In this document: piece by piece, positions 1 through 64,000 of the stretch
Layout of the letters: every line of letters starts with the position of its first letter
Numbering within the stretch: position 1 is the stretch's first letter
Origin: Chitinophaga pinensis
Lineage (GTDB): Bacteria > Bacteroidota > Bacteroidia > Chitinophagales > Chitinophagaceae
Direction: 5' to 3'
NCBI GenBank assembly: GCA_943372605.1
Contig: CALRZI010000015.1
Span: 2,432-66,431 of the forward strand
Length of the DNA stretch: 64,000 nucleotides
Notes under the pieces: generated by a model
The model's database searches: none
Told to the model about the DNA's origin: nothing
Seen by the model: the letters and a program-made list of their open reading frames with translations, nothing else
Program-made: the position numbers and the translations under genes

Positions 1-112
1 TTATAGAACCAAGATAAGCGCTAATTGTGTTTCAGCACAACCGCCCGTCCATTTTATCGCCAGCAGGTGTATTTATAAGGTATTCTTCACATCTTATTCT
101 AATCAGAGGTTA

Positions 113-120
113 TATTTTTG
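113..120 (+). promoter_or_regulatory. Candidate Bacteroidota sigma70 -7 element (TATTTTTG) for the DUF4197 gene
   Basis: Matches TAnnTTTG, 46 nt upstream of ATG at 167. Confidence 0.45.
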
Positions 121-166
121 ATATGACAGATTTGGTATCATTTTTGAACAGATTACAAAAAGCAGT

Positions 167-892
167 ATGAAAAAAATAATTACACTCTTCGTTTTAATAG
201 TAATCCAGCTAAATACAGATGCCCAGGGTTTGGGGGGATTATTGAATAAGGCCAAGAATGCCGTGTCTGGCAACCAGACTGGTTTGGCAAATGATGATAT
301 TGTGGCCGGTTTAAAAGAAGCCCTTGTACAGGGGTCATTAAAAGGATCCAATCTTTTATCGCAGACCGATGGTTTTTTTGCCAATGCAGCATTAAAAATA
401 CTGCTTCCTCCTGAAGCACAGAAAATAGAACAAACACTACGCAGTGTTGGACTGGGCAAGCAGGTTGACGAAGCCATACTCAGTATGAACCGTGCCGCTG
501 AAGATGCCTGCAAAAGTGCAGCTCCCATTTTTAGCAATGCCATTAAACAGATGAGTGTTCAGGATGCGGTAGGTATATTGAAAGGATCAGATACAGCAGC
601 CACCGCTTACCTGAAATCTAAAACAACTAACCCGCTTACAGAAGCATTTCGTCCGGTAATTGAAACCTCATTACAAAAAGTGGATGCTACCAAACACTGG
701 AACAGTTTAGTAACCAGTTATAACAAATTGCCGTTGGTGCGTCAGAAACTCAATCCCGATTTATCGGCATATGTAACAGAACGCGCGATGAGTGGTATTT
801 TTTACCAGATAGCAGTAGAAGAAAAAGAAATCAGGAAAAATCCGCTGGCCAGAACCAGTGATATTTTGAAAAAGGTGTTTGGGGGAAAATAA
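167..892 (+). CDS. DUF4197 family secreted protein
   Basis: Signal peptide; GLKEAL, ILLP, LRSVGLG, MNRAAEDA, ATAYL and IAVEEKEIRKNP..LKKVFG motifs typical of DUF4197. Confidence 0.85.
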   Translation: MKKIITLFVLIVIQLNTDAQGLGGLLNKAKNAVSGNQTGLANDDIVAGLKEALVQGSLKGSNLLSQTDGFFANAALKILLPPEAQKIEQTLRSVGLGKQVDEAILSMNRAAEDACKSAAPIFSNAIKQMSVQDAVGILKGSDTAATAYLKSKTTNPLTEAFRPVIETSLQKVDATKHWNSLVTSYNKLPLVRQKLNPDLSAYVTERAMSGIFYQIAVEEKEIRKNPLARTSDILKKVFGGK

Positions 893-896
893 GAAA

Positions 897-924
897 ATGT
901 CTGATGTCGGATCTCAGATGTCAG
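897..924 (+). repeat. Heptamer array ATGTCTG-ATGTCGG-ATCTCAG-ATGTCAG
   Basis: Four 7-nt units starting 4 nt after the DUF4197 stop codon. Confidence 0.85.
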
Positions 925-946
925 ATTTGATTTTAATAGTAGTTTT

Positions 947-1009
947 ATTGCCACTGAGGACACAGAAATACACAGAATCGTTCAGTGTTTCTGTGCCTTC
1001 AGTGGCAAT
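947..1009. terminator. Long imperfect hairpin between convergent genes (probable bidirectional terminator or REP-like element)
   Basis: ATTGCCACTGA (947-957) pairs with TCAGTGGCAAT (999-1009); inner CACAGAAA pairs with TTTCTGTG. Confidence 0.65.
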
Positions 1010-1019
1010 TTAATTTTCT

Positions 1020-3128
1020 TTATGCGAACTGTATATCATCTACAAACGGCATTCGTCTGAAACGCTTTCCTGTTGCAGCGAACAGGGCATTGGCCAATGC
1101 TGGTGCAATTGGCGGCAATCCTGGTTCACCCAATCCAGTCGGGTTTTCTTCAGAAGGCACGAATGCTACTTCCACATCCAATGGTGTACTGCGCATTTTC
1201 ACAAAATTATAAGAGCCGAAATTGGTTTGTACCGCCGCACCATCTTTGAAAGTAAGTTTGGTAAACATAGCATGACCAAGTCCATCTACTACCGCACCCT
1301 GCACCTGATTTTCTGCGCCACTCAGGTTCACTACTTTTCCGCAATGCACGGCGCAATACACTTTGGTTATTTTGGGCTTGCCATTTTCCATCTTTAATTC
1401 TACCACCTGTGCCACATAACTATTAAAGGAAAACCATGTTGAAAATCCACGGTATGTATTGGGTGATGACTTACCCCAGTTACTGATTTTAGCAACCAGT
1501 TCTATAACACTGATAAATTTATCAGCATCATAGGCCAACCTGCCGACGGGTTGTTCCTTGGCTTTCTTCAGTAACTCAAGACGTAATGCTACCGGATCTT
1601 TTTTCAGTTCTGTTGCCACTTCATCCATAAAACATTCATTGGCAAATGCCTGCACATTATGTGTTGGTGCGCGCCATGGGCCAGTGGGAATATTGGTGGG
1701 TAAGCTATGGCTTTCTATGCGCAGGTTTTTCAAAGCACCGGCCGGATAGGTATCCGGACTTCTTCCATTACTTAAACAGACAAATGACTGGTGCCAGGCT
1801 TCCAGGTTACCATCTTTGATCGCTGCTTTAAAACGAAACATTCCGCTGGCACGATAAAAATCATTCTGCATATCATCTTCACGCGTCCACTGCACCTGTA
1901 CCGGACATTGTGCTGCCTGAGAAATCAATGCTGCTTCTATTCCGTTATCGGGTCTTAATTTTCTTCCGAATCCTCCACCCTGTCTGGGTAATCCGAGGGT
2001 TACATTTGCCACAGGAATATTCAGTTCTCTTGCTACTGATGTTACTAGGTTTTGCGGCACTTGTGTTGGTCCATACAACTCAGCTTTTCCGTCGCGTACA
2101 TCTGCATAAAAATTCAGGGGTTCCATTTGTGCGTGAGATAATACAGGCACTTCATAATATACATCGAGCAGTTTGGTTGCTGCTGACATCGCCGCGTCTA
2201 CATCTCCATCATTACGATTGGGTGTGGCTGCCGGTTTACTCAATAATTCCTTAAATACTTTTTTATGATCGGTGGTACTTTCCAACTTCGATGCATCTTC
2301 CCAATTTATTTTCAATGCCGCTCTTCCTTTGATGGCGGACCATGTTGATGTTGCAAGAACAGCTACGCTGCTTTTAACCTGTACTACTTTTTTCACACCT
2401 GTTACTTTCAAAGCAGCGCTATCATCAAACGACTGTAATTTTTTCCCATGTGCCGGTGGTCGTGCCACTACTGCGAATAACATTCCTTCTCTTCTTGTAT
2501 CAATTCCAAAAAGTGGTTTTCCTGTTACAATAGCTTGCGCATCTACATCTTTTACACGTGTTCCGATGATTGTAAACTCTTTCGGATCTTTTAAAGGAAT
2601 ATTGGCAGGCACAGGCATGGAAGCCGCTTTGGTAGCCAATTCACCGAAAGCTATTTTCTTACCAGATGTTTTATTCACTACAAAACCATTCTCTGCATAA
2701 CAGTCGGCAGCAGCAACACCCCAGGTATCGGCTGCTGCTGCAATTAATAATACCCTCGCCGTAGCACCTGCTTGTCGGAGCGGTGTATAACGACTCCTGA
2801 TAGCACCACTTCCGCCAGTTGTCTGGCTGCCATATTTAGCATCCAATGGTGCAATTTCTACCTGAATTTTTTTCCAATCCACATTCATTTCTTCTGCAAT
2901 CAGCATTACCAATGATGTTTTTACGCCCTGACCAATTTCAGGATTGGGCGACATCATTGTAATAGTGCCATCAGGTGAAATTTTGATATAGGCATTTGGT
3001 GAAAATGGCGTTCCATCTAATTCCTGTTTTTCATCATTACCCAATGTTGAAAAACCGACCAGCATACCACCACCGGCAATCATGCTGACCCTCAGAAAGT
3101 TTCTTCTTGATACTGATGGTGTACTCAT
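1020..3128 (-). CDS. Xanthine oxidase family molybdopterin-binding subunit (IorB-like), paralog 1
   Basis: N-terminal SRRNFL twin-arginine motif; EIGQG, TGGS, GGGFGRK and C-terminal GLGEPGLPP..ALANA motifs. Confidence 0.92.
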   Translation of the reverse strand: MSTPSVSRRNFLRVSMIAGGGMLVGFSTLGNDEKQELDGTPFSPNAYIKISPDGTITMMSPNPEIGQGVKTSLVMLIAEEMNVDWKKIQVEIAPLDAKYGSQTTGGSGAIRSRYTPLRQAGATARVLLIAAAADTWGVAAADCYAENGFVVNKTSGKKIAFGELATKAASMPVPANIPLKDPKEFTIIGTRVKDVDAQAIVTGKPLFGIDTRREGMLFAVVARPPAHGKKLQSFDDSAALKVTGVKKVVQVKSSVAVLATSTWSAIKGRAALKINWEDASKLESTTDHKKVFKELLSKPAATPNRNDGDVDAAMSAATKLLDVYYEVPVLSHAQMEPLNFYADVRDGKAELYGPTQVPQNLVTSVARELNIPVANVTLGLPRQGGGFGRKLRPDNGIEAALISQAAQCPVQVQWTREDDMQNDFYRASGMFRFKAAIKDGNLEAWHQSFVCLSNGRSPDTYPAGALKNLRIESHSLPTNIPTGPWRAPTHNVQAFANECFMDEVATELKKDPVALRLELLKKAKEQPVGRLAYDADKFISVIELVAKISNWGKSSPNTYRGFSTWFSFNSYVAQVVELKMENGKPKITKVYCAVHCGKVVNLSGAENQVQGAVVDGLGHAMFTKLTFKDGAAVQTNFGSYNFVKMRSTPLDVEVAFVPSEENPTGLGEPGLPPIAPALANALFAATGKRFRRMPFVDDIQFA

Positions 3129-3589
3129 AATTTACCTCCTTTTGATACAGCCATGTGAATGGCTTTGCGTATACGTACATTGGTTCCGCAACGGCAGATA
3201 TTGGTAATAGTAGAATCAATTTCTTCGTCGGTTGGCTTGGGATTTTTTTTCAGCAATGCTACTGCAGCCATGATCTGACCAGACTGGCAATACCCGCACT
3301 GGGCCACATCCATCTCTACCCACGCCTGCTGTACCGGATGATCTCCTTTCTCACTCAACCCTTCAATCGTAACAACTTTTCCGGCACCAACACCTGCAAC
3401 AGGAAACTGGCAGGAACGTATAGGGTTACCATTGTAATGTATGGTGCAGGCACCACACTGTGCCACACCACAACCATATTTAGTTCCAACAAGGTTTAAC
3501 TGATCGCGTAATACCCAAAGCAATGGTGTATCGGCATCTGCTTCTACTGATACCTGTTTGTTGTTGACGGTAAAATTATACTTCGGCAT
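3125..3589 (-). CDS. (2Fe-2S)-binding small subunit (IorA-like), paralog 1
   Basis: [25 protein letters not shown] and CRCGT Fe-S motifs; stop overlaps the IorB start. Confidence 0.93.
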   Translation of the reverse strand: MPKYNFTVNNKQVSVEADADTPLLWVLRDQLNLVGTKYGCGVAQCGACTIHYNGNPIRSCQFPVAGVGAGKVVTIEGLSEKGDHPVQQAWVEMDVAQCGYCQSGQIMAAVALLKKNPKPTDEEIDSTITNICRCGTNVRIRKAIHMAVSKGGKL

Positions 3590-3727
3590 ATGGAAGATGG
3601 ATTTATTAGTGAATGGTAAACTAAGTATTATCTCAGAGAAAGAAAAGCCAAATGACTAAAAATCGGTCAATGGCTTTTGAAAACAAGTCATCGGTAAAAC
3701 TAAAGAGCCTGTTACTATAATCTGTCA

Positions 3728-4639
3728 TCATATATGACGACCACCTTTCATTACATTAAACACATGTAATATATGTGGAAACAATGCGTCCAACGTTTCA
3801 TTTACTCCTTTTACGGAACCAGGCAGTGTAATAACAAGGCTGTTTTTTACATACCCTGCAACACCTCTTGATAACATGGCATATGGTGTACGCTGCTGCC
3901 CATAGTTTCTAGCTGTTTCCATAATACCGGGAACTATCCTGTCCAGTAAAGGTTCAATAGCATCGGGTGTTACATCTCTGGGCGACAAGCCGGTTCCGCC
4001 AGTAAACAATATGAGGTTATACCCTTGTTCTGCATATGACTTTATCTGATCCTGTATATGTTGTATATCGTCTGGAATGATCTTGTAAGCTGAAACTTTC
4101 ACACCCAGTTGCTCCATTTTTTGCACAATGGTTTTGCCGGAAACATCTTCTTTTTCTCCGGCCGAGACTGTATCGGAACAAACAATCACAGCACAGTTTA
4201 ATGCGCTCGCATCAACAGGTAAATGGTCTGACTTACCTCCTTTCTTCTGTTCCAGCCTGATATTTGATATTTCTACACCTTTATCCAATGGCTTCAGCAT
4301 ATCGTACATGGTTAGTGCAGTTACCGAAGCCCCATGCATGGCTTCCACTTCAACACCGGTCTTATAAATAGTATGTACTTCTACTGTAATGAGAATACTG
4401 AGTCCGGTTATTTCGTGTTTAATCGCTGCATATTCTATAGGCAGAGGATGACAATCTGGAATTACATCACTGGTTTTTTTGATGGCCAGTAAACCAGCGG
4501 CCCGTGAAAATTCAAATACATCGCCTTTGGGCACTTGTCTGTTACGGATGGCATCAATTGTCTCCTGTTTTGACACAGTTAATGTGGCACTGGCTATTGC
4601 CTGCCGAAGGGTATTTGATTTTGATGTTATATCAACCAT
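3728..4639 (-). CDS. moaCB: Bifunctional MoaC / MogA-MoaB-domain molybdenum cofactor biosynthesis protein
   Basis: MVDIT start, IPDCHPLP and TGVEVEAM (MoaC), then GGTGLSPRDVTP and TLPGS (MogA/MoaB); ORF track starts at 4660, ATG 4639 preferred. Confidence 0.9.
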   Translation of the reverse strand: MVDITSKSNTLRQAIASATLTVSKQETIDAIRNRQVPKGDVFEFSRAAGLLAIKKTSDVIPDCHPLPIEYAAIKHEITGLSILITVEVHTIYKTGVEVEAMHGASVTALTMYDMLKPLDKGVEISNIRLEQKKGGKSDHLPVDASALNCAVIVCSDTVSAGEKEDVSGKTIVQKMEQLGVKVSAYKIIPDDIQHIQDQIKSYAEQGYNLILFTGGTGLSPRDVTPDAIEPLLDRIVPGIMETARNYGQQRTPYAMLSRGVAGYVKNSLVITLPGSVKGVNETLDALFPHILHVFNVMKGGRHI

Positions 4640-4641
4640 AA

Positions 4642-5085
4642 TTATTGATTCATTTTCCACTGATGTGTATTGTCTTCAAACAACTCTGCTCCCCATACAG
4701 GAAGTTCGGCTTTAATTGTTTCTACCAGTTCAGTACAGGCTTCCATAGCGGCTTTGCGATGCGGTGCTGATGTAAACACAAACAAACATATTTCTCCAGC
4801 CTGTACTCTCCCAAGACTGTGGTACACGTGCATACAGGTTAAATTATACTTTTCAAAAATCGCCTCCCTGATCTCATGCATTTTCTGCAATGCCATTTCT
4901 TCATAAGCAGTATATTCTATCGCTGCAACTTTCTTTCCATTGATCTCATCGGCGCGAACCTGTCCTAGAAAAATGCTATGCCCGCCTATTCCTGTTTTGG
5001 AACTGTGCTTTTGAATATCTGCTGCTATAAATGGTGCAGCTATTGCTCCCTGAATAAATATATTTTTTGGCTTCCCCTCTTTCAT
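4642..5085 (-). CDS. moaE: Molybdopterin synthase catalytic subunit
   Basis: IFLGQVR, IEYTAY, HSLGRV..GE, SAPHRKAA, KAELPVW motifs; ATG 5085 follows the moeB stop. Confidence 0.9.
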   Translation of the reverse strand: MKEGKPKNIFIQGAIAAPFIAADIQKHSSKTGIGGHSIFLGQVRADEINGKKVAAIEYTAYEEMALQKMHEIREAIFEKYNLTCMHVYHSLGRVQAGEICLFVFTSAPHRKAAMEACTELVETIKAELPVWGAELFEDNTHQWKMNQ

Positions 5086-5086
5086 A

Positions 5087-6211
5087 TCATTTCTTTTGAC
5101 GAAAATTTTTCCAGGCAACAATACCGCCCTGTAAGCTATACATGGTTTTAGCATTACCCAACTGTTCAGATAATAACTGTACAGCCTGCTGACTTCTTTT
5201 ACCTGACTGACAAAATACAACAACTGTATCATTTTTTAGTTGTCCATATTCCGTCTTAATCTTTACCAGTGGTATATTGTGGTGCTGAAATTCATCCACG
5301 ATGGGTGTTTCATGTAATTCTCTTACATCTACCACATCTATATTGTCTTGTTGAATTAACTGATCAAATGCATAGGCATCAATTTCATTTACCGGAACAG
5401 GCGATGTGCAAAGCCATGCATAATCTGTTTTTCTGAATGCTTCTTCCGTTTGCGGTATCAGCAATGCTGTATCTTTTCTTGCTGTAATCCTTAGTGTATA
5501 CAACTGGTTGGTCAGGATATTATATGTAAGCAACTGGTTGATCAATGAAGTGCCAAGACCTGTGATGAGTTTGATGGTTTCACTTGCCTGCATGGAACCA
5601 ATCATTCCGGGTAATACCCCTAGCACACCCGCATCCGCACAATTCAATATTTCATTTTCTTTTGGCGGCTCCGGGAACAGGTCGCGGTAATTAGATGATT
5701 GCTCTTCTTTTTCCAGTGAATAATTAAAAACAGCCACCTGTCCTTCAAATCTTGAAACAGCACCATAAACCAATACTTTCTTCATCAGAACGCAGGCATC
5801 ATTGATCATATACCTTGTAGCAAAATTGTCGGTACCGTCAATAATAATATCAAATGAAGATAAGAGTGTCAGTAAATTTTCAGTAGTAGCATACTCAGGG
5901 AATGATGTGATGGTGATTTCAGGATTTATCTTCTTTAAATGAGTTGCTGCTGTTACTGCTTTGTTTTTTCCAATATCATTGGTACTAAATAACACCTGCC
6001 TGTGCAGATTGTCGAGCGAAACTGTATCCCCATCTACGATACCAATGGTTCCTACACCAGCGGCTGCCAGGTATTGCAAAGCAGGACAGCCCAAGCCTCC
6101 TGCACCGATTACCAATACGCTTGCTGCTATCAGTTGCTGCTGCCCTTTTTCACCAAATCCTGGCAGGATCATCTGGCGCTGGTATCGCTCATATGAACTA
6201 TTGTTTTGCAT
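5087..6211 (-). CDS. moeB: MoeB/ThiF adenylyltransferase fused to a rhodanese domain (MoeZ-like)
   Basis: RYQRQ, GAGGLG, NLHRQ, DGTDNF motifs; C-terminal FCQSGKRS and LQGGI rhodanese; ATG 6211 preferred over track start 6280. Confidence 0.9.
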   Translation of the reverse strand: MQNNSSYERYQRQMILPGFGEKGQQQLIAASVLVIGAGGLGCPALQYLAAAGVGTIGIVDGDTVSLDNLHRQVLFSTNDIGKNKAVTAATHLKKINPEITITSFPEYATTENLLTLLSSFDIIIDGTDNFATRYMINDACVLMKKVLVYGAVSRFEGQVAVFNYSLEKEEQSSNYRDLFPEPPKENEILNCADAGVLGVLPGMIGSMQASETIKLITGLGTSLINQLLTYNILTNQLYTLRITARKDTALLIPQTEEAFRKTDYAWLCTSPVPVNEIDAYAFDQLIQQDNIDVVDVRELHETPIVDEFQHHNIPLVKIKTEYGQLKNDTVVVFCQSGKRSQQAVQLLSEQLGNAKTMYSLQGGIVAWKNFRQKK

Positions 6212-6212
6212 A

Positions 6213-6458
6213 TTATCCTCCTGAAAATGGCGGCAACAAGGCCACAATACTGTTTTCAGATAAAATGGTATTGCCAGCAATCATCTCCTGGTTAACAGCT
6301 ATTACGTATTTCGATTGAGCCAATGCCGGGAATTGTTGATGCAGTTCAGCTATCAATGATGCCGTATCAACACGCCCTTCTACCTCCAATTCTTTTGAAC
6401 CGACTGTTTCTGCTAATTGACCAAATAAAAGAATTTTCATTTTCATTCTATTCAACAC
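6213..6458 (-). CDS. moaD: MoaD/ThiS sulfur carrier
   Basis: 81 aa, IAVNQE and C-terminal LLPPFSGG. Confidence 0.92.
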   Translation of the reverse strand: MLNRMKMKILLFGQLAETVGSKELEVEGRVDTASLIAELHQQFPALAQSKYVIAVNQEMIAGNTILSENSIVALLPPFSGG

Positions 6459-6473
6459 TTGAGACTTTCTTTG

Positions 6474-7220
6474 TTAAGCCGATGTAAATAACAATTTATA
6501 TGCAGCCACCGCTAAAACAAGTGCCAGCACTTTTTTCATTACAGTTTGTCTGAATTTCATAGAGCCAAAATAGGCCCCCGCAATTCCGCCCGCAAATGCA
6601 ACAGCAACATACACAAACATATCGCTGCTGAATTGAATACCATTTGTCAATTGCCCCATCAATCCAGATGCTGAATTTACAAAAATAAACAGGGCACTGA
6701 TGGCTGCTGTTTGTTTTTGATCTGTCCAGTTAAAGAATATCAACAAAGGCGAGAGAATAATTCCACCTCCAATACCAATCATTCCCGACAATAAGCCTAT
6801 CACCCCTCCCATCAGCAAGGCACCTGAAAAATGAGTCGGTTTCTGTTCCTGTGAAGTATTTTTTGTGGGGATCAGTAAACGGATTACAGAAAAGATCAGC
6901 AGCAAGCCCAGTATTTTTTTATAGATCGTTGCATCAATACTAACCAATCCACCTACAAATGCCATGGGTACTGATGCCAATGCCAACGGAAAAAATACTT
7001 TCCATACAAAATGTTTACCCCGATAAAATTGCAGAAAAGCAGTTAGCGATACAAACAGGTTCAATAATAATGCTGTAGGCTTCATTACTGCTGGCGCTAG
7101 GCTGAACAATGCCATTAATGCCAGGTATCCGCTGGCACCACCATGCCCCACTGAGGCATAGAGAAATGCAACTACAAGTAATAAAGTACAAAATAAAAAC
7201 AGGCTATCCATGTACATCAT
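6474..7220 (-). CDS. TauE/SafE (TSUP) family membrane transporter
   Basis: Highly hydrophobic; repeated GHGGA and GIGGGI motifs characteristic of TSUP. Confidence 0.85.
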   Translation of the reverse strand: MMYMDSLFLFCTLLLVVAFLYASVGHGGASGYLALMALFSLAPAVMKPTALLLNLFVSLTAFLQFYRGKHFVWKVFFPLALASVPMAFVGGLVSIDATIYKKILGLLLIFSVIRLLIPTKNTSQEQKPTHFSGALLMGGVIGLLSGMIGIGGGIILSPLLIFFNWTDQKQTAAISALFIFVNSASGLMGQLTNGIQFSSDMFVYVAVAFAGGIAGAYFGSMKFRQTVMKKVLALVLAVAAYKLLFTSA

Positions 7221-8404
7221 TAAACGGGTAAAAGATGAATACTGACCAGCTCTCCTTCTTCACTAACCGTTATATCCTCTCCAATTTCAATTAAACAGTT
7301 GGCCCTTGCAAATGAATGCATCCTGTATGATTCCTGCGCGCCAAGAGGTAATACGGTATGACCATCATACAATCCTTTTAAAAAGTGGGTAAGTCCTGAA
7401 GGCTTTTGATACGATTTAGCCAGTGGCACCTGTTTAACCAACAATCCTTTCTCTCCACGAATCATGTTAGCGATAACAGGCAATACATACATATAAAAAC
7501 AGGTAAGCACAGATGAGGGATTACCCGGCAATCCAAACACCAGCTTCGATTCTTTTGTTCCAAAGAAAAGTGGTTTACCTGGTCTTTGTTTTAGTTTATG
7601 GAACCGTGTAGTGATGCCACATCGTGTTGCTGCTGCTACCACAAAATCATAATCGCCCACACTTACGCCTCCCGTTAATAAAACAAGATCAGTTTGTATT
7701 ATTGCATGTTCCAGTTCATTTATCAGCCTGTCTAATATGTCCGGCACTTGTACCACATTAATCTGTCTGACGCCCATTTGTTTCAAAACAGCCGTTAAAG
7801 CAAATGAATTAGAATCATATACCTGTCCATACGCCAAAGGATGACCGGGTGTTTGTAATTCGTTACCGGTTATGATGATGGTAACAGAAGGGGGTGGAAA
7901 TACACTTACTTCTGCTATACCCATTCCTGCCAGGAAACCAATAGCAGCGGGTGTTAAGATGGTGTTTGCTGACAATGCAAGTTCGCCGGTTTTAATTTCC
8001 GATCCTTTCAAACGCACATTGTTACCCTGTTTCAACTGTTCATCATGAATATGTAACTGGCCATTTACGACATTGGTCTTCTCCTGCATCACAACTGTAT
8101 CAGCACCATTCGGCACTGCAGCACCTGTAAAAATGCGAACTGCTGTTTTAAGACCGATCGTCTGTTCATGATTACTACCGGCAGCCATTTCTCCTTTAAT
8201 CTGCAAAACGGAATTGTGCTGCCAGTCTGCAAAAGAAAAAGCATAACCATCCATTGATGACTGGGAATAAGCAGGTATATCAAGCGGGGCAACTATATCA
8301 GCCGCCAGTCTATAACCAATAGCATCCTGTAGTTTTATATAAACAGGCGGTAAGGTTGTAACATATTGCTGAATTATTTCTCTGGCTTCCGATACGCTGA
8401 TCAT
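7220..8404 (-). CDS. moeA: Molybdopterin molybdenumtransferase (gephyrin-like)
   Basis: SSMDGYA, RIFTGA.VP.GAD.VVMQE, TGNEL, TGGVSVGDYD, GLPGNP motifs. Confidence 0.95.
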   Translation of the reverse strand: MISVSEAREIIQQYVTTLPPVYIKLQDAIGYRLAADIVAPLDIPAYSQSSMDGYAFSFADWQHNSVLQIKGEMAAGSNHEQTIGLKTAVRIFTGAAVPNGADTVVMQEKTNVVNGQLHIHDEQLKQGNNVRLKGSEIKTGELALSANTILTPAAIGFLAGMGIAEVSVFPPPSVTIIITGNELQTPGHPLAYGQVYDSNSFALTAVLKQMGVRQINVVQVPDILDRLINELEHAIIQTDLVLLTGGVSVGDYDFVVAAATRCGITTRFHKLKQRPGKPLFFGTKESKLVFGLPGNPSSVLTCFYMYVLPVIANMIRGEKGLLVKQVPLAKSYQKPSGLTHFLKGLYDGHTVLPLGAQESYRMHSFARANCLIEIGEDITVSEEGELVSIHLLPV

Positions 8405-8432
8405 GGTCTGTCAAAAAATTTTCTAGTATGTA

Positions 8433-9413
8433 TTAGCCACCAATAGTGATCATACTTCTGTTTTGAATAATATCGGCCTGTAACTGTTCATAATCCTGGG
8501 TAAACTGTCCGCCCAATTGCGCTGCTTTTGTTGATATGGATTGATGAATCAGTGGCAATACGGCTTCTCCGTTTCTCAGCGGCGTTAATAAATCAACTTC
8601 ATCTTTTGAAAACAAGCAATTCTTCATTTTGCCATCAGCCGTTAAACGGATGCGGTTACAGTCGCCACAGAAATGAGCGCTCATGGTACTGATTACTGCA
8701 AATGTTCCCTGATGACCCGGTATCATAAATTTCTTGGCAGTATCATTTTTTTCTGCCTGCAACGGAATGAAATCATACTGTTCTGCAACAACAGTTAATA
8801 TTTCTTCCAGTGTAAATACTTTATTGCTTGTCCAGCGGTTACCACTAAAAGGCATGAACTCTATAAAGCGCACATGCAGTGGCAGGTCTTTTGTCCATTC
8901 AATAAAATCAATGATCTCATTGTCATTCACACCACGCATCACCACCACATTCACCTTGGTATGAAACCCATGGGTAATCATGAGTTCAATATTTTTCTGA
9001 ACAATAGTAAACTGGTCTCTTTTTGTGAGCAGTTGAAACTTCTCCGCCTGTAAAGTATCCAAACTGATATTAACAGATTGCACATCAGCTTCCTTTAATA
9101 CTTCTACAAAATCATGCAATCTTGTTCCGTTGGTAGTAAGTGTTAATGTAACCGGTAATTGCGCGAGTCGCCTGATGATTTCTTTCGCATCTTTTCTTAC
9201 CAGCGGCTCACCACCAGTGAGTCTGATTTTGGTTACCCCCTGACTTACAAATAATTTTGCCAGCTCCTCAATTTCATCCACCTGCATCAGTTGTTGTGCC
9301 GAAGCAAAATCATATTCATCTTCTGGCATACAATAAAAGCAACGGAGATTGCAGTTATCGGTCAGTGATATCCGTAAATAATTGTGTATTCTATGATGCT
9401 TGTCTACAATCAT
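8433..9413 (-). CDS. moaA: GTP 3',8-cyclase
   Basis: YLRISLTDNCNLRCFYC radical SAM motif, CGDCNRIR...C second cluster, C-terminal IGG. Confidence 0.96.
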   Translation of the reverse strand: MIVDKHHRIHNYLRISLTDNCNLRCFYCMPEDEYDFASAQQLMQVDEIEELAKLFVSQGVTKIRLTGGEPLVRKDAKEIIRRLAQLPVTLTLTTNGTRLHDFVEVLKEADVQSVNISLDTLQAEKFQLLTKRDQFTIVQKNIELMITHGFHTKVNVVVMRGVNDNEIIDFIEWTKDLPLHVRFIEFMPFSGNRWTSNKVFTLEEILTVVAEQYDFIPLQAEKNDTAKKFMIPGHQGTFAVISTMSAHFCGDCNRIRLTADGKMKNCLFSKDEVDLLTPLRNGEAVLPLIHQSISTKAAQLGGQFTQDYEQLQADIIQNRSMITIGG

Positions 9414-9417
9414 GCTT

Positions 9418-10002
9418 TTATTGTTTAATCAATCGCTCATAATCTTCTTCTGTATCAATATCAATAGCTCCAAGCGGAAAGTTAACCAATCCAACCCGAT
9501 GCTGGTCTTTATTTAACAACTGTCTTGCGCCTTTATCACCTTTCAGCTCCAGTAATTCCGGAAACAAGCTCCGATGAAACAATACGGGAGTTCCTATTGT
9601 ATCGGCGTAGGTACAGGCAATAACCGGTTGATTTGTTTTTTGATGAGCAACTATCATCTCGTTAAACAGATCAACAGAAACATAAGGCTGGTCACACACG
9701 GCAATGATCACTGTTTCTACCCGTGGAAATTCAGTTTGCAATCGTTTAATTCCGGCATGAATAGATGTTGCCATGCCTTCCTGCCAATGATGATTAATAA
9801 CTGTTACAATATTCTCCGTCTCCTTTAAATTATCTTCCTTATTCAACACAACCAGAATAGGTCCTGTTTTCAAATTAGTTGCAGTAGTAATAATGCGCTT
9901 GAGCAATGTCTGGTTATGAAACAACAACTGTTGTTTGGGCTTGCCAAGTCGCTTCGATGCTCCGGCGGCCAATATCAAAACAGCAGTTTCTTTAGTTTGC
10001 AT
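9418..10002 (-). CDS. mocA: Molybdenum cofactor cytidylyltransferase-like NTP transferase
   Basis: ILAAGASKRLG.PKQ, GMATSI, CDQP, GDKGAR, DIDTEEDY motifs; next to xdhC. Confidence 0.8.
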   Translation of the reverse strand: MQTKETAVLILAAGASKRLGKPKQQLLFHNQTLLKRIITTATNLKTGPILVVLNKEDNLKETENIVTVINHHWQEGMATSIHAGIKRLQTEFPRVETVIIAVCDQPYVSVDLFNEMIVAHQKTNQPVIACTYADTIGTPVLFHRSLFPELLELKGDKGARQLLNKDQHRVGLVNFPLGAIDIDTEEDYERLIKQ

Positions 10003-10009
10003 AGCTTAT

Positions 10010-11176
10010 TCAGACAGATGATGAAGATGTTTCAGTTTTAATAACCAAATCGGCGCGACGGTGTATCGCATCTGTCTTTTCACGTAAAGGCAGCGAATTT
10101 GACGATGTAAGTTTCGCCTGTATTTCAGCTATAACAGATATAGCAATCTCTTCTGCTGTTTCAGCGCCAATATTCAACCCTACCGGTCCGTGAATAGCAT
10201 CCTGTTGTTCCTGCGACAATTGAATTCCTTTCTCTGCCAGATCATCCATCATCATACGCATTTTCTTGTGTGGCCCCAATACCCCAATATACCGAACTGC
10301 CTTATTCAATAATGCCTTCAATATCGCCAGATCGTAATTGTAATTGTGCGACATCAACACAAACACTGTCCGGCTGTCTATGATTACATGCTCAAGAATA
10401 TGATCAGCTTTTGCATGTACTACCATGCAGGAGGGCATTGGAAATCTTTCTTTACTGGCATACATGGGTCTGCCATCAATTACGGTTGACTGCCATCCTA
10501 TAATTTCTGCCATTCTCACAAGGGGTATCACATCATTACCGGCTCCTATAATAATAAGTGATACGGGTGGTTGAATAAATTCAGCAAATACAACCAGTTC
10601 TTGCTCCCCATCCACATACTTACTGAATGAAGATTTCTGCTGCTCCATTACCAGTTTTATTTCATGCTGTAGTCTTGTTGTACCCAACACAGGTATCTCA
10701 CCAAACTCCTCTCCTTGTTCTGTAAATAAAAAGCAGGAACCATATTGCGGTGTTCTTTTATCCTGGATGGAAAACAAAGTAAGCAGTACAGATTTTTGTC
10801 TTGATGCGGTAGCTTTCTCTAGCAAATCAACAATAGCTTCTCCTCTTTCACCCTGTAATGGCTCTATCAATACCTGGATCACGCCCTGACAACCCAGTCC
10901 CATTCCAAATTTCGCATCGTCATCATCAGCAGTATCATAGGTTACCAGCATGGGTTTTCCGGAAAGTATTACGTGTAATGCTTTCCGGAAAGCATCTCCT
11001 TCCAAACATCCCCCACTGATAGAACCGGTTAATTCTGCTGCTTCGGTAATCAGCATTCTGGCGCCGGGTCTTCTGTAAGAGGAACCTTCTACATGCACCA
11101 CAGTTGCCAGTGCCGTTTTTCTACCGGCAGCTATTGCTTGCTGGTATGCTTTTATGATCGCAACTATTTCGTGCAT
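10010..11176 (-). CDS. xdhC: XdhC/CoxI family molybdoenzyme maturation factor
   Basis: ALATVV..GSSYRRPGA, GSISGGCLE, GLGCQG, YIGVLG, PVGLNIGAETAEEIA motifs. Confidence 0.92.
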   Translation of the reverse strand: MHEIVAIIKAYQQAIAAGRKTALATVVHVEGSSYRRPGARMLITEAAELTGSISGGCLEGDAFRKALHVILSGKPMLVTYDTADDDDAKFGMGLGCQGVIQVLIEPLQGERGEAIVDLLEKATASRQKSVLLTLFSIQDKRTPQYGSCFLFTEQGEEFGEIPVLGTTRLQHEIKLVMEQQKSSFSKYVDGEQELVVFAEFIQPPVSLIIIGAGNDVIPLVRMAEIIGWQSTVIDGRPMYASKERFPMPSCMVVHAKADHILEHVIIDSRTVFVLMSHNYNYDLAILKALLNKAVRYIGVLGPHKKMRMMMDDLAEKGIQLSQEQQDAIHGPVGLNIGAETAEEIAISVIAEIQAKLTSSNSLPLREKTDAIHRRADLVIKTETSSSSV

Positions 11177-11195
11177 AATAATTTCATATACCCAC

Positions 11196-11603
11196 TTACT
11201 TACGCTGCGCTTTTACCATAGCAGGTGTAATGTTGCCCGGGATTTTATTACCCCAACTGTTTTTGATATAATTCAACACATCAGCAATCTGTTCATCATT
11301 CAGGTATTCCTGTGCGGGCATGGCACCCACATATTTTTTACCATTAATGGTTAAACTGGCTGTTGAACCTTTTAATATTACAATGATAAGATCTTTAGCA
11401 GGTCTTTTCATATAATCAGCTTTTACCAAAGGAGGATTTACTTCCGGCATTCCACTACCATTTTCCATATGGCAGTTCTGACAATAGAGACCATACACTT
11501 CTTTTCCTCTTACGATACTTTTTTGTACGTCACTTTGTATAAAACCGCTACTGATCATTACGATTGAAACGATTACTGTTACTGTCAATATTTTTTTAAT
11601 CAT
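11196..11603 (-). CDS. Exported monoheme class I cytochrome c
   Basis: N-terminal hydrophobic signal, single CQNCH heme motif, distal Met in GAMPA. Confidence 0.9.
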   Translation of the reverse strand: MIKKILTVTVIVSIVMISSGFIQSDVQKSIVRGKEVYGLYCQNCHMENGSGMPEVNPPLVKADYMKRPAKDLIIVILKGSTASLTINGKKYVGAMPAQEYLNDEQIADVLNYIKNSWGNKIPGNITPAMVKAQRK

Positions 11604-11631
11604 ACTTGCAAATTATCAAAAAATAAAAAGA

Positions 11632-13788
11632 TCAAACCTTGGCCAGGTCAAATGGTAATTTCCTGATTCGCTTACCTGTTAAATCAAAAATAGCATTGGT
11701 TAAAGCTGGTGTAAATGGAGGCAAGCCAGGCTCTCCCACACCTCCTGCATCTTCATTATTGTCCATAATAAATACTTCGATCGGTGGAATTTCATTGATT
11801 CTTGGCATTCGGTAAGTAGTAAAATTTTTCTCAACGGTTAAGCCGTCTTTGAAATGAATTTCATGATTTGTTGCAGCACCTAATGCCATTACAATAGAGC
11901 CTTCTACCTGAGCACGAACTGTATCGGAATTCACGTACCAGCCACAATCTATAACAGCCCATACTTTATCAATCTTGATTTTTCCGGTGGCATCTTTAGA
12001 TACTTTCACTACCTGCGCAACACTGCTGCTAAAACACTCCGTAATGGCTACGCCATACCCCTGTTTTGGTTTTCGGGTTTTCCATCCAGATACCTGCTCT
12101 ACCTTTTCTAATAATTTCTGACAACGCTCGTTCTTCAGGTATTGTTTTCTGAAAGCCAATGGATCTTTGCCTGCTGCAATGGCAAGCTCATCCATAAAGC
12201 TCTCATATGCAAAACCATTGGTAGATGCATATACCGAACGCCACCACATGATAGGAATCGGTGTTTCAAATGGAATATCGGAGAAACTAATATTTTTGAT
12301 GCTATCTAAATAGTGTGGCTGAAAACCTTCCAGTACACTATCATTGGGAACATCTTTTTTACTTCCCATCCAATGTCCGATATTCTGACCGCACATCCTA
12401 AATTTAACAGCACTGATCTCCCCATTGTTTACTGCGCCCTCAGCTCTGTAACTAACACCCGGACGAAACGGACCTTGCGTCATATCATCTTCACGCGTCC
12501 AGATAACCTGTACAGGTGCGCCTGCTTCTTTTGAAATTAAACAGGCTTCATGTGTATAATCCAAAAATGCTTTTCTGCCAAAGCCTCCTCCAAGAAATGT
12601 CATATTTACGTGTACATTTTCTTTTTTAATCCCCATCTTCTGACTGATATCGCCTTGTACCCAATCAGGCGCCTGAATAGGACCCCATATTTCAATGGAA
12701 TCTCCTTTATAATGTGCCACACAATTCAATGGCTCCATACAAGCATGCGCCTGGTAAGGTGTTTCATAGACCACATCAAGTTTATTTTTCTGCTGTGCCA
12801 ATACAGGGTCAGGATCACCTTGCTTTTTCGCAGACAGTCCTTCTTTGGACTGCAGGTCGGCTTTCATTTTCTTATATATCTCTTCTGTATTCACATATTC
12901 AAAACCTGCATCATCCCACACCACTTTCAACGCTTTTCTACCCTGCATAGCTGCCCAGGTTGAATCTGCTAACACTGCCACTCCTTCCCGATCGGTATCG
13001 AATACTTTCATGGTAACCTTAAAAACCTTCTTTACCCCGGGTATTTTAAGCGTTGCACTATCATCATATGATTTCACTTTACCTCTTAAACGTGGATTGC
13101 GTTCTACCACGGCGTAAAGCATTCCGGGTATTTTTTTATCTATCCCAAAAACGGCTGTACCATTGGTTTTCAAAGGTGTATCCTGACGGGGAAGTGGCTT
13201 ACGGATAAGTTTATAATCCTCTACTTTTTTGAGTTGCACATTTTTAGGTGCTTCCAGCTTTGAAGCATCTACCACCAATTCTCCATAATGCATTTTCTTT
13301 CCTGAAGGGCGATGCGTTACATGTCCGGCTTCTGCAAAACATTCTGTAGCCTGCACACTCCATTTGGCAGCAGCAGCAGCAACCAGCATTTCGCGTGCAC
13401 TGGCACTTAACTTCAATAAGTTCTTATAAGTACCCCGAACAGTTGAGCTACCACCTGTGATCTGATTGCCATACTTGACTGTATCTCCTTTACCGAAAAT
13501 GATATTGACTTCGTTAAGATTCACTTCCAATTCTTCTGCAATCATTTGCGGTATTGCCTGATAAGCACCCTGTCCCATTTCAGCACGATGACATACAATG
13601 GTTACTTTCCCATTGGTATCAATATGTATCCATGAGTTGAGAGATACTCCATAGTTCTCCGCATCTTCACCTTTGATAATCGTAGATGCTTTTGATTCAC
13701 CGGAAAAGTAAAAACCTAACGTAAGCGCAGTGGCGGATAGTCCGGTAGCTCTAATGAATTTTCTTCTTGATATATCTTTTGGTTCCAT
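11632..13788 (-). CDS. Xanthine oxidase family molybdopterin-binding subunit (IorB-like), paralog 2
   Basis: SRRKFI twin-arginine motif; EMGQG, TGGSS, LGGGFGRK, WWRSV, GVGEPGLPP motifs. Confidence 0.92.
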   Translation of the reverse strand: MEPKDISRRKFIRATGLSATALTLGFYFSGESKASTIIKGEDAENYGVSLNSWIHIDTNGKVTIVCHRAEMGQGAYQAIPQMIAEELEVNLNEVNIIFGKGDTVKYGNQITGGSSTVRGTYKNLLKLSASAREMLVAAAAAKWSVQATECFAEAGHVTHRPSGKKMHYGELVVDASKLEAPKNVQLKKVEDYKLIRKPLPRQDTPLKTNGTAVFGIDKKIPGMLYAVVERNPRLRGKVKSYDDSATLKIPGVKKVFKVTMKVFDTDREGVAVLADSTWAAMQGRKALKVVWDDAGFEYVNTEEIYKKMKADLQSKEGLSAKKQGDPDPVLAQQKNKLDVVYETPYQAHACMEPLNCVAHYKGDSIEIWGPIQAPDWVQGDISQKMGIKKENVHVNMTFLGGGFGRKAFLDYTHEACLISKEAGAPVQVIWTREDDMTQGPFRPGVSYRAEGAVNNGEISAVKFRMCGQNIGHWMGSKKDVPNDSVLEGFQPHYLDSIKNISFSDIPFETPIPIMWWRSVYASTNGFAYESFMDELAIAAGKDPLAFRKQYLKNERCQKLLEKVEQVSGWKTRKPKQGYGVAITECFSSSVAQVVKVSKDATGKIKIDKVWAVIDCGWYVNSDTVRAQVEGSIVMALGAATNHEIHFKDGLTVEKNFTTYRMPRINEIPPIEVFIMDNNEDAGGVGEPGLPPFTPALTNAIFDLTGKRIRKLPFDLAKV

Positions 13789-13823
13789 GATGGATCATTG
13801 TTGTGATTGAAAAATGTTTAATA

Positions 13824-14294
13824 TTATCCTTTGGCCGACATTTTTTTGGATGCTTTTTTTATCGCCTCCCGTATTCTTGGATAAGTTCCACATCTGCAAA
13901 TATGTCCTTGCATTGCGGCATCAATATCCGCATCAGTAGGCGATGCTTTCTTTTGTAACAATGCTACGGCTGCCATGATTTGTCCGGATTGACAATAACC
14001 ACATTGAGGCACTTGTTCCTCAATCCATGCTGTTTGAACAGGATGTGTATTATTAGCTGAAAGTCCTTCAATGGTGGTAATTTTTTTGCTACCAACACCC
14101 GCTACCGGCAACTGGCATGATCTTACTGGTAACCCATCTATATGAATGGTACAGGCCCCACAGGCAGCAACGCCACACCCATATTTGGTGCCGGGTAAAT
14201 CGAGATGATCACGCAAGACCCATAATACCGGGGTAGCCGGATCTACCTCTACTTGTTTTTCCTTTCCGTTCACATGTAGTTTAATAGTAGCCAT
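13824..14294 (-). CDS. (2Fe-2S)-binding small subunit (IorA-like), paralog 2
   Basis: [31 protein letters not shown] motifs. Confidence 0.93.
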
Positions 14295-14447
14295 GATTCT
14301 ATAATTTAGCAGATTGAGATTATTTTTTTAACAGATACCAGACAGAAAGTTCCGATTTTTTTCCCATTTTCAATAATCAAGAAAAAATAATCATACCCGT
14401 ACCTTTCTTACATTGAAGTATCTTATACCGATTAAATATCCTTTTGC

Positions 14448-14876
14448 ATGAAAACAATTGACCCGATTATCCTTAAAGACAAAATATCGAATACCTTACT
14501 ATCTACCTTTCTGCTGGCTTTAGCTTTATTGGTGCAAACAAATCATCTGCAGGCACAACAAAAGACACAGATGGTTCGTCTTGCTAAAATTAAAGTTGAC
14601 CCAACCCAACTAGCAGCTTACAATAAAGCCTTGCTTACACAAATGAAAACAGCTATAGCACTTGAACCCGGCGTATTAACTTATTATGCCGTTGCAGATA
14701 AAAAAGATTCGACCAGCATCACCATCCTTGAAATTTATGCCGACACTGCTGCCTACAATAAACATATTCTTACGCCTCATTTCAAGAAATACAAAGACGC
14801 CGTAAAAGACATGGTAAAATCACTCGAACTGGTGGATGTAAATATGATTGGATTTGCTACAAAACCCGACAACTAA
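14448..14876 (+). CDS. Antibiotic biosynthesis monooxygenase (ABM / putative quinol monooxygenase) family protein with signal peptide
   Basis: EPGVLTY, ILEIYAD..AY..H..TPHF..Y ABM pattern after a hydrophobic N-terminus. Confidence 0.8.
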   Translation: MKTIDPIILKDKISNTLLSTFLLALALLVQTNHLQAQQKTQMVRLAKIKVDPTQLAAYNKALLTQMKTAIALEPGVLTYYAVADKKDSTSITILEIYADTAAYNKHILTPHFKKYKDAVKDMVKSLELVDVNMIGFATKPDN

Positions 14877-14898
14877 TCCACCTCTCTGCGAAACCTCT

Positions 14899-14936
14899 TT
14901 TTCCTTGCCCAGGATTTAAATCCCGGGCAAGGAAAA
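14899..14936. repeat. 38-bp near-perfect loopless palindrome (REP-like)
   Basis: TTTTCCTTGCCCAGGATTTAAATCCCGGGCAAGGAAAA, one mismatched pair. Confidence 0.75.
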
Positions 14937-14977
14937 GAGAACAAGGGAATACAGAGATTACCACAGAGACATTTAGT

Positions 14978-15009
14978 AAAAAAGATGCCGGAACAAAATC
15001 CGGCATCTT
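14978..15009 (-). terminator. Intrinsic terminator of lpdA
   Basis: AAGATGCCGGA / TCCGGCATCTT stem followed by a U tract on the minus strand. Confidence 0.7.
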
Positions 15010-15028
15010 GGTTATTATTCATTCAAAT

Positions 15029-15056
15029 CAGACATCTGCCATCAGACATCCCACAT
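15029..15056 (-). repeat. Heptamer array ATGTGGG-ATGTCTG-ATGGCAG-ATGTCTG (minus strand)
   Basis: Four units starting 3 nt after the lpdA stop; same family as 897-924. Confidence 0.85.
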
Positions 15057-15059
15057 TTC

Positions 15060-16466
15060 TTAGATATCTATCGCTTCTCCATAAGCCGCAGCTGTTGCTT
15101 CTTTCAGCGCCTCACTCATGGTTGGGTGCGGGTGAACAGCATTGAGGATTTCATGAGCAGTGGTTTCCAGTTTACGGGCCACTACCGCTTCGGCAATCAT
15201 TTCAGTTACATTGTAACCGATCATATGACAGCCCAAGAACTCCCCATATTTTGCATCATAGATTACTTTTACAAAACCTTCGGTTGCACCTACGGCAGTT
15301 GCTTTACCACTGGCCACAAACGGTAGTTTACCTACTTTGATTTCGTAGCCTGCTTCTTTTGCAGCTTTCTCCGTATAACCTACGCTTGAAATTTCAGGTG
15401 TACAATAGGTACAACCTGGAATATTATTATAATCAATAGCTTCCGGTAAATGATGGTGTTTCTTTTCCAGATAGGCCATATGTTCTGCCGCATTAATACC
15501 TTCTTTTGAAGCTACGTGAGCGAGTGCCTGACCGGGAGAACAGTCTCCAATGGCATAGATACCCGGAACAGAAGTTTGTTGAAATTTATCAACAACAATT
15601 TTTCCTTTTTCTGTTTTGATGCCGTTTTCCTCCAGTCCAATATTTTCAATATTTGCTACCACTCCTACTGCGCTTAATACTACTTCAGCTTCCAGAGTTA
15701 CGATTGATCCATCCTGTTTTTTCACCTGCGCTTTTACACCGGTACCACTAGTATCGAGTGATTCAACAGATGCATTGGTCATAATTTCAATACCCTGCTT
15801 TTTATAATTCTTTTCCAGTTCTTTTGAAATATCTTCATCTTCTACCGGAACAATACGTGGCATAAATTCTACGATGGTTACTTTGGTTCCCATACTGTTG
15901 TATACATAAGCAAACTCCACACCTATCGCACCACTTCCTACGATGATCATGCTTTTTGGTTGCTCTGGCAACACCATGGCTTCGCGATAACCGATTACTT
16001 TTTTACCGTCCTGTTTCAGGTTAGGTAATTCGCGGCTGCGACCACCGGTTGCAATGACGATATATTTGGCTTCCAGCACCTGTTTGCTTCCATCAGCAGC
16101 AGTTACTTCTACTTTTCCTTTTGATTGTACTTTTCCGTACCCCATGATCACATCAATCTTATTCTTTTTCATGAGGAACTGTACACCCTTATTCATTTTC
16201 TCAGCGGCTCCACGGCTGAATTTAATCACACCGGGAAAATCATGTGTACCTGTGGCATTAATACCATATTTGGCACTGTGTTTTACATATTCATATACCT
16301 GTGCACTTTTCAGTAATGCCTTGGTAGGGATACAACCCCAGTTCAGACAAACACCACCCAGACTTTCTTTTTCAATGATTGCCACTTTAAAACCAAGCTG
16401 TGAAGCACGAATAGCAGCCGGATAACCTCCAGGACCACTACCAATAACGATTAAGTCGTATGCCAT
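15060..16466 (-). CDS. lpdA: Dihydrolipoyl dehydrogenase
   Basis: GSGPGGY, GGVCLNWGCIPTK redox disulfide, HPHPTMSE motifs. Confidence 0.96.
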   Translation of the reverse strand: MAYDLIVIGSGPGGYPAAIRASQLGFKVAIIEKESLGGVCLNWGCIPTKALLKSAQVYEYVKHSAKYGINATGTHDFPGVIKFSRGAAEKMNKGVQFLMKKNKIDVIMGYGKVQSKGKVEVTAADGSKQVLEAKYIVIATGGRSRELPNLKQDGKKVIGYREAMVLPEQPKSMIIVGSGAIGVEFAYVYNSMGTKVTIVEFMPRIVPVEDEDISKELEKNYKKQGIEIMTNASVESLDTSGTGVKAQVKKQDGSIVTLEAEVVLSAVGVVANIENIGLEENGIKTEKGKIVVDKFQQTSVPGIYAIGDCSPGQALAHVASKEGINAAEHMAYLEKKHHHLPEAIDYNNIPGCTYCTPEISSVGYTEKAAKEAGYEIKVGKLPFVASGKATAVGATEGFVKVIYDAKYGEFLGCHMIGYNVTEMIAEAVVARKLETTAHEILNAVHPHPTMSEALKEATAAAYGEAIDI

Positions 16467-16520
16467 AAAAAATATTGATGATTAGATGAATTCCTTTGCG
16501 GATGCGAAAATACTGGAAAG

Positions 16521-16649
16521 AAGTGAAAAGTGAAAGGTGAAAACGTGAAAGGTGAGACGTGAAACGTGAGATGATAGGAATAATGCTACTGATAAGGCTA
16601 AAACAACAATCAAAATGCCCAATCTCTTTTCACCTTTCACTTTTCACTT
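16521..16649. repeat. Inverted pair of A(A/G/C)GTGA(A/G) heptamer arrays
   Basis: Seven units on plus (16521-16570) and three units on minus (16629-16649), the latter directly after the DUF62 stop. Confidence 0.85.
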
Positions 16650-17471
16650 TTATCCTTCAAAAAACACCCTCACCGTCTGGTAAAACCAACTAGTATCGAC
16701 TGATGAGGTTTTCTGGAGTTCTTCGTTAAAGCCCTGGAGACCAAAGAGACCGGCCATATTGCCGTTTCGGAGTGCTATTTCGAGGTATCCTGCCGAGTTA
16801 AACCAGGCCAGTTTTTCTGTTTCAGGAACAGAGGCATAGCTATTGCTGATGGTTTCTATGACTTCATTTCGTTTGAACACAATTTTAAAGCCCCGGCCTC
16901 TCCGATGCTCGTTGAATTCAGTTTCTGTTATATTAATGACCACATTTTCAAACTGATCGATAAACAATATCTGCCCCTCAATCCAATCGGGGCCTACGGT
17001 GGGGCGCAATGGATATTTTTCATCAATGGCATCAACAGCTTGTCCAACACTATTCAACTGCCCCGTTTTGGATACCGTATTGACAGCCACTGCAACAGCA
17101 GATGTGATTTGCAACAGGTTATGAGCATTATTTAAAGTAATGGCAACAATTTCTTTTGGCCGTTCACCAGTAATCATGGTAAGCAATCCGTTATCGGCAC
17201 AAACAATGAATTGCTGTTGATACCTTGCCATCAGCAGGTATTTTATGGGCGATTCATACAGATTGGCAATTACCACATGGAAAGTACCGGATGGATAATG
17301 TTTAAAAGCATTGGCGCAGATATAAGACGCCTGTGGAAAGTTGGTCTGTGGCAGGTAATGCGTAATATCACACAAATTAATAGTAGGGTCCAGTTGCAGG
17401 AACTGTCCTTTGATAGCGCCAACAAGAAAATCGCGCTGGCCTATATCAGTTGTCAACGTTACAATGGGCAT
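16650..17471 (-). CDS. DUF62 / SAM hydroxide adenosyltransferase (fluorinase/chlorinase) family protein, divergent
   Basis: TLTTDIG, DITH, ADNGLL, IDQFENV, GYLEIA motifs. Confidence 0.8.
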   Translation of the reverse strand: MPIVTLTTDIGQRDFLVGAIKGQFLQLDPTINLCDITHYLPQTNFPQASYICANAFKHYPSGTFHVVIANLYESPIKYLLMARYQQQFIVCADNGLLTMITGERPKEIVAITLNNAHNLLQITSAVAVAVNTVSKTGQLNSVGQAVDAIDEKYPLRPTVGPDWIEGQILFIDQFENVVINITETEFNEHRRGRGFKIVFKRNEVIETISNSYASVPETEKLAWFNSAGYLEIALRNGNMAGLFGLQGFNEELQKTSSVDTSWFYQTVRVFFEG

Positions 17472-17500
17472 GCCGCCTAATTAACGTAAGGATGGCCTTC

Positions 17501-18307
17501 TTATTTCACCAACTCGCCTTTTTTGAAGAAAAACTTGCGGACCAGTTTGTCGGCCAGTGAGGGGAAGAAACGATTCAGAAACACAGTTTCTTTCCCGGTA
17601 AATGTGAGTACGATAGTACGTTTTCTTTTGATGATAGCCTTAATAATGTGCTGTGCACATTCTTCTGAACTCATCATTTTACCTTCATCCATCGGCGATT
17701 CTCCCTGCGAATGACCCGTTTTGTTCAATGCGGCATTGCGGATATTGGAACTGGTGAAGCCGGGACATACCCACATTACATTTACACCTGACTCCAGCAA
17801 TTCTGTTCGCAAAGCCTCAAGCCAGCCATGTACTGCAAATTTGGAAGCTGAATAACCACTCCTTCCAGGCAATCCCCGGTAACCCGCAATAGATGACACA
17901 CCTACAACAGTGCCTTTATTTTTGATGATATGCGGAAGTGCAAACTTGGTACAGCATACTGTTCCCCAGAAATTAATATCCATCACTTTACGGATGGTAT
18001 CCAGCTCAACATCCTGCACCAATGCACGCATAGATACACCTGCATTGTTGATGAGGATATCAATGGTACCAAATGACTTTATTACCTGATCAATAAACTG
18101 TCTGCAATCCTGTTCTTTGCTTACATCGGCTGTATGAATAAGCAGGGGGCGACCTGTATGAGTTGATTGTAACTGGTATAGTTTATCATAATTCCTTCCA
18201 CAAGTGGCTACTTTGGCGCCCTCCTGCAGAAAAGCTTCTACGAGCGCTCTACCGATACCATCTGAGCCACCGGTTACAACTACTACTTTGTTGAGGAATT
18301 GCGACAT
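17501..18307 (-). CDS. Short-chain dehydrogenase/reductase
   Basis: TGGSDGIG, NNAG, SS and YSASK motifs. Confidence 0.9.
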   Translation of the reverse strand: MSQFLNKVVVVTGGSDGIGRALVEAFLQEGAKVATCGRNYDKLYQLQSTHTGRPLLIHTADVSKEQDCRQFIDQVIKSFGTIDILINNAGVSMRALVQDVELDTIRKVMDINFWGTVCCTKFALPHIIKNKGTVVGVSSIAGYRGLPGRSGYSASKFAVHGWLEALRTELLESGVNVMWVCPGFTSSNIRNAALNKTGHSQGESPMDEGKMMSSEECAQHIIKAIIKRKRTIVLTFTGKETVFLNRFFPSLADKLVRKFFFKKGELVK

Positions 18308-18327
18308 ATCTGTAAAAGTTTAAGGAA

Positions 18328-18335
18328 CAAAAATA
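18328..18335 (-). promoter_or_regulatory. Candidate -7 element (TATTTTTG) for the SDR-DUF62 unit
   Basis: TAnnTTTG match 20 nt upstream of ATG 18307. Confidence 0.5.
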
Positions 18336-18354
18336 CAGGATCGATCTTCGAAAT

Positions 18355-18384
18355 AAAAAAGGCGGCTGAAAACAGCCGCCTTTT
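18355..18384 (-). terminator. Intrinsic terminator after tRNA-Lys
   Basis: GGCGGCTG-AAAA-CAGCCGCC stem with flanking A/T tracts. Confidence 0.8.
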
Positions 18385-18388
18385 GAAG

Positions 18389-18461
18389 TGATCCCGCTGG
18401 GACTCGAACCCAGGACCCATACATTAAAAGTGTATTGCTCTACCAACTGAGCTACGGAATC
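18389..18461 (-). tRNA. tRNA-Lys (anticodon TTT)
   Basis: 73 nt; GATTCCG/CGGGATC acceptor stem, TAGCTCAGTTGGTAGAGC D arm, ATACA-CTTTTAA-TGTAT anticodon arm, GGTTCGAGTCC T arm; CCA not encoded. Confidence 0.97.
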
Positions 18462-18509
18462 CTCCCTTTTATACAACGATTTATATTACTATATCTCGTT
18501 TTGGGAGTG

Positions 18510-18540
18510 CAAAAATAGGTGAAATAAAAAACCAGCCAAA
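18510..18540 (-). promoter_or_regulatory. Bacteroidota sigma70 promoter for tRNA-Lys
   Basis: TTTG (18537-18540), 19-nt spacer, TATTTTTG (18510-18517): matches the -33/-7 consensus. Confidence 0.7.
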
Positions 18541-18709
18541 TTTTTATGCTTCTTTTTTATACGATTTACTCACATTCAATTCATTATAGGTGTCCAGAAC
18601 ATGCATTTTTACCCAAACAGACCATCATTATGCATTCTTTTTTCCAGACCACATTTTCCCATCATCCCGTATCTTAGTTTTAAATCATATCTGAGCTAAC
18701 GGAGTTTCA

Positions 18710-21700
18710 ATGGAAAATCGCTGGTTAATCCATATCCCTTTTTTATGTATTTCTCTTTGTTGCAGTATGTATTTATACGCACAGCAAACCATTCCTGTTA
18801 AACCACTTCAACCTTTTAATCCCGGCAGCCAGCCTGCTCCTATTCTCTGTAGTTTCGACCAAATGATGAGCGTTCAGCGATCCTCCAGTAATTTCCGTGT
18901 ACAGGAGATGAAAATGAATTATGATATTCAGATTAAGAAGTCGAATACCATTGATACTACCATTATTCTCCCGGTTGTATTTCATATCATCAATCAAAAT
19001 CCGAATAGTATTAGCAATGCCACTATTGTGAATGCCATCAATGATTTAAATAATGCTTTTGGCAAAGCCGGTACTTATGCAGGCAGTTTGGGTGTTGATA
19101 CCAAAATACGTTTCTGTCTCGCTCAAAAAGCACCTGATGGCGGTATTACCAATGGCATCAATCGCGTAACCTCAACTTATGGCGACAACCTAAATATGTA
19201 CACAGAGGATGATCGCTTAAAAAGACTGGCGCAATGGGATCCCAGCCGTTACATCAATGTGTGGCTCGTGAATAATATTGTGGGAGAAATCAGCGCCGAT
19301 TTCTCTTGTAATACATGGACCCGCTTAAATGCAGGTGGTTATGCTACATTACCACCCGGTGGAGGGCCATCGGATGGAATTGTTATTTCCGGTTTCGGTA
19401 CATTGTTTGCACATGAAATGGGACATTACCTGGGTCTCTACCACACATTTGAAGGGTATTGTACCAATAATAACTGCGAAACGGATGGAGACCGGGTTTG
19501 CGATACTCCACCCGATGGTTTTCCCAGTTATACGCAGGCTTGTATCAACCCAATGGGAATGAATTCCTGCACAACAGATACCCTCTCCAATTATTCCAAT
19601 GGATTCTTTCCACGAGATACGGCCGATTTTTCGCTCAACTTTATGGATTATGGGAATGGTAGTTGTGCCAACCAGTTTACGTTTGGACAGGCACTGCGCA
19701 TGCGTGCTGCCATCAATACACAAAGAACAGGTTTACTGGAAAACAAATGCAGCCAACCCTGCGCTGATAATATACTTGCCAGTTTTACCAGAAATATATC
19801 ATTACCAAAAACAGGAGATGTCATCAATTTTACCAACACCTCTTCAGGCACCAATACTTATCAGTGGTTTGTAAACGACTCTCTGGTTGGCACAAGTACC
19901 AATCTTAGTTATACATTCACAACACTGGGAAAATTTATTGTAACGTTACGTGCAACCAATGGCGGCACCTGTTTTACGTCGTATAGAGATGAAGTAATTG
20001 TTGGATGTGGCGTAATTGCACGTTTCTATCCGGATAAAAAAACAATTGCTTCAAAAGCAAATGTTTTACTCGACAGCATTTTGTTTACCAACCAGTCGTT
20101 AAATGCCACCAGTTACAGGTGGCTGATGAGAAATGATAACAATCCTGCAGAACAGGGTGTATCCACCAGTACCAACCTTCACTATGTGTTCCAGGAATCG
20201 GTGCAACATTATACAAGGCTTATTGCTACGAATGGCAACTGTTCTGACACCACCAATGTTTTTAGTGTAACTGTTTTTGATCCAACATCAGAGGCATATT
20301 TATATGTAGCAAGGGCCAACTGTTTCCAGGAAACCAAAGTACGTTTGGAACTGATCGTTTGTAACAGTGGTTACAAACCCATTCCACCCAAAACACCCGT
20401 GAGTTTTTACGACAGAAACCCAACATTACCGGGTGCTAAAAAAATTGACACCACATTTATTCTGCCCGATGGGATACAGGGGCGTTGTTGCGGCATGTAC
20501 TACACGCATATTATCGATATCGGCTATCGCCAGATTGATAGTCTTTATGCAGTCGTAGGCGATACAGGAACAGCATTGCCTATTAGTTTGCCTAATACCA
20601 TTTTAAAAGAGTTAAGTTATACCAACAATGTGTTGCAGATAAATAATATACGCTTCAGGGCAGTGGTTTCACCTACTGACACCACGCTGGAACCGGGAGA
20701 TACTTTACATATTAATGGCGGCACATTCCCAGATCCAAGTTCAACATCTACTTATATCTGGAGCGATGCCAAACAATTAAGTTGCACTACCTGCCCCTCT
20801 CCTTATTTCGTTGCTGATTCCACCCGTACCAAAAGACTGGCGGTAAGAAGTCAGTTCCAATGTTTTGATACAACATTTGTCAACATTAAAGTGCCACCGG
20901 TAAATGATTATACCGTCATCATTAATAACGCAAACTGTTTATCAAAAGACAGCCTGTCTTTGAATTTTACCATTAACAACAGTTATAAAAAAGGTATTCT
21001 TCCGAAAAATCTGCAACTCACTTTTTATAAAGGAAATCCGGATACTGATACGGCTACTATATTAGGGCCTGTTTTTATTCTTTCTGATACAGTCTTTTTA
21101 CAATCGCACACTTTTATCCGTTCCATTAAACATATTGGCACCGGAACCATCTATGCTTCCATCAACGATAATGGAAATAATATCAGGATACTTCCATCCA
21201 ACAGGTCGTTCTCGGAAAAAGATTCATCCAATAATATTTCCACTTACCATTATCAGCCCCCTGCTACGACTATCAATATTACGATCTGTAGCAATGACAA
21301 TTATATGGGATACAATATCTCAGGCACGTATACGGATATATTTACCGGAGCCAGTAGTTGCGACAGCGTCCGCATTCTGAATCTTACGGTAAACCCCGTG
21401 AAATTCTTACACAGAAATCTTGCTATCTGTCGCGGCGATTCAATTTTTCTCGGAAATGTATGGCGGAGCACCAGAGGATTATACACCGATTCTCTAAAAA
21501 CTTACCTGGGCTGCGATTCTATTGTTGTTACCGATCTTTTTCTGATCGACACACCTTACCAGTTTCTGCCAAAAGACACTGTTATTTGCAGCACAGGCAC
21601 ACTCATGATTGATGTTCCTAATTATATGAGTTACCGTTGGAGCGACGGCAGTACACAAAACCCACACAGCCTCTCACAACAAGGCACTTACTCGCTTGAG

Positions 21701-22036
21701 GTTCTCGACAGGAATGGTTGTTATGGAACCGACCAGATAATTGTTTCAACTACATTCTGTGTTGAGATCATGATACCCAACGCATTTACACCAAATGGAG
21801 ATGGCAAAAATGATGTGTTTACTGCTTTGGTACCAGTGCCATTACCGGGATATCGTATGCAAATATGGAACCGATGGGGTATGCTGGTGTTTGAAACAAA
21901 CATATCAACCAAAGGATGGGATGGTTCTCTTGGAGGCAAGCCACAACCTGCAGGGACTTATGTTTACAAGATCACGTATAAAACACCAACAGGTCAGGAA
22001 AAACAACAAGCAGGAACGCTGGTAATGATCAGGTGA
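18710..22036 (+). CDS. T9SS-secreted M43 (pappalysin-like) zinc metalloprotease with PKD/Ig-like domains and type B (CHU_C) C-terminal domain
   Basis: Signal peptide; HEMGHYLGLYH zinc motif, DRVCDTPP, NFMDY Met-turn; PKD-like FTNTS..YQW segments; terminal IPNAFTPNGDGKNDVF..NRWG..WDG..GTYVY. Confidence 0.88.
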   Translation: MENRWLIHIPFLCISLCCSMYLYAQQTIPVKPLQPFNPGSQPAPILCSFDQMMSVQRSSSNFRVQEMKMNYDIQIKKSNTIDTTIILPVVFHIINQNPNSISNATIVNAINDLNNAFGKAGTYAGSLGVDTKIRFCLAQKAPDGGITNGINRVTSTYGDNLNMYTEDDRLKRLAQWDPSRYINVWLVNNIVGEISADFSCNTWTRLNAGGYATLPPGGGPSDGIVISGFGTLFAHEMGHYLGLYHTFEGYCTNNNCETDGDRVCDTPPDGFPSYTQACINPMGMNSCTTDTLSNYSNGFFPRDTADFSLNFMDYGNGSCANQFTFGQALRMRAAINTQRTGLLENKCSQPCADNILASFTRNISLPKTGDVINFTNTSSGTNTYQWFVNDSLVGTSTNLSYTFTTLGKFIVTLRATNGGTCFTSYRDEVIVGCGVIARFYPDKKTIASKANVLLDSILFTNQSLNATSYRWLMRNDNNPAEQGVSTSTNLHYVFQESVQHYTRLIATNGNCSDTTNVFSVTVFDPTSEAYLYVARANCFQETKVRLELIVCNSGYKPIPPKTPVSFYDRNPTLPGAKKIDTTFILPDGIQGRCCGMYYTHIIDIGYRQIDSLYAVVGDTGTALPISLPNTILKELSYTNNVLQINNIRFRAVVSPTDTTLEPGDTLHINGGTFPDPSSTSTYIWSDAKQLSCTTCPSPYFVADSTRTKRLAVRSQFQCFDTTFVNIKVPPVNDYTVIINNANCLSKDSLSLNFTINNSYKKGILPKNLQLTFYKGNPDTDTATILGPVFILSDTVFLQSHTFIRSIKHIGTGTIYASINDNGNNIRILPSNRSFSEKDSSNNISTYHYQPPATTINITICSNDNYMGYNISGTYTDIFTGASSCDSVRILNLTVNPVKFLHRNLAICRGDSIFLGNVWRSTRGLYTDSLKTYLGCDSIVVTDLFLIDTPYQFLPKDTVICSTGTLMIDVPNYMSYRWSDGSTQNPHSLSQQGTYSLEVLDRNGCYGTDQIIVSTTFCVEIMIPNAFTPNGDGKNDVFTALVPVPLPGYRMQIWNRWGMLVFETNISTKGWDGSLGGKPQPAGTYVYKITYKTPTGQEKQQAGTLVMIR

Positions 22037-22049
22037 GGAAAAAGACTAG

Positions 22050-22805
22050 TTATCGCTTCCTCAAATCAAGATTTTGTAGATATGCTACCCTAAAAGCATT
22101 GATATTCCGATACTGGTTACCGGCCGCCATCTGTATAAAAGTATTCAGGTAACCAAACTGCAGATTATTATTGGCATCAAAAGCATAATTCAACCCAAGA
22201 AATAAACGGTTCTGATCAAAATAATTGTTCACGATCTGTTTGCCGAAATTAATATGGAGCTCATCATTAATAAGCGCCGACAGTTTCTTAGGCACTAACC
22301 CATCCGAATGTAGCGGAACCTGATACAAAATATTATAGCGCATTCTAAAGTTGAAAGAATAACTATCCGCCAGTTCCGTATTATTCAGGTATCGCTTTCT
22401 GTATCTTTCTTCCAGACGTATATACTGCATAAGTCTGGTTCTTTTATTTTTTGTAAACCATTGCACCTGTTGCCACGGACGATGCTCGGGTTGCGATACT
22501 GTGATATTGTCATTCGCAGGGTAATTATTAATAAAACCATATCCCAATGTGAGCCTTACATTATCATCTACAAAATAAGTAATTCCAACCCTTGCAATAC
22601 CTGTAGATAAATCGCCCACTACATCTTCTCTGGTACGCAACTGAAAATCGCCCCAGAGTCCCCATTTATTACTCAGTCTTGTCTGGTTAAAATAAGCCAG
22701 CCATACCTGCGATGCATGCGATGTGTTTTTAGGCTGCGCCAATACAACAACACTATTCAATAAAAAAACAAACAATACGATACCATATTTCAACTTCATG
22801 AACAA
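22050..22805 (-). CDS. DUF2490 family outer-membrane beta-barrel protein
   Basis: EHRPWQQ, RLEER, RYNI, NDELHIN, FDQNRLF motifs; signal peptide. Confidence 0.85.
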   Translation of the reverse strand: MFMKLKYGIVLFVFLLNSVVVLAQPKNTSHASQVWLAYFNQTRLSNKWGLWGDFQLRTREDVVGDLSTGIARVGITYFVDDNVRLTLGYGFINNYPANDNITVSQPEHRPWQQVQWFTKNKRTRLMQYIRLEERYRKRYLNNTELADSYSFNFRMRYNILYQVPLHSDGLVPKKLSALINDELHINFGKQIVNNYFDQNRLFLGLNYAFDANNNLQFGYLNTFIQMAAGNQYRNINAFRVAYLQNLDLRKR

Positions 22806-22851
22806 TGTTTTTCGGGATTGAATCTGATGATATTTTTACTTAAAACAGGTT

Positions 22852-24441
22852 TTACTGCTTCAGCATTTCCAAAGCACGTAAAACCGTTTTGTCAGTTTTA
22901 TTCTGTACTTCATAATAACCCTGTGTACGCCAGATCTGACGAGCCATCATGAGTTGTACATGCTGTAATAAATAGTTTTTGTCTTTAACCGAAGCTCCTG
23001 CTAAACGGATACTGTCTTTTGCAGCAAAGGCCACCAGTTGCTGCCATTCAGTTTCGCCCGGAGTAAAGTTTTTGAACAAGATTTCCGGTGTTTTATACGC
23101 ACCGAATTTTTGCTGCTGGCTCAGGTATAAACGATAAACAAAATTGTTCATCGTACTCTTGTAATACATCGCTGTTAATGTAGAATCAAGTCTTGTAGTA
23201 TCGTATGCCACAAATACATCGGGCGTAATACCTCCACCACCATATACAGTTCTTCCTCCAGGTGTTTTGTATGATTTACCTGCATGCTTTGTAGTATCTG
23301 CTTTTACCAGTTCTCCATTATGCCAACGACTCACCAGCTCTTCCTCATACTTCGACTTACCATTACTATACGGTTTCTGAATATTTCTACCCAATGGCGT
23401 AAAATACCTGGCAATGGTTAAACGAACGGCGCTTCCGTCAGACAACTGAAACTGTTGCTGAACCAGCCCTTTACCAAATGAACGGCGACCAATAATAGTG
23501 GCCCGATCCCAGTCCTGTAACGCGCCACTCAGCACTTCGCTTGCCGATGCTGATGTTTCATCTACCAATACCACTAATTTTCCTTTTTCGAATAAGCCAT
23601 CGCGCTTGCAGCGGTATTGCATTTTCGGCATATGTTCACCTTCGGTGTACACAATTAATTTATCGCCATCCAGAAACTCGTCTGCTATATCGGTAGCTTC
23701 TTTCAACAATCCACCACCATTTCCTCTCAGATCAAGAATCAGTTCTTTCATGCCCAGCGCCTGAAGTTTTTCCAGTTGCTGCATAAACTCCTCATAAGTG
23801 GGTTCTCCAAAACGGTTGATACGGATAAAACCCTTGCCCGGCTCTATCATGTAAGAAACGTCAACTGTAGGAACAGGGATGGTTCCACGTTGAATGGTTA
23901 TTTTCTTTTCTGCACCGCCCCTCAAAAGCGTAACCTGCACTTTAGAATCTGCAGGACCACGCAACAGTGACCTCACTTTATCAGGCTTTATTTTAACACC
24001 GGCAATAGAGATGCTGTCATCTACTTTTATAAACCTGTCGCCTACCTGAATACCGGCTTTTTCAGAAGGTCCTCCCTTCATCACTGTAACCACATTCACC
24101 GTATCACTAAATAACTGGAACTCCACACCAATACCCTGAAAATTACCCATCAGTTCTTCATTTACTTCCATCAGGTCTTTTGCCGGAATATATACTGAAT
24201 GTGGATCGAGCTTTGAGAGCAGTTCATCTGCTGCAACCTGTGTAATACTGTCCGCTTGTACAGGATCTACATATTTGGTTCTGATTAATTCAACCAGTTC
24301 CTGTAAGGCACTTCTGTTATTGAGACTGAGAAAACGACCGCCCTGCGATTTATCTCTTAACTGGTAGCCGATCATCATACCCAATACCATCACCAAAGCA
24401 AAAAGAACAGGTAACCATACCTTTAACTTGTTATTTCCCAT
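22852..24441 (-). CDS. S41 carboxy-terminal processing protease
   Basis: LDPHSVY, PDZ (GIGVEF, GGPSEKAG), DLRGNGGG, SASASEV, FGKGLVQ motifs. Confidence 0.93.
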   Translation of the reverse strand: MGNNKLKVWLPVLFALVMVLGMMIGYQLRDKSQGGRFLSLNNRSALQELVELIRTKYVDPVQADSITQVAADELLSKLDPHSVYIPAKDLMEVNEELMGNFQGIGVEFQLFSDTVNVVTVMKGGPSEKAGIQVGDRFIKVDDSISIAGVKIKPDKVRSLLRGPADSKVQVTLLRGGAEKKITIQRGTIPVPTVDVSYMIEPGKGFIRINRFGEPTYEEFMQQLEKLQALGMKELILDLRGNGGGLLKEATDIADEFLDGDKLIVYTEGEHMPKMQYRCKRDGLFEKGKLVVLVDETSASASEVLSGALQDWDRATIIGRRSFGKGLVQQQFQLSDGSAVRLTIARYFTPLGRNIQKPYSNGKSKYEEELVSRWHNGELVKADTTKHAGKSYKTPGGRTVYGGGGITPDVFVAYDTTRLDSTLTAMYYKSTMNNFVYRLYLSQQQKFGAYKTPEILFKNFTPGETEWQQLVAFAAKDSIRLAGASVKDKNYLLQHVQLMMARQIWRTQGYYEVQNKTDKTVLRALEMLKQ

Positions 24442-24599
24442 GTTGCAAATATCTGTATTTCGTAATGAAGTTCTTTTTTTGTTCAGGATGAGTGGCTAAC
24501 AGGCATTAGTAATATAATGATTCAATAAAATGGGTTGATTTCTCATTAAAATTTTCGTACTTCGTGACTTCTTGTATTTTCCGGTTTCAAAAAGATTCT

Positions 24600-25442
24600 A
24601 TGCCTGTAAGATTAATTGCTGATAGTGGTGCCACCAAATGTGAATGGTGTGTTCTCGACAACGGCAAAAAAACCAAAACCATTATCACGCAGGGTATCAG
24701 TCCCTATTTTCTTACCGGTCCGCAAATAACCGAACTCCTGGAGAAAGAACTGATCCCCAAACTCAAAAAATTTCAGGTAAAAGAGATTTTTTTCTACGGA
24801 ACAGGTCTGGCCAACCCAAAAAATGTGATCGTCGTAAAATCGGTCCTCAAAAAACTATTCCCAACCGCCAAAACAGAAGTGCAGAACGATCTGCTGGCCG
24901 CTGCCCGCGCCCTTTGTGGCAAGAACAAGGGGGTTGCCTGCATTTTGGGCACCGGTGCAAATTCCTGTTTTTATAATGGCAAAAAAATGGTGAAAAACAG
25001 TCCTGGACTGGGCTATGTGCTCGGCGACGAAGGCAGTGGGGCTTATCTCGGAAAAAAAGTGATTCAATACTATCTCTACAATACATATGATGAGGAACTA
25101 AGGGCCCGTTTTGAAAAAAGGTTCCAGGTAACACCCATGGAAATACTAGAAAACGTGTACAAAAAGCCACTGGCTAACCGCTATCTGGCATCTTATGCCA
25201 TTTTTCTTGCGGAAAACAGGGGACATTATATGATTGAGAATATTATTGAAGACGGATTAAATGATTTCTTCTTTACACATCTCTACAAATACAGGGAAAG
25301 CTGGACCCACCCTATTCATTTTGTGGGCAGCATTGCATTTGGTTTCAAGGATGTATTAAAAGACCTTTGCAATACGTATGAACTGGAACTGGGTCGGGTA
25401 CTGAAAGCACCCATGCAGGGACTTATTGAATATCACCGCTAA
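24600..25442 (+). CDS. BadF-type N-acetylglucosamine / N-acetylmuramic acid kinase
   Basis: IADSGATKCEW, ILGTGAN, LGDEGSGA, FVGSIA motifs; directly upstream of murQ; ATG 24600 preferred. Confidence 0.85.
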   Translation: MPVRLIADSGATKCEWCVLDNGKKTKTIITQGISPYFLTGPQITELLEKELIPKLKKFQVKEIFFYGTGLANPKNVIVVKSVLKKLFPTAKTEVQNDLLAAARALCGKNKGVACILGTGANSCFYNGKKMVKNSPGLGYVLGDEGSGAYLGKKVIQYYLYNTYDEELRARFEKRFQVTPMEILENVYKKPLANRYLASYAIFLAENRGHYMIENIIEDGLNDFFFTHLYKYRESWTHPIHFVGSIAFGFKDVLKDLCNTYELELGRVLKAPMQGLIEYHR

Positions 25443-25451
25443 AAAAGCATT

Positions 25452-26267
25452 ATGGCTGAGTTTATTAAAGTAACAGAACAACCATCTACTTACAGGCACC
25501 TGGAAAAAATGTCGATTCAGGAGCTGCTGATCAATATCAATAACGAAGATAAAATGGTACCCAATGCTGTGGAAAAAGCCATTCCACAGATCGAAAAACT
25601 GGTAGCTGCAATTGCCGATAAAATGCTGGCCGGTGGCCGTTTGTTTTATATTGGGGCAGGAACCAGTGGCAGACTTGGTATTGTAGATGCCAGTGAATGT
25701 CCACCAAGTTTTGGTGTACCTTATGGTTTGGTTATAGGTCTCATAGCCGGTGGCGACAAAGCCATTACACAGGCTGTTGAATTTGCGGAAGACAGTACCG
25801 AACAGGGCTGGGCCGATTTACAAAGACATTTTGTAAGTGATAAAGATGTGGTGGTTGGTCTTGCAGCAAGCGGTACAACACCATATGTGATCAGTGCGCT
25901 TAAAGAATGCCGCAAACAGGGCATCATTACAGGCAGTATCAGTTGTAACCCTAATACGCCCGTTTCAAGAGAAGCTGATTTTCCTGTTGAAGTAGTGGTA
26001 GGCCCGGAATTTGTTACCGGAAGTACCCGCATGAAAAGTGGCACAGCACAGAAACTGGTATTGAACATGATCTCCACTTCTGTAATGATTCAATTAGGAC
26101 GTGTAGAAGATAATAAAATGGTGAACATGCAACTGAGCAACGTTAAACTGGTTGACAGAGGCGTGAAAATGGTGATGGAAAAATTAAAACTTACCGAATA
26201 CGAAGTAGCCAAAGACCTGTTGCTGAAACATGGCAGCGTAAAAAAAGCTGTTGAAGCCGCAGGCTGA
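25452..26267 (+). CDS. murQ: N-acetylmuramic acid 6-phosphate etherase
   Basis: GAGTSGRLG, DASECPPSFG, GPEFVTGSTRMKSGTAQKLVLNMIST, NVKLVDRG motifs. Confidence 0.95.
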   Translation: MAEFIKVTEQPSTYRHLEKMSIQELLININNEDKMVPNAVEKAIPQIEKLVAAIADKMLAGGRLFYIGAGTSGRLGIVDASECPPSFGVPYGLVIGLIAGGDKAITQAVEFAEDSTEQGWADLQRHFVSDKDVVVGLAASGTTPYVISALKECRKQGIITGSISCNPNTPVSREADFPVEVVVGPEFVTGSTRMKSGTAQKLVLNMISTSVMIQLGRVEDNKMVNMQLSNVKLVDRGVKMVMEKLKLTEYEVAKDLLLKHGSVKKAVEAAG

Positions 26268-26278
26268 GAAAACAGAGG

Positions 26279-26383
26279 AATAAGGAATATGAAATAAGGA
26301 ATCAGGAAGGAGTTTTATAATTTATACTTTCCCCTGTTTTCGCTACTTTCTTATTCCTTATTTCGTATTCCTTATTTCTTATT
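26279..26383. repeat. Inverted pair of AATAAGG-family heptamer arrays
   Basis: Four units on plus (26279-26306); five complementary units (26349-26383) ending 6 nt before the next start. Confidence 0.85.
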
Positions 26384-26389
26384 TACTCC

Positions 26390-26959
26390 GTGATGCACGA
26401 CATTGAACCTTTTTATAACTGGCGGCATATATACGTTTCTGAGGAAGACCAGCGCTCCCCTTTTTTTGGTCGTTCTTATAGTGAGTTTGAATTTTCGCAA
26501 ACGGTTTACAATTACTACATACATCCACAGTGGGATGATTTTGGCAGCCGCACACTTTACCTGAAAGTAATTTATGTTGATTACGAATTAAATTTTGCAG
26601 TAATTGAACTGATTGGTGAATGGAACGATGCCATTGAAAACGATATCATGGAACTGAAACGGGAAGTGCTGGATCTGTTTTACAAACAAGGCATTACCAA
26701 ATACATTCTGATTGCCGAGAATGTGATGAACTTTCACAGCAGCGATAAAGAATATTACCAGGAATGGTATGAAGAACTCAGCGATGAAAATGGATGGGCT
26801 GTAGCACTGAACATGAGTGATGCCGCACAGTACGATTTCAAAAAGAAAAAACTCAACTATTATATTGAGTTATTAGATCTCCCCGAATGGCGCACTTTTA
26901 AGCCTTATCATCTTTTTAAGAAAATAGATGACACACTTCAAACCAGGATAGGAATATGA
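26390..26959 (+). CDS. Conserved hypothetical protein (Bacteroidota type)
   Basis: Intact 189-aa ORF rich in aromatic and acidic residues (YNYYIHPQWDDFGS, ELIGEWND, ENVMNFH); no function recognised. Confidence 0.7.
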   Translation: MMHDIEPFYNWRHIYVSEEDQRSPFFGRSYSEFEFSQTVYNYYIHPQWDDFGSRTLYLKVIYVDYELNFAVIELIGEWNDAIENDIMELKREVLDLFYKQGITKYILIAENVMNFHSSDKEYYQEWYEELSDENGWAVALNMSDAAQYDFKKKKLNYYIELLDLPEWRTFKPYHLFKKIDDTLQTRIGI

Positions 26960-27033
26960 TGAAAAGGGATGACTATGATTTTATTTGCAATCTAAAGTAA
27001 CTCAGCTTTCACATCCTGCATATCCCTTCAATC

Positions 27034-28707
27034 CTACCTATCCAAGTTCAGTTTGTGTTTATGTAAAGTCTCTTTTGCCAGTTCATACCCTGCATCTGCA
27101 TGCCTGATAACACCCATACCCGGATCGTTTCTTAATACTCTTGATAAACGCTTGGCCGCATCATCGGTTCCGTCGGCAACAATAACCATTCCGGCATGAA
27201 TGCTGTATCCCATACCAACACCACCACCATGATGCAGGCTCACCCAACTGGCACCCCCTGCTGTGTTTACGAGTGCATTGAGGATGGGCCAGTCAGCCAC
27301 AGCATCACTACCATCGAGCATGGCTTCTGTTTCGCGGTTGGGTGATGCAACAGATCCTGTATCGAGATGATCGCGACCAATCACAATCGGCGCCTTTACT
27401 TTTCCTCTACGTACCAATTCATTAAATGCCAGACCTGCTTTTTCACGTTCACCTTGTCCGAGCCAGCATATACGTGCCGGTAGCCCCTGAAACGCAATTC
27501 TTTCTTTTGCCATTTTCATCCAGCGTAACATTGATTTATTCTCAGGAAAAAGTTGCATGATCAGTTCATCCGTAACAGCAATATCTGCAGGATCACCACT
27601 GAGCGCCGCCCATCTGAACGGCCCTTTTCCTTCACAAAACAATGGACGTATATATGCCGGAACAAAACCAGGAAAATCAAATGCATTTTTCAATCCATGT
27701 TCCTGTGCACGGGCACGGAGATTATTACCATAATCAAAAGTAATGGCACCCGCTTTTTGCAATTCGAGCATTAACTCAACATGCAGTTTCATACTGTCAT
27801 AAGCCAATGCGATATAAGCATCCGGGTCTTTTTCCCTCAATACATTAGCAGCATTATTATCGAGCGTATGCGGTATATAACCAATCAGTGGATCGTGTGC
27901 CGAAGTCTGATCAGTGAGTACATCCACCTGTATTTTTCTTTCAATAAGTCTTTGCAATAATTGTATGGCATTGGATACTACGCCGATACTCAGTCGCTCC
28001 CCATTTTGTTTGGCTACCACTGCCCTGTCGATGGCTTCATCGATATGGGTAAATTTCAGATCAAGGTATTTTGTTTCCAGTCTTTTATCAATGCGCCATT
28101 CTTCTACTTCTGCACAAAGCGCCACACCATCGCACATGGTAATGGCTAATGGCTGTGCGCCGCCCATACCACCAAGTCCGGCCGTAACACTTAGTGTACC
28201 TTTTAAAGATCCACCAAAATGTTTATCTGCAACTGCTGCGAAAGTTTCATATGTGCCTTGTACAATACCCTGTGAGCCAATATAAATCCATGAACCTGCT
28301 GTCATCTGACCATACATCATCAGTCCTTTCTGCTCAAGCTCGGTAAAATGTTTCCAGTTGGCCCAGTTGGGAACCAATTGCGAATTGGATAACAAAACGC
28401 GGGGAGCATCCGCATGTGTTTTAAGAATAGCGACGGGTTTACCACTTTGTATCAAGAGTGTTTCGTCGTTCTCCAGTTTTTTGAGCGACTGGATGATCAG
28501 ATCAAGACTTTCAATATTACGCGCTGCTTTTCCTCTTCCACCATATACAATCAGTTCTTCAGGTCTTTCCGCTACTGCAGGATCGAGGTTATTCAATAAC
28601 ATACGCAGAGCCGCTTCCTGTATCCATCCTTTACAACTCAACTGCGTACCTGTAGGTGTTTTATATTTGGCAAAATCATAAGCTGCTGTAACAGACATAG
28701 CAAACAT
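27034..28707 (-). CDS. hutU: Urocanate hydratase
   Basis: [51 protein letters not shown] motifs. Confidence 0.97.
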
Positions 28708-28743
28708 TTTAGGGCGGGAAAGTACAGAAATAAATGTTTGATT

Positions 28744-28801
28744 TTTTGATCTTTGATTTTTTCACCTTTCACCTTTCTCTTTTCACTTTTCACTATATTT
28801 G
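28744..28801 (+). promoter_or_regulatory. Pyrimidine-rich heptamer array directly joined to a -7 box (TATATTTG)
   Basis: TTTTGAT, CTTTGAT, TTTTCAC, CTTTCAC, CTTTCTC, TTTTCAC, TTTTCAC then TATATTTG at 28794-28801, 14 nt upstream of ATG 28816. Confidence 0.7.
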
Positions 28802-28815
28802 AAGAAACGAATCAT

Positions 28816-28971
28816 ATGGGATTACCTGTTAATAACAAGAAAGCCGGTAAAGCTGGCGCTGCGGGTTCAAAGAATGCCGCACAGGCTTCTAAATTCATCA
28901 GCAAACCCGGCACCAAAGCCGTAGGCATTGCCAAAAAGCCCATTAAAACGGGTGGATCGAGAGGAAGCTGA
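28816..28971 (+). CDS. 51-aa Lys/Gly/Ala-rich basic small protein
   Basis: ATG at 28816 with its own -7 box; 10 Lys, 1 Arg, no Asp/Glu; the longer track ORF start lies inside the repeat array. Confidence 0.65.
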   Translation: MGLPVNNKKAGKAGAAGSKNAAQASKFISKPGTKAVGIAKKPIKTGGSRGS

Positions 28972-28980
28972 TAAAGAGGA

Positions 28981-29038
28981 ATGTGTGATATCTGATGTAG
29001 GATGTCTGATTTAAAATCCTACATCAGACATCAGCTAT
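28981..29038. repeat. Inverted ATGTCTG-family heptamer arrays between convergent genes
   Basis: Four units on plus and three on minus; 13-bp perfect stem TCTGATGTAGGAT / ATCCTACATCAGA. Confidence 0.85.
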
Positions 29039-29039
29039 C

Positions 29040-29348
29040 CTAGATCACATCATCGTACGCTGCTCTTAACTCATTCAACGTATGGTTGTCTCCGGCTGTC
29101 TTAGCGGCTTCCATTCCTTTTTCATACCATTGAATGGCCAGTTCTGTTTCCTGTAATTGTTCCAGTAATTTGGCGAGATGGTAATAAGAACCCACATAAT
29201 CAGGCGATTCTGTAAGTACGGCTTCAAATAATCCCCTTGCCTCTTCCAGCCTACCACCTTTAATATACTCCAGTGCCAGCGCATGACGCAGAAAATTATC
29301 CTTCGGATTCTGTTCCAGAAATGCCAGTATACGGGTTATTCGCTCCAT
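29040..29348 (-). CDS. Small tetratricopeptide repeat protein
   Basis: F..HALALEY, YVGSYYHLAKL, A...YEKG TPR pattern; ATG 29348 preferred. Confidence 0.8.
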   Translation of the reverse strand: MERITRILAFLEQNPKDNFLRHALALEYIKGGRLEEARGLFEAVLTESPDYVGSYYHLAKLLEQLQETELAIQWYEKGMEAAKTAGDNHTLNELRAAYDDVI

Positions 29349-29369
29349 AGGGCAAAGATAGTGGTTAGA

Positions 29370-29444
29370 CCATAGTTGATGGTCCATAGTCCATGGCAGG
29401 AGGATATCTGGTTTTGCTATGGACTATTAGCTATAGACCATGGA
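29370..29444. repeat. Inverted pair of CTATGGA/CCATAGT-family heptamer arrays in a divergent promoter region
   Basis: Four units at 29370-29397 and four imperfectly complementary units at 29417-29444. Confidence 0.75.
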
Positions 29445-29493
29445 CTAATCCCCCTTTCTAAAAATTTCCACTGTTAAAAAATTTATCCGAACC

Positions 29494-29523
29494 TTTGCCG
29501 GAAACAAAAGCTCACTATATTTG
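29494..29523 (+). promoter_or_regulatory. Candidate sigma70 promoter of etfBA
   Basis: TTTG at 29494-29497, 18-nt spacer, TATATTTG at 29516-29523. Confidence 0.55.
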
Positions 29524-29574
29524 TTTAATAGTTGCATAAACAACTAATTATCGCATCAAAACCTACTATGACAT

Positions 29575-30315
29575 ATGAAAATTCTGGTTTGTGTAAGTAA
29601 GACGCCCGACACCACTTCAAAGATTGCTTTTACAGATGGTAACAGCAAATTTGATGAGAATGGTGTGCAGTGGATCATTAATCCCTACGATGAATGGTAC
29701 TCGTTGGTGAGAGCCATTGAACTGAAAGAAAAAGACCCTTCTACGATTGTACACCTGATAACGGTGGGTGGAGCCGATGCTGAACCTATCATCCGTAAGG
29801 CACTGGCATTGGGTGGCGATGAAGCCATACGTATTAATACAGATGGTAGCGACAGCTTTTATATTGCTTCGCAGATTGCAGCAATTGCCAAAGATGGTTA
29901 CGACCTTGTTTTTACAGGTAAAGAAACCATTGACTATAACGGATCTTCCATTGGTGCCATGGTAGCAGAACTGATTGATGCTCCCTATATTTCATTGGCC
30001 ACCAAATTCGAACTGAATGCTAACACCGCTACCGTAACCCGTGAAATTGAAGGTGGAGAAGAAGTAGCAGAACTGGCATTACCTGCCGTAATAAGTTGTC
30101 AGAAAGGTGTGGCCGAGCAGCGCATACCCAATATGAGAGGCATTATGGCCGCACGTACCAAACCATTGAAAGTAGTTGAGCCTGCAGCAGCAGATACGCT
30201 CACTTCCATTGTGAGTTTTGAACTGCCCCCGGCCAAAGCGGGTGTTAAATTGGTGAGTCCGGATAATATGGGCGAACTGGTTAGATTGTTACACGAAGAA
30301 GCCAAAGCAATCTGA
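29575..30315 (+). CDS. etfB: Electron transfer flavoprotein beta subunit
   Basis: KTPDT, INPYDE, ALALG.D, GKETID, REIEGG, RIPNMRGIM motifs. Confidence 0.95.
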   Translation: MKILVCVSKTPDTTSKIAFTDGNSKFDENGVQWIINPYDEWYSLVRAIELKEKDPSTIVHLITVGGADAEPIIRKALALGGDEAIRINTDGSDSFYIASQIAAIAKDGYDLVFTGKETIDYNGSSIGAMVAELIDAPYISLATKFELNANTATVTREIEGGEEVAELALPAVISCQKGVAEQRIPNMRGIMAARTKPLKVVEPAAADTLTSIVSFELPPAKAGVKLVSPDNMGELVRLLHEEAKAI

Positions 30316-30351
30316 TAGTATTGCTATTTCAACAACTTAAAAAGAAAAGAA

Positions 30352-31314
30352 ATGTCTGTTTTAATATTTGTAGATCAATCAGAGGGTCATATCAAAAAAG
30401 CCTCTTTTGAAGCCCTTACTTATGGTGCAAAAATTGCCGAACAAACAGGAACCACTGCAGAAGCACTGGTACTGGGTTCTGTTAGCGATGACCTGGCGGC
30501 ACTGGGCAAATACGGTGTGAAAAAAGTACACCAGGTTAACAACAATGCACTCAATCATCTCGATGCACAACTGTATGCCAAAGTAATTGCGGAAGCAGTT
30601 ACGACTACCGGTGCTACTGTGGTGGTAATTTCACATACCCAGACAGGTAAAGCCATTGCAGGTCGCGTTGCCGCACGTTTAAAAGCAGGTCTGGTAGCAG
30701 GTGCTTGTGCCCTGCCCGATACCAGTAAGGGTTTTGTGGTGAAGAAAACCGTTTTCTCGGGAAAAGCATTTGCCAACGTAAGCATCAGCTCAGCAATCAA
30801 AGTTATTTCGCTGAACCCTAATAGTTATACCACTATTGCAGGTGAAGGAACTGCGGAAGTAAATCAACTGGCTGTTACCGTTGATGCACCTAAAGTAAAA
30901 GTAACTACTGTTAATAAAGTAAGTGGCGAAATACCTTTAACCGAAGCCGAGATTGTAGTAAGTGGTGGCCGTGGTTTAAAAGGACCAGAGAACTGGGGCA
31001 TACTATTAGACCTCGCCAAAGAACTGGGTGCTGCTACCGCTTGTAGTCGCCCTGTAGGTGATGCTCATTGGAGACCACACCATGAACATGTGGGACAAAC
31101 AGGTGTTCAGGTAGCACCGAATCTCTACATTGCCATTGGTATCTCAGGAGCCATTCAACATCTGGCAGGTGTAAACCGCAGTAAAATAATTGTGGTGATC
31201 AATAAAGATCCGGAAGCACCTTTCTTTAAAGCAGCCGATTATGGAATTGTGGGCGATGCATTTGAAGTAGTGCCGAAGTTGACAGAAGAGATTAAGAAGA
31301 TGAAAGCGAAATAA
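30352..31314 (+). CDS. etfA: Electron transfer flavoprotein alpha subunit
   Basis: SGGRG, SRP, VGQTG, YIAIGISGAIQHLAG, INKDPEAP motifs. Confidence 0.95.
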   Translation: MSVLIFVDQSEGHIKKASFEALTYGAKIAEQTGTTAEALVLGSVSDDLAALGKYGVKKVHQVNNNALNHLDAQLYAKVIAEAVTTTGATVVVISHTQTGKAIAGRVAARLKAGLVAGACALPDTSKGFVVKKTVFSGKAFANVSISSAIKVISLNPNSYTTIAGEGTAEVNQLAVTVDAPKVKVTTVNKVSGEIPLTEAEIVVSGGRGLKGPENWGILLDLAKELGAATACSRPVGDAHWRPHHEHVGQTGVQVAPNLYIAIGISGAIQHLAGVNRSKIIVVINKDPEAPFFKAADYGIVGDAFEVVPKLTEEIKKMKAK

Positions 31315-31322
31315 AAATGCCT

Positions 31323-31353
31323 AAAAAGGATCGGTTTGTACCGGTCCTTTTTT
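31323..31353 (+). terminator. Intrinsic terminator of etfBA
   Basis: AAAAAGGATCGGT-TTGT-ACCGGTCCTTTTTT. Confidence 0.8.
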
Positions 31354-31619
31354 ATGAAATATCAAAATGCGAATACCATCTCAATATTGCAATGACTTGT
31401 GATTTCAATATTGCTACTGATCGTAAAACAAAAGAATCCAAATCCTCAACATCTTTATAGCCAGAAGCTGCATACCAGGCAAAGAACGAGATTATAATTT
31501 ATGTGTTCTAATATTATACTCACGTATAAACAACCAGTAGTAGTGCACATTTACAAAGTATGACATTTGATCGCAATAATACTAACTTGCCTCCCATTAA
31601 CAATAGTTGAATCGCATAT

Positions 31620-32774
31620 ATGTTATACCTAGCGGGAATTGCAATTACATTTTTTCTGGTATTTATTTTATTAAGTAAAACTAACAAAAGCAAGGCCGAT
31701 ATAATCTTGTCGTTATGGCTGTTTCTTACAGGGGTTCATTTGTTTTTATATTACATGTATGTTACCACAAAGTATATTGACTACCCCTATTTATTAGGAC
31801 TTGAAATACCGCTACCTTTAGTTCACGGACCGTTTCTGTTTTTATATACTTCAGCTTTAACCAACCAAAAGAGTAAAAAACCGACTGATGTTGTCCATTT
31901 TATTCCTTTTGCATTGGCAATGCTATCACTTCTTCCATTTTTTTCTTCATCATCTATCCATAAAATAGAAGTTTATAAACAGGAAGGAACGGGATATGAG
32001 CTTTTAGTGAACATCATATTTGGTGTAACGATCGTTTCTGGTATTGTATATACAATAGGTTCATTGCAAAAACTGGCAAAACATCGCAGCATAATACCAA
32101 CTCAATTTTCCTTTACGGAAGCAATTAACTTAAGATGGCTCTCTTATCTGATTCTTGGCTCAAGCATTATCTGGTTACTTGTAATTTTCACCGATGATAA
32201 ATATATCTTTTCAGGATTAGTTCTCTACATTGGTTTTATTGGATATTTTGGCATAAAACAAGTAGGTATTTTTACCAACAATGAGCTACAAGTACAGTAT
32301 AAAACACCCGAAAATACACTTACAACTGTAACAAATGCTTTACAGGCTCCCGGGCTTGATGGGGTACAAGCAGAGAAGGTTAAATACGAAAAATCAAAAA
32401 TCAGCACAGCAGATATTGAAGCGATTCATCAGAAACTTTCAGAACTCATGCAAACTGAAAGATTTTATACAAATCCTGAACTTACCCTTTCTGATTTAGC
32501 TCAAAAAATAGAGGTCCATCCAAATATACTATCACAAGTCATCAACTCTGTTGAACAGAAAAACTTCTACGACTATATTAACCACATGAGAATTGAAGAA
32601 TTCAAAAGACTGATTTCTCTGCCGGAAAATCAAAAATTTACACTTCTATCCCTAGCCTTTGAATGTGGTTTTAATTCCAAAACTTCTTTTAACCGAAACT
32701 TCAAAAAAGCTACCAACCTTTCGCCCTCGGAATATTTAAAACAATTAAATATCAATTTGGCGTCAGCGATATAG
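31620..32774 (+). CDS. Membrane-anchored AraC family transcriptional regulator
   Basis: Multiple hydrophobic segments, then C-terminal LTLSDLA..SQVIN..NFYDYIN..R..EF..CGFNSKTSFNR.FKK. Confidence 0.88.
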   Translation: MLYLAGIAITFFLVFILLSKTNKSKADIILSLWLFLTGVHLFLYYMYVTTKYIDYPYLLGLEIPLPLVHGPFLFLYTSALTNQKSKKPTDVVHFIPFALAMLSLLPFFSSSSIHKIEVYKQEGTGYELLVNIIFGVTIVSGIVYTIGSLQKLAKHRSIIPTQFSFTEAINLRWLSYLILGSSIIWLLVIFTDDKYIFSGLVLYIGFIGYFGIKQVGIFTNNELQVQYKTPENTLTTVTNALQAPGLDGVQAEKVKYEKSKISTADIEAIHQKLSELMQTERFYTNPELTLSDLAQKIEVHPNILSQVINSVEQKNFYDYINHMRIEEFKRLISLPENQKFTLLSLAFECGFNSKTSFNRNFKKATNLSPSEYLKQLNINLASAI

Positions 32775-32933
32775 GATCAAGTTTTATGAAAACGGTTCAA
32801 TCTTCATAACTAATTAATATTCAAACTCTTGCCTTTGAATATTTTTTAACAAAACTAAGTACCACCTTTCCTGTTGGGGCGTACACGGGTATTTTTCATT
32901 GCACTTTTGCCGAAAGTTTAAACGAAAAATGTA

Positions 32934-33923
32934 ATGAAAACGAATGTACTCTTTGGGGCCATAGCCCTTACCATTTTCCTTTTGTGGGGTTGTGAAAAGG
33001 AAATAAATATAAACGAAGCCGGACATCTGGTGCCGATCACCGTTGACCAGGATCCATCCATCCCGTCCATTCAAATCAACGGCTCTTTACTTCATGCGGA
33101 AACTTTCGGGAAGAAGGATAGCGCTATGGTCATTTTCCTGCACGGAGGGCCAGGTGCAGATTACAGAAATGGCTTAAATGCAAAACAACTGGCAGATAAT
33201 GGCTATTATGTTGTGTTTTACGACCAGCGTGGCTCAGGTTTATCTAAAAGGGAAAAAAGGAACATGTATTCTATCCAACTAATGCTGGATGATCTGTCTG
33301 CAATTATTAATCATTATCGTACATCGCCAACTCAAAAAGTGTTTTTGTTCGGTCATTCATGGGGAGCCATGTTAGCAGCCGCATACATTAATGCATATCC
33401 CAATCGTATTAACGGGGCAATTTTTGCAGAAGCAGGGGGCTTTACTAAAGCGCTTCTGGACAAATATGGCACAGCAAGTAGAAAACTGTCTTTGTCTTCA
33501 GAGCAAACCAGTGATATTTTTTATTATGACCAGTTTTTAACTGGAAAAGACAATGAACACGCTATACTGGATTATAAAATGAGTCTTGCATCAAGCTACG
33601 CTTATGCGAAAGGAAATACCGAAGGAATTGAAGGCCCCTCCCCATTCTGGCGAAACGGCGCAGAAGTATTAAGAGGATTTATGAAAATAGCAGAAGATGA
33701 TGGTTTTGATTTTACTACAAACCTCCAACAATACCGAACTAAAGTTTTATTCCTGTACGGAGAGAATAATAAATCTTATGGATTAGCATTTGCTCAAAAA
33801 GAAGCCAGCTACTTTCCTGTCACTCAAATTTCAGAAATTAAAAATACAGGACATGAAATGATCTACTTCAAATGGAATAGCGTGTATCCGGTTGTATTGA
33901 CTTACCTAAACTCTTTAAAATAA
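32934..33923 (+). CDS. Lipoprotein alpha/beta hydrolase (proline iminopeptidase-like)
   Basis: LWG-C lipobox, HGGPG oxyanion motif, YDQRGSG, GHSWG nucleophile, TGHE. Confidence 0.85.
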   Translation: MKTNVLFGAIALTIFLLWGCEKEININEAGHLVPITVDQDPSIPSIQINGSLLHAETFGKKDSAMVIFLHGGPGADYRNGLNAKQLADNGYYVVFYDQRGSGLSKREKRNMYSIQLMLDDLSAIINHYRTSPTQKVFLFGHSWGAMLAAAYINAYPNRINGAIFAEAGGFTKALLDKYGTASRKLSLSSEQTSDIFYYDQFLTGKDNEHAILDYKMSLASSYAYAKGNTEGIEGPSPFWRNGAEVLRGFMKIAEDDGFDFTTNLQQYRTKVLFLYGENNKSYGLAFAQKEASYFPVTQISEIKNTGHEMIYFKWNSVYPVVLTYLNSLK

Positions 33924-33930
33924 AGGACCT

Positions 33931-34620
33931 ATGAAAAATGTAAAACTAAAAATACTGAGTTCCCTTTTTTGTGTACTAACCATGCAATGTTTTTCACAAA
34001 ATATAAACTGGGCTAACTTAAAAAGTAATCAAAAACACCTGGTACACATTAATGCAGGTTGGGATTACGGACTTGTATATGGAGCAGGTTACAGTTACCA
34101 ACTGAAGTCCAAAACGCCTTTACTCCTCAATATATCTTACTCTTTCCCTTCAGGGCAAAAATTGCTCGATGACTTCAAAACAAAAATAGGTGGGCAAATC
34201 AGGTTTTATCGTGCCCATAACTTTCAATTCAGCGCATCATTATACGGGATCTACAGACGTTTCGAAAACCCACTGGTACGTTTACAAAATTTCGGAACAG
34301 AAATGGCAACTGTCTTTGGGTATTATAAACCAAAATGGTTTATTGCTGGAGAAATTGGTTTCGACAAAGCAATAGTTACACATTTGAAACATACTGAGAG
34401 TTTTAGAACCAATATCTATGCCGGCGCAAAAGATGGCTGGTATGAGCCTGCTACAGGCGGCAATTTCAATTATGGTATTCAAACTGGTTTTTCATTTAAC
34501 CATAGCGACATTATAATGAAAACCGGGCTCGTACTTACTCAGGATTTCAAAACAACACCCATGATTCCTTATTATTTGCAACTATCGTATACTATAAAAC
34601 TAAATAAGCCAAAAGGTTAA
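33931..34620 (+). CDS. Hypothetical exported protein, probable outer-membrane beta-barrel
   Basis: Signal peptide, alternating aromatic/Gly beta-strand pattern. Confidence 0.55.
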   Translation: MKNVKLKILSSLFCVLTMQCFSQNINWANLKSNQKHLVHINAGWDYGLVYGAGYSYQLKSKTPLLLNISYSFPSGQKLLDDFKTKIGGQIRFYRAHNFQFSASLYGIYRRFENPLVRLQNFGTEMATVFGYYKPKWFIAGEIGFDKAIVTHLKHTESFRTNIYAGAKDGWYEPATGGNFNYGIQTGFSFNHSDIIMKTGLVLTQDFKTTPMIPYYLQLSYTIKLNKPKG

Positions 34621-34910
34621 AGAATTTATTCTTATAACTGGGTTACCAAAGTCTTTGTCATGAAAATGAAATGACTAACAATTGATTTGATAGTAGAGGC
34701 TATATGAAAATATGCGACAGCCCTTCTGCTTTACTTATCAAGGAGTTTCTTTACTGGGCCTATCCTCTCGCTTTGGTGGAGAGATAGGCCCAGTCATATC
34801 CAATCCAGTCGTTAATAGTATTCAATAAACGGCCTTTACAATCATCATTTAAACATGGGACTCAAGATGGTAAAAGGCTTAAAAGGTCCCATAAATTAGT
34901 ACCCGAAAAA

Positions 34911-34985
34911 GTCTCTTGTCTCTTGTCTCTTGTCTCTTGTCTCTTGTCTCTTGTTTCCTGCCTCTTTTTTCTTATCTCTTATTTC
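34911..34985 (-). repeat. Heptamer array: (GTCTCTT)x6 perfect plus degenerate GAAATAA-type units
   Basis: Six exact copies at 34911-34952; three further units at 34965-34985 start directly after the SDR stop codon. Confidence 0.9.
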
Positions 34986-35774
34986 CTACAACCCTCCTGT
35001 TCTCCCTCCATCCACCGGCAAATTAATTCCATTAATATAAGCAGCCGCAGGTGAGCAAAGAAAAGCAACTGCCGCTGCAAATTCTTCCGGCTCACCTAAC
35101 CTTCCGGCAGGAATAAGTGTAATGGTTTTATCTACAATGACATCTACCGTTGTACCTGCATCAGCTGCCTGTTTACCAAATAAATAATCCAGACGATCTG
35201 TTTTGGTATAACCGGGTAATACATTGTTTACCGTGATACCATGCTTACCTATTTCATTGGCCAGTGTTTTGGCCCAGTTGGCAACGGCGGCACGTACCGT
35301 ATTGGAAATACCCAATCCGTTAATCGGTTGCTTAACTGAAGTAGAAACAATATTGATGATCCTGCCAAATCCTTTTTGCTGCATACCGGGTACTACCAAT
35401 TGAGCCAGTGTATGAGCCGTAACCAGATGAGACCGGAAACTTTTTTCCAGATCATCTGCAGCAGTATTCAATAGCGGCCCCGATGCCGGTCCGCCACTGT
35501 TGTTCACCAGTATATCAATAGTATATCCTTTAAGAAGGAAATCACTGATTAATGACGATACAGTGGAGGGATCACTTGTATCGGCAACAAAATATCCATG
35601 TTGTTGTTGCAATGCCGTATCGAGTGAGTGAAGAACAGCTTTCAGGTTCTCTTCATTTCTTGCCAGCAGGTACACATTGGCACCCATCAGCGCCAGCTCA
35701 TGTGCCACTGCAGCACCCAAACCCTGAGAAGCTCCACAAACAAGGGCTGTTTTTCCAGTAAGGTTGAGATTCAT
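34986..35774 (-). CDS. Short-chain dehydrogenase/reductase (FabG-like fold)
   Basis: CGASQGLG, NNSGGP, NNVLPGYT, DGG motifs. Confidence 0.88.
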   Translation of the reverse strand: MNLNLTGKTALVCGASQGLGAAVAHELALMGANVYLLARNEENLKAVLHSLDTALQQQHGYFVADTSDPSTVSSLISDFLLKGYTIDILVNNSGGPASGPLLNTAADDLEKSFRSHLVTAHTLAQLVVPGMQQKGFGRIINIVSTSVKQPINGLGISNTVRAAVANWAKTLANEIGKHGITVNNVLPGYTKTDRLDYLFGKQAADAGTTVDVIVDKTITLIPAGRLGEPEEFAAAVAFLCSPAAAYINGINLPVDGGRTGGL

Positions 35775-35784
35775 GGTTCCTGTT

Positions 35785-36132
35785 TTATAATGCGCGATAA
35801 TCTTCTCTTACCGGGTGAAATACATCCAGCAGTTTACAATCGGTAATGGCCAGACCCGAATGAGGCACATTGGATGGAATAACGATGACTTCACCCGGTC
35901 CAAATTGTATGGGCTCTCCTGCCAGTGTTAACTGAAAACTGCCTTCCAGCACATGTGCCACCTGTTCGTGTGGATGTGAGTGTTCTTTCAAAGCCGAACC
36001 TGCTTTCACATCGAGATAAGAGAAAGTCATATGCTCGGTATGAATAAAACGGGCGCTATAACCGGGTACAATTTCTTTGGGTGTAATGCTATTCAGATCA
36101 ACTAAAGGCATAAAATGTTTTTTGTTTTGCAA
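35785..36132 (-). CDS. Cupin domain protein
   Basis: HSHPHEQ..VLEG and IPSNVPHS cupin motifs. Confidence 0.88.
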   Translation of the reverse strand: MQNKKHFMPLVDLNSITPKEIVPGYSARFIHTEHMTFSYLDVKAGSALKEHSHPHEQVAHVLEGSFQLTLAGEPIQFGPGEVIVIPSNVPHSGLAITDCKLLDVFHPVREDYRAL

Positions 36133-36186
36133 ATTACATATTCCTGCACCTATCTGTGCAAGCGATCTTTGTTGTTTCTTTGCAGT

Positions 36187-36480
36187 ATGTCATCATCGCT
36201 CCCACTCTTCAGAAAAGTTGGTATTGCAGAAGGTATCTCCCTCCTGCTGTTGTTAGGAATAGCTATGCCTCTCAAATATTTTGCAGATTTACCGGAAGCT
36301 GTAAAATTTACAGGATGGGCACATGGCATACTTTTTATTGCCTATTGCTGGCTGGCGTATATGGTAAGGGAAGAAAAAAACTGGCCCTTTAAAATGCTGG
36401 TCTGGGCCTTTCTCGCAGCATTCTTTCCTTTTGGCACTTTCCTGTTCGATAAAAAGCTCCGGTCGGCCAACCCATTCTAA
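36187..36480 (+). CDS. DUF3817 small membrane protein
   Basis: FRKV..AEGIS...L..IAMPLKY, G.AHG.LFIAY, PFGTF pattern; ATG 36187. Confidence 0.8.
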   Translation: MSSSLPLFRKVGIAEGISLLLLLGIAMPLKYFADLPEAVKFTGWAHGILFIAYCWLAYMVREEKNWPFKMLVWAFLAAFFPFGTFLFDKKLRSANPF

Positions 36481-36523
36481 ACCTGCCATACTTATGGTAA
36501 TTTGATTTATTTTCGTGTGGTCT

Positions 36524-37108
36524 ATGAAAAAGATAGAATTGGAAATAGTGGCATTGTCGCACAGCATCACCCAAACACATTCCTATGCAGTAGTGTTGGG
36601 AGAAACCAATGGTTTAAGAAGACTCCCGATTGTAATTGGTGGTTTTGAGGCCCAGGCTATTGCCGTGGCCCTCGAACATATGCAACCCAGCCGCCCACTG
36701 ACACATGATCTCATGAAAAATTTCATGAATGCCTTTAATGTAGAATTACAGGAAATCATCATCAGCGATCTACAGGAAGGTATATTCTATTCAAAACTGG
36801 TTTGTTTTACAGAACATGATACAGTAGAAATAGACAGTCGCACCAGCGATGCGCTTGCGCTGGCCGTAAGGTTTGGCTGTCCCATTTATACGTATGAGCA
36901 TATTCTCGAAAATGCAGGTATACTCATGGAAGACGGAGGTAAAAAACAAAAAGCAGAAGCAGTAGGCGCAGAAGACAATAGCACCGGCCGTGAAGACTTA
37001 AGCAGCATGAGTCTGGAAGAACTACAAACCCTCCTCAATGATGTACTGGAACATGAAGACTATATAAGGGCAATTGCAATAAGAGATGAGATGAATAAGA
37101 GGAAGTGA
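36524..37108 (+). CDS. Bifunctional nuclease family protein (BFN/DUF151) with C-terminal UVR domain
   Basis: LPIVIGGFEAQAIA, RPLTHDL, DSRTSDALALAVR, E.EDY..A..IRDE motifs. Confidence 0.88.
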   Translation: MKKIELEIVALSHSITQTHSYAVVLGETNGLRRLPIVIGGFEAQAIAVALEHMQPSRPLTHDLMKNFMNAFNVELQEIIISDLQEGIFYSKLVCFTEHDTVEIDSRTSDALALAVRFGCPIYTYEHILENAGILMEDGGKKQKAEAVGAEDNSTGREDLSSMSLEELQTLLNDVLEHEDYIRAIAIRDEMNKRK

Positions 37109-37114
37109 GGAGCA

Positions 37115-37155
37115 AGCTATGAGCTATGAGCTATGAGCTATGAGCTATGAGCTAT
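37115..37155 (+). repeat. (AGCTATG)x5 perfect heptamer microsatellite plus a partial unit
   Basis: Starts 6 nt after the nuclease stop codon. Confidence 0.9.
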
Positions 37156-37202
37156 CTAAGAATAATGGTCGGCGATTTATTTTATTGCATAGTTTCATTC
37201 TT

Positions 37203-37237
37203 TTTTGCCTTTTGACTTTTCACTTTTGACCTTTCAC
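37203..37237 (+). repeat. TTTT(G/C)AC heptamer array 2 nt before the ispE start codon
   Basis: TTTTGCC, TTTTGAC, TTTTCAC, TTTTGAC, CTTTCAC, then CT-ATG. Confidence 0.8.
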
Positions 37238-37239
37238 CT

Positions 37240-38076
37240 ATGATTTCCTTCCCGAATGCAAAAATCAACCTGGGTTTGAATATCATTCAAAAAAGAGCGG
37301 ATGGTTTTCATGATCTGGAAACTGTTTTCTACCCGGTTCAAGGATTGCGTGATGCACTGGAAATTCTGCATGGCAATACGGACGATGGAGTTTTCCGTTT
37401 TACACATTCCGGACTGGAGATTGCAGGGAACATGGATAATAATCTCTGCTACAAAGCATACTACTTACTCAAAAAAGATTTCCCTGAATTACCTGCCATA
37501 CAAATGCACTTGCATAAAACCATTCCCATGGGTGCAGGATTGGGCGGTGGTAGCGCCGATGGTGCTTTTACACTTACCATGCTTAACCAACAATTTGGTT
37601 TGGGATTAAATGAGGAACAACTGATCTCTTATGCCTTGGTATTAGGTAGCGATTGTCCATTTTTTATCATCAATAAACCCTGTTATGCAACAGGACGAGG
37701 AGAACAACTGGAAAATACGGCAGTTGATCTTTCCGGCTATGAGCTTGTATTGGTGAACCCGGGAATACACGTACCAACCGGCTGGGCCTTCTCTCAGGTA
37801 ACTCCTACGCTACCTGCTCATCATTGCGATGCTATTGTTCAAAAACCCGTTGAAACATGGCGCAATGTTTTGACCAATGATTTTGAAGCACCTGTTATGC
37901 AGGCTTATCCGGATATACAGGCCATCAAAGACCAATTATATAAGCAAGGTGCTATTTATGCAGCCATGACCGGCACAGGCAGCACTGTATATGGAATCTT
38001 CTCAAAAAACGTCAACCCTTCATTTGATTTCCCACCACACTATTTTATTTATCAAAGCCAGACAGGAAAAGCGTAA
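37240..38076 (+). CDS. ispE: 4-diphosphocytidyl-2-C-methyl-D-erythritol kinase
   Basis: PNAKINLGL, GFHDLET, KTIPMGAGLGGGSAD, LGSDCPFF, MTGTGS motifs. Confidence 0.95.
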   Translation: MISFPNAKINLGLNIIQKRADGFHDLETVFYPVQGLRDALEILHGNTDDGVFRFTHSGLEIAGNMDNNLCYKAYYLLKKDFPELPAIQMHLHKTIPMGAGLGGGSADGAFTLTMLNQQFGLGLNEEQLISYALVLGSDCPFFIINKPCYATGRGEQLENTAVDLSGYELVLVNPGIHVPTGWAFSQVTPTLPAHHCDAIVQKPVETWRNVLTNDFEAPVMQAYPDIQAIKDQLYKQGAIYAAMTGTGSTVYGIFSKNVNPSFDFPPHYFIYQSQTGKA

Positions 38077-38334
38077 CAGAGAAACAGAGGAATGTCCAAT
38101 GTCCAGGTGTAATCAATTTCGTCATTTCTCTGTTCTTCTTTATCTGATTGCACACAAAAGAAACAAACGTTAGTTTTAGAATTAAACAATATTCTGCAAT
38201 TCTGGGTTAAAATTGAATAACTATCAATCAATATTCACATTTATTGAATAACTTATTCGAAAATTTTCATTTTTTTGATTAATTTAGTACCGATTGCCTG
38301 CCATTCTATTTCCTGAACTTTAATTCGGTTGCAA

Positions 38335-41300
38335 ATGCTTGTTTCAAAAAACAGCCAGGGTTTGTATGACCCGAGCTTTGAACATGATGCATGTGGCATT
38401 GGGTTCGTAGCAAATATCAAGGGTAGTAAATCACATCAGCACATAACAGATGCGTTAACCGTGCTCGAAAACATGGAACACCGCGGCGCCTGTGGCTGCG
38501 AAAGCAATACCGGCGATGGCGCGGGTATCATGATACAGGTTCCACATGAGTTTTTCTTTGACGAATGCATAAAACAAGGCGTTCACCTCCCCTCCTTTGG
38601 AAAGTACGGCGTTGGCGTCATCTTTTTTCCCAAAGAATTAAGACTCCGTGAAGAATGTCGCGACATTTTCAATCGCTCCGCAGAAAAACTGGGTCTTGAA
38701 ATTCTGTGTTATAGAAAAGTTCCCGTAAACACATATGATATCGGCAAAACAGCACTCTCCGTTGAGCCTGTAATGGAACAGGTTTTTATTGCCTGCCCCG
38801 ATCATATTACCCAGCCCGATGAATTTGAAAGAAAATTATTTGTGTTGCGCAATTATGCATCGCATACGATTAATAATACCGTAAAGAAAGATGAGATCGG
38901 CTTTTACCTTGCATCCCTTTCTTATAAAACCATCGTCTACAAAGGTCAACTCACCAGCACACAGGTAAGAGGATATTTCCCCGATCTGAGCGATAAAAGA
39001 GTTGTATCTGCATTCGGATTGGTGCATTCCCGTTTTGCCACCAACACTTTTCCTTCCTGGAAACTGGCACAACCCTTCCGCTATATCGCACACAACGGCG
39101 AGATCAATACACTACAAGGCAACCTCAACTGGTTACGCACCAGTGAAAAAGGCTTCACTTCTCCTTTCTTCAGCAAAGAAGAAATGGAAATGCTGTTACC
39201 AATCGTCACCAACGGTCAATCCGATTCTGCCTGTCTCGATAACATGATTGAACTGCTTACACTTACAGGCCGTTCATTACCACATGTAATGATGATGCTG
39301 ATTCCGGAAGCCTGGGATGGTAACGAAGACATGGACGCTGTTAAAAAAGCATTTTACGAATACCATGCCTGTATGATGGAACCCTGGGACGGCCCCGCTT
39401 CTATTTCTTTTACAGATGGAAAAATAATTGGTGCCACACTCGACAGAAATGGTCTTCGTCCATCGCGTTATTGTGTAACAGAAGACGATCGGGTAATCAT
39501 GGCATCTGAAACGGGTGTATTACCCATTGATCCGGCCATCATCAAAGAAAAAGGAAGATTACAGCCGGGCAAAATGTTTGTGGTAGATATGGAACAGGGA
39601 CGCATCATCAGCGATGAAGAACTGAAGCAACAGATCTGCTCACAGAAACCTTATGCCGAATGGCTGAATAAATATAAAATCAGACTCGAAGAATTACCCG
39701 AACCCCGTGTCATGTTCACACACCTCGAACACGACCAGGTATTCAAATACCAGAAAGCATTTGGCTATTCAACAGAAGATTTAGATACCATTATTGCCCC
39801 AATGGCATTAGATGGAAAAGAGCCCATTGGCTCCATGGGCACAGATACACCACTGGCTGTTCTCAGCGATCAGCCCCAGCACCTGAGCAGTTATTTCAAA
39901 CAATTGTTTGCACAGGTAACCAATCCACCCATAGATCCTATTCGGGAACGCATGGTAATGTCGCTGGCAACGTTTGCAGGAAGCAATGGTAATTTGTTAG
40001 TGGAAGACCCATTGGCTTGTCATAGTGTAGCGTTGAAACAACCTGTACTCACCAATCATGAGCTGGAAAAAATTCGCAGTATCGATACCGGTATTTTTCA
40101 GGCCAAAACACTGCAAACTTATTTCCGTTCCGATGGAAAACCAGGTTCTTTGAAAGCAGGTCTCGACAGGCTTTGCAGATATGCTGTTGATGCGGTGGAA
40201 GATGGATTTGAAGTCATCATTTTAACCGACCGTGCCATTGATTCTGATCATGCACCCATGCCATCTTTATTAGCTACTGCTGCGGTACATCATCACCTCA
40301 TCAGAAAAGGTTATCGCGGACAGGTAGGTATTATTGTGGAAGCAGGAGACGTTTGGGAAGTACACCATTTTGCCTGTCTTATTGCATTTGGCGCAACAGC
40401 CATCAATCCATACCTCGCTTTATCATCCATCCGCGATATGAAGCTGAGCAATAAACTGAAAACAGAACTGGATGCTGATTACCTGAAAAAGAATTACATC
40501 AAAGCGGTGAATGAAGGTTTGTTGAAAGTGTTTTCAAAAATGGGTATCTCTACTTTACAATCATACCAGGGTGCACAGATATTTGAAATCATTGGATTAA
40601 ACAAAAAAGTAGTGGATATTTATTTCACCGGTGCTACTTCAAGAATTGAGGGCATGGGGCTTGATGAAATTGCAAAAGAAACTTTAGCCAAACATTATTT
40701 TGCTTTTGGCAAAAAAGATATTCCTGTTGATCGTTTACCAGTTGGCGGCGTGTACCAATGGAAAAGAAAAGGAGAATTCCATCTTTTTAATCCACAGACC
40801 ATTCATTTGTTACAACACGCTACCAAAACAAAAGACTACAACGCTTTCAAAAAATATTCAAAACTCATCAACGACCAGTCTGAAAAAGCCTGCACTTTGC
40901 GGAGCCTGTTTCAGTTCAAAAGAAACCGGCCATCTATTTCCATTGATGAGGTAGAACCGGCAGAAGCCATCTATAAAAGATTTGCCACCGGTGCTATGTC
41001 TTTCGGCTCTATTTCATGGGAAGCACATACCACACTGGCCATTGCCATGAACAGACTGGGTGGCAAAAGCAATACAGGAGAAGGTGGTGAAGATGAAATA
41101 AGATACACCCCATTAGCCAATGGCGATTCTATGCGCTCTTCCATTAAACAGGTTGCTTCTGCAAGATTTGGCGTTACCAGCTTATACCTCACCGAAGCAG
41201 ATGAGTTACAAATTAAAATGGCGCAGGGTGCCAAACCTGGCGAAGGCGGACAATTACCCGGACATAAAGTAGATGAGTGGATCGGTAAAACAAGACACGC

Positions 41301-42855
41301 CACACCCGGTGTTGGACTCATTTCTCCACCACCACACCACGATATTTATTCCATTGAAGATTTGGCACAACTGATCTTCGATTTAAAAAATGCCAACCGT
41401 GCAGCACGTATCAATGTAAAACTGGTATCGAAAGCTGGTGTTGGAACCATTGCCGCAGGTGTTGCCAAAGCAAAGGCAGATGTGGTATTAATATCTGGTC
41501 ACGATGGCGGCACAGGCGCCTCTCCCATCAGTTCCATTAAACATGCAGGCTTACCGTGGGAACTCGGATTGGCAGAAACACACCAGACACTTGTAAAAAA
41601 TAAACTGAGGAGCCGTATCGTAGTTCAGGCCGATGGACAAATGAAAACAGGTCGCGATATTGCCATTGCTACTTTACTTGGCGCTGAAGAATGGGGTGTT
41701 GCAACGGCCGCGTTGATTGTAGAAGGATGTATCATGATGCGCAAATGTCATTTGAATACTTGTCCCGTAGGTGTTGCCACCCAGGATCCTGAATTGAGAA
41801 AAAGATTTGCAGGTGATCCTGATCATGTGGTTAACTTTTTCAAATTCATTACACAGGAGCTGAGAGAAATTATGGCTGAGCTCGGTTACAGAACCATTCA
41901 CGAAATGATTGGACAGGTAGATGCGTTGGAAATGAGAGACAATATTTCACACTGGAAATATGAAAAACTAGACCTCTCTGCCGTTTTATATAAAGAACCT
42001 GAATCGTTATACACCGGATTATACAAACAGGAGGAACAGGATCATGGATTAAACGATGTGCTTGACTGGAAACTGTTACAGGCAGCAGCACCTGCACTGG
42101 AAAGAAAAGAACGCATAAGCGCTTCACTCCCTATTAAAAATACAGATAGAACAGCAGGCACTATCCTGTCGAATGAAATCACGAAACGCTATCGTGCAGA
42201 AGGATTACCGGACGACACCATCCATTTCAATTTTACAGGAACTGCCGGACAAAGTTTTGGAGCTTTCAACACAAAAGGTGTTACACTGGAACTGGAAGGC
42301 GATGCCAATGATTATTTCGGTAAAGGATTGAGCGGGGCAAGACTGATTGTGTATCCACATAAGCAGGCCAGTTTTATTCCGGAAGAAAATATCATCATTG
42401 GCAATGTGGCATTGTATGGTGCCACATCGGGCGAAGCATTTATCAGGGGAAAAGCAGGTGAACGTTTTGCGGTAAGAAACTCTGGTGCCAATGTAGTAGT
42501 TGAAGGAGTGGGCGATCATGGCTGTGAATACATGACCGGCGGAAGAGCCATTATACTTGGCGATACCGGTAGAAATTTTGCGGCAGGCATGAGTGGCGGT
42601 ATCGCCTATATCTACAATGTAAGTGGATTATTTACAGAAAGATGCAATAAAGAAATGGTGGAACTCGATCCGCTTGAAGCGAGCGATGCCAGTTTTCTTC
42701 ACGACATGATCACCAAGCACTATGCTTATACAGCAAGCACCGTGGCGAAATTCATTCTGGATGATTTCGAAAACCAGACAAAGAATTTTATCAAAGTGTT
42801 CCCGAGTGATTATAAAAAAGTATTAAAACAGAAAGAGCAAATGGCTTATAGCTAA
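38335..42855 (+). CDS. gltB: Glutamate synthase large subunit
   Basis: HDACGIG N-terminal Cys, [40 protein letters not shown] Fe-S motif, C-terminal GXGXG region. Confidence 0.97.
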
Positions 42856-42875
42856 TGGCTATTAGCTATAAGCCA
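42842..42875. other. Perfect 15-bp inverted repeat overlapping the gltB stop codon
   Basis: TGGCTTATAGCTAAT-GGCT-ATTAGCTATAAGCCA. Confidence 0.85.
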
Positions 42876-42908
42876 AACAACATTGCGTATCAATAAAACA
42901 ATTTGTTT

Positions 42909-44381
42909 ATGGGTAAGCCAACAGGATTTCTAGAATTCACACGCAGTCTTCCCGGAAAAAGAAAACCAGAAGAGCGTATTAAAGATTATAAAGAATTTGT
43001 GGATCGTCTGCCAGACGAAACCCTTAACCAGCAGGCCGCACGTTGCATGAACTGCGGCGTACCGTTTTGTCATAACGGATGTCCTTTAGGCAATATCATT
43101 CCCGAATTCAATGATGCGGTTTATCGCCAGAACTGGGAAGAAGCCTATGAACTCTTGAGTGCTACCAATAATTTTCCGGAATTCACCGGAAGAATCTGTC
43201 CAGCTCCCTGCGAAAGTGCCTGTGTGCTGGGTATTAATCAACCTCCTGTTACCATTGAAGAAATAGAGAAACATATTATTGAGATTGCATTCGACAAGGG
43301 TTTTGTTCAACCCCGTGTTCCCAATCTGCGCACCGGTAAAAAAATTGCAGTAGTGGGTTCAGGTCCGGCTGGTTTAGCTGCTGCTGCACAATTGAATTAT
43401 GCAGGACACCATGTAACCGTTTTCGAGCGAGATGCATTCCCCGGCGGTCTGTTACGTTATGGCATCCCCGATTTTAAACTGGAGAAATGGGTGGTAGAAA
43501 GAAGGGTGCAGTTGATGGAAAAAGAAGGTGTTGCTTTTAAATGCAATGCCAATGTGGGTGTAAATGTGAGTATTAATGATCTGCTAAGGGAGTTCCAGGC
43601 AATTGTACTGGCGGGAGGTTCTACCGTTCCGCGCAATCTGGATATACCGGGACGAATATTAAGCGGTGTTCATTTTGCAATGGATTTTTTAAAGCAGCAA
43701 AACCAACGTGTTTCAAATGAACCCGTAACTACAACAGATATTTTTGCAACAGCCAAAAATGTGGTAGTTATTGGCGGTGGCGATACGGGAAGTGATTGTG
43801 TGGGCACTTCTAACAGACAGGGCGCTTTTTCTGTAACACAACTGGAATTATTACCCAAACCACCTGAGCAACGCACCAGCCAGATGCCCTGGCCCACTTA
43901 TCCTATGACACTCAAAACCACTTCTTCTCATGAAGAAGGTGCCAACAGAGAATGGGCGGTAGCCACCAAAGCCTTTCTGGGCGATGAACAGGGATATCTT
44001 AAAGCCTTGCAGATTGTTGACCTGCAATGGAGAGCTTCTACTGATAATAAACCAGCAGGTTTTGAAGAGATAGCTGGCTCCGAAAGAGAAATACCCTGCG
44101 AACTTGCTTTGCTGGCCATGGGATTTGTACATCCTCAACACGATGGACTTATTAATGAATTGGGCGTGGAGCTTGATGAAAGAGGCAATGTAAGAGCCGA
44201 TGAGAAGAAGTTCCAGACCAATATCCCGAAAATATTTACTGCGGGCGATATGCGCCGTGGTCAATCGCTGGTAGTTTGGGCGATTAGTGAGGGAAGAGAA
44301 TGCGCCAGAAAAGTAGATCAGTACCTGATGGGGGCATCTGTACTTGAATCAAAGGACCAAAGCTATCTTTTAAATACATAA
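42909..44381 (+). CDS. gltD: Glutamate synthase small subunit
   Basis: MGKPTGF, RCMNCGVPFCH.GC, GRICPAPCE, GSGPAGL, GGGDTGSDC, GDMRRGQSLVVWAI. Confidence 0.96.
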   Translation: MGKPTGFLEFTRSLPGKRKPEERIKDYKEFVDRLPDETLNQQAARCMNCGVPFCHNGCPLGNIIPEFNDAVYRQNWEEAYELLSATNNFPEFTGRICPAPCESACVLGINQPPVTIEEIEKHIIEIAFDKGFVQPRVPNLRTGKKIAVVGSGPAGLAAAAQLNYAGHHVTVFERDAFPGGLLRYGIPDFKLEKWVVERRVQLMEKEGVAFKCNANVGVNVSINDLLREFQAIVLAGGSTVPRNLDIPGRILSGVHFAMDFLKQQNQRVSNEPVTTTDIFATAKNVVVIGGGDTGSDCVGTSNRQGAFSVTQLELLPKPPEQRTSQMPWPTYPMTLKTTSSHEEGANREWAVATKAFLGDEQGYLKALQIVDLQWRASTDNKPAGFEEIAGSEREIPCELALLAMGFVHPQHDGLINELGVELDERGNVRADEKKFQTNIPKIFTAGDMRRGQSLVVWAISEGRECARKVDQYLMGASVLESKDQSYLLNT

Positions 44382-44406
44382 TTATTTTTACTATTTATTA
44401 TTATCA

Positions 44407-44436
44407 AAAGCCTGTTCCTTTGTTGGAACAGGCTTT
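44407..44436 (+). terminator. Intrinsic terminator of gltBD
   Basis: AAAGCCTGTTCC-TTTGTT-GGAACAGGCTTT. Confidence 0.75.
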
Positions 44437-44611
44437 ATTGTTTTATAAATCAACTACTTATATCTATTTTAGCACATTTATTTCAAGTTAATAATTTAAA
44501 TTAAAAAATATAAAATGTTAATAATTTAGAAAGATTTAATAAAATATTTTAGTATTATTGAATAATAAATATTTATTAAAATATTTTGTAACATTAACCA
44601 AAAACCCAAGC

Positions 44612-46000
44612 ATGAAAAAATTGACCTTCCAGCAGGCAGCCCCTTTTGTTGCTTTGCTAGCAGTTGCGGTTGCTGCTCTTTTTGTTCCCTCCCTCCCCAA
44701 TTTTGCCGATGAAGCAGGCGCTTACAGTGCTGCTGATATTACCTGGATTCTTATTGCCACTGCCCTGGTATTTTTAATGACTCCCGGACTGGCTTTCTTT
44801 TATGGCGGCATGGTGCATCGCAAAAATGTAATCTCTACCATGATCAAAAGTGTGGTAGCAACAGGTGTAGTAAGCATTCTCTGGGTTTTTGTTGGTTACA
44901 GCCTTTGTTTTGGCGAATCGATTGGCGGGTTTATCGGCAATCCCACCACGCACCTGTTCTTTAAAGGCATTAACTCAGGCGCTCCATGGAGTCTGGCCCC
45001 AACCATTCCCATTACCCTATTCGCGCTTTTCCAATTAATGTTTGCCATCATTACACCCGGATTAGTGGTAGGTGCAGTTGCAGAGCGTATCAAATTCACT
45101 TCTTATATTCTTTTTATAGCACTCTTCAGTTTATTGGTATATGCGCCAATAGCGCACTGGACCTGGCATCCAGAGGGTTTTCTGTTTAAAATGGGCGCTC
45201 TTGACTTTGCAGGCGGTACAGTAGTTCATATTTCGGCAGGCTGTGCAGCCTTAGCCGGTGCACTGGTTTTAAAACGCAGACAGACACATATGGAGCAAAA
45301 GGAAATTCCACCCGCTAACCTACCATATGTACTTATCGGCACTGGCTTACTCTGGTTTGGCTGGTTTGGTTTCAACGCTGGATCTGCCGTTGGTGCCGGC
45401 TCTTTAGCCGTTTCTGCTTTTGCCACTACCAATACCGCTGCTGCAGCCGCAGGCTTATCATGGATGTTTTTTGATGTACTCAGAGGCAAAAAACCATCTG
45501 TATTAGGATTCTGTATTGGTGCTGTTGTTGGTCTCGTTGCCATTACACCCGCCGCAGGTTTTGTGGCCATACCACAATCTATTTTCGTTGGCGTTATTGC
45601 GGCCATCGTTTCCAATATTGCCGTGTACTACAAATCAAAATCAAAACTGGATGATACGCTTGATGTATTCCCCTGTCATGGTATCGGTGGTATGGTAGGC
45701 ATGTTACTGACGGGTATTTTTGCTACCAAAACCGTTAACAGCGCTGGAGCCGATGGCCTCTTTTATGGTAATGCCACTTTCTTCTTTACACAGCTAAAAG
45801 CACTGGGCATAGTAGTAGCATACAGTTTCGTGGTTTCTTTTGGCATCTTCAAATTCATCAATTTCATTTTGCCAATGCGTGTAAGCTCTGAAGACGAATT
45901 GCTAGGTCTGGATGCCACCCAGCACAATGAAAAATATGTTCAGGGTACTTTACTGGTAGAAAACAATGGCATACTAAAAGAAAGCGCCATCGCTGAATAA
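44612..46000 (+). CDS. amtB: Ammonium transporter
   Basis: MTPGLAFFYGG, FQLMFAIIT, DFAGGTVVH, LWFGWFGFNAGS, DDTLDVF..HG twin-His motifs; ATG 44612. Confidence 0.95.
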   Translation: MKKLTFQQAAPFVALLAVAVAALFVPSLPNFADEAGAYSAADITWILIATALVFLMTPGLAFFYGGMVHRKNVISTMIKSVVATGVVSILWVFVGYSLCFGESIGGFIGNPTTHLFFKGINSGAPWSLAPTIPITLFALFQLMFAIITPGLVVGAVAERIKFTSYILFIALFSLLVYAPIAHWTWHPEGFLFKMGALDFAGGTVVHISAGCAALAGALVLKRRQTHMEQKEIPPANLPYVLIGTGLLWFGWFGFNAGSAVGAGSLAVSAFATTNTAAAAAGLSWMFFDVLRGKKPSVLGFCIGAVVGLVAITPAAGFVAIPQSIFVGVIAAIVSNIAVYYKSKSKLDDTLDVFPCHGIGGMVGMLLTGIFATKTVNSAGADGLFYGNATFFFTQLKALGIVVAYSFVVSFGIFKFINFILPMRVSSEDELLGLDATQHNEKYVQGTLLVENNGILKESAIAE

Positions 46001-46003
46001 TAG

Positions 46004-46086
46004 TTTAAGAAACAAGGTTCAAGGATACAGGGATCAAGGTTATTGCTGTCTCCTTGTTTCTTGATCCTTGTTTCTTATTCCTTATT
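46004..46086. repeat. Inverted pair of AACAAGG/AATAAGG-family heptamer arrays
   Basis: Purine-rich units at 46004-46039 after the amt stop; complementary CCTTGTT/TCTTATT units at 46052-46086. Confidence 0.8.
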
Positions 46087-46190
46087 TCCTTTTCCATGTT
46101 TCGCATTAAAAAAATAAGGTACAGCCATATGATATACCTCTGACCAGGTTTACCGGCTGTACCTATTTGTTAATCATAAAACCTTCTGCA

Positions 46191-47219
46191 ATGTTAAAGA
46201 AAATTTCCACCCTTTCATGCCTGCTATTCAGCTTTCTTTTACTGAATGCACAATCAGATTCTACAAAAAAATCTACTACTACATTCTCCGGATCAGTAGA
46301 TGCCTATTACCGTTACGGATTTTCTGATGCCCCTGGCAAAACCAACAATTTCACCAGTTTTACCAATTCCCAGAACTCTTTCGAACTGGGTATGGCTTCT
46401 TTTAAAGTTGATCATACCATTGGTAAAGTTACAGCTACTGCTGATATTGGTTTTGGTCGCAGGGCACAGGAGTTCTCCTACAATGATGCCGGCTCGCTCG
46501 CAGCCGTAAAGCAGATGTACCTTACCTATGCTGCTTCCGACAAAGTAAAATTCACCATGGGTAAATGGGCCACCCATGTGGGATACGAACTGGTAGATGC
46601 TCCAGCCAACAGAAACTACAGTATGTCGTATGGATTTTCTTATGGTCCTTTCTTTCATACAGGTATCAAAGCCGATATTTCACTGGGTGGTAAAAGTGCT
46701 ATGATGGTGGGTGTTTCAAATCCTACTGATTATTCCACCACTACCTCATCCGCCAAATTCTTCCTGGCACAGTTCAGCACAGCCACTAATAACGATAAGG
46801 TAAAAGCCTACCTTAATTTTCAGGGCGGCTCTGGCATTACGCAGTATAACCTGGTGGTTACAGGCGCACTGGCCGACAAATGGGGCATTAGTTATGATGG
46901 TAGTCTCCAATCTTACAAAACAGGTGGCAGTTCATCAAGTTGGAAGAGTCATGCCCTGTATTTAAATTATGATCCAACTTCATCCGTTGGTTTTACCCTG
47001 AGACAGGATTATTTCGATGATCGCGCGTTAACTCCCATTGGAGTGGGTGGTAAAATGTTTGCCACCACCCTGTCGGCCAACCTGAAAGCCGATAACCTGA
47101 CCATTATTCCCGAATTCAGGATCGACAACTCTCAACAGGAAGTATTTTTTAAAGGAGCTTCTTCTACTGGTACAAAAAGTTCTGCTGCATTTATACTGGC
47201 AGCCGTTTATAAGTTTTAA
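46191..47219 (+). CDS. Outer-membrane beta-barrel porin (BBP2/DUF3138-like)
   Basis: Signal peptide; VDAYY, GKWATHVGYE, NYSMSY.FSYGPFFHTG, IPEFRID motifs; terminal aromatic F. Confidence 0.75.
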   Translation: MLKKISTLSCLLFSFLLLNAQSDSTKKSTTTFSGSVDAYYRYGFSDAPGKTNNFTSFTNSQNSFELGMASFKVDHTIGKVTATADIGFGRRAQEFSYNDAGSLAAVKQMYLTYAASDKVKFTMGKWATHVGYELVDAPANRNYSMSYGFSYGPFFHTGIKADISLGGKSAMMVGVSNPTDYSTTTSSAKFFLAQFSTATNNDKVKAYLNFQGGSGITQYNLVVTGALADKWGISYDGSLQSYKTGGSSSSWKSHALYLNYDPTSSVGFTLRQDYFDDRALTPIGVGGKMFATTLSANLKADNLTIIPEFRIDNSQQEVFFKGASSTGTKSSAAFILAAVYKF

Positions 47220-47249
47220 TGGTTTGAATAATAGCACACATGAGAAAAT

Positions 47250-47285
47250 AAAAGCTGGTCAGCCTGAGGCTGATCGGCTTTTTTC
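47250..47285 (+). terminator. Intrinsic terminator after the porin
   Basis: AAAAGCTGGTCAGCC-TGA-GGCTGATCGGCTTTTT. Confidence 0.75.
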
Positions 47286-47299
47286 TTTAAGTTCGGCTT

Positions 47300-48058
47300 A
47301 TGAATCCTTTGCTAAAAGTGTTTCAACTATTGTATTGCGTTTATGCTTTTATACTATTTGTGCTGATCATGCTGATCGTTTTTCCTTTTGTATTACTGGC
47401 ACTGGCATTCGGAAAACTTACCGGAGGTAACCTTATTTATAAACTCTGTATGTTTTGGGCACAGAGCTGGTATTGGCTTATTGGTATCAGGCACCAGGAA
47501 ATTTTCGAATCACCTCACGATAGTACCCGTCAATATATTTTCGTAGCCAACCATATTTCTTATATGGATATTCCTCCATTGGTATTGATTGCCCATCAAC
47601 CCATCCGTATACTGGGCAAATATGAAATGGTAAAAATTCCAGTGTTTGGCTGGATATATCGTGCTGCAGTTGTTTTGGTCGACAGGAGAAATGCAGAAAC
47701 GAGGTCAAAAAGTGTACGCGCCCTTAAAGCTGCACTCAGGCATGGTATTTCCATCTTTATTTTCCCGGAAGGAACTTTCAACACGGGGCCTACTCCTCTC
47801 AAAGATTTTTTTGATGGTGCATTCCGTATTGCTATTGAAACCGAAACGCCCATTAAACCTGTTTTACTGGTAGACACACTTGAGCGTCTGCATTACAACA
47901 GTATATTTTCATTAACACCCGGAAAAAACAGGGTGATTTACCTGGAGGAAGTGCCTGTTGAAGGACTAACGTCTAAAGATATTCCTGCACTCAAACAACA
48001 GGTGTACGACATCATGGATGCAGGGTTGCGACGTTATCGCAATTATTCCGTGGTGTAA
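47300..48058 (+). CDS. Lysophospholipid acyltransferase (PlsC family)
   Basis: NHISYMD (HX4D) and IFPEGT motifs. Confidence 0.88.
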   Translation: MNPLLKVFQLLYCVYAFILFVLIMLIVFPFVLLALAFGKLTGGNLIYKLCMFWAQSWYWLIGIRHQEIFESPHDSTRQYIFVANHISYMDIPPLVLIAHQPIRILGKYEMVKIPVFGWIYRAAVVLVDRRNAETRSKSVRALKAALRHGISIFIFPEGTFNTGPTPLKDFFDGAFRIAIETETPIKPVLLVDTLERLHYNSIFSLTPGKNRVIYLEEVPVEGLTSKDIPALKQQVYDIMDAGLRRYRNYSVV

Positions 48059-48067
48059 GTCTTATTT

Positions 48068-50524
48068 TTGATCAAATTGAAGAATCTCTTGTTTGCGGAA
48101 GTCATTATACCCCTCGCCTTACCCAAAAATTACACATGGGCCATTCCTGAACGTTTTCAGGACCTGGTTCAGCCGGGTATTCGTGTGGAAGTAATGCTGG
48201 GTGGAAGAAAAAAATATGCCGGCATCATCAAAAAAATATTTTCAGATAAACCAGCGGCTTTCAACCCGCGCGATATCATCAATGTCCTCGATCAGGAACC
48301 TATTCTGCATACTGAACAATTGAAGTTATGGGAATGGATGGCTGGTTATTATATGTGCAGTGAAGGTGAAGTAATGCAGGCTGCTGTTCCCGCAAACCTG
48401 AAATTATCCAGTGAAAGTATTTTAATCTGGAATGAAGAGCGATCTATCAACTTCAGCGATTTAACAGACAATGAATACATTGTTGCGGAGGCCCTTGAAA
48501 TGAAAAAAGAGCTTCGTATCAGTGAAGTACAGGATTTATTGGATGTTACACACGTTTACCCTGTTGTAAAAAAACTGATCGAAAAAGAAGTTTGTTATGT
48601 GTGGGAAGAGCTGAAAGAAAAATATGCCGAAAAAAAGCAAACTTATATAGAGCTGGCTCCTGCTTATAAAAACGAAGACCAGCTTGCAGAATTGCTGAAC
48701 AACTGGGGTAAAGCGCCCAAACAAATGGAACTGCTGCTGGCTTTTCTCCATTTACAGAAAACAGAAGGCACTGTTATCCAACCCGAATTATTAAAAAAAG
48801 CCAATGCCAGTGCGGCACAACTCAAAGGATTAATTGACAAAGGCATTTTACTTGCAGAAAAAAGAAGTACCGATCGTATACAACTCGGACAAAAAAACAG
48901 CAATCTTAGTTTTACACTCTCTCCTACCCAGAAAAAAGCATTGCAATCCATACAAACCATTTTTCAAACAAAACAGGTTTGTTTGTTACATGGTGTAACT
49001 GCCAGTGGTAAAACACAGATTTATACGCAACTGATGCAGGAGCAGTTAGACATGAATAAGCAGGTATTGTACATGTTACCCGAAATTGCATTAACCGCTC
49101 AGATCATCAGAAGATTACAGGCATATTTTGGCGGACAAATAGCCATTTATCACTCCAAATTCAATGCGAACGAAAGAGTAGAGATTTGGAATAAGGTAAA
49201 AACAGGGGAAATAAAAATTGTATTGGGTGCCAGATCAGCTTTGTTCCTTCCATTTAAAAACCTGTCGTTGATTATTGCAGATGAAGAGCATGATAATTCT
49301 TATAAACAACAGGACCCTGCCCCGCGTTATCATGCAAGAGATGCGGCTGTGTATTACGCCAATCTTTTCCATGCAAAAGTCTTGTTGGGAAGCGCCACTC
49401 CATCTATTGAAAGTTATTTTAATTGTGAGCAGGATAAATATGGACTTGTTCAGTTAACAGAGCGATATGGCGAAGCCCAATTACCTATGATTGAACTGGT
49501 TGATGCTAAAAAATACCAGCAAAAAGGGAAAGTTGCTTTTACAGAGCCCCTACTGGAAGCCATCAAACAATCGATGGAACAACAAAAACAGGTGATTCTA
49601 TTTCAGAACAGAAGAGGTTATGCACCCTACCAGATATGCAATACCTGCGGATGGATACCACAATGCCAGAACTGCGATGTTACGCTCACCTATCATAAAT
49701 TCAAAAACAAACTCACCTGTCATTATTGTGGTACGCAATATCCAGTCATCAATACCTGTGCTGCCTGCGGCAGTCATGATTTTACACAGAAAAATTTCGG
49801 AACAGAACAGATTGAAGAGTTATTGACTGAATATTTTCCTGATGCGAGAATTGCAAGAATGGATTACGACAGCGTGAAAGGCAAAAATGACCATGATGCA
49901 CTGATCAAATTATTTGAACAAAGACGGCTTGATATACTGGTTGGTACCCAGATGGTGGTAAAAGGTCTCGACTTTGAGCATGTGAACCTCGTAGGCATTA
50001 TAGATGCAGATGGTATACTTGGGTTTACCGATTTCCGTGTGAACGAAAAAGCATTTCAGTTGATGGAACAGGTAAGCGGAAGAGCGGGCAGAAAAGACGA
50101 CCTGGGGAAAGTGCTGATACAGGTAAGCAATACCCTGCATCCGGTTCTGTCCTTTGTACAAAAGCATGATTACAATGCCATGTACCAGTATGAAATGACC
50201 AACAGGAAAGAATTTGGCTATCCCCCATTCACCAGAATGATTCAACTTATATTTAAACACAAAGAGAAACATATAGCAGAAGAGGCGGCAAATATTATGG
50301 CAGGCGGGCTTTCTCCACATTTTCTTAAGGATATAAGCGGACCAGCCCAACCGGTGATCGACAGAATCAGAAACCAATATCTTTGGGAATTATTGATCAA
50401 ATTACCCAAAGACATGCAACGCATTGGCCAATGTAAACAAATGATCATGCAACAGACGGCAATTATCCAGTCTAACAAGCGATACAGTTCGGTAAGAGTT
50501 ATTGTAAATGTTGATCCACTTTAA
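48068..50524 (+). CDS. priA: Primosomal protein N' (replication restart helicase)
   Basis: GVTASGKT, DEEHD, GSATPS, paired CxxC zinc motifs, GTQMVVKGLDF, QVSGRAGR. Confidence 0.95.
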   Translation: MIKLKNLLFAEVIIPLALPKNYTWAIPERFQDLVQPGIRVEVMLGGRKKYAGIIKKIFSDKPAAFNPRDIINVLDQEPILHTEQLKLWEWMAGYYMCSEGEVMQAAVPANLKLSSESILIWNEERSINFSDLTDNEYIVAEALEMKKELRISEVQDLLDVTHVYPVVKKLIEKEVCYVWEELKEKYAEKKQTYIELAPAYKNEDQLAELLNNWGKAPKQMELLLAFLHLQKTEGTVIQPELLKKANASAAQLKGLIDKGILLAEKRSTDRIQLGQKNSNLSFTLSPTQKKALQSIQTIFQTKQVCLLHGVTASGKTQIYTQLMQEQLDMNKQVLYMLPEIALTAQIIRRLQAYFGGQIAIYHSKFNANERVEIWNKVKTGEIKIVLGARSALFLPFKNLSLIIADEEHDNSYKQQDPAPRYHARDAAVYYANLFHAKVLLGSATPSIESYFNCEQDKYGLVQLTERYGEAQLPMIELVDAKKYQQKGKVAFTEPLLEAIKQSMEQQKQVILFQNRRGYAPYQICNTCGWIPQCQNCDVTLTYHKFKNKLTCHYCGTQYPVINTCAACGSHDFTQKNFGTEQIEELLTEYFPDARIARMDYDSVKGKNDHDALIKLFEQRRLDILVGTQMVVKGLDFEHVNLVGIIDADGILGFTDFRVNEKAFQLMEQVSGRAGRKDDLGKVLIQVSNTLHPVLSFVQKHDYNAMYQYEMTNRKEFGYPPFTRMIQLIFKHKEKHIAEEAANIMAGGLSPHFLKDISGPAQPVIDRIRNQYLWELLIKLPKDMQRIGQCKQMIMQQTAIIQSNKRYSSVRVIVNVDPL

Positions 50525-50541
50525 GTTTACGGGAAACAGTT

Positions 50542-51573
50542 ATGTATCACGCAACGCCTTTTTTACCCGACTATTCATTAAAAGCATTTAACAGCTTTGG
50601 ATTTGATGTTCGTGCAAGGTTCTTTGCAGCTTTTCAGACACATGAAATGATGCAGGAACTGCTGGACCAATACCAGCACCTGCCTTATATGCCCATGCAC
50701 ATACTGGGTGGCGGCAGCAATATTTTATTTACAAGAGATGTTGACGGTCTCATACTTCGCAATGAATTAAAGGGTATTGAACTGGTTCATGAAGATGCTG
50801 ATCATTATTATATAAAAGCCATGGCGGGAGAAAACTGGCATGGCTTTGTTACTTATTGTATTGAACATGGCTATGCCGGATTGGAAAACCTGAGTCTTAT
50901 TCCGGGCAGTGTGGGTGCCTCTCCCATGCAGAATATTGGTGCGTATGGAGTAGAAATAAAAGATGTATTTCATTCGCTGGAAGCATGGCATATCAATGAA
51001 AAACACAACGAAACTTTTTACCTGAAAGATTGTGAATTCGGGTATAGGGAAAGTGTATTTAAAGAAAAATACCGGAATCGTTTTATCATCACCAGTGTTA
51101 CCTACAAACTCAATAAGAACCCTGTTTTTCATACTTCTTATGGAGCCATTACACAGGAATTAGAGAAAATGAATGTACAGGAACTGAGTATTGCAGCCAT
51201 CTCAAAAGCCATAGTGAATATAAGGAAGTCTAAATTACCTGATCCTGAGAAGTTAGGTAACGCCGGCAGTTTTTTCAAAAATCCGACGATTTCCAATAAC
51301 CATTTTAAAAGATTACAGGAAGCATTTCCCGGAATAGTGGGTTATCCTGTGAATGAAACAAAAATTAAACTCGCTGCCGGCTGGTTAATTGAACAATGTG
51401 GCTGGAAAGGTTATCGGAAAGGCGATGCCGGTTGTCATGAACAACAGGCACTTGTGCTGGTTAACTATGGAAAAGCTACGGGTGCAGATATTTTCATGTT
51501 GTCTACAGAGATCATGGAATCGGTTTATACAAAATTTGGAGTGAGGCTAGATAGGGAGGTGAATATTATTTGA
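50542..51573 (+). CDS. murB: UDP-N-acetylmuramate dehydrogenase
   Basis: LGGGSN, IPGSVGASPMQNIGAYG, FGYRESVFK, NAGSFFKNP, LDREV motifs. Confidence 0.95.
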   Translation: MYHATPFLPDYSLKAFNSFGFDVRARFFAAFQTHEMMQELLDQYQHLPYMPMHILGGGSNILFTRDVDGLILRNELKGIELVHEDADHYYIKAMAGENWHGFVTYCIEHGYAGLENLSLIPGSVGASPMQNIGAYGVEIKDVFHSLEAWHINEKHNETFYLKDCEFGYRESVFKEKYRNRFIITSVTYKLNKNPVFHTSYGAITQELEKMNVQELSIAAISKAIVNIRKSKLPDPEKLGNAGSFFKNPTISNNHFKRLQEAFPGIVGYPVNETKIKLAAGWLIEQCGWKGYRKGDAGCHEQQALVLVNYGKATGADIFMLSTEIMESVYTKFGVRLDREVNII

Positions 51574-51605
51574 GTTTTTTCAAAAACACATCTCCTGCAA
51601 TTAAT

Positions 51606-52193
51606 TCATTCCACACTCGCATGGTCTAATAGAGGGATTTTAACGACAAAAAACTGTTCTGTTTGCAGGATCATTGGTTCCCTTTTTGAAAGAAAAGCAT
51701 AACGTTGTATCATCTTCTCCAATCCCGCTTCAGGTTTTGACCTTCTTTTAGGAACATGGGTATTCCGGATAACCAGAAAGTTTTCGTGGACATATATTTC
51801 AATTATAATAGGGCATGTAGCATTTATTTTACTCTGTCGAATTGCATTTATCAGTGTGAGCAGTATTGTAGCTGGTAAAATACCTTTTTGATAATAACAG
51901 TGTGCCACTCGTATATCTAACTGAATCGCTTCATCATATATCATCTTATGAAGAAAGAAAAATGCCGACAAGGCTGACAACTCTTTCTCAAGAGATGTAA
52001 CAGTATTTTTTTTATGCGAAAGCAAGTACCGGTAAATATCCATCAGCCTGCATAAAAACTTTATCGACAACTCTTTATCCTCTTCTATCATTCGTACAAG
52101 GATATTGAAATAGGTCAGAAAAAACTGCACATCCATCTGCGATCGCAGGTCGCATAACAGCGCCTGGTTACTATGTTTTTTGTGTTGTACCAT
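51606..52193 (-). CDS. Stand-alone LytS-type histidine kinase core lacking the phospho-His (putative pseudokinase)
   Basis: By-eye match to the His_kinase fold (LRSQ, YRYLL, SLEKEL, NAI, RYAFLS, FVVKIPLL); DVQFF in place of NPHFL; no transmembrane or sensor region. Confidence 0.65.
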   Translation of the reverse strand: MVQHKKHSNQALLCDLRSQMDVQFFLTYFNILVRMIEEDKELSIKFLCRLMDIYRYLLSHKKNTVTSLEKELSALSAFFFLHKMIYDEAIQLDIRVAHCYYQKGILPATILLTLINAIRQSKINATCPIIIEIYVHENFLVIRNTHVPKRRSKPEAGLEKMIQRYAFLSKREPMILQTEQFFVVKIPLLDHASVE

Positions 52194-52342
52194 AAGCAAA
52201 CTAAAATAATGCCAGGCCCCAGCCTGAAAAGGCAGGGCCAGGACTTAGGTTATACTAACAGTTATTGCATTACCAAAAAGGTGTTACCCCCAGAATGAAT
52301 CTATTATCAAACATGGTAGCTAGCGTCAGGATTACTATACTA

Positions 52343-53137
52343 TCAACGAAGCCTTACACTTTTTTTCTCAACGGTATGAGCAGAAAACACACCCAATGCG
52401 CCATTCGACAGATTGTTTGGCGGATTGTTTGGCGTAGTACCACCACCGGGTCCACTGTCGGTCATTAGGGCTAGTGTGGTATAAAACAATGCAACTGTTT
52501 TATCAACACATTGCATATTAAGGCTAATCAGGTCACCTTTTTTAAGTTTTAAATCGTCATCATCCACTTCAAGCCTTACCGTATTAACTACTCCATTTTT
52601 TACTTCATCATTTTGAACGAAGTGTTGATTGATAAGACTATCATTAACTGATAATACAAACCTGTAATTATTTCCTTTTGCAAAAGGGTCTGTATAAACC
52701 GGTATTATATTATATTCAATTTCGCTTCCGATGAATGTAATATTTTCTACTTTAACAGAATCAAACGGCACTCTTTGTGGCATGGTACTTTTTGCAATAT
52801 ATGTCTGATTATCCACGTTTACAGTCAGAGTATAAGTTCTCCCTTCTACCCCAGCCATAGCAGTAGTCTGGTAAATACCATTACCCTGCAACACGAGCGT
52901 TTCATTGTTACCTGCATCGTCACTTATCGTTACGACGGCATTGCTAACTGTTGGGTATGCTCCAGTTTCCGGCAAGCGGATCGAGCGGGTAATTTTTACG
53001 AAATAAGGACCAGCCTGATTGGTAATATTGCCTTCGATGACAAGTTTTGACTGGTTTTCCTTGTATTGCAGGCTCAATACTTTTTCACAACCCGTAAAAA
53101 ATATAGCTATAAGTAGTATATAAATGATATGCTTCAT
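52343..53137 (-). CDS. DUF4249 family lipoprotein
   Basis: FTG-C lipobox, KLVIEGNIT, GRTYTL, NNLSNGALGVFSA motifs; follows a TonB receptor. Confidence 0.85.
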   Translation of the reverse strand: MKHIIYILLIAIFFTGCEKVLSLQYKENQSKLVIEGNITNQAGPYFVKITRSIRLPETGAYPTVSNAVVTISDDAGNNETLVLQGNGIYQTTAMAGVEGRTYTLTVNVDNQTYIAKSTMPQRVPFDSVKVENITFIGSEIEYNIIPVYTDPFAKGNNYRFVLSVNDSLINQHFVQNDEVKNGVVNTVRLEVDDDDLKLKKGDLISLNMQCVDKTVALFYTTLALMTDSGPGGGTTPNNPPNNLSNGALGVFSAHTVEKKSVRLR

Positions 53138-53149
53138 TATTGAAATGAT

Positions 53150-55465
53150 TTAAAACTTGAAATTATAGGTAACACTGGGTATCCATTGAAAAAGAGATGT
53201 CTGAACTGCATCAATTTTCTGAGGGTTTGACGCATTCTCTTTAAACGATATACTGTATGGATTGCGGCGACCATATACATTGTATAGTCCAAAACTCCAT
53301 GAACTCTGAACCCGTTTTTTAGAAGGTCGTTCGTAGGTAGCACTAAAATCTAATCGGTGAGTAGCGGGCATCCTATCGCCATTGCGTCTGCCATATTGGT
53401 AAACCACCATATCATTCAACATGTATTTACCTGTAGGATAAGTGACTGCATTTCCGGTAGTATAAATAAAAGTACCCGACAGCGTCCATCTCTTATTCAG
53501 GCTATACACACCTACAACAGACAAATCATGTGTTCTATCCTGTTTGGCATTGTACCATTGTCCATTATTGATTCCGGTTATTTTTCTTTCGGTTTTAGAA
53601 AGCGTATATCCAACCCAACCTGTCAATTTCCCTTTTTTCTTTTTCAACAAAACTTCCAGCCCATAAGCTCTGCCTTTGCCAAAGAGTAATTCGCTTTCAA
53701 TATCCGGAACAGTGTTGATATCAGCTCCATCGCGATAATCAATCTGGTGCTGCATCGACTTGTAATAAGCCTCCACATTCAGTTCGAATGCATTATTGGC
53801 GAGGTTCTTACTATACCCTATACTCACCTGGTCGGCAATCTCCGGTTTAATATTGTAGCTGTTGCCGATCCACTGATCGGTTGGACTACCGCCTGTAGAA
53901 TTACTCATCAGGTGAAGGTTCTGTGTATTACGGGCATAACCAATTTTTACACTTGATGTGTTATTCAACATATAGCTTGCAGAAAAACGAGGTTCCCAAT
54001 TGGCATAGGTTTTTCCTGTTTTTCCTCTGGCGAGGTTTACAGATTGAATAACCTGGTGGTTTTGGTAGATATTATAAGTATCCCCACCTAAAATGTTATA
54101 AAATGAATACCGTAACCCATAGTCGATGCTGATTTTGTCTGAGGCTTTGTAGGCGTTACTTATATACAGCGCATTCTCCAACCCTTCCCTGCTTTTTTTA
54201 GTACTCACAATATCATTCCCCCCTGCTATTGTAGGGGTTATGGTATGTTTAATAATATTTAGACCAAATCGAATGGTATTTTTTGCGTTGGCAAAAAAAG
54301 AGAAGTCCTGTTTCAGGTTCAGGTCCTTGATATGCGAATTAAAGTTCGTTTCACTTCCCCCACTTTTAAAACCTACATTAAAATCATAGTTGCTGTAAAT
54401 AAATGAAGTATTAGAAAACAGTTTATTACTTAATACACTGTTCCATCTTAATGTTCCTGTGGCATTACCCCATTTACTTCCAAATGCTTTCGACACACCC
54501 AATACATCCTGACCAAAATAGCCGGAGAAGTATAGCTTGTTTTTGTTGTTGACAGCCAGATTGGCTTTTACATTGAGATCGTAGAAGTATAAGCTAACCC
54601 CACTCATATCAGGTGATAGCCTTGCCAGCAAGTCCGCATAGGTACGTCTGCCGGAAATGATAAAAGATGATTTTTCTTTTTGAATGGGGCCTTCTAACGT
54701 AAGCCTGCTGCTGATCAATCCAATGCCACCACTAAGCTGGTAATTTTTGTTATTGCCTTCTTTCATTTTTACATCGAGCACAGATGACAGACGACCACCA
54801 AATTGTGCAGGGCTGTTACCTTTAATAATCGTAGCATCTTTAATGGCATCGCTATTGAAGGTGCTGAACATTCCTAACAAATGTGAGGCATTGTAAACAG
54901 GCGCTTCATCGAGAATAATGAGGTTTTGATCGGTGGCACCACCCCGTACGGAAAAGCCATTGCTTCCCTCTCCGGTTGACTTTATACCAGGCAGTAACTG
55001 AATGGTTTTCACCAAATCTTTTTCACCAAATACAACAGGAATTTTAGCCGCCGTTTTCATATTGAGTACTTCTGTACCCATCGTTGCTTTGGTAAGATTA
55101 TCGTTTTCTCTTTTTGAACTTACCACTACTTCCTGCAAGCCAGTTTGATCTGACAGGCTAATGTTTACTGTAATATTGGAAAAGAGTTTAACGGATATCA
55201 ATTCCTGCTGATATCCAACATAAGTAACCCGCAATGTATAACTACCCTGCGAAAGAGAAAGCGAATAAAACCCATATTCATTTGTGGTTACACCAACACC
55301 AGGCTTTTCAACTATCGTTACACTCGCTCCACTAAGTGTTTCACCCGATAGTTTTTGCTTCACCGTTCCGTTGACGGTAAAATTTTGAGTTTGAGAAAAT
55401 AATGGAGATGAAATAAAAATCAGAATACAAAACAATACTTGTTTCATGCATTTGGTACTTGTCAT
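53150..55465 (-). CDS. TonB-dependent receptor with N-terminal carboxypeptidase-regulatory-like domain
   Basis: GTV...GETL.GASV, LQEVVV, VRGGATDQNLI.LD, GGRLSSVLD, terminal SVTYNFKF. Confidence 0.92.
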   Translation of the reverse strand: MTSTKCMKQVLFCILIFISSPLFSQTQNFTVNGTVKQKLSGETLSGASVTIVEKPGVGVTTNEYGFYSLSLSQGSYTLRVTYVGYQQELISVKLFSNITVNISLSDQTGLQEVVVSSKRENDNLTKATMGTEVLNMKTAAKIPVVFGEKDLVKTIQLLPGIKSTGEGSNGFSVRGGATDQNLIILDEAPVYNASHLLGMFSTFNSDAIKDATIIKGNSPAQFGGRLSSVLDVKMKEGNNKNYQLSGGIGLISSRLTLEGPIQKEKSSFIISGRRTYADLLARLSPDMSGVSLYFYDLNVKANLAVNNKNKLYFSGYFGQDVLGVSKAFGSKWGNATGTLRWNSVLSNKLFSNTSFIYSNYDFNVGFKSGGSETNFNSHIKDLNLKQDFSFFANAKNTIRFGLNIIKHTITPTIAGGNDIVSTKKSREGLENALYISNAYKASDKISIDYGLRYSFYNILGGDTYNIYQNHQVIQSVNLARGKTGKTYANWEPRFSASYMLNNTSSVKIGYARNTQNLHLMSNSTGGSPTDQWIGNSYNIKPEIADQVSIGYSKNLANNAFELNVEAYYKSMQHQIDYRDGADINTVPDIESELLFGKGRAYGLEVLLKKKKGKLTGWVGYTLSKTERKITGINNGQWYNAKQDRTHDLSVVGVYSLNKRWTLSGTFIYTTGNAVTYPTGKYMLNDMVVYQYGRRNGDRMPATHRLDFSATYERPSKKRVQSSWSFGLYNVYGRRNPYSISFKENASNPQKIDAVQTSLFQWIPSVTYNFKF

Positions 55466-55709
55466 AAATTAGAATAGTTAACAAGTAGAATTATGCCATG
55501 TAGATTGATGCTTTGAATAAATAATAAAACAAAATTATTCGGGCATCAGTGTACGGAATTGAATAAATCGGTCTTTCTGAATTTTATGAACTGCTGAAAT
55601 AGCAAATTGCTTGATGTTCAATATAAATCATCCTGTTTCACCGGTGTGTTTTTAACATAAAATTTTATACCTCATCAGGATTTCATGATGATATTTCACA
55701 AAACAACTC

Positions 55710-56462
55710 CTACTTCTCCTCAGGAACCTGTATAAACCTGTCATTCTGCCTTTTAAACAGTTCTTTGGGAGTTACGCCTGTAAATCTTTTTACTTCACGT
55801 ATGAAATGAGACTGGTCGCTATAATTCTGTTCAGGAAAAAATTTGCCCTCTTTAATATGATGGAGTGAAGCTCGAAAACGTAAAATGTTACAATACTCTT
55901 TCAACGATAATCCAAACCACTCACTGAAATACCGATTGATCTGTCGGCTTGTCCAACAACAGATTTCAGCGTACTCCTTAATCTTTAAACTACCATGAGT
56001 ATCATATAGAGCCCGGAAAAGCGTTTGTTTTCGGGTATCTACTTCTGTTGAGATACGCGATTGCAATGTAGCTGAGATTTTATGACAGAAGCCCTCAAAA
56101 TTGTCAAGGTCAATTTGGGTGATGTCATGATGAAGCGATCTTAACGGTATTACTTTTCCAAGTATGGGTGCAATGCTTTCTTTCAGGCAATATTCTACCG
56201 ACAGCAACTTCAATCCTACTCCCATATATATGGCTCCCGGATCAATGCGATGTTGTGATGGTTCATTTTCTATCCCGACCAAATTAGATTCCAATGACCC
56301 ATCCTCTGCAATTGTAAACACCAAGTCTATCATGCCATTAGGAATAATGATGATTTCCTGGTGCTGTCCCGAGGGGTTTCTTGCCATCCAGAATCGCCCC
56401 ACGAATTCAGTTAAAGCACTGTGGGGTTGACGAATCTGATGTTCCAGAAATTGGTAGCTCAT
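55710..56462 (-). CDS. AraC family regulator (DUF6597-type N-terminus plus HTH)
   Basis: PNGMIDL N-terminal domain; SRQINRYF...GLS.K...ILRF and YSDQSHFIREVKRFTG.TP. Confidence 0.85.
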   Translation of the reverse strand: MSYQFLEHQIRQPHSALTEFVGRFWMARNPSGQHQEIIIIPNGMIDLVFTIAEDGSLESNLVGIENEPSQHRIDPGAIYMGVGLKLLSVEYCLKESIAPILGKVIPLRSLHHDITQIDLDNFEGFCHKISATLQSRISTEVDTRKQTLFRALYDTHGSLKIKEYAEICCWTSRQINRYFSEWFGLSLKEYCNILRFRASLHHIKEGKFFPEQNYSDQSHFIREVKRFTGVTPKELFKRQNDRFIQVPEEK

Positions 56463-56536
56463 AAAAGTTCCTGATATCTTATCTAAGATAGGGCTAGATA
56501 ATGTGTTATTGGATTTGGTCTATGTTAAATGATCCT

Positions 56537-56582
56537 ATAAAAAATAAACCCCGGATGAATTCATCCGGGGTTTATTTTTTAT
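56537..56582. terminator. Perfect 46-bp palindrome; probable terminator of ompA
   Basis: ATAAAAAATAAACCCCGGATGAATTCATCCGGGGTTTATTTTTTAT equals its own reverse complement. Confidence 0.8.
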
Positions 56583-56595
56583 TTAACCGTATCGA

Positions 56596-57957
56596 TTAAT
56601 AATATTTCAGTTTCATCACTACTCTTCTGTTCTGTGTACGTCCCGCCGCAGTTTTGTTATCGGATACAGGCTGAGATGAACCAAAACCTTCAGATGTAAG
56701 TCTTGCTCCGTCTATTCCTTTGCTCACAATATAATCATGTACTGCTTTAGCGCGGTTCTGGCTCAACGGAACATTTATTTTATCTGTTCCTGTATTGTCG
56801 GTATGACCTTCAATATCCAGTTTCAGTGCTGCATCTTCTTTCAGAATTGCTACCACTTCATCCAATGCTTTGAATGATTTGGCCTGCAGTTTTGCACTAC
56901 CAGTTACAAAGAATACATTTTTTGCGCTGGCTGCTACTTTCTTCACAATCTCATCTTTCACAGCAGGACAACCATTATTTTCTCTTACACCTGGTATTGT
57001 TGGACATTTATCTTCTTCATCATTCACACCGTCTTTATCGGTATCAGGAACAGGACAACCCTGGTAACGGGCCACACCTGCTACAGTTGGACATTTGTCT
57101 TCTTCATCATTGATACCATCTTTATCGGTATCAGGAATTGGACAACCATCGTATTTAGACAGTCCTTTTACAGTTGGACATTTATCATTTTCATCATTGA
57201 TACCATCACCATCTGTATCAGGAACAGGACAACCGTCGTATTTAGCAGTGCCTGCAACTGTTGGACATTTGTCTTTGCTATCCAGGATACCGTCGCCATC
57301 TGTATCTTTTTCAACAGGAGGCGGTGGTGGTGGTGGTGTAACTACAACCGGCGCCTTTTTATCTGCTAAAGGAGAAGAAAGACCAATTGAATAAGTAAGG
57401 TGGTTTACAGCCAGATTAGAAATAGCTGACCTGTGTACAAACTGGGTATTCAGGAAAGTTTCCTGTCCGAGGTTGAACTGAAGTCCCATACCAGCAGGTG
57501 CATAAGCGGCAAAGTAAGTACCTGTGTACATAGATGCGCCCAATCCGAAACTGAGGTAAGGAACAACAGTGTATTTATCAGTCAGTAACTTAATATTGGC
57601 AGCAGCATCCAGTTCCAACAGGAATTTAGCTGTTGTAGATGGAGTCACTCCACTTTTACGATAGAATGGATATTTTACATAAGAACCTGAAAAAGTTGCC
57701 TGAAAGTCAACATACTCAGTTAAACCATCAAAATACTGAACACTCAACCCTGGGTCCAATTGACTGAATGGAGTCCACTGTTTGTTAGAAATAACTGAAG
57801 AAATAGAACTCCTGCTGATGGCATCAGAGGTGTACATATCCTTTAAAATGAAATTGATACCAAGTGAGGGTCTTTTTTTATAGCTAACTGGCGTGCTTTG
57901 AGCAAATGCAGTCAAAACCAAACCACTGGCTATTAAAGAAAAAAGAAGTTTCTTCAT
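56596..57957 (-). CDS. OmpA family protein with thrombospondin type-3 repeats
   Basis: Signal peptide, N-terminal barrel, Pro-rich linker, four D.D.DG..D..DKCP repeats, C-terminal IEGHTD..LSQNRA..NRRV. Confidence 0.93.
   Translation of the reverse strand: MKKLLFSLIASGLVLTAFAQSTPVSYKKRPSLGINFILKDMYTSDAISRSSISSVISNKQWTPFSQLDPGLSVQYFDGLTEYVDFQATFSGSYVKYPFYRKSGVTPSTTAKFLLELDAAANIKLLTDKYTVVPYLSFGLGASMYTGTYFAAYAPAGMGLQFNLGQETFLNTQFVHRSAISNLAVNHLTYSIGLSSPLADKKAPVVVTPPPPPPPVEKDTDGDGILDSKDKCPTVAGTAKYDGCPVPDTDGDGINDENDKCPTVKGLSKYDGCPIPDTDKDGINDEEDKCPTVAGVARYQGCPVPDTDKDGVNDEEDKCPTIPGVRENNGCPAVKDEIVKKVAASAKNVFFVTGSAKLQAKSFKALDEVVAILKEDAALKLDIEGHTDNTGTDKINVPLSQNRAKAVHDYIVSKGIDGARLTSEGFGSSQPVSDNKTAAGRTQNRRVVMKLKYY
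56965..57306 (-). repeat. Four 29-aa (87-nt period) TSP3-like coding repeats
   Basis: DTDGDGILDSKDKCP..GCP and three variants. Confidence 0.85.
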
Positions 57958-57980
57958 AAACAGGTTTTTATTTATTGTCA

Positions 57981-57988
57981 CAAAAATA
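57981..57988 (-). promoter_or_regulatory. Candidate -7 element (TATTTTTG) of ompA
   Basis: TAnnTTTG match 23 nt upstream of ATG 57957. Confidence 0.55.
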
Positions 57989-58029
57989 CAGGGTGAAACT
58001 GATTTTCCGAAAATTAAGATAACTTTAAG

Positions 58030-58575
58030 TTATTCCGAACTTATACCCATCTGTTTTTTGGTATATGGAGAAATAGGCTGTACAACTACTTTGGTCAAAC
58101 CACTTTTAACGAAATCCAGCTCTTTTGCTGCATGTTTAGTGAGGTCTACAACCCTTCCCTTTTTCTTCATTTTATTGTGCATCCGATCATTAATCAGCAC
58201 TATTACGCTTTTGTTATTTCTCAGGTTAGTTACCCGTACCAGCGTATTTAATTTAAAATGATTACTTGCTGCAGTGAACTTGGCGTGTCTGAAGATATCG
58301 CCCGTTGCCGTTTTGCGGCCTTCAAATTTTTTACTGTAATAACTGGCTGTTCCCTTAATGGCTTTACCGGCAATGGTAAATGAATCGAGTGAACTAAGTG
58401 TATCGCCAACTATAATGATACTATCCTGAATAAAACGACTGCTATCTGTTCGTAATATTGGAATCGTATCGGCCGGTATGGTATCCCTCTTAGAAGGCAT
58501 ACCCATAGGTTCCAGTCTCGCCCCGGAGGGGAGCAGGAAAATAAGTACGACGATCAGATACACAATTGTTTTCAT
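58030..58575 (-). CDS. rlpA: RlpA-like double-psi beta-barrel lytic transglycosylase
   Basis: GTASYY, GRKTATG, TAAS, VRVTNL, INDR, VVDLT motifs. Confidence 0.85.
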   Translation of the reverse strand: MKTIVYLIVVLIFLLPSGARLEPMGMPSKRDTIPADTIPILRTDSSRFIQDSIIIVGDTLSSLDSFTIAGKAIKGTASYYSKKFEGRKTATGDIFRHAKFTAASNHFKLNTLVRVTNLRNNKSVIVLINDRMHNKMKKKGRVVDLTKHAAKELDFVKSGLTKVVVQPISPYTKKQMGISSE

Positions 58576-58821
58576 GTTGTTCCTTTAGCACTGGCCCTAA
58601 ACAAGGGTAAAATAACTCACTGCTATGGGTAAATGCAAATGAGAATATACACAGCGTTGACATGCGCCATTAACCAAACACCATGCCAAAAAAGGAATAG
58701 AATATTAATTTAAAGATCAGTTATCACTTATAATTAATTGATATTAAACAATATAAGACTAATAACTTAAAATGCCATTAATTCAAATGATATAGAAAGA
58801 GGCTGTGAGGAAAACTGACAA

Positions 58822-59127
58822 TCAGGGACGGAATTTGGCTACTTTCTCTTCCGAATGGATAGCAGAACCAGACCTAACCTGCAACTGTACATTGAGCAGC
58901 CATTCCGGACAAGAACGGGCTAGCAGGTATTGATTTATTTTATCGATAAGATCCATAACTGATTTATAATCAGCATCTATACTGGTTGAAAAAGGGCCTA
59001 CTTCGTATGATAGTCCCGATGCTTTAATCAGATCGATTACTTCATCAATCCATTGGTAAGGGCGGATATTTCCCGATTCAACCGGCACCAATTGAATGGC
59101 AGCATTTATGGTATGGAGATGATTCAT
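58822..59127 (-). CDS. Thiamine-binding protein family (YkoF/MTH1187-like)
   Basis: AAIQLVP, SGLSYEVGPFSTSI ferredoxin-like pattern. Confidence 0.75.
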   Translation of the reverse strand: MNHLHTINAAIQLVPVESGNIRPYQWIDEVIDLIKASGLSYEVGPFSTSIDADYKSVMDLIDKINQYLLARSCPEWLLNVQLQVRSGSAIHSEEKVAKFRP

Positions 59128-59441
59128 GACAAAACAGGGGTTACAGATACCACTGCATCTAGGTTGAGTGGACCATGAATATGAGGAAATACTTCATTAA
59201 TGGAACCCGCCAGTTCAAAAATCAAGGGGCGGTCCACTTTACTTCTTTCTATAGTCAGTTTAACCAGACCGGTCCGTCCCTTATAATAACGATCCAACAC
59301 TCCAGCCACCTGGTCCTCTGTACTACAATGTATAAAACCCTCTGTTGCCAGACTGTCTGCTTCATAAGCCCCGGTTTCCTGAGCCTTCCCCCACTGATCA
59401 AGCGTGGTAATATGATATATAAACTCTGATTGATTAGGCAT
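59124..59441 (-). CDS. DUF952 family protein
   Basis: IYHIT, SLATEGFIHCST, FPHIHGPLNLDAV motifs. Confidence 0.88.
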   Translation of the reverse strand: MPNQSEFIYHITTLDQWGKAQETGAYEADSLATEGFIHCSTEDQVAGVLDRYYKGRTGLVKLTIERSKVDRPLIFELAGSINEVFPHIHGPLNLDAVVSVTPVLS

Positions 59442-59466
59442 TTCTATCTATTTGAAAATTAATTAA

Positions 59467-60459
59467 TTACAGAACTTTATTAATCTTTTGTTCAAGCATC
59501 ATAAAGTCTGCTAATACGATTGCCGTAACGGCTTCGAGCACTACGGGAACACGGAGTGCAATACAAAGATCGTGTCTCCCTTTAACAGAGAACGATTCTA
59601 CCTGCTGGGTTTCCCAATTCCAGGTTTGCTGTTCCTTGGGTGTGGATGAGGTTGGCTTTACTACCACCCTGAATACCAGTTCATTTCCATTTGTAATACC
59701 CCCTACGATCCCACCTGCATGGTTGGTGGCCGTTTTACCAGCTGCATCTACTATTGAATCGTTATGCTCCGTACCAAACATTCTTGCACCTGCAAATCCT
59801 GTCCCAAATTCTACGCCCTTAATGGCAGGAATAGAAAAGACAGCGTGCGAAAGCACCGATTCTACAGAGTCAAAGAAATGCTCTCCCAGTCCCACGGGTA
59901 ACCCATTGGCCTTGCATTCTACAATTCCACCAATACTGTCTTTCTGGTCAATGGCTTTTTGTAAACCGGCATCAAGGTCCTTCTCTCCTCCTATTTCCAA
60001 TATATTCGACTGAATATGAACTCCTTGCAAGATTTTCTTGGCAATTACACCCGCCGCTACAAGACAAACAGTAAGTCGTCCGCTAAAATGTCCGCCACCC
60101 CTGAAATCTTCAAAACCACCATATTTGGCATGTGCGGTAAAATCGGCATGTCCAGGACGGGGCACTTCCCTTTGCTTTTCATAATCACCGCTTCGGGTAT
60201 TCTTATTCTCGAAAAGAATGGTCAATGGCGCACCTGTTGTTTTTCCATTAAACAAACCGGTTTTAAAGATGGGAATATCGTCTTCCTTACGTGGAGTAGT
60301 ACCTTTCTGCACACCTCCTTTACGTCTTTCCAGATCAGGCAGAAAATCTTCTACAGTGAGTGCCAGACCAGCCGGGCATCCATCAATCACCAAGCCAACA
60401 CATTCGCCGTGCGATTCGCCGAAAATATGTATCCTGAATATGCGTCCGAATGAATTCAC
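59467..60459 (-). CDS. aroC: Chorismate synthase
   Basis: FGESHG, RPGHAD, RGGG..SGR, KPTSS, GRHDLC motifs. Confidence 0.96.
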   Translation of the reverse strand: MNSFGRIFRIHIFGESHGECVGLVIDGCPAGLALTVEDFLPDLERRKGGVQKGTTPRKEDDIPIFKTGLFNGKTTGAPLTILFENKNTRSGDYEKQREVPRPGHADFTAHAKYGGFEDFRGGGHFSGRLTVCLVAAGVIAKKILQGVHIQSNILEIGGEKDLDAGLQKAIDQKDSIGGIVECKANGLPVGLGEHFFDSVESVLSHAVFSIPAIKGVEFGTGFAGARMFGTEHNDSIVDAAGKTATNHAGGIVGGITNGNELVFRVVVKPTSSTPKEQQTWNWETQQVESFSVKGRHDLCIALRVPVVLEAVTAIVLADFMMLEQKINKVL

Positions 60460-60463
60460 AATA

Positions 60464-60505
60464 TTGGTTTTTGGAGTTAGGGGTTAGCTTTTAGGGGGTT
60501 GGGGT
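60464..60505 (-). repeat. Degenerate ACCCC(T/A)A heptamer array overlapping the aroA 3' end
   Basis: Minus strand ACCCCAA CCCCCTA AAAGCTA ACCCCTA ACTCCAA AAACCAA. Confidence 0.55.
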
Positions 60506-61774
60506 TATTGAGAGGTTGGCTCCTAGCTGTTTCAGGTGACCATAAAAATCGGGGTATGATTTGTTGATGGCTTCTGCTTCTTCTATCGTTACTGATCCAT
60601 TGGCTTTTAATGCAGCTACGGCACAAGCCATGGCTATCCGGTGATCGTGTCGGGAATGTACGGTTGCTCCCTGCACACCTGTTCCTCCTTTTACCAGCAT
60701 CAGATCGTCCTGCAACACAATTTCAATACCCAATTTAGCAAACTCCTCTTGTAAAGTAAGTCCCCTGTCACTTTCTTTATGCGATAACCGGCTAACGCCT
60801 TCTATAACGGTTGTTCCTTCACAATAAGCAGCCAATGCCACCAATGGAGGAAAAAGATCCGGGCAATCGGTCGCATTAAAATGAAATGCCTTTAAGGGCA
60901 ATGGCGATACTTCTATCTGTTTTTCCTGTACCGATAAACTGCATCCACAGTCTATCAGTGCCTGAAGAATGGCTTTATCGGCCTGGGTAGAGAATACATC
61001 CAGTCCGGTTACCGTTATTCCTCCAGCAATGGCACCTGCCACCAACAGGAATGCAGCCCCGCTCCAGTCTCCTTCTACCTGGTAGGTTAAACCACCCGGC
61101 GTTGTACGGCCAACACTACCATGAAAACTAAATTGCTCATAATTGGTATGCGATACTTTCCAGCCAAAGTCTTCCAGCACTTTTAACGTGAGGTCGATAT
61201 AGGGTTTGCTTTTGAGGTCCTTCACCGTAATGGTAACACCATTTGCATCAGAAGCGGCAAATGCCATCAGTAGACCGGTTAAAAACTGTGAGCTCAATGA
61301 CCCATCTACTTCTATGGGAGAAGGTTTTAATGGACCCTGTATCTGCAAAGGCAGTTTTCCTTCGTTTGATTGAATGGATACACCTAATTGCGGCAGTATC
61401 TCATCAAAAAAATGCATGGGTCTTGTTACGAGGCTTCCTGTTCCGTTAATAGTTAACTGCTCTGCACTCAGCGCAACAATGGGTGTAAACATACGGATAC
61501 CAAGACCGCTTTCTCCACAATTGATTTCTTTATTTACAGGCTTTACACCATTGGAACTAATCACCAGATCGCCGTTCTCCTCAAATCGTATAACTGCTCC
61601 GAGTTTTTGAATAACATCTAATGCAGCCCTGTCATCATTGCTGTTTCCCGGGTTTACAATCAAGGTTTCTCCCCCACGCAATAATGCTGCAGCACAGGCT
61701 CTTTGCATACTGCTTTTACCTGCCGCTGCCCTGATGGTTCCTTGTATGGTTGATGGCTGTATCCTTACCTGCAT
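60491..61774 (-). CDS. aroA: 3-phosphoshikimate 1-carboxyvinyltransferase
   Basis: GKSS..RA, CGESG...R, SSQFLTGLL, DCPDL, KESDR, DHRIAM, KSYP motifs; ATG 61774 preferred. Confidence 0.95.
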   Translation of the reverse strand: MQVRIQPSTIQGTIRAAAGKSSMQRACAAALLRGGETLIVNPGNSNDDRAALDVIQKLGAVIRFEENGDLVISSNGVKPVNKEINCGESGLGIRMFTPIVALSAEQLTINGTGSLVTRPMHFFDEILPQLGVSIQSNEGKLPLQIQGPLKPSPIEVDGSLSSQFLTGLLMAFAASDANGVTITVKDLKSKPYIDLTLKVLEDFGWKVSHTNYEQFSFHGSVGRTTPGGLTYQVEGDWSGAAFLLVAGAIAGGITVTGLDVFSTQADKAILQALIDCGCSLSVQEKQIEVSPLPLKAFHFNATDCPDLFPPLVALAAYCEGTTVIEGVSRLSHKESDRGLTLQEEFAKLGIEIVLQDDLMLVKGGTGVQGATVHSRHDHRIAMACAVAALKANGSVTIEEAEAINKSYPDFYGHLKQLGANLSITPTP

Positions 61775-61817
61775 AACAAACGATCTATGGCTGCTCATTT
61801 ATGGCAGCAACAATTCA

Positions 61818-62837
61818 TTAAAACTGTTTAAAAATTTCTTCAAGCTGTACAAATAATAAAGGCTGTACAACTCCCTTACCGGTTTTCTCCAGCAGTATAT
61901 AGTGAATACTTACACTGTCTTTCTTCTTATCCTTCTGTAATACTTTGAACGCTTTCTTTTTATCGAACTCAGCAAGCGTAGGTAATCCGTAACGTGCTAA
62001 CAAATTAATTACTGCATCTGTATCTTTAAATCCTTTCAGTTGTTGTGATATGATGGCCGCATAAGTCATTCCAATACTAATGGCCTGACCATGACTTAAC
62101 TCATACATGTTTTCAATGGCATGTCCGAGTGTATGTCCAAAGTTGAGCAGTTTACGTTCACCCTGTTCAAACTCATCATTCAACACTACTTTGGTTTTAA
62201 TCAACACATTTCTTTCTACCAGTTGGGCCAGCAGTTTTTTATCTTTCTGGTATTGTTTGATAGTATGCTGCTTCAATGAGGCAAACATTACCGCATCTTT
62301 AATACAGGCATGTTTAATGATCTCTGCAAAACCGTTCTGCCATTCAGCAAGCGGAAGCGATGAGAGCAGGCTATAATCATACAAAAGGAATGATGGCTGA
62401 CGAATCAATCCTACCATATTCTTATACACGCCTACATCAATACCATTTTTCCCTCCGATAGATGCGTCTACCATGGCGAGTAAACTGGTGGGTACAAAAC
62501 CAAAATCAATACCCCGCATAAAAATGCCCGCCACATAACCCGTAATATCTGTAATCACTCCCCCGCCTACACCAATCAATACTGTTTTCCGGTCAGCCCC
62601 CATTTCTATCAACTGGTCAATCAGTACCTCCACCGTTTGCTGCACTTTATAGGCTTCACCAGGTTTTAGTACAATTGTATTCCAGCCTTTGAATTTCTTT
62701 TTATGGGCCGCTAAAACATGTTCATCTGTTACCAGCACTGCTTTTTCTTTGTCCACTATTTTCTCCAGGTGATCAAAAGTGGCATCAAAAAAATAAGTTA
62801 CCGTTTTAGCGGAGAACTGAAAGTTTCTTTTTTTCAT
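61818..62837 (-). CDS. aroB: 3-dehydroquinate synthase
   Basis: GGGVITD, PTSLLAMVDASIGGKNG, EIIKH, LNFGHTLGHAIE, HGQA motifs. Confidence 0.95.
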   Translation of the reverse strand: MKKRNFQFSAKTVTYFFDATFDHLEKIVDKEKAVLVTDEHVLAAHKKKFKGWNTIVLKPGEAYKVQQTVEVLIDQLIEMGADRKTVLIGVGGGVITDITGYVAGIFMRGIDFGFVPTSLLAMVDASIGGKNGIDVGVYKNMVGLIRQPSFLLYDYSLLSSLPLAEWQNGFAEIIKHACIKDAVMFASLKQHTIKQYQKDKKLLAQLVERNVLIKTKVVLNDEFEQGERKLLNFGHTLGHAIENMYELSHGQAISIGMTYAAIISQQLKGFKDTDAVINLLARYGLPTLAEFDKKKAFKVLQKDKKKDSVSIHYILLEKTGKGVVQPLLFVQLEEIFKQF

Positions 62838-62862
62838 ACGCTATTGCATCAATCGCGACAGG

Positions 62863-63948
62863 TTAGGAATTCATGATCTTATTCTGGTGATTGATACTTT
62901 CCATATGCACTGCATCAAAATATTTGGTGATGAACTCCTTGCTCAATCCCATTTTATCTCCTTTTGCAAAAGCTCTGTCGAGAATAGCATTCCAGCGATT
63001 GGTTTGCAGGATGGTGATATTATTGTCTTTTTTGTACTGCCCAATTTTATCGGCCACTTTCATTCTTTGTCCAAGCAGTTGCAACAGTTCATCATCGAGC
63101 TGGTTAATCTGCTGACGCATTTTTTCCATAGCTGCATGCAGTTCTTCTGAACTGATGTCTTCTTTACGCCAGATGATGGAACCAATCATTTCACCCAAAC
63201 GTTCAGGTGTTACCTGCTGTTTAGCATCGCTCCAGGCATTATCCGGATCAATATGACTTTCAATGATTAAACCATCAAAGTCGAGGTCAATGGCTTTTTG
63301 TGCAACGTCCAACAGAATATCTCTTCTTCCACAGATATGCGACGGATCATTGATCAATAACATTCCGGGATTGCGTCTTTTCATTTCAATCGCCAGGTGC
63401 CACATTGGTGCATTACGGTATTCTGTATTACCATAAGAACTGAAACCACGATGTATTAACCCGATATCTTCAATACCAGATTTTGCCACACGCTCTACTG
63501 CACCAATCCATAATTCCAGATCTGGATTAATAGGATTCTTGATTAATACAGGAACTTTCACACCTTTCAATGCATCGGCTACTTCCTGCACGCTAAAGGG
63601 GTTAACCGTAGTACGCGCACCGATCCATAAAACATCCACATCAAAATGCAGTGCATCTTCTACCTGCTTTCCGGTGGCTACTTCTACGGCTACTGGTAAT
63701 CCTGATGCTTTGCGGGCCTGTTGTAACCAGGGTAAACCTTTGGTTCCAATGCCTTCAAAACTACCTGGCCTTGTACGTGGTTTCCAGATACCGGCACGCA
63801 GCATATCTACTTTACCGGTAGCTGCCAAACGGGTAGCTGTTTCAATAACCTGTTCCTCAGTCTCTGCACTGCATGGTCCTGAGATAATGAGCGGACGCTT
63901 CTGTAACAAAGCCTCTACGCCTGTTTTCTGTTCGATTGCTTGCTCCAT
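62863..63948 (-). CDS. Bifunctional DAHP synthase / chorismate mutase (Bacteroidota type)
   Basis: ISGPCSAE, WKPRTRP.SFEG, KNPINPD, DPSHICG, C-terminal MRQQINQLD..R chorismate mutase helix. Confidence 0.92.
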   Translation of the reverse strand: MEQAIEQKTGVEALLQKRPLIISGPCSAETEEQVIETATRLAATGKVDMLRAGIWKPRTRPGSFEGIGTKGLPWLQQARKASGLPVAVEVATGKQVEDALHFDVDVLWIGARTTVNPFSVQEVADALKGVKVPVLIKNPINPDLELWIGAVERVAKSGIEDIGLIHRGFSSYGNTEYRNAPMWHLAIEMKRRNPGMLLINDPSHICGRRDILLDVAQKAIDLDFDGLIIESHIDPDNAWSDAKQQVTPERLGEMIGSIIWRKEDISSEELHAAMEKMRQQINQLDDELLQLLGQRMKVADKIGQYKKDNNITILQTNRWNAILDRAFAKGDKMGLSKEFITKYFDAVHMESINHQNKIMNS

Positions 63949-63970
63949 AAATTAAAATGTATGATTTCTA

Positions 63971-64000
63971 ATGTCTGATGTCGGATGTTAGATGTCGGAT
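63971..64000 (+). repeat. Heptamer array ATGTCTG-ATGTCGG-ATGTTAG-ATGTCGG (may continue past the window edge)
   Basis: Differs from 897-924 at 3 of 28 positions; lies upstream of the DAHP synthase start in antisense orientation. Confidence 0.85.

Follow-up and report, generated by a model that had tools for sequence, protein, structure and literature searches.

Tandem heptamer arrays of a Chitinophagaceae genome and their link to PF05635 four-helix-bundle genes

What are the short tandem arrays that recur between the genes of this locus, and why do they keep a unit of seven nucleotides while their words differ? The locus studied here, referred to as the window, is a stretch of 64,000 nucleotides. 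Bacterial heptanucleotide repeats (STRR, LSSR, Xanthomonas GGGAATC, TAACTGA) have been catalogued since 1990, to our knowledge without an accepted function or origin. The DGR protein Avd belongs to the S23p or '23S rRNA IVS protein' family, a large family with solved structures for which, as far as we know, no function outside DGRs is established. The heptamer-repeat class itself is known; the new point is the link of its words to PF05635 genes, a clean correspondence between repeat words and S23p paralogues that joins two long-unexplained features of bacterial genomes.

Arrays in the window and in the genome

Arrays in the window were taken from a TRF list, supplemented by direct reading of one further hairpin (28981–29038). 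At least 14 intergenic sites were found, where the sequence-only reading had proposed at least 13 (Table 1). Genes were called with a crude ORF caller of our own, and the start coordinates are therefore approximate. The ACCCCTA family named in that reading is represented by a run that is present at 60461–60510 but weak, degenerate and only three units long.

Table 1. Array features of the window, with strand, neighbouring genes and supporting evidence.
Feature	Position	Strand	Context and evidence
Unpaired GATGTNN-word array, 4.3 units	897–926	+	4 nt past stop of DUF4197 gene (167–892); TRF, sequence, Pfam
Short GATGTCT-word array	15027–15050	-	9 nt past stop of dihydrolipoyl-dehydrogenase-like gene (15060–16466, minus strand); TRF score 34, sequence, Pfam
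GTGAAAR-word hairpin	16521–16651	-	Stop-rich arm (16651–16626) abuts stop of gene 16650–17471; pyrimidine arm (16569–16521) 54 nt ahead of start of 15060–16466; TRF arms 16521–16569 and 16626–16651; -45.3 kcal/mol, z -6.8
AATAAGG-word hairpin, 33-nt arms, 38-nt loop	26276–26384	+	Between murQ-like stop (26267) and next start (26390); TRF arms 26276–26308 and 26347–26384; -45.7 kcal/mol, z -7.8
Unpaired composite array, TTTGATTT octamers, then TTTTCAC heptamers	28737–28794	+	Between urocanase start (28707, minus strand) and small ORF; TRF 28759–28794
GATGTNN-word hairpin	28981–29038		Fills convergent spacer from small-ORF stop (28971) to stop of 29040–29387 (minus strand); sequence read directly; -29 kcal/mol, z -6.7
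CCATRGW-word arrays, self-complementary word	29366–29445		5′ end of ORF 29040–29387; TRF 29366–29396
Unpaired AAGAGAC array, 10 units	34911–34980	-	5 nt past stop of SDR gene 34986–35774 (minus strand); TRF
Perfect AGCTATG array, 5.9 units	37115–37155	+	6 nt past stop of bifunctional-nuclease-domain gene (36515–37108); TRF
Pyrimidine-strand GTGAAAR/GTCAAAA-type array (TTTTGAC/TTTCACC)	37203–37239	+	Ends at ATG of GHMP-kinase gene (37240); TRF
AGCTAAT/GGCTTAT array, period 14	42836–42868	+	Spans stop of 1508-aa gene (ends 42855) and spacer before 42903; TRF
AACAAGG/AAGGATA-word hairpin	46006–46102	+	5 nt past stop of 44558–46000; TRF 46051–46102; -36.2 kcal/mol, z -7.3
Weak, degenerate TAACCCC-type run	60461–60510	-	Around stop of 60491–61798
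5′ arm of GATGTNN-word hairpin	63971–64000	+	Partner arm just outside the window (window-equivalent 64009–64038); TRF

Across the 3.9-Mb genome, 459 period-7 and 133 period-8 arrays were detected (score ≥40, at least 3 copies), compared with 36 of period 11, eight of period 9 and three of period 6; a third-order Markov shuffle returned no array of any period. These counts establish that the suspected excess of period 7 over periods 6 and 8 is real, and the octamer families are part of the same phenomenon as the heptamer arrays. The roughly 770 arrays of the genome (n = 773) are mostly intergenic (663, 86%), non-coding DNA being about 12% of the sequence, and their elements make up about 0.7% of the genome and a large share of its 3′ UTRs. 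Canonical heptamer units number 58 and group into about 10 major families; no G-runs occur in the words GTGAAAR, AATAAGG, GATGTCN, AGCTNNN and AATTTGAA. With their 7-nt tandem excess, mainly intergenic location and several unrelated unit families, the arrays belong to the LSSR/STRR class.

Hairpins, polarity and position relative to genes

The arrays had been suspected of pairing into hairpins. An inverted partner within 150 nt is present for 517 of the 773 (two thirds), and the window hairpins fold with -29 to -46 kcal/mol and z-scores of -6.7 to -7.8. Genome-wide there are about 340 array hairpins, which have a median stem of 27 bp and start a median of 5 nt after stops; in convergent spacers they fill the available space, leaving 4–5 nt on each side. 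The paired arms are at most 5.5 units long in 98% of cases. Complementarity is higher between the arms of one locus than between same-family arms of different loci, and the loops of same-family hairpins are unrelated. Mutual pairing is impossible between the neighbouring arrays at 37115–37155 and 37203–37239.

The hairpins are strongly polar. In 273 hairpins versus 26, the leading arm is the purine-rich one, which is usually also rich in stops; this holds on both strands and in every gene context, including divergent spacers, which lack any 3′ end (24:2). The corresponding ratio is 133:10 in array hairpins versus 247:183 in non-repeat hairpins. Unpaired arrays obey the same orientation rule as paired ones, and stops in all frames are found at both outer edges of the elements. 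Among arm mismatches there was no bias of G·U over A·C toward the sense transcript, which is evidence against strong strand-specific selection at the RNA level; its absence is equally compatible with maintenance at the DNA level and with templated correction of the arms.

Within -20 to +10 nt of a stop codon lie 285 of 739 array/stop pairs, versus 96 of 724 when arrays are placed randomly in the same spacer (odds ratio 4.1, p = 4e-29), and 3′ gene ends are preferred over 5′ ends by 2:1. The proposed enrichment after stops is thus borne out, but the position itself, given earlier as 0–11 nt, is not specific to arrays, since the genome also has about 660 strong non-repeat hairpins, with a median distance of 4 nt from the stop to their start. 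As had also been suggested, the sense strand of near-stop arrays is purine-rich (259 versus 52, p = 3e-34). In about 30% of cases, a post-stop array overlaps the stop codon or provides it. Pyrimidine-rich arrays had further been proposed to end at start codons or promoter boxes. Genome-wide, arrays showed no enrichment over random placement next to start codons or promoter boxes, and the array that ends at the GHMP-kinase ATG is a real case that does not reflect a general rule.

Word families and their PF05635 genes

The genome contains five PF05635/TIGR02436 genes (23S-rRNA-IVS protein, S23p, Avd-like), and all five lie in the loop of a word hairpin. Their arms, 17–40 nt long with a period of 7 or 8, carry five different major words, the same five listed above as free of G-runs. 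Inverted arrays flank 5/5 of these genes, compared with roughly 5/3128 other genes (Fisher p = 1e-13). Each word family is tied to one PF05635 gene whose flanks bear that word. The words of the five genes cover 506 of the 773 arrays (65%); for a further 121 arrays, the PF05635 gene of the word is found in the sister genomes G001–G004, and words with no known PF05635 gene account for 19% of arrays. In the window, the AGCTATG array is of the same word family as the arms around the PF05635 gene G000:C5:181895-182209, and the PF05635 gene cognate to the TAACCCC-type run is flanked by CTAACYC arms and lies in sister genome G004 (L118). The existence of one PF05635 gene per word family, with the same word in its flanks, fits the earlier ideas of a repeat-reading protein or a dedicated generating process. 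The word families themselves are better regarded as gene-less copies of IVS-type elements than as independent inventions.

The correspondence extends beyond this genome. When the best-scoring PF05635 gene was taken from each of 30 other Chitinophagaceae genomes, it nearly always had inverted flanking arms, mostly of period 7, and 44 PF05635 copies with arms were found across the relatives. The match of word to gene is replicated in Pinibacter and Longitalea. Genes with the same word are syntenic across genera, and the word is kept even though the flanking proteins are only 60–80% identical. Protein similarity correlates with arm similarity (observed value reached in 0/500 permutations); this congruence largely follows synteny, that is, vertical inheritance, and is evidence that the word is constrained, not that it is recognised directly. 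Genomes with an array-rich sampled locus have 8.1 PF05635 genes versus 4.7 in the others (p = 0.001), with overlapping counts in the two groups and 19 genes in one genome whose locus is array-free. Many gene-less sites and their words are retained in genomes whose coding DNA is about 78% identical. The CCATRGW word of the window is also found at the orthologous site in L001, and arrays with different words recur in many genera at the site of the composite array. Replication in other genera and conservation of the word at syntenic loci make both puzzles directly testable in the cultured Chitinophagaceae Pinibacter aurantiacus and Longitalea luteola.

A close known counterpart is the ORF-bearing intervening sequence (IVS) of 23S rRNA, found for example in Coxiella burnetii and Leptospira (PMC4990558). 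In Coxiella, the IVS is closed by a terminal stem of 28 bp, its arm bears tandem GACAGAT heptamers that vary in copy number, its loop holds an S23p ORF, and RNase III cleaves within the stem (PMC4990558). This layout is seen here as well, with a PF05635 ORF in the loop of five full-length copies and terminal inverted repeats of tandem heptamers. The IVS differs in being inserted into a 23S rRNA helix, whereas here protein-coding genes border every window array and each of the five gene-bearing copies. A further difference is that the present genome has five gene-bearing copies with five different words, accompanied by gene-less copies, hundreds for each gene-bearing one. The IVS stem is an RNase III substrate, a role that the present stems may share. 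All window arrays are gene-less and are therefore derivatives rather than full IVS members; they are best read as gene-less copies of IVS-type hairpin elements.

Cyanobacterial STRRs were reportedly described by Mazel in 1990; we know of no accepted function for them and of no cognate gene. Like the present arrays, STRRs, long simple sequence repeats (Mrazek 2007 in PMC4679880) and TAACTGA repeats (PMC4679880) are intergenic tandem heptanucleotides with several families per genome and three-frame stops in one orientation. TAACTGA repeats, found in Beggiatoaceae, cyanobacteria and Bacteroidetes, differ in lying mostly just upstream of start codons and in being almost never inverted (1 indirect repeat versus 169 direct sets; PMC4679880). 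The heptameric repeats of Xanthomonas (GGGAATC) and Nostoc (GGGGAYT) are likewise intergenic, lie mostly 0–50 bp from the stop on the coding strand and, when upstream, on the non-coding strand, which is the same polarity rule, and 70–75 inverted pairs in Xanthomonas can form stem-loops (Rehm et al. 2015, PMC4692102). Convergent inverted pairs, on the coding strand within 50 bp after the stop, also characterise the present genome; a link from repeat to protein gene is absent from PMC4692102. Those repeats use a single G-rich, G-quadruplex-capable word, whereas ten or more A/T-rich words without G-runs occur here.

REPs of E. coli lie within 15 nt of stop codons, and REP elements go with RAYT transposases. 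The present elements resemble them as dispersed extragenic palindromes just past stops that comprise, for each dedicated gene bordered by the repeat, numerous copies lacking a gene; they differ in that the partner gene encodes a four-helix bundle rather than a Y1 transposase and the stems are tandem-word arrays. Membership of three known classes was considered and rejected. The hairpins around the single PF01797 (RAYT-like) gene are GC-rich and REP-like, and heptamer arrays are absent from its flanks; the loops within families are too dissimilar for MITEs, which would also leave a target-site duplication; and no match to PF00078 (reverse transcriptase) occurs anywhere in the genome, which speaks against a DGR.

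Possible function and alternative explanations

We consider it reasonably probable that the arrays are arms or half-arms of IVS-type hairpin elements in word families, probably acting as RNA hairpins read by a cognate ring protein. The stems are short tandem runs, mostly 3–5 units, of a 7- or 8-nt word, and each word family would have one full-length member carrying in its loop a small PF05635/TIGR02436 gene, whose product is homologous to Avd, the accessory protein of DGRs. The arm with stop codons in two or three frames comes first on both strands, so that an incoming gene would be terminated at once and the element could sit at or replace the native stop. The 20–35-bp stem would be transcribed within the host mRNA and may serve as a 3′-end or intercistronic hairpin, substituting for a terminator and/or providing an RNase III substrate, while the cognate ring-forming four-helix-bundle protein would recognise its own word. 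Judged from sequence patterns, a role as RNA 3′-end or RNase III hairpins read by such a protein is probable. The candidate roles named earlier (termination, end protection, ribosome recycling) find their one indirect support in the lower frequency of canonical terminators at array-bearing 3′ ends (7% versus 18% and 12% versus 24%); an RNase III gene (rnc) is present. The array hairpins lack the short GC-rich stem and directly following U-tract of intrinsic terminators: they are 37% GC, the median number of pairs is 31, and only 10% have at least 6 T in the 10-nt tail. Their place just past stop codons would suit a terminator, but one hairpin (26276–26384) was inserted into an ancestral 8-nt gene (operon) junction, an odd place for a terminator.

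Ordinary slippage could be proposed instead, the arrays being heptamer SSRs of the LSSR/STRR type kept where they lengthen terminator hairpins, with four-helix-bundle genes there by chance. Among the long SSRs of prokaryotes, heptamer units are the most frequent (Mrazek 2007, cited in PMC4679880), and the shared post-stop position of non-repeat hairpins, the scarcity of canonical terminators near arrays and the conventional GC-stem plus T-run terminators flanked by some arms are all compatible with this. Independent slippage would, however, yield unrelated units, not the same few words at dozens of loci. The explanation is made quite unlikely by this point together with the five different major words around 5/5 PF05635 genes, the discovery of the genes of orphan words in sister genomes, the conservation of words at syntenic PF05635 loci across genera and the first-arm polarity, which is missing from non-repeat hairpins. 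Also unlikely is a selfish autonomous or non-autonomous mobile element (MITE/IS, or an analogue of REP/RAYT), in which a gene-bearing master would have given rise to transposed gene-less hairpins without host function and stop-rich arms would minimise harm. The 26276–26384 site is indeed empty (8-nt spacer) in five outgroup genomes and filled in the window clade, both outer edges bear stops in all frames, stop codons are overlapped or supplied by many post-stop arrays, gene-less copies vastly outnumber gene-bearing ones, and the IVS has been called a selfish element (PMC4990558). Yet no target-site duplication was visible in the single empty/filled comparison, at that site, and same-family loops are unrelated. 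No enzyme is encoded, a four-helix bundle of roughly 115 aa being no known transposase; the genome lacks a reverse transcriptase, and its single Y1 transposase has GC-rich REPs of its own. Gene-bearing copies keep their syntenic position across genera instead of moving, and gene-less sites and words often persist between the diverged genomes.

Action at the DNA level, through binding of double- or single-stranded DNA or cruciform sites (for example in nucleoid organisation, replication or recombination) with the RNA hairpin incidental, appears very improbable. The symmetry of the polarity on both strands and in divergent spacers, the missing G·U bias and the identical orientation rule of unpaired arrays speak for it. 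The association with stop codons and the preference for 3′ ends fit action on the transcript better, IVS stems are experimentally demonstrated RNase III substrates (PMC4990558), and canonical terminators are depleted.

Within the favoured reading of RNA hairpins with a cognate ring protein, a more specific model can be put forward only tentatively. The PF05635 proteins match PDB 2GSC (E = 1.8e-20), and Xanthomonas S23p is a homopentameric toroid (Lin et al. 2006, cited in PMC4990558). S23p/IVP paralogues might be imagined as word-specific ring readers, with one pentamer protomer per 7-nt unit, that would open or lock the post-stop hairpin by binding its stop-rich arm. In this way they would govern termination, processing by RNase III or the stability of the mRNA in a word-defined regulon that includes their own gene. 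One protomer per unit would explain why arms are almost always 3–5 units long. The trp RNA-binding attenuation protein TRAP has 11 subunits and reads triplets. By analogy only, it too combines a toroidal homo-oligomer with tandem short RNA words, and protein and hairpin would be in competition; the two proteins share no homology, and the putative ring here would have 5 subunits and 7-nt words. If the ring-reader model is true, one undescribed post-transcriptional control system would have two halves: heptamer repeats (STRR, Xanthomonas GGGAATC and others) and the orphan S23p/Avd-like proteins of many phyla. For genome annotation, the elements matter in that the upstream gene sometimes takes its stop codon from them.

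Period-7 arrays and their word families across the genome

The assembly containing the window (genome G000, with the window at C15:2432-66431) comprises 3.92 Mb in 27 contigs at 40.6% GC, and comparison of urocanase loci puts it among the Chitinophagaceae, with uncultured Sediminibacterium-like MAGs as closest relatives. Genes were taken from our own ORF-based calls (3133 genes, 87.6% coding), which are crude and leave start codons unreliable. TRF recovered period-7 arrays at every window site named in the sequence-only reading, and an additional hairpin was found by sequence reading (window 28981-29038). The ACCCCTA family proposed there is present as a run at 60461-60510 but is weak, with three units. 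Genome-wide, TRF at a score of at least 40 and at least three copies, thresholds that truncate short arrays, returned 3, 459, 133, 8, 36 and 3 arrays at periods 6, 7, 8, 9, 11 and 12, respectively, and none at any period in a third-order Markov shuffle of the genome. The excess of period 7 over periods 6 and 8, whose absence would have refuted the sequence-only reading, is therefore real genome-wide. The units sort into ~10 families, the commonest array length is four units, and the summed array length of 27.7 kb equals 0.71% of the genome. The octamer families AATTTGAA and AAGTCCGR behave identically to the heptamers and are part of one system. In an Rfam scan of the window a tRNA was the sole match, the heptamer arrays matching no known RNA family.

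A second repeat family, with a period of ~10-11 nt, is built from CACAGAGT/CACGGAGT (ACTCYGTG) units in the window and at many other sites. Its octamer core, ACTCYGTG, occurs 356 times in G000; hairpins are common, and heptamer arrays often adjoin it directly.

Array hairpins have a defined polarity and lie just past stop codons

Most arrays are intergenic (663/773), with a density per spacer that is highest in convergent and lowest in divergent spacers. As the sequence-only reading had proposed, they pair into hairpins: 517 of the 773 lie no more than 150 nt from a reverse-complement partner. This yields ~340 hairpins whose stems measure 27 bp (3.7 units) at the median and whose loops mainly span 10-60 nt; for those of the window, folding energies run from -29 to -46 kcal/mol and z-scores from -6.7 to -7.8. 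Where the neighbouring genes are co-directional, hairpins begin a median of 5 nt past the upstream stop and end ~40 nt ahead of the next start; in convergent spacers they occupy the spacer, with 4-5 nt left per side.

The proposed start of arrays just after the stop codon is real, with 285 of 739 array/stop pairs falling within -20 to +10 nt of the stop versus 96 of 724 when arrays were placed at random within their spacer (odds ratio 4.1, p = 4e-29), and ~30% of post-stop arrays share bases with the stop codon. The position is not array-specific, however. When the 3' flank of every gene was folded, a hairpin of -20 kcal/mol or below was found in 44%, compared with 7% for shuffled and 17% for coding controls; these hairpins total 951, including 161 array-based and 660 array-free ones. 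For the array-free hairpins, too, the median distance from stop codon to hairpin is 4 nt, indicating that the post-stop position is the general site of 3' hairpins in this genome. Distances from arrays to start codons are no shorter than under random placement, so the further claim of arrays terminating directly ahead of start codons or promoter boxes describes an anecdote and no rule. Seeding of arrays by the gene's own stop codon was rejected, since the phase of the stop within the array is random unless the two overlap. The 3'-flank hairpins of G000 have a median of 28 pairs, far above usual terminator length, and at some convergent gene pairs one perfect palindrome spans both stop codons, e.g. 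TAAAACTAACCCTGCCCGGGATTTAAATCCCGGGCAGGGTTAGTTTTA.

On both strands the 5' arm is the purine-rich, stop-rich arm (273 hairpins versus 26 reversed), and this order is seen in every gene context, including divergent spacers (24 versus 2). Unpaired arrays obey the same rule, and the sense-strand purine richness of stop-adjacent arrays noted in the sequence-only reading is confirmed at 259 versus 52. Stop codons occur in two or three frames in the 5' arm of 281 of 339 hairpins and in the 3' arm of 55. Purine-first is not a universal rule, since GATGTCN and TAACCCC are not purine-rich, yet place the stop-containing strand first; 'stop-rich arm first' fits better, with the exception of AAGTCCGR, which lacks stops and is still purine-first. 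Arm polarity is specific to arrays (133:10 in array hairpins versus 247:183 in non-array ones), and hairpins in the loci of other Chitinophagaceae are oriented as in G000 (34 versus 10).

Major words are matched by PF05635 genes and kept at syntenic gene loci of relatives

G000 has five PF05635 genes, whose products are TIGR02436 'four helix bundle' proteins matching PDB 2GSC (Xanthomonas XCC0516; E = 1.8e-20). All five lie between inverted arrays, each with a different major word, against comparable flanking in ~5 of the other 3128 genes (Fisher p = 1e-13). Their words account for 506 of the 773 arrays (65%). Words that lack a gene in G000 have one in the sister genomes G001-G004, where a PF05635 gene lies between arms of the corresponding word: TAGTSAR, AAGTCCGR, CCATRGW, AAGTCAA and GAATGGT, which account for another 121 arrays, as well as TAACCCC and GCTAACA. 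Other candidate cargo between arms (MIP channel, ribosomal protein L16 and others) was rejected as ordinary genes between neighbouring hairpins. Three different PF05635 genes share a motif, CCGTAYAATTAC / GGTAAATTAC, between arm and start that may be a promoter or common regulatory site.

The association extends beyond G000. Across 30 further Chitinophagaceae genomes, inverted arms, mostly of period 7, nearly always flank the best PF05635 gene; in Sediminibacterium ginsengisoli the sampled locus is array-free and the single PF05635 gene has no arms. Judged from one ~20-kb locus per genome, genomes with array-rich loci carry a mean of 8.1 PF05635 genes versus 4.7 for those with array-free loci (p = 0.001), with large overlap. 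Dispersed arrays of Pinibacter and Longitalea match the arms of PF05635 genes of their own genome, and all array-arm matches of at least 0.6 (7/7) fall within the same genome. Clades of the protein tree share a word across genomes (TAAGTTA in five, AGCTNN in four, AGTTG in four), and protein similarity tracks arm similarity, the observed value being reached in 0 of 500 permutations. Genes with the same word remain in synteny even when the proteins beside them share only 60-80% identity, indicating that gene-bearing copies are ancient loci passed on vertically. Their word has survived divergence great enough to erase neutral DNA, which shows constraint on the word itself, beyond pairing.

Relatives, mostly MAGs, show good synteny with the window. 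Arrays are present in 40 of 80 Chitinophagaceae loci, and words differ widely between genera. In five outgroup genomes the junction between a murQ-like gene and its neighbour is just 'TAG GATAGTGT ATG'; the window, like its four closest relatives, has a ~110-nt heptamer hairpin there, with two residues fewer in the upstream protein. Since the ancestral junction is only 8 nt, the two genes were probably co-transcribed. One of the four relatives, locus L003, carries another word, GAATGAT, at this site. Locus L001 (~78% coding-DNA identity) retains the window words AGCTNNN after 37108, CCATRGW at 29366 and TTTGATTT upstream of hutU. In many Chitinophagaceae genera an array precedes the urocanase gene (hutU), within ~250 nt of its start, with a word that differs per genus; the site appears conserved and the word turning over. 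Between the window array, with its TATATTTG box, and a GATGTNN hairpin is a small Lys-rich ORF of 51 aa.

Locations of PF05635 genes and other features (C, contigs of G000; L, orthologous loci of other Chitinophagaceae)
Feature	Location	Word or detail
PF05635 gene	C5:181895	GAGCTAT
PF05635 gene	C1:91294	GTGAAAR
PF05635 gene	C19:35270	AATTTGAA
PF05635 gene	C1:60901	GATGTCN
PF05635 gene	C10:148565	AATAAGG
Shared motif	C1:91644-91754, C10:148951-149047, C19:35200-35270	CCGTAYAATTAC / GGTAAATTAC
murQ-like junction hairpin	window 26268-26389	took over last codons and stop (versus L005/L009/L012/L031/L007)
hutU-upstream array	window 28737-28794	
hutU-upstream arrays	L002, L004, L009, L011, L012, L014, L016, L021, L025, L030, L031, L078 at ~9750-9990	
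Lys-rich ORF	window 28816-28971	
Second repeat family	window 954-1002	ACTCYGTG
87-nt repeat	window 56999-57306	
ORF holding the 87-nt repeat	window 56596-57981	minus strand
Y1-transposase gene	C5:24063-24407	PF01797, RAYT-like
Long 3'-flank hairpins	C5 ~54620-54668, C6 ~103750	

Origin and possible function of the elements

The elements encode no enzyme. Classical MITE copying was rejected because hairpins at different loci have unrelated loops; the murQ-like empty/filled site shows no target duplication. A RAYT/REP origin was likewise rejected, the single Y1 transposase having its own GC-rich REPs: several REP-like hairpins of the GGGACCCCTACGGGGTG type precede its gene, and this system is separate from the heptamer words. 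PF05635 is homologous to Avd (PMC10053308), the accessory protein of DGRs, but no reverse transcriptase is found anywhere in G000; its PF05635 proteins are thus not DGR Avd, and a DGR or retroelement origin was rejected.

The repeat class itself is known from STRR, LSSR and TAACTGA repeats (PMC4679880) and especially from the Xanthomonas GGGAATC repeats, which occur in inverted pairs and follow the rule seen in G000, with the repeat on the coding strand directly behind the stop codon (PMC4692102). IVS elements that combine an ORF with heptamer-containing arms have likewise been described (PMC4990558). The rRNA IVS elements have a ~28-bp terminal stem that is cut by RNase III, and the Coxiella IVS carries tandem GACAGAT heptamers, variable in copy number between strains, adjoining the S23p ORF (PMC4990558). 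S23p is described as a homopentameric toroid (Lin et al., 2006, as cited in PMC4990558). No paper in the literature searched links S23p/PF05635 genes to dispersed heptamer hairpins. The new point is that dispersed intergenic heptamer hairpins sort into families by word, with one S23p-type paralogue corresponding to each family.

Intergenic hairpins would be transcribed with the upstream gene, giving 3'-end or intercistronic dsRNA that RNase III may cut and/or that may take the place of a terminator; the RNase III gene (rnc) is present in G000. Stop-rich outer arms would let an element adjoin or replace a stop codon harmlessly, and a putative ring protein may recognise its own cognate word. Complementarity is higher between the two arms of one locus than between arms of the same family taken from different loci (GTGA family at 95% complementarity or above, 48% of same-locus versus 10% of cross-locus pairs). 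Among arm mismatches in the sense transcript G.U is not in excess over A.C (50 versus 55; 41 versus 52), so the sign of sense-strand RNA selection that was sought in such an excess is absent. The missing G.U bias, taken with the co-variation of arms, is equally compatible with RNA selection and with templated arm correction or maintenance at the DNA level.

Canonical terminators with a GC stem and T-run occur at array-bearing 3' ends roughly half as often as at array-free ones, both in tandem (7% versus 18%, p = 1.6e-4) and in convergent arrangement (12% versus 24%, p = 1.5e-3). This depletion fits either functional substitution or insertion where a terminator never existed.

A further feature of the window is a tandem repeat of 87-nt units (3.5 copies, 81% identity) within an ORF of 461 aa, presumably encoding a repeated protein module.

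Follow-up and report, generated by a model that had tools for sequence, protein, structure and literature searches.

A conserved fourteen-gene cluster in Bacteroidota that probably encodes two periplasm-facing molybdenum dehydrogenases and their cofactor pathway

Within the window (the whole stretch of DNA that was analysed, 64,000 nucleotides in length), fourteen co-oriented genes occupy positions 1020-14294, all on the minus strand. The host is a freshwater member of Bacteroidota from the genus Sediminibacterium. In the order of transcription, they encode a first pair of enzyme subunits (IorA1-IorB1), a monohaem cytochrome c, XdhC, MocA, MoaA, MoeA, a permease of the TauE/TSUP family, MoaD, a MoeB-rhodanese protein, MoaE, a MoaC/MoaB fusion and a second pair of enzyme subunits (IorA2-IorB2). 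A preliminary description of this DNA had proposed that two enzyme pairs bracket a set of genes for maturation of the molybdenum cofactor (Moco) and its cytosine dinucleotide form (MCD). Domain profile matches located every gene feature of that description where it had been placed, and nine genes, from xdhC to moaC/moaB, indeed lie between the two pairs. The cytochrome c gene does follow the pair that was then called paralog 2; in the order of transcription, this pair (IorA1-IorB1) is the first.

A gap of 138 nucleotides separates moaC/moaB from iorA2, and a hairpin located 3′ of the iorB2 stop codon (947..1009, minus strand) probably marks the end of the operon. Its predicted RNA folding energy is -36.5 kcal/mol (z score of -9.25), and none of 200 shuffled sequences was as stable. 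At the other end, a divergent gene on the plus strand (14448..14876) encodes an ABM-domain protein (1.6e-11) with an N-terminal signal peptide. Two related loci (L020 and L029) have the gene in the same position, and in a third (L129) iorA and iorB are separated by a homologue; an association with the cluster is possible. Upstream, the flank is formed by an lpd gene, as it is across Sediminibacterium. Because the order of all 14 genes, together with this lpd gene, recurs in approximately 10 other Sediminibacterium genomes, it cannot be a product of chance. We also considered whether the cluster is a horizontally acquired island, and rejected this origin given the absence of a G+C anomaly and the constancy of the lpd flank throughout the genus. 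No Moco riboswitch or other Rfam RNA was found in or upstream of the operon, and a scan for sigma-70 promoters was uninformative, with signals no higher than the shuffled background.

Both small subunits belong to a class of about 150 amino acids that binds two [2Fe-2S] clusters. They are encoded by iorA1 (13824..14294; Fer2 and Fer2_2, the latter at 5.7e-31) and iorA2 (3125..3589; Fer2 and Fer2_2, the latter at 8.3e-29), share 64% identity by BLASTP, and each carry eight cluster cysteines in the expected motifs. Neither has an N-terminal extension; IorA1 has no signal peptide and aligns end to end with 8gy3_B (1.3e-52). The large subunits, encoded by iorB1 (11632..13788; 718 amino acids) and iorB2 (1020..3128; 702 amino acids), each match MoCoBD_1 and MoCoBD_2 behind a predicted twin-arginine (Tat) signal and are 36% identical to one another. 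All of the motifs that had been noted earlier are present in the translations: SRRKFI, TGGSSTVR, WWRSVYAS and GEPG in IorB1, and SRRNFL, TGGSGAIR, WRAPTHN and GEPG in IorB2. Retention of the catalytic glutamate was likewise borne out, since the glutamate of GVGEPG in IorB1 aligns with PaoC Glu692, and 83 of 86 relatives retain GEP. The domain order is of the IorB/ALDH type, in which part of MoCoBD_2 is N-terminal, and residues 52-138 align in permuted fashion with PaoC residues 449-533. Matches of the large subunits to 8gy3_C (collinear, at 3.6e-63 for IorB1 and 7e-77 for IorB2) are distant, at 217-263 bits by phmmer, and extend over the full length of the proteins, which settles the fold.

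Export of the enzymes to the periplasm via the Tat pathway is predicted from several features of the large subunits. The SRRKFI and SRRNFL motifs are each followed by a hydrophobic region, a combination retained in 83 of 86 relatives, and in alignments the twin-arginine region coincides with the signal region in the large subunit of the periplasmic ALDH. With the TIGR01409 model (cut-off of 16.7 bits), IorB1 scores above the threshold (20.5 bits) and IorB2 slightly below it (15.9 bits), so that the Tat prediction suggested earlier as a check yields one signal above and one just under the cut-off. Scores with the Pfam TAT_signal model are under its gathering cut-off. TatA and TatC are both encoded in the genome.

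The genes between the enzyme pairs begin with xdhC (10010..11176; XdhC_CoxI and XdhC_C), whose product is a Moco insertion and maturation chaperone that matches NF045664, a model for an XdhC-related aldehyde oxidoreductase maturation factor, at 1.7e-59 and under the equivalog cut-off. It is followed by a mocA-like gene (9418..10002; NTP_transf_3, 1.1e-35) for a molybdenum cofactor cytidylyltransferase, the enzyme type that makes MCD, which scores 145 bits with TIGR03310 (MocA/YgfJ) versus 43 bits with MobA, both under the cut-offs. The occurrence of these two genes in the operon hints indirectly that MCD may be the form of cofactor used. Next are moaA (8433..9413; Radical_SAM and Mob_synth_C), for the radical SAM enzyme of the first Moco step, and moeA (7220..8404; MoeA_N, MoCF_biosynth and MoeA_C), for molybdenum insertion. 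The small and large subunits of molybdopterin (MPT) synthase are encoded by moaD (6213..6458; ThiS family, 5.5e-15) and moaE (4642..5085; MoaE, 7.9e-30). Between them lies a moeB gene with a C-terminal rhodanese domain (5087..6211; ThiF, 5.2e-81, and Rhodanese), whose product is a MoaD adenylyl/sulfur transferase. The moaC/moaB fusion (3728..4660; NF002947, 407 bits against a cut-off of 285) combines cPMP synthase and MPT adenylyltransferase. The listed open reading frames for MoeB and MoaE are too long; their likely starts are the ATG at 6211, which has AGGAGG upstream, and the ATG at 5085, which gives a protein of 147 amino acids as in homologues. The TauE/SafE (TSUP) permease gene (6474..7220; PF01925, 5.8e-34) keeps its place between moeA and moaD in 18 loci listed for relatives, of which 11 fall outside the Sediminibacterium clade, and its product is a candidate molybdate importer. 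A rice protein annotated as TauE is a molybdenum transporter (PMC12227400).

The cytochrome gene (11196..11603; PF00034, 7.7e-12) specifies a class I cytochrome c of 135 amino acids that starts with a hydrophobic signal or anchor and has a single CxxCH motif (CQNCH) and the methionine of GAMP. Its relatives in the PDB are the cytochrome domain of a Cu-nitrite reductase (4.6e-20), Thermus c552 (1.3e-13) and the third haem domain of the ADH cytochrome subunit (8gy2_B residues 332-430; 4e-11). In differently ordered loci (L018, L019, L052, L103, L105 and L129-L133), members of this cytochrome family adjoin pairs of both the IorB1 and the IorB2 type, and the best-scoring homologues within the genus are the copies adjacent to Ior genes. 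Similar small cytochromes c are also encoded away from Ior genes and in members of the genus that lack IorB; therefore, the family is not dedicated to Ior enzymes.

The genome, which is 100% complete, was searched for partners of the cluster and for other users of Moco. The earlier statement that no flavoprotein subunit is encoded holds beyond the cluster, as FAD_binding_5 (PF00941) and CO_deh_flav_C (PF03450) are absent from the whole genome, whereas control genomes were positive. IorB1 and IorB2 are the only PF02738 proteins, and the only other molybdopterin-like match is ActB of ACIII. Proteins of the sulfite-oxidase and MOSC families, ModA and a classical xanthine dehydrogenase were not found in the genome. 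The single genomic copy of moaA resides inside the cluster, and two haem-copper oxidases are encoded in addition to TatA and TatC. Taken together, these results show the cluster to be self-contained, as had been described.

Clusters of this kind are not confined to Sediminibacterium. Other Chitinophagaceae carry its modules in shuffled order, and IorB1 orthologues of about 70% identity are widespread across the classes of Bacteroidota, usually accompanied by a dihaem rather than a monohaem cytochrome. IorB2 is 83-100% conserved across Sediminibacterium and has orthologues of 54-63% identity in other Chitinophagaceae, some of which adjoin the same cytochrome family. In loci L125 and L128, an enzyme of the IorB2 type is the sole enzyme of the Moco cluster, and one relative (G017) lacks IorA2B2. 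In a midpoint-rooted FastTree phylogeny built from Bacteroidota loci only, IorB1 and IorB2 fall into deep, separate clades. This separation and the 36% identity of the large subunits led us to reject a recent duplication of the two pairs, and they make the two specificities proposed in the preliminary description plausible. An exchange of cytochromes in Sediminibacterium was also entertained, and this view had to be softened: the layout with a monohaem cytochrome gene downstream is also present in a basal row (L052) and in a sister clade (L018 and L019) of the same tree, so the dihaem layout may be the derived one.

The preliminary description had pointed to the membrane-bound aldehyde dehydrogenases of acetic acid bacteria, and 8gy3_C and 8gy3_B are indeed the best solved relatives of the large and small subunits. 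These belong to the Gluconobacter oxydans ALDH (AldFGH type; PDB 8GY3), which shares with the cluster an SRRNFL-type signal, a domain order that is permuted relative to PaoC, a signal-less small subunit, the lack of an FAD subunit and an exit of electrons via c-type haem. The cluster differs from this system in having its Moco genes in the same operon. ALDH itself delivers electrons to ubiquinone through a large membrane cytochrome subunit with three haems. Unlike this subunit, the only cytochrome of the cluster has one haem-binding motif and resembles just one haem domain of the related trihaem ADH subunit, as well as soluble c552. With a monohaem carrier in place of a trihaem quinone-reducing cytochrome, electrons probably reach an oxidase and not the quinone pool.

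Other known systems share parts of this architecture. By their published description, a deoxyribose dehydrogenase from Pseudomonas simiae (IorAB-like PS417_10890/10885 with cytochrome c PS417_10880) and a vanillin dehydrogenase from P. putida (IorAB-like, PP_3621-3623) are likewise encoded by a trio of genes, in which an iorA-like gene and a cytochrome c gene accompany an iorB-like gene whose product has a Tat motif; periplasmic oxidation has been proposed for them, and Moco genes are required (PMC6365646). These systems differ from the cluster in being proteobacterial, in having scattered Moco genes and in having known substrates. The name-giving isoquinoline 1-oxidoreductase IorAB of Brevundimonas diminuta 7 is likewise a two-subunit, FAD-less enzyme with Mo and two [2Fe-2S] clusters, and it acts on an N-heterocycle; a cytochrome c gene was not found near its iorB gene (PMC6365646). 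Nicotine dehydrogenase NdhAB of Agrobacterium tumefaciens S33 is also FAD-less with two subunits, and its expected acceptor is a small periplasmic carrier encoded alongside it (PMC5500553), although this carrier is the copper protein pseudoazurin and the genes belong to a nicotine catabolic island. Escherichia coli PaoABC (PDB 5G5G/5G5H), an aldehyde oxidoreductase with an MCD cofactor, is exported by Tat to the periplasm and shares the catalytic glutamate, but it has an FAD subunit (PaoB), another domain order and no cytochrome, and it carries its Tat signal on PaoA, the small subunit, where alignment of the cluster's small subunit begins at residue 63. The NF041671 model for PaoC gives 202 bits against a cut-off of 1180. 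The enzymes differ from the PaoABC type in that they lack an FAD subunit and have no Tat signal on their iron-sulfur subunits, whereas the small subunit with two [2Fe-2S] clusters, the MoCoBD order with its glutamate, the lack of an FAD subunit and the twin-arginine signals in a genome with a Tat system place them in the FAD-less IorAB/membrane-ALDH branch.

We therefore consider it likely that the locus is a single operon, which combines the genes for two flavin-free molybdenum dehydrogenases that face the periplasm and belong to this branch of the xanthine oxidase family with a full set of cofactor genes. In the proposed scheme, molybdopterin would be made by MoaA, MoaC, MoaD, MoaE and MoeB. 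Molybdate, possibly imported by the embedded TSUP permease, would supply the metal inserted by MoaB and MoeA. MocA would then convert the cofactor to its cytosine dinucleotide form for insertion by XdhC. The folded IorA-IorB heterodimer would be exported by Tat on the IorB signal, with the signal-less IorA travelling along. We infer that the molybdenum centre, once in the periplasm, would use the conserved glutamate as a base in the water-dependent oxidation of a carbonyl-type substrate, with an aldehyde or a sugar lactol being more likely than an N-heterocycle. The two [2Fe-2S] clusters would relay two electrons to the monohaem cytochrome c, which would be exported by Sec and may serve both enzymes, and a cbb3 or caa3 oxidase would receive them next.

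A competing account concerns the substrate class. The enzymes could be N-heterocycle hydroxylases in the strict sense of IorAB, NicAB and NdhAB, and would then initiate the breakdown of pterins, purines or compounds of the pyridine or quinoline type. Nicotine, nicotinate and isoquinoline are hydroxylated by FAD-less relatives with two subunits (PMC5500553), a classical xanthine dehydrogenase is missing from the genome, and the homologues are annotated at source as isoquinoline 1-oxidoreductase. However, this label is an automatic annotation only, and among solved structures the closest relative is an aldehyde dehydrogenase. Genes for ring cleavage, amidases or heterocycle pathways are found beside the cluster neither here nor in approximately 100 related loci; the recurrent neighbours in relatives are instead aldo/keto reductases (some with Tat signals), AraC, SDR and exported DUF4440 proteins. 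No catabolic, aldo/keto reductase or AraC neighbour is present in the window itself, and the neighbours in relatives, which belong to very common gene families, weakly favour aldehydes or other carbonyls as substrates. An identity of about 70% across Bacteroidota classes also favours a common substrate over a niche xenobiotic, and we regard the N-heterocycle account as unlikely. A route of electrons that bypasses the cytochrome is less probable again. The protein would in that case be a general respiratory carrier and not an obligate acceptor, with electrons passing to another small cytochrome c, to ACIII or an oxidase, to menaquinone or to O2. Most IorAB pairs in the phylum, like IorA2B2, have no adjacent cytochrome gene, so a different acceptor is possible. 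A cytochrome paralogue of 43% identity is encoded elsewhere in the host genome, relatives occur in members of the genus that lack IorB, and the IorB1 orthologues of other lineages pair with a different, dihaem cytochrome. Against this stand the many independent gene orders in which a cytochrome gene directly adjoins iorB, the Ior adjacency of the best-scoring homologues in the genus, and the proteobacterial precedent (PMC6365646).

The remaining objections concern individual features of the favoured operon model. One pair, most likely IorA2B2, might be a duplicate that is redundant or in decay and lacks a function of its own, given its position at the operon end past the 138-nucleotide gap, its lack of a partner cytochrome and its absence from G017. 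This is very improbable, as the iorB2 frame is intact with the Tat motif, Moco segments and catalytic glutamate kept, and the conservation of IorB2 within the genus, its orthologues in other genera, its role as sole enzyme in two loci and its deep separate clade all argue against decay. Hardly any probability attaches to cytoplasmic enzymes with incidental twin-arginine motifs. The subthreshold scores with Pfam TAT_signal and, for IorB2, with TIGR01409 would agree with that location, but the motif and hydrophobic stretch persist in nearly all relatives and align with the signal region of a periplasmic enzyme, and the partner cytochrome c needs maturation outside the cytoplasm.

The cluster is a real, conserved and ordinary member of a known enzyme family. 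Its architecture of an IorAB-like enzyme with a cytochrome c is already known from Proteobacteria and is extended here to an unstudied phylum, in which the layout is common. A literature search recovered no paper on IorAB-type enzymes of Bacteroidota, and molybdenum goes unmentioned in two papers on Bacteroidota fitness or GapMind. A broader and more speculative proposal, which we hold to be conceivable though doubtful, is that the IorB1 clade is a Bacteroidota-wide periplasmic respiratory dehydrogenase encoded in a “Moco island” with a non-ABC TSUP/TauE importer and interchangeable dedicated cytochromes. It would oxidise an abundant periplasmic carbonyl (sugar lactols or aldehydes from polymer degradation), and the two IorAB enzymes would be the sole reason why the host keeps molybdenum metabolism. 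With two putatively exported enzymes, one cytochrome and a complete pathway for a cofactor that no other enzyme of the genome was found to use, the system is a compact model in which molybdenum-dependent phenotypes of the organism should map to these 14 genes. It would ease the assignment of substrates for two large Bacteroidota clades that are labelled “isoquinoline 1-oxidoreductase” by default, and it is suited to asking whether a TSUP permease replaces ModABC as molybdate importer. The cytochromes themselves vary: the one encoded here is a monohaem class I protein, and elsewhere a dihaem type occurs that has no solved relative and is encoded between iorA and iorB.

The cluster comprises 14 ORFs arranged head to tail, all of them on the minus strand (1020-14294), with spacing of 0-35 nt except for a single 138-nt gap that precedes the last pair, iorA2-iorB2. 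Its first three genes encode IorA1 (13824-14294; Fer2 and Fer2_2 domains), IorB1 (11632-13788; 718 aa, MoCoBD_1/2 domains), and a cytochrome c (11196-11603; 135 aa). Next, by domain assignment, come XdhC, a MocA-like NTP transferase, MoaA, MoeA, a TauE/SafE (TSUP) permease (6474-7220), MoaD, MoeB with a rhodanese domain (mechanical ORF 5087-6280), MoaE (mechanical ORF 4642-5232), and a MoaC/MoaB fusion, and the series ends with IorA2 (3125-3589) and IorB2 (1020-3128; 702 aa). As called mechanically, moeB and moaE are too long: the first overlaps the gene upstream of it by 68 nt and the second by 146 nt. The likely starts are internal ATG codons at 6211 (moeB) and 5085 (moaE), which abolish the overlaps and fit both the adjacent stop codons and the lengths of homologs. 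A terminator-like hairpin (14982-15009) is located 3' of the upstream lpd gene, and a very stable hairpin (947-1009; -36.5 kcal/mol, z -9.25) is located 3' of iorB2. Because these hairpins bound both ends, the 14 genes are apparently cotranscribed, with a possible internal start ahead of iorA2. An Rfam search of the operon and its upstream region found no RNA, including the Moco riboswitch.

About ten Sediminibacterium genomes share the complete gene order and also the lpd gene upstream of it, and G+C content is even over the region and its flanks. We therefore consider the cluster to be real and under selection. IorB1 of S. goheungense DSM 28323 is 95% identical to the IorB1 encoded here. The preliminary description of a molybdoenzyme cluster with two IorAB-type pairs is confirmed, and every motif that it cited was found in the translations.

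Both large subunits have as their best structural match, over the full length, the large-subunit chain of the Gluconobacter oxydans membrane aldehyde dehydrogenase (ALDH; 8gy3_C, 3.6e-63 for IorB1 and 7e-77 for IorB2), with PaoC of the Escherichia coli periplasmic aldehyde oxidoreductase PaoABC as the runner-up. IorB1 is collinear with 8gy3_C, whereas its alignment with PaoC is permuted such that residues 52-138 fall on PaoC 449-533, and split Pfam MoCoBD_2 matches agree with both alignments. IorA1 aligns end to end with the small-subunit chain 8gy3_B (1.3e-52) and lacks the 60-residue N-terminal extension with a Tat signal that is carried by PaoA. In the alignment, PaoC Glu692, the catalytic base, is matched by the Glu of GVGEPG. 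Likewise, the "TGGS" and "WR" segments, previously proposed as probable active-site segments, align with PaoC segments and presumably correspond to the loops that contact Moco in bovine xanthine oxidase (PTAAS, around residue 1078, and FRGFG, residues 912-914). At the second residue past the conserved Arg, IorB1 (RSV) is like Gluconobacter ALDH and IorB2 (RAP) is like PaoC. None of the NCBIfam equivalogs approaches its cutoff for either IorB, and no specific enzyme name can be assigned to either protein.

Both IorB proteins start with S-R-R-x-F-[IL], and a hydrophobic segment comes next. The TIGR01409 model (cutoff of 16.7 bits) gives 20.5 bits for IorB1 and 15.9 bits for IorB2, and Pfam TAT_signal gives about 18 bits for both, which is under its cutoff. 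An RR pair is present within the first 45 residues in 83 of the 86 Bacteroidota IorB ORFs examined, and those without it are truncated or over-called. The genome carries TatC and TatA genes. Since the small subunits IorA1 and IorA2 have no signal, they would cross the membrane as passengers of IorB, as an 8GY3-type layout also implies. The N-terminus of the cytochrome is Lys-rich and continues with 17 hydrophobic residues, a segment that is a Sec signal or else anchors the protein in the membrane.

The genome searched (3.9 Mb, 27 contigs, 100% complete) encodes no PF02738 proteins other than IorB1 and IorB2, and FAD_binding_5, CO_deh_flav_C, and the sulfite-oxidase and MOSC families are all absent from it. 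Its lone PF00384 match is weak and represents ActB of alternative complex III (6btm_B, 6.3e-213), which is not known to carry Moco. With no other Moco enzyme found, and with the only genomic copy of moaA located inside the cluster, the entire Moco pathway appears to serve the two Ior enzymes alone. Contig 2 encodes two heme-copper oxidases, so an aerobic chain able to oxidize cytochrome c is on hand. ModA was not found in the genome. Among the relative loci listed, 18 (11 from outside the Sediminibacterium clade) have the TSUP permease gene between moeA and moaD, and a rice protein annotated as TauE transports Mo (PMC12227400). This kept position, the lack of ModA, and the rice precedent make the permease a candidate non-ABC molybdate importer.

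A single CxxCH motif is present in the operon cytochrome. Among solved structures, its best match is the cytochrome domain fused to the Cu-nitrite reductase of Ralstonia (4.6e-20), ahead of Thermus cytochrome c552 (1.3e-13) and of the third heme domain in the cytochrome subunit of Gluconobacter ADH (4e-11). The single heme motif and these structural relatives mark it as a small electron shuttle, unlike the triheme quinone-reducing subunit of the ALDH from acetic acid bacteria. Cytochrome homologs (29-50% identity) adjoin IorAB pairs in many differing gene orders among genomes of the same GTDB genus (G numbers) and related Bacteroidota loci (L numbers). They are found 3' of IorB (G007, G010, G013, G016, L052, and L091), 3' of an IorB2 ortholog (L130 and L131), ahead of IorA2 (L132), and between iorA and iorB (L133). 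Mainly because this adjacency recurs across gene orders, the cytochrome is probably the acceptor, and one copy may serve both enzymes. Evidence against a dedicated role comes from a 43% identical small paralog elsewhere in the genome (contig C6, 200683-201045) and from weaker relatives in genus members that lack IorB. A cytochrome c domain is also present within a 503-aa ORF (contig C20, 48989-49246), and either this domain or the small C6 cytochrome could be an alternative acceptor for IorA2B2.

Electron transfer from the Ior enzymes to the operon cytochrome would have precedents. Tat-exported IorAB-like deoxyribose and vanillin dehydrogenases work with cytochrome c (PMC6365646), and NdhAB, a FAD-less relative, is coupled to a pseudoazurin carrier (PMC5500553). 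Together with Gluconobacter ALDH (PDB 8GY3), FAD-less, Tat-exported IorAB-like enzymes with a periplasmic carrier are an established type. The earlier interpretation, a periplasm-facing oxidation system that feeds the respiratory chain, is overall supported. What is specific to this cluster is the small monoheme partner, the two deep paralogs in one operon with a complete Moco/MCD pathway, the TSUP permease in place of ModABC, and a genome that has no further Moco enzyme. These features represent packaging variants rather than a new mechanism. We found no literature on the Bacteroidota clades of IorB1 and IorB2.

Whether the enzymes act on aldehydes or instead are N-heterocycle hydroxylases was weighed from gene context, and the window contains no gene pointing to a pathway. 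The non-Moco neighbors that recur beside the Ior clusters of relatives comprise AraC regulators at 12 loci, signal-peptide DUF4440/SnoaL-like proteins at 8 loci, SDRs, and, at 10 loci, aldo/keto reductases. Three of these reductases have twin-arginine signals, and the gene for one of the three immediately precedes iorA1 in a Sediminibacterium MAG. Genes for ring cleavage or for amidases are not among the recurrent neighbors. Taken with an ALDH as the best solved match and with the deoxyribose and vanillin dehydrogenases of Pseudomonas, this context weakly favors aldehyde or lactol substrates over N-heterocycles, a tentative preference because the neighbor families are very common. The Tat-signal aldo/keto reductases (e.g., RRNFIK and RRNFLK; L024:8131-9255, L037:5073-6293, and L097:4873-5979) are encoded immediately next to Ior clusters, often in the company of an AraC regulator and of a DUF4440 protein with a signal peptide, and if exported they would need a tightly bound nicotinamide cofactor. 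A signal-peptide ABM-domain gene (14448-14876, plus strand) is divergent from iorA1 and occupies the same position in two further Sediminibacterium genomes, and a 40% identical homolog is located between iorA and iorB in L129.

IorB1 has thousands of homologs, and of the 301 Bacteroidota genomes sampled, 53 encode IorB-type proteins (E <= 1e-100). Orthologs with ~70% identity to IorB1 are present in Mucilaginibacter, Dyadobacter, Spirosoma, Emticicia, Terrimonas, Flavitalea, Chryseolinea, and Saprospiraceae. Most of these carry a diheme gene instead of the monoheme cytochrome gene: at 25 loci of this kind the stretch between iorA and iorB codes for a 200-270-aa protein that has two CxxCH motifs (e.g., L017:16449-17081, minus strand), and iorB has no cytochrome gene after it. 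XdhC and MocA come next, often with the same Moco set including TauE. The diheme protein has an N-terminal hydrophobic segment and only sub-threshold Pfam matches, and no solved relative of it was found. In a midpoint-rooted FastTree phylogeny of 80 Bacteroidota IorB proteins, IorB1 falls in a fully supported clade of 35, within which the Sediminibacterium monoheme group is sister to 28 rows (24 diheme and 4 incomplete loci where none was seen) and the basal row is monoheme. IorB2 forms a long branch beside a 29-row clade that mostly lacks an adjacent cytochrome. Its orthologs in other Chitinophagaceae (54-63% identical) include the sole enzyme of the Moco cluster in L125 and L128, and elsewhere some adjoin a monoheme cytochrome. 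On a 224-kb plasmid of Chondrinema litorale (L136; NZ_CP111052.1, 123625-130198), two divergent IorAB pairs, one with a large subunit 62% identical to IorB2, have no adjacent cytochrome gene and are surrounded by SusC/SusD polysaccharide utilization loci, glycoside hydrolases, and transposases. These widespread and variously arranged relatives indicate that Ior/Moco parts are common and modular and that the window holds one permutation.

Even within one GTDB genus (G007, G010, G013, G016, and G017), the Ior/Moco cluster comes in at least four versions. The IorB proteins of these versions are just 40-72% identical to the window protein, the cytochrome type varies, and the second IorAB pair is present or absent. 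Ior/Moco modules have evidently been exchanged repeatedly within this genus.

Follow-up and report, generated by a model that had tools for sequence, protein, structure and literature searches.

Reviews up to 2026 list three prokaryotic systems for the uptake of molybdenum and tungsten, namely ModABC, WtpABC and TupABC, and no others (PMC13144720). According to a 2018 census, 278 of 3683 molybdenum-utilising bacteria have none of the known transporters, and the authors suggested that there are other systems (PMC6147048). It should be noted that the sulfate transport of E. coli moves molybdate at high concentration (PMC2408646). For members of the TSUP (TauE/SafE) family that have been studied, or whose role has been deduced, the substrates are sulfur oxyanions or sulfonates (PMC5840216; PMC11535334; discussion in PMC12227400). 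The TauE homologue TK06_RS10770 of P. fluorescens restores sulfate uptake to an E. coli ΔcysA strain (PMC11535334). A TauE-family protein of rice, OsDISMO1, alters the distribution of Mo in the plant and raises the Mo content of yeast (PMC12227400). Our literature search found no report that ties a bacterial TSUP/TauE/DUF81 protein to molybdenum, Moco or moeA.

The window analysed here, i.e., the whole stretch of 64,000 nucleotides from Chitinophaga pinensis (contig CALRZI010000015.1), contains such a protein in a molybdenum context. The gene at 6474..7220 on the minus strand is an ORF of 248 amino acids with an ATG start and encodes a TSUP/TauE-family permease that is a candidate molybdate importer. 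Its membership of the TSUP family, TCDB 2.A.102, is clear, as the protein matches the Pfam TauE profile PF01925 with 118.2 bits (cut-off 32.6) over positions 4-237 of the 237 in the profile; molybdate as a proposed substrate is new for bacteria. NCBIfam holds no specific model for the protein and gives a weak MamO match only, and the ESM Atlas cluster names read, generically, "membrane transporter".

The gene belongs to a cluster of 14 genes (1020-14294, 13.3 kb), all on the minus strand, which encodes two Mo enzymes and the full Moco pathway. The cluster starts with copy a of a 2Fe-2S small subunit (13824..14294; Fer2 and Fer2_2), followed by copy a of an IorB-like Mo subunit of the xanthine-oxidase family (11632..13788; MoCoBD_1/2), a monohaem cytochrome c (11196..11603; PF00034), an XdhC-type Moco chaperone (10010..11176; XdhC_CoxI and XdhC_C), a MobA/MocA-like molybdopterin nucleotidyltransferase (9418..10002; PF12804), the radical SAM protein MoaA (8433..9413; Radical_SAM and Mob_synth_C) and the molybdenum insertase MoeA (7220..8404; MoeA_N, MoCF_biosynth and MoeA_C). 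Downstream of the TSUP gene are the ThiS-fold sulfur carrier MoaD (6213..6458; PF02597), a MoeB-type adenylyltransferase with a C-terminal rhodanese domain (5087..6280; ThiF and Rhodanese), MoaE (4642..5232; PF02391), a MoaC-MoaB/Mog fusion (3728..4660; PF01967 and PF00994), copy b of the 2Fe-2S small subunit (3125..3589; Fer2 and Fer2_2) and, as the last gene, copy b of the xanthine-oxidase-family Mo subunit (1020..3128; MoCoBD_1/2). The true start of MoeB is probably downstream of the listed one, which overlaps moaD, and the same probably holds for MoaE, in which the Pfam match begins at residue 67. The TSUP protein is the only transporter encoded within the cluster, and metal uptake is the sole function that this module would otherwise want in order to be self-sufficient.

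The genes are tightly packed, with a widest intergenic gap of 138 nt. The TAA stop of moeA and the ATG of the TSUP gene have one base in common (TAATG on the minus strand), and 15 nt separate the TSUP stop from the moaD start. The junction bears out the 1-nt overlap reported in the earlier note, and the Pfam domains of the three same-strand ORFs that follow agree with its placement of the transporter directly upstream of moaD-moeB-moaE. Scans of the cluster for terminators and promoters gave no signal beyond chance level. The Moco riboswitch RF01055 was found neither in the window, nor in 19 related loci (which include all unlinked and all non-Bacteroidota ones), nor in five whole genomes of non-Bacteroidota carriers; the window and the 19 loci yielded no other Mo-responsive element either, and this is an observation that weighs against an importer. 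In another genome of the same genus (G407) the gene order of the cluster is identical at only 40-64% identity, and the whole Moco cluster seems to travel in one piece.

Compared with the characterised TauE-family sulfate importers, the protein shows both likeness and difference. TK06_RS10770 and Ac3H11_578 belong to the same Pfam family and, likewise, are encoded among the genes of a pathway for which the tetrahedral oxyanion that they import is the starting material, import having been demonstrated by complementation; however, they are found with sulfate-assimilation genes, whereas the TSUP gene of the window is found with Moco genes (PMC11535334). The sulfate-assimilation linkage that marks sulfate importers of the TK06_RS10770 or C. 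glutamicum CysZ type is absent here. Carriers of sulfite or sulfonates (TauE, SafE, TsaS), with which the TSUP family was founded, share the family, the 4+4 transmembrane architecture and the Gly-rich motifs, but the window protein has no sulfonate-catabolism genes nearby. OsDISMO1 carries the annotation of a TauE-family membrane protein and was shown to move Mo by mutant ionomics and by expression in yeast; it is, however, a eukaryotic protein linked to the ER and the phloem, its direction of transport was left open, and its likeness to the window protein is one of family annotation (PMC12227400).

The structure predicted by AF2 from an alignment of 81 sequences (pLDDT 91.7, pTM 0.89) has the architecture of the TSUP family, with eight transmembrane segments arranged as a 4+4 repeat, TM1 and TM5 being interrupted by Gly-rich loops. 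The helices of the first repeat span residues 4-23/29-38, 43-67, 73-92 and 97-116, and those of the second, residues 131-148/153-162, 168-191, 199-221 and 225-245. Each repeat has a Gly-rich motif in its opening helix, namely G25-H26-G-G28 and G149-I-G-G-G153, respectively. In the alignments, every member of the clade of close relatives has Y21, Y32, N54, P85 and N182, and H26 and W165 are kept in more than 90% of the sequences; none of these seven positions is conserved in the other TSUP paralogues of the genome. We use the name "Moco-linked TSUP" for this clade, a proposed and not a curated one, which is defined by a match at E≤1e-20, invariant Y21/Y32/N54/P85/N182, H26 in more than 90% of members and occurrence in moeA-positive genomes only; the window protein has all of these features. 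A putative oxyanion site, placed from the alignment and the secondary structure only, would consist of the helix breaks at the two Gly-rich loops, with Y21, H26, Y32, N54, W165 and N182 as the lining residues. Like the residues of the ModA oxyanion site, these are uncharged hydrogen-bond donors, which, if grouped around the ends of helices, would be appropriate for the binding of an oxyanion.

A sequence search of the PDB returned no TSUP homologue, and a Foldseek search of the model against solved structures returned nothing at E≤0.001. Under VIA-align, only BacA/UppP (PDB 5oon) stands out, with a Z of 10.9 and 232 of 248 residues aligned, the next match having a Z of 5.0; the Foldseek TM of this pair is 0.55 at a sequence identity of 10%. 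BacA/UppP is an undecaprenyl-pyrophosphate phosphatase, i.e., an enzyme and not a carrier, and it handles a phosphate-type oxyanion (pyrophosphate) head group at a site reportedly formed by re-entrant, broken helices. A fold held in common by BacA and TSUP says nothing on substrate or function.

The earlier note had remarked that no modABC is present in the window, and the remark extends to the whole genome (3.9 Mb in 27 contigs, rated 100% complete). Searches of the genome detected neither modA (TIGR01256) nor a modB-like permease (TIGR02141), and not a single protein of SBP_bac_11 (PF13531), the Pfam family of ModA and also of WtpA. Thus, an intact modABC elsewhere, which the note had named, together with a missing knockout phenotype, as an argument against a role in Mo uptake, was not found. 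The two PBP_like_2 matches in the genome were considered as TupA candidates and rejected, one being PstS-like and next to a TPR gene, and the other a LysR regulator. One ABC binding protein of the Peripla_BP_2 type is encoded elsewhere in the genome.

The first line of evidence connecting the clade with molybdenum is its distribution. Genomes were searched with the window TSUP protein, MoeA_N and modA as queries, and a TSUP relative was defined as a match at E≤1e-20 to the window protein, a threshold that all five other paralogues of its own genome miss. Within the GTDB family (101 genomes), MoeA is present in 42 genomes, and TSUP relatives occur in 28 of these and in one of the 59 moeA-negative genomes, which is a 72%-complete assembly. 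The 42 moeA-positive genomes comprise 27 with TSUP only, 10 with modA only, one with both and four with neither; the exception with both has a weak TSUP match (31% identity) on a different contig. Fisher's exact test of TSUP versus modA in this sample gives p = 7e-6, a value that is overstated because related genomes are not independent.

Across the phylum the same relationship holds. The clade was found in 64 of 351 Bacteroidota genomes, and the co-occurrence with Moco operons lacking modA that the earlier note had suggested examining is evident: all 64 carriers are moeA-positive (0 of 165 moeA-negative genomes has the gene), and 62 of them are free of modA. The 186 moeA-positive genomes divide into 62 with TSUP only, 89 with modA only, two with both and 33 with neither, counts that again include related, non-independent genomes; without the heavily sampled family f21, in which all have modA, the counts become 62, 36, 2 and 33. 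TSUP and modA alternate, never co-occurring, within eight families (f1, f2, f5, f6, f7, f12, f33 and f39), and the alternation extends to the inside of three genera (g116, g118 and g135); in g116, nine genomes with TSUP and one with modA account for all ten MoeA-positive members. SBP_bac_11 is wholly absent from 45 of 61 TSUP-only genomes. The strong matches to it in the remaining ones were examined as possible ModA proteins and rejected as sulfate Sbp/CysT proteins or as an atypical binding protein of 305 amino acids, which is encoded beside a cytochrome c; the roughly 1.5 kb on each side of its gene contain no ABC permease.

Several genomes depart from this pattern. The two Bacteroidota with both systems are G327 and G436, the latter with a weak match, and the Acidobacteriota genome G524 has TSUP together with a weak modA match; this co-occurrence counts against the importer reading. 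For the 33 genomes with neither system, divergent members of the clade were considered, but the clade profile gives weak matches only (at most 118 bits), so that these genomes have no obvious member of the clade. That 33 of 186 moeA-positive Bacteroidota have neither system means that further uptake routes must exist, and such routes could serve in the present genome too, which is another point against the importer reading.

Acidobacteriota provide a comparison outside the phylum. Seven of 121 genomes have the clade, all seven are MoeA-positive, and six of the seven have no modA, versus 34 of 98 among the remaining MoeA-positive genomes (p = 0.012); the trend in this smaller sample is the same as in Bacteroidota. 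Two of the genomes counted, G471 and G496, are unpublished, and both are without TSUP; when they are left out, the comparison is six of seven versus 33 of 96, and the conclusion does not depend on them.

The second line of evidence is gene order. In a pattern scan limited to a single genome per species, at least 600 stretches matched, and 591 of these encode a relative. Moco genes are located within 3 kb of 67 of the best 80 loci from other species; 61 have a moeA match, which nearly always directly precedes the TSUP gene in the same orientation, and 63 have a moaD match. With 67 of the 80 best loci linked to Moco genes, the placement of the TSUP gene is not a chance neighbourhood. The loci come from Pedobacter, Daejeonella, Chitinophagaceae, Ferruginibacter, Flavobacteriaceae, Saprospiraceae, Cytophagales and a Chlorobiota MAG, and the Moco-linked ones span Sphingobacteriales, Chitinophagales, Flavobacteriales, Saprospiraceae and Chlorobiota. 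Unlinked copies are found in Spirosomataceae, in Acidobacteriota (Pyrinomonadaceae and Chloracidobacterium) and in one Verrucomicrobiota MAG. Among 20 phylum-wide loci, eight have unrelated neighbour genes, and the genomes of these eight are all MoeA-positive and modA-negative.

The third line of evidence is a positional exchange between TSUP and modABC. In genus g135, genome G273 has the order XdhC-MobA-MoaA-MoeA-TSUP-MoaD-MoeB-MoaE-MoaCB and no modA, and G395 shares the eight Moco genes and their order, with amino-acid identities of 49-86%; in G395, moeA runs straight into moaD with no TSUP gene between them, and modA-modB-modC are divergently adjacent to the operon. In two genomes of the family to which the window belongs (G035 and G020), modABC is located at the edge of the Moco cluster and TSUP is absent. 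A swap of this kind in collinear operons is, at the level of gene content and order, the pattern that would be expected of one gene assuming the function of another. ModABC of the E. coli type, for which the proposed role is the same, namely the supply of molybdate to Moco synthesis, is likewise found in or beside Moco clusters, in positions interchangeable with those of TSUP. The two have no homology, the TSUP protein being a lone secondary carrier of 248 amino acids with neither a periplasmic binding protein nor an ATPase; it may work like the ABC importers ModABC, WtpABC and TupABC, but it is not a member of them.

A different role within molybdenum metabolism would also place the gene next to moeA. 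The protein could be devoted to tungstate-specific uptake, to Mo/W efflux or homeostasis, or to the transport of a cofactor intermediate, as the tight restriction to moeA-positive genomes points to a Moco-linked role and leaves both substrate and direction unfixed; the direction of transport by OsDISMO1 is likewise unsettled (PMC12227400). An accessory or efflux protein should, however, co-occur with ModABC and not replace it. As regards tungstate, the only molybdoenzymes detected genome-wide are the two MoCoBD proteins of the cluster, no proteins of the DMSO-reductase or sulfite-oxidase families were found in the genome, and all Mo-related genes that were searched for map to the single 13-kb cluster; the sole Mo enzymes are thus of the xanthine-oxidase family, which uses Mo and not W. 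A cofactor intermediate need not cross the membrane either, because enzymes receive their Moco in the cytoplasm and are exported by Tat only afterwards. We regard such roles as unlikely.

Sulfur transport has to be weighed because the family members studied or assessed so far handle sulfur compounds and because the gene is immediately upstream of moaD and of a MoeB with a rhodanese domain. The protein would then import thiosulfate or sulfate for the relay formed by the MoeB rhodanese domain and MoaD, or would export sulfite. This gives no reason for the exclusion of modA, yet TSUP and modA almost never co-occur. Moreover, the modABC operons that have no TSUP retain XdhC and a MoeB of nearly full length, its alignment with the MoeB of the window covering about 378 of 397 residues, a length by which the rhodanese domain should be included; conversely, TSUP is kept in operons in which no moeB is adjacent (loci L010, L014 and L017). 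The sulfur of MoaD is, in any case, derived from cysteine inside the cell, through cysteine desulfurase and rhodanese.

The genome also has a separate TSUP protein for sulfur traffic. Of its six TauE/TSUP proteins, one (locus L125, 2271-3806) is a protein of 511 amino acids in which sirohaem-synthase N-terminal domains are fused to a TauE domain, and its gene is the final one of a cysH-cysD-cysN-cysK-cobA-cysJ-cysI operon. A hexapeptide-repeat acyltransferase is also encoded in this operon, between cysN and cysK. BLAST gave no mutual match between this paralogue and the Moco-linked TSUP. Linkage to cysDN, cysH and cysIJ is thus a property of the paralogue and not of the window TSUP, which also has no linkage to taurine, sulfoacetate or toluenesulfonate catabolism, its neighbours in the window all being genes for Moco synthesis or molybdoenzymes. 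Two TSUP proteins, each embedded in a pathway and located by enzymes that consume a tetrahedral oxyanion, fit a family in which clades may specialise on different oxyanions. For the window protein, therefore, sulfur import or sulfite export is, in our opinion, very improbable. The earlier note had left two readings side by side: the comparative genomics strongly supports the first, a non-ABC importer of molybdate or tungstate, by the limitation of the clade to moeA-positive genomes, its near-exclusivity with modA and its swaps with modABC, and disfavours the second, a sulfur supply or sulfite efflux route.

That the gene encodes a generic anion permease or membrane protein of no specific Mo function, hitch-hiking in a mobile Moco cluster, would agree with the apparent movement of the cluster as a unit and with the number of paralogues in the genome, but is hardly credible, as copies unlinked to Moco genes still track the presence of moeA and the absence of modA, the invariant residues of the clade are missing from the paralogues, and a hitch-hiker would not be lost exactly where modABC occurs.

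Taken together, these comparisons indicate that the window TSUP protein is probably a secondary molybdate importer standing in for ModABC. According to this proposal, a TSUP carrier with eight transmembrane segments in a 4+4 repeat would take molybdate from the periplasm and do the job of ModABC in a genome that has none. Substrate specificity (Mo versus W versus sulfate) and direction are not readable from sequence. Molybdate would be favoured over tungstate by the nature of the only Mo enzymes in the genome, and we infer that the direction is import. The gene would be co-transcribed, and probably translationally coupled, with moeA. MoeA is the enzyme that inserts molybdate into molybdopterin, so that, through this coupling, uptake capacity should track cofactor synthesis. 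The cluster at 1020-14294 would then be a self-sufficient module, comprising two Mo enzymes, a complete Moco/MCD pathway, the XdhC chaperone and the metal importer.

More broadly, and with somewhat less confidence, it seems likely from the distribution and gene order described above that the clade constitutes a widespread, unrecognised class of bacterial molybdate importers, replacing ModABC in about one third of the Moco-making Bacteroidota and in some Acidobacteriota, Verrucomicrobiota and Chlorobiota. By analogy, it may share the function of Mo transport with the plant protein OsDISMO1. If this is true, thousands of annotations as "sulfite exporter TauE/SafE" would be corrected, metabolic models would gain a missing uptake reaction, and a one-gene part for molybdate uptake would become available for engineering. 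Soil, freshwater and marine habitats harbour Bacteroidota in abundance, and in these habitats the availability of Mo limits nitrogen and carbon transformations. The clade would cover a large part of this phylum and, with it, much of the gap formed by the Mo-utilising bacteria without a known transporter (278/3683; PMC6147048).

The gene order of the molybdenum cofactor (Moco) cluster recurs in G407, a genome of the same GTDB genus as that of the window, in which ten genes (locus L131; contig C3, 180458-195189) are arranged as in the window: cyt c-XdhC-MobA-MoaA-MoeA-TSUP-MoaD-MoeB-MoaE-MoaCB. Despite this identical order, the encoded proteins share only 40-64% amino-acid identity with their window counterparts; the explanation is either a separate acquisition of the cluster as a module or a very broadly drawn genus. 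In the window, the longest open reading frame of moeB (5087-6280) runs 68 nt into its upstream gene, and that of moaE (4642-5232) runs 146 nt into its own. The actual starts of both genes are probably internal to these frames, since the Pfam match of MoaE begins only at residue 67.

In the phylum sample, all genomes of the heavily sampled family f21 carry modA (76/76), whereas MoeA is present in only 53 of the 76; many genomes therefore retain a molybdate-binding protein although they lack the Mo insertase. G327 (loci L031 and L129) is the one genome that clearly carries both TSUP and modA. Of its two moeA copies, one belongs to a divergent Moco cluster of small size in which TSUP comes first, and its modA is on a different contig from this cluster, which looks like a second, recently acquired module.

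Three TSUP-bearing genomes, G411, G273 and G351 (loci L119, L120 and L121, respectively), each encode an atypical member of SBP_bac_11, ~305 aa long, whose ModA-like score is low (33-43 bits). Its gene adjoins a small unknown gene, beyond which G273 and G351 have a gene for a SoxA-like cytochrome c; no ABC permease was found within about 1.5 kb in any of the three loci. These genomes would depend on TSUP, the candidate importer. In the window's own genome, a PstS-like PBP_like_2 protein adjoins a large TPR protein (L007; contig C5, 89860-93603), and no ABC permease is encoded in the flanking sequence retrieved, which covers roughly 1.4 kb to each side of the PstS-like gene.

The same genome encodes, outside the window, a 511-aa protein (contig C7, 107273-108805, minus strand; L125:2271-3806), in which sirohaem-synthase N-terminal domains (NAD_binding_7 and Sirohm_synth_M) are joined to a TauE domain. 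It is the final gene of an operon ordered cysH-cysD-cysN-hexapeptide acyltransferase-cysK-cobA-cysJ-cysI. This genome has no Sbp/CysP-type ABC system, and the fusion is probably the organism's sulfate or sulfite carrier.

A genome-wide search detected no member of PF00384 or PF00174. The sole molybdoenzymes detectable genome-wide are the two xanthine-oxidase-family enzymes of the cluster at window positions 1020-14294, and this cluster thus contains the organism's entire Mo economy.
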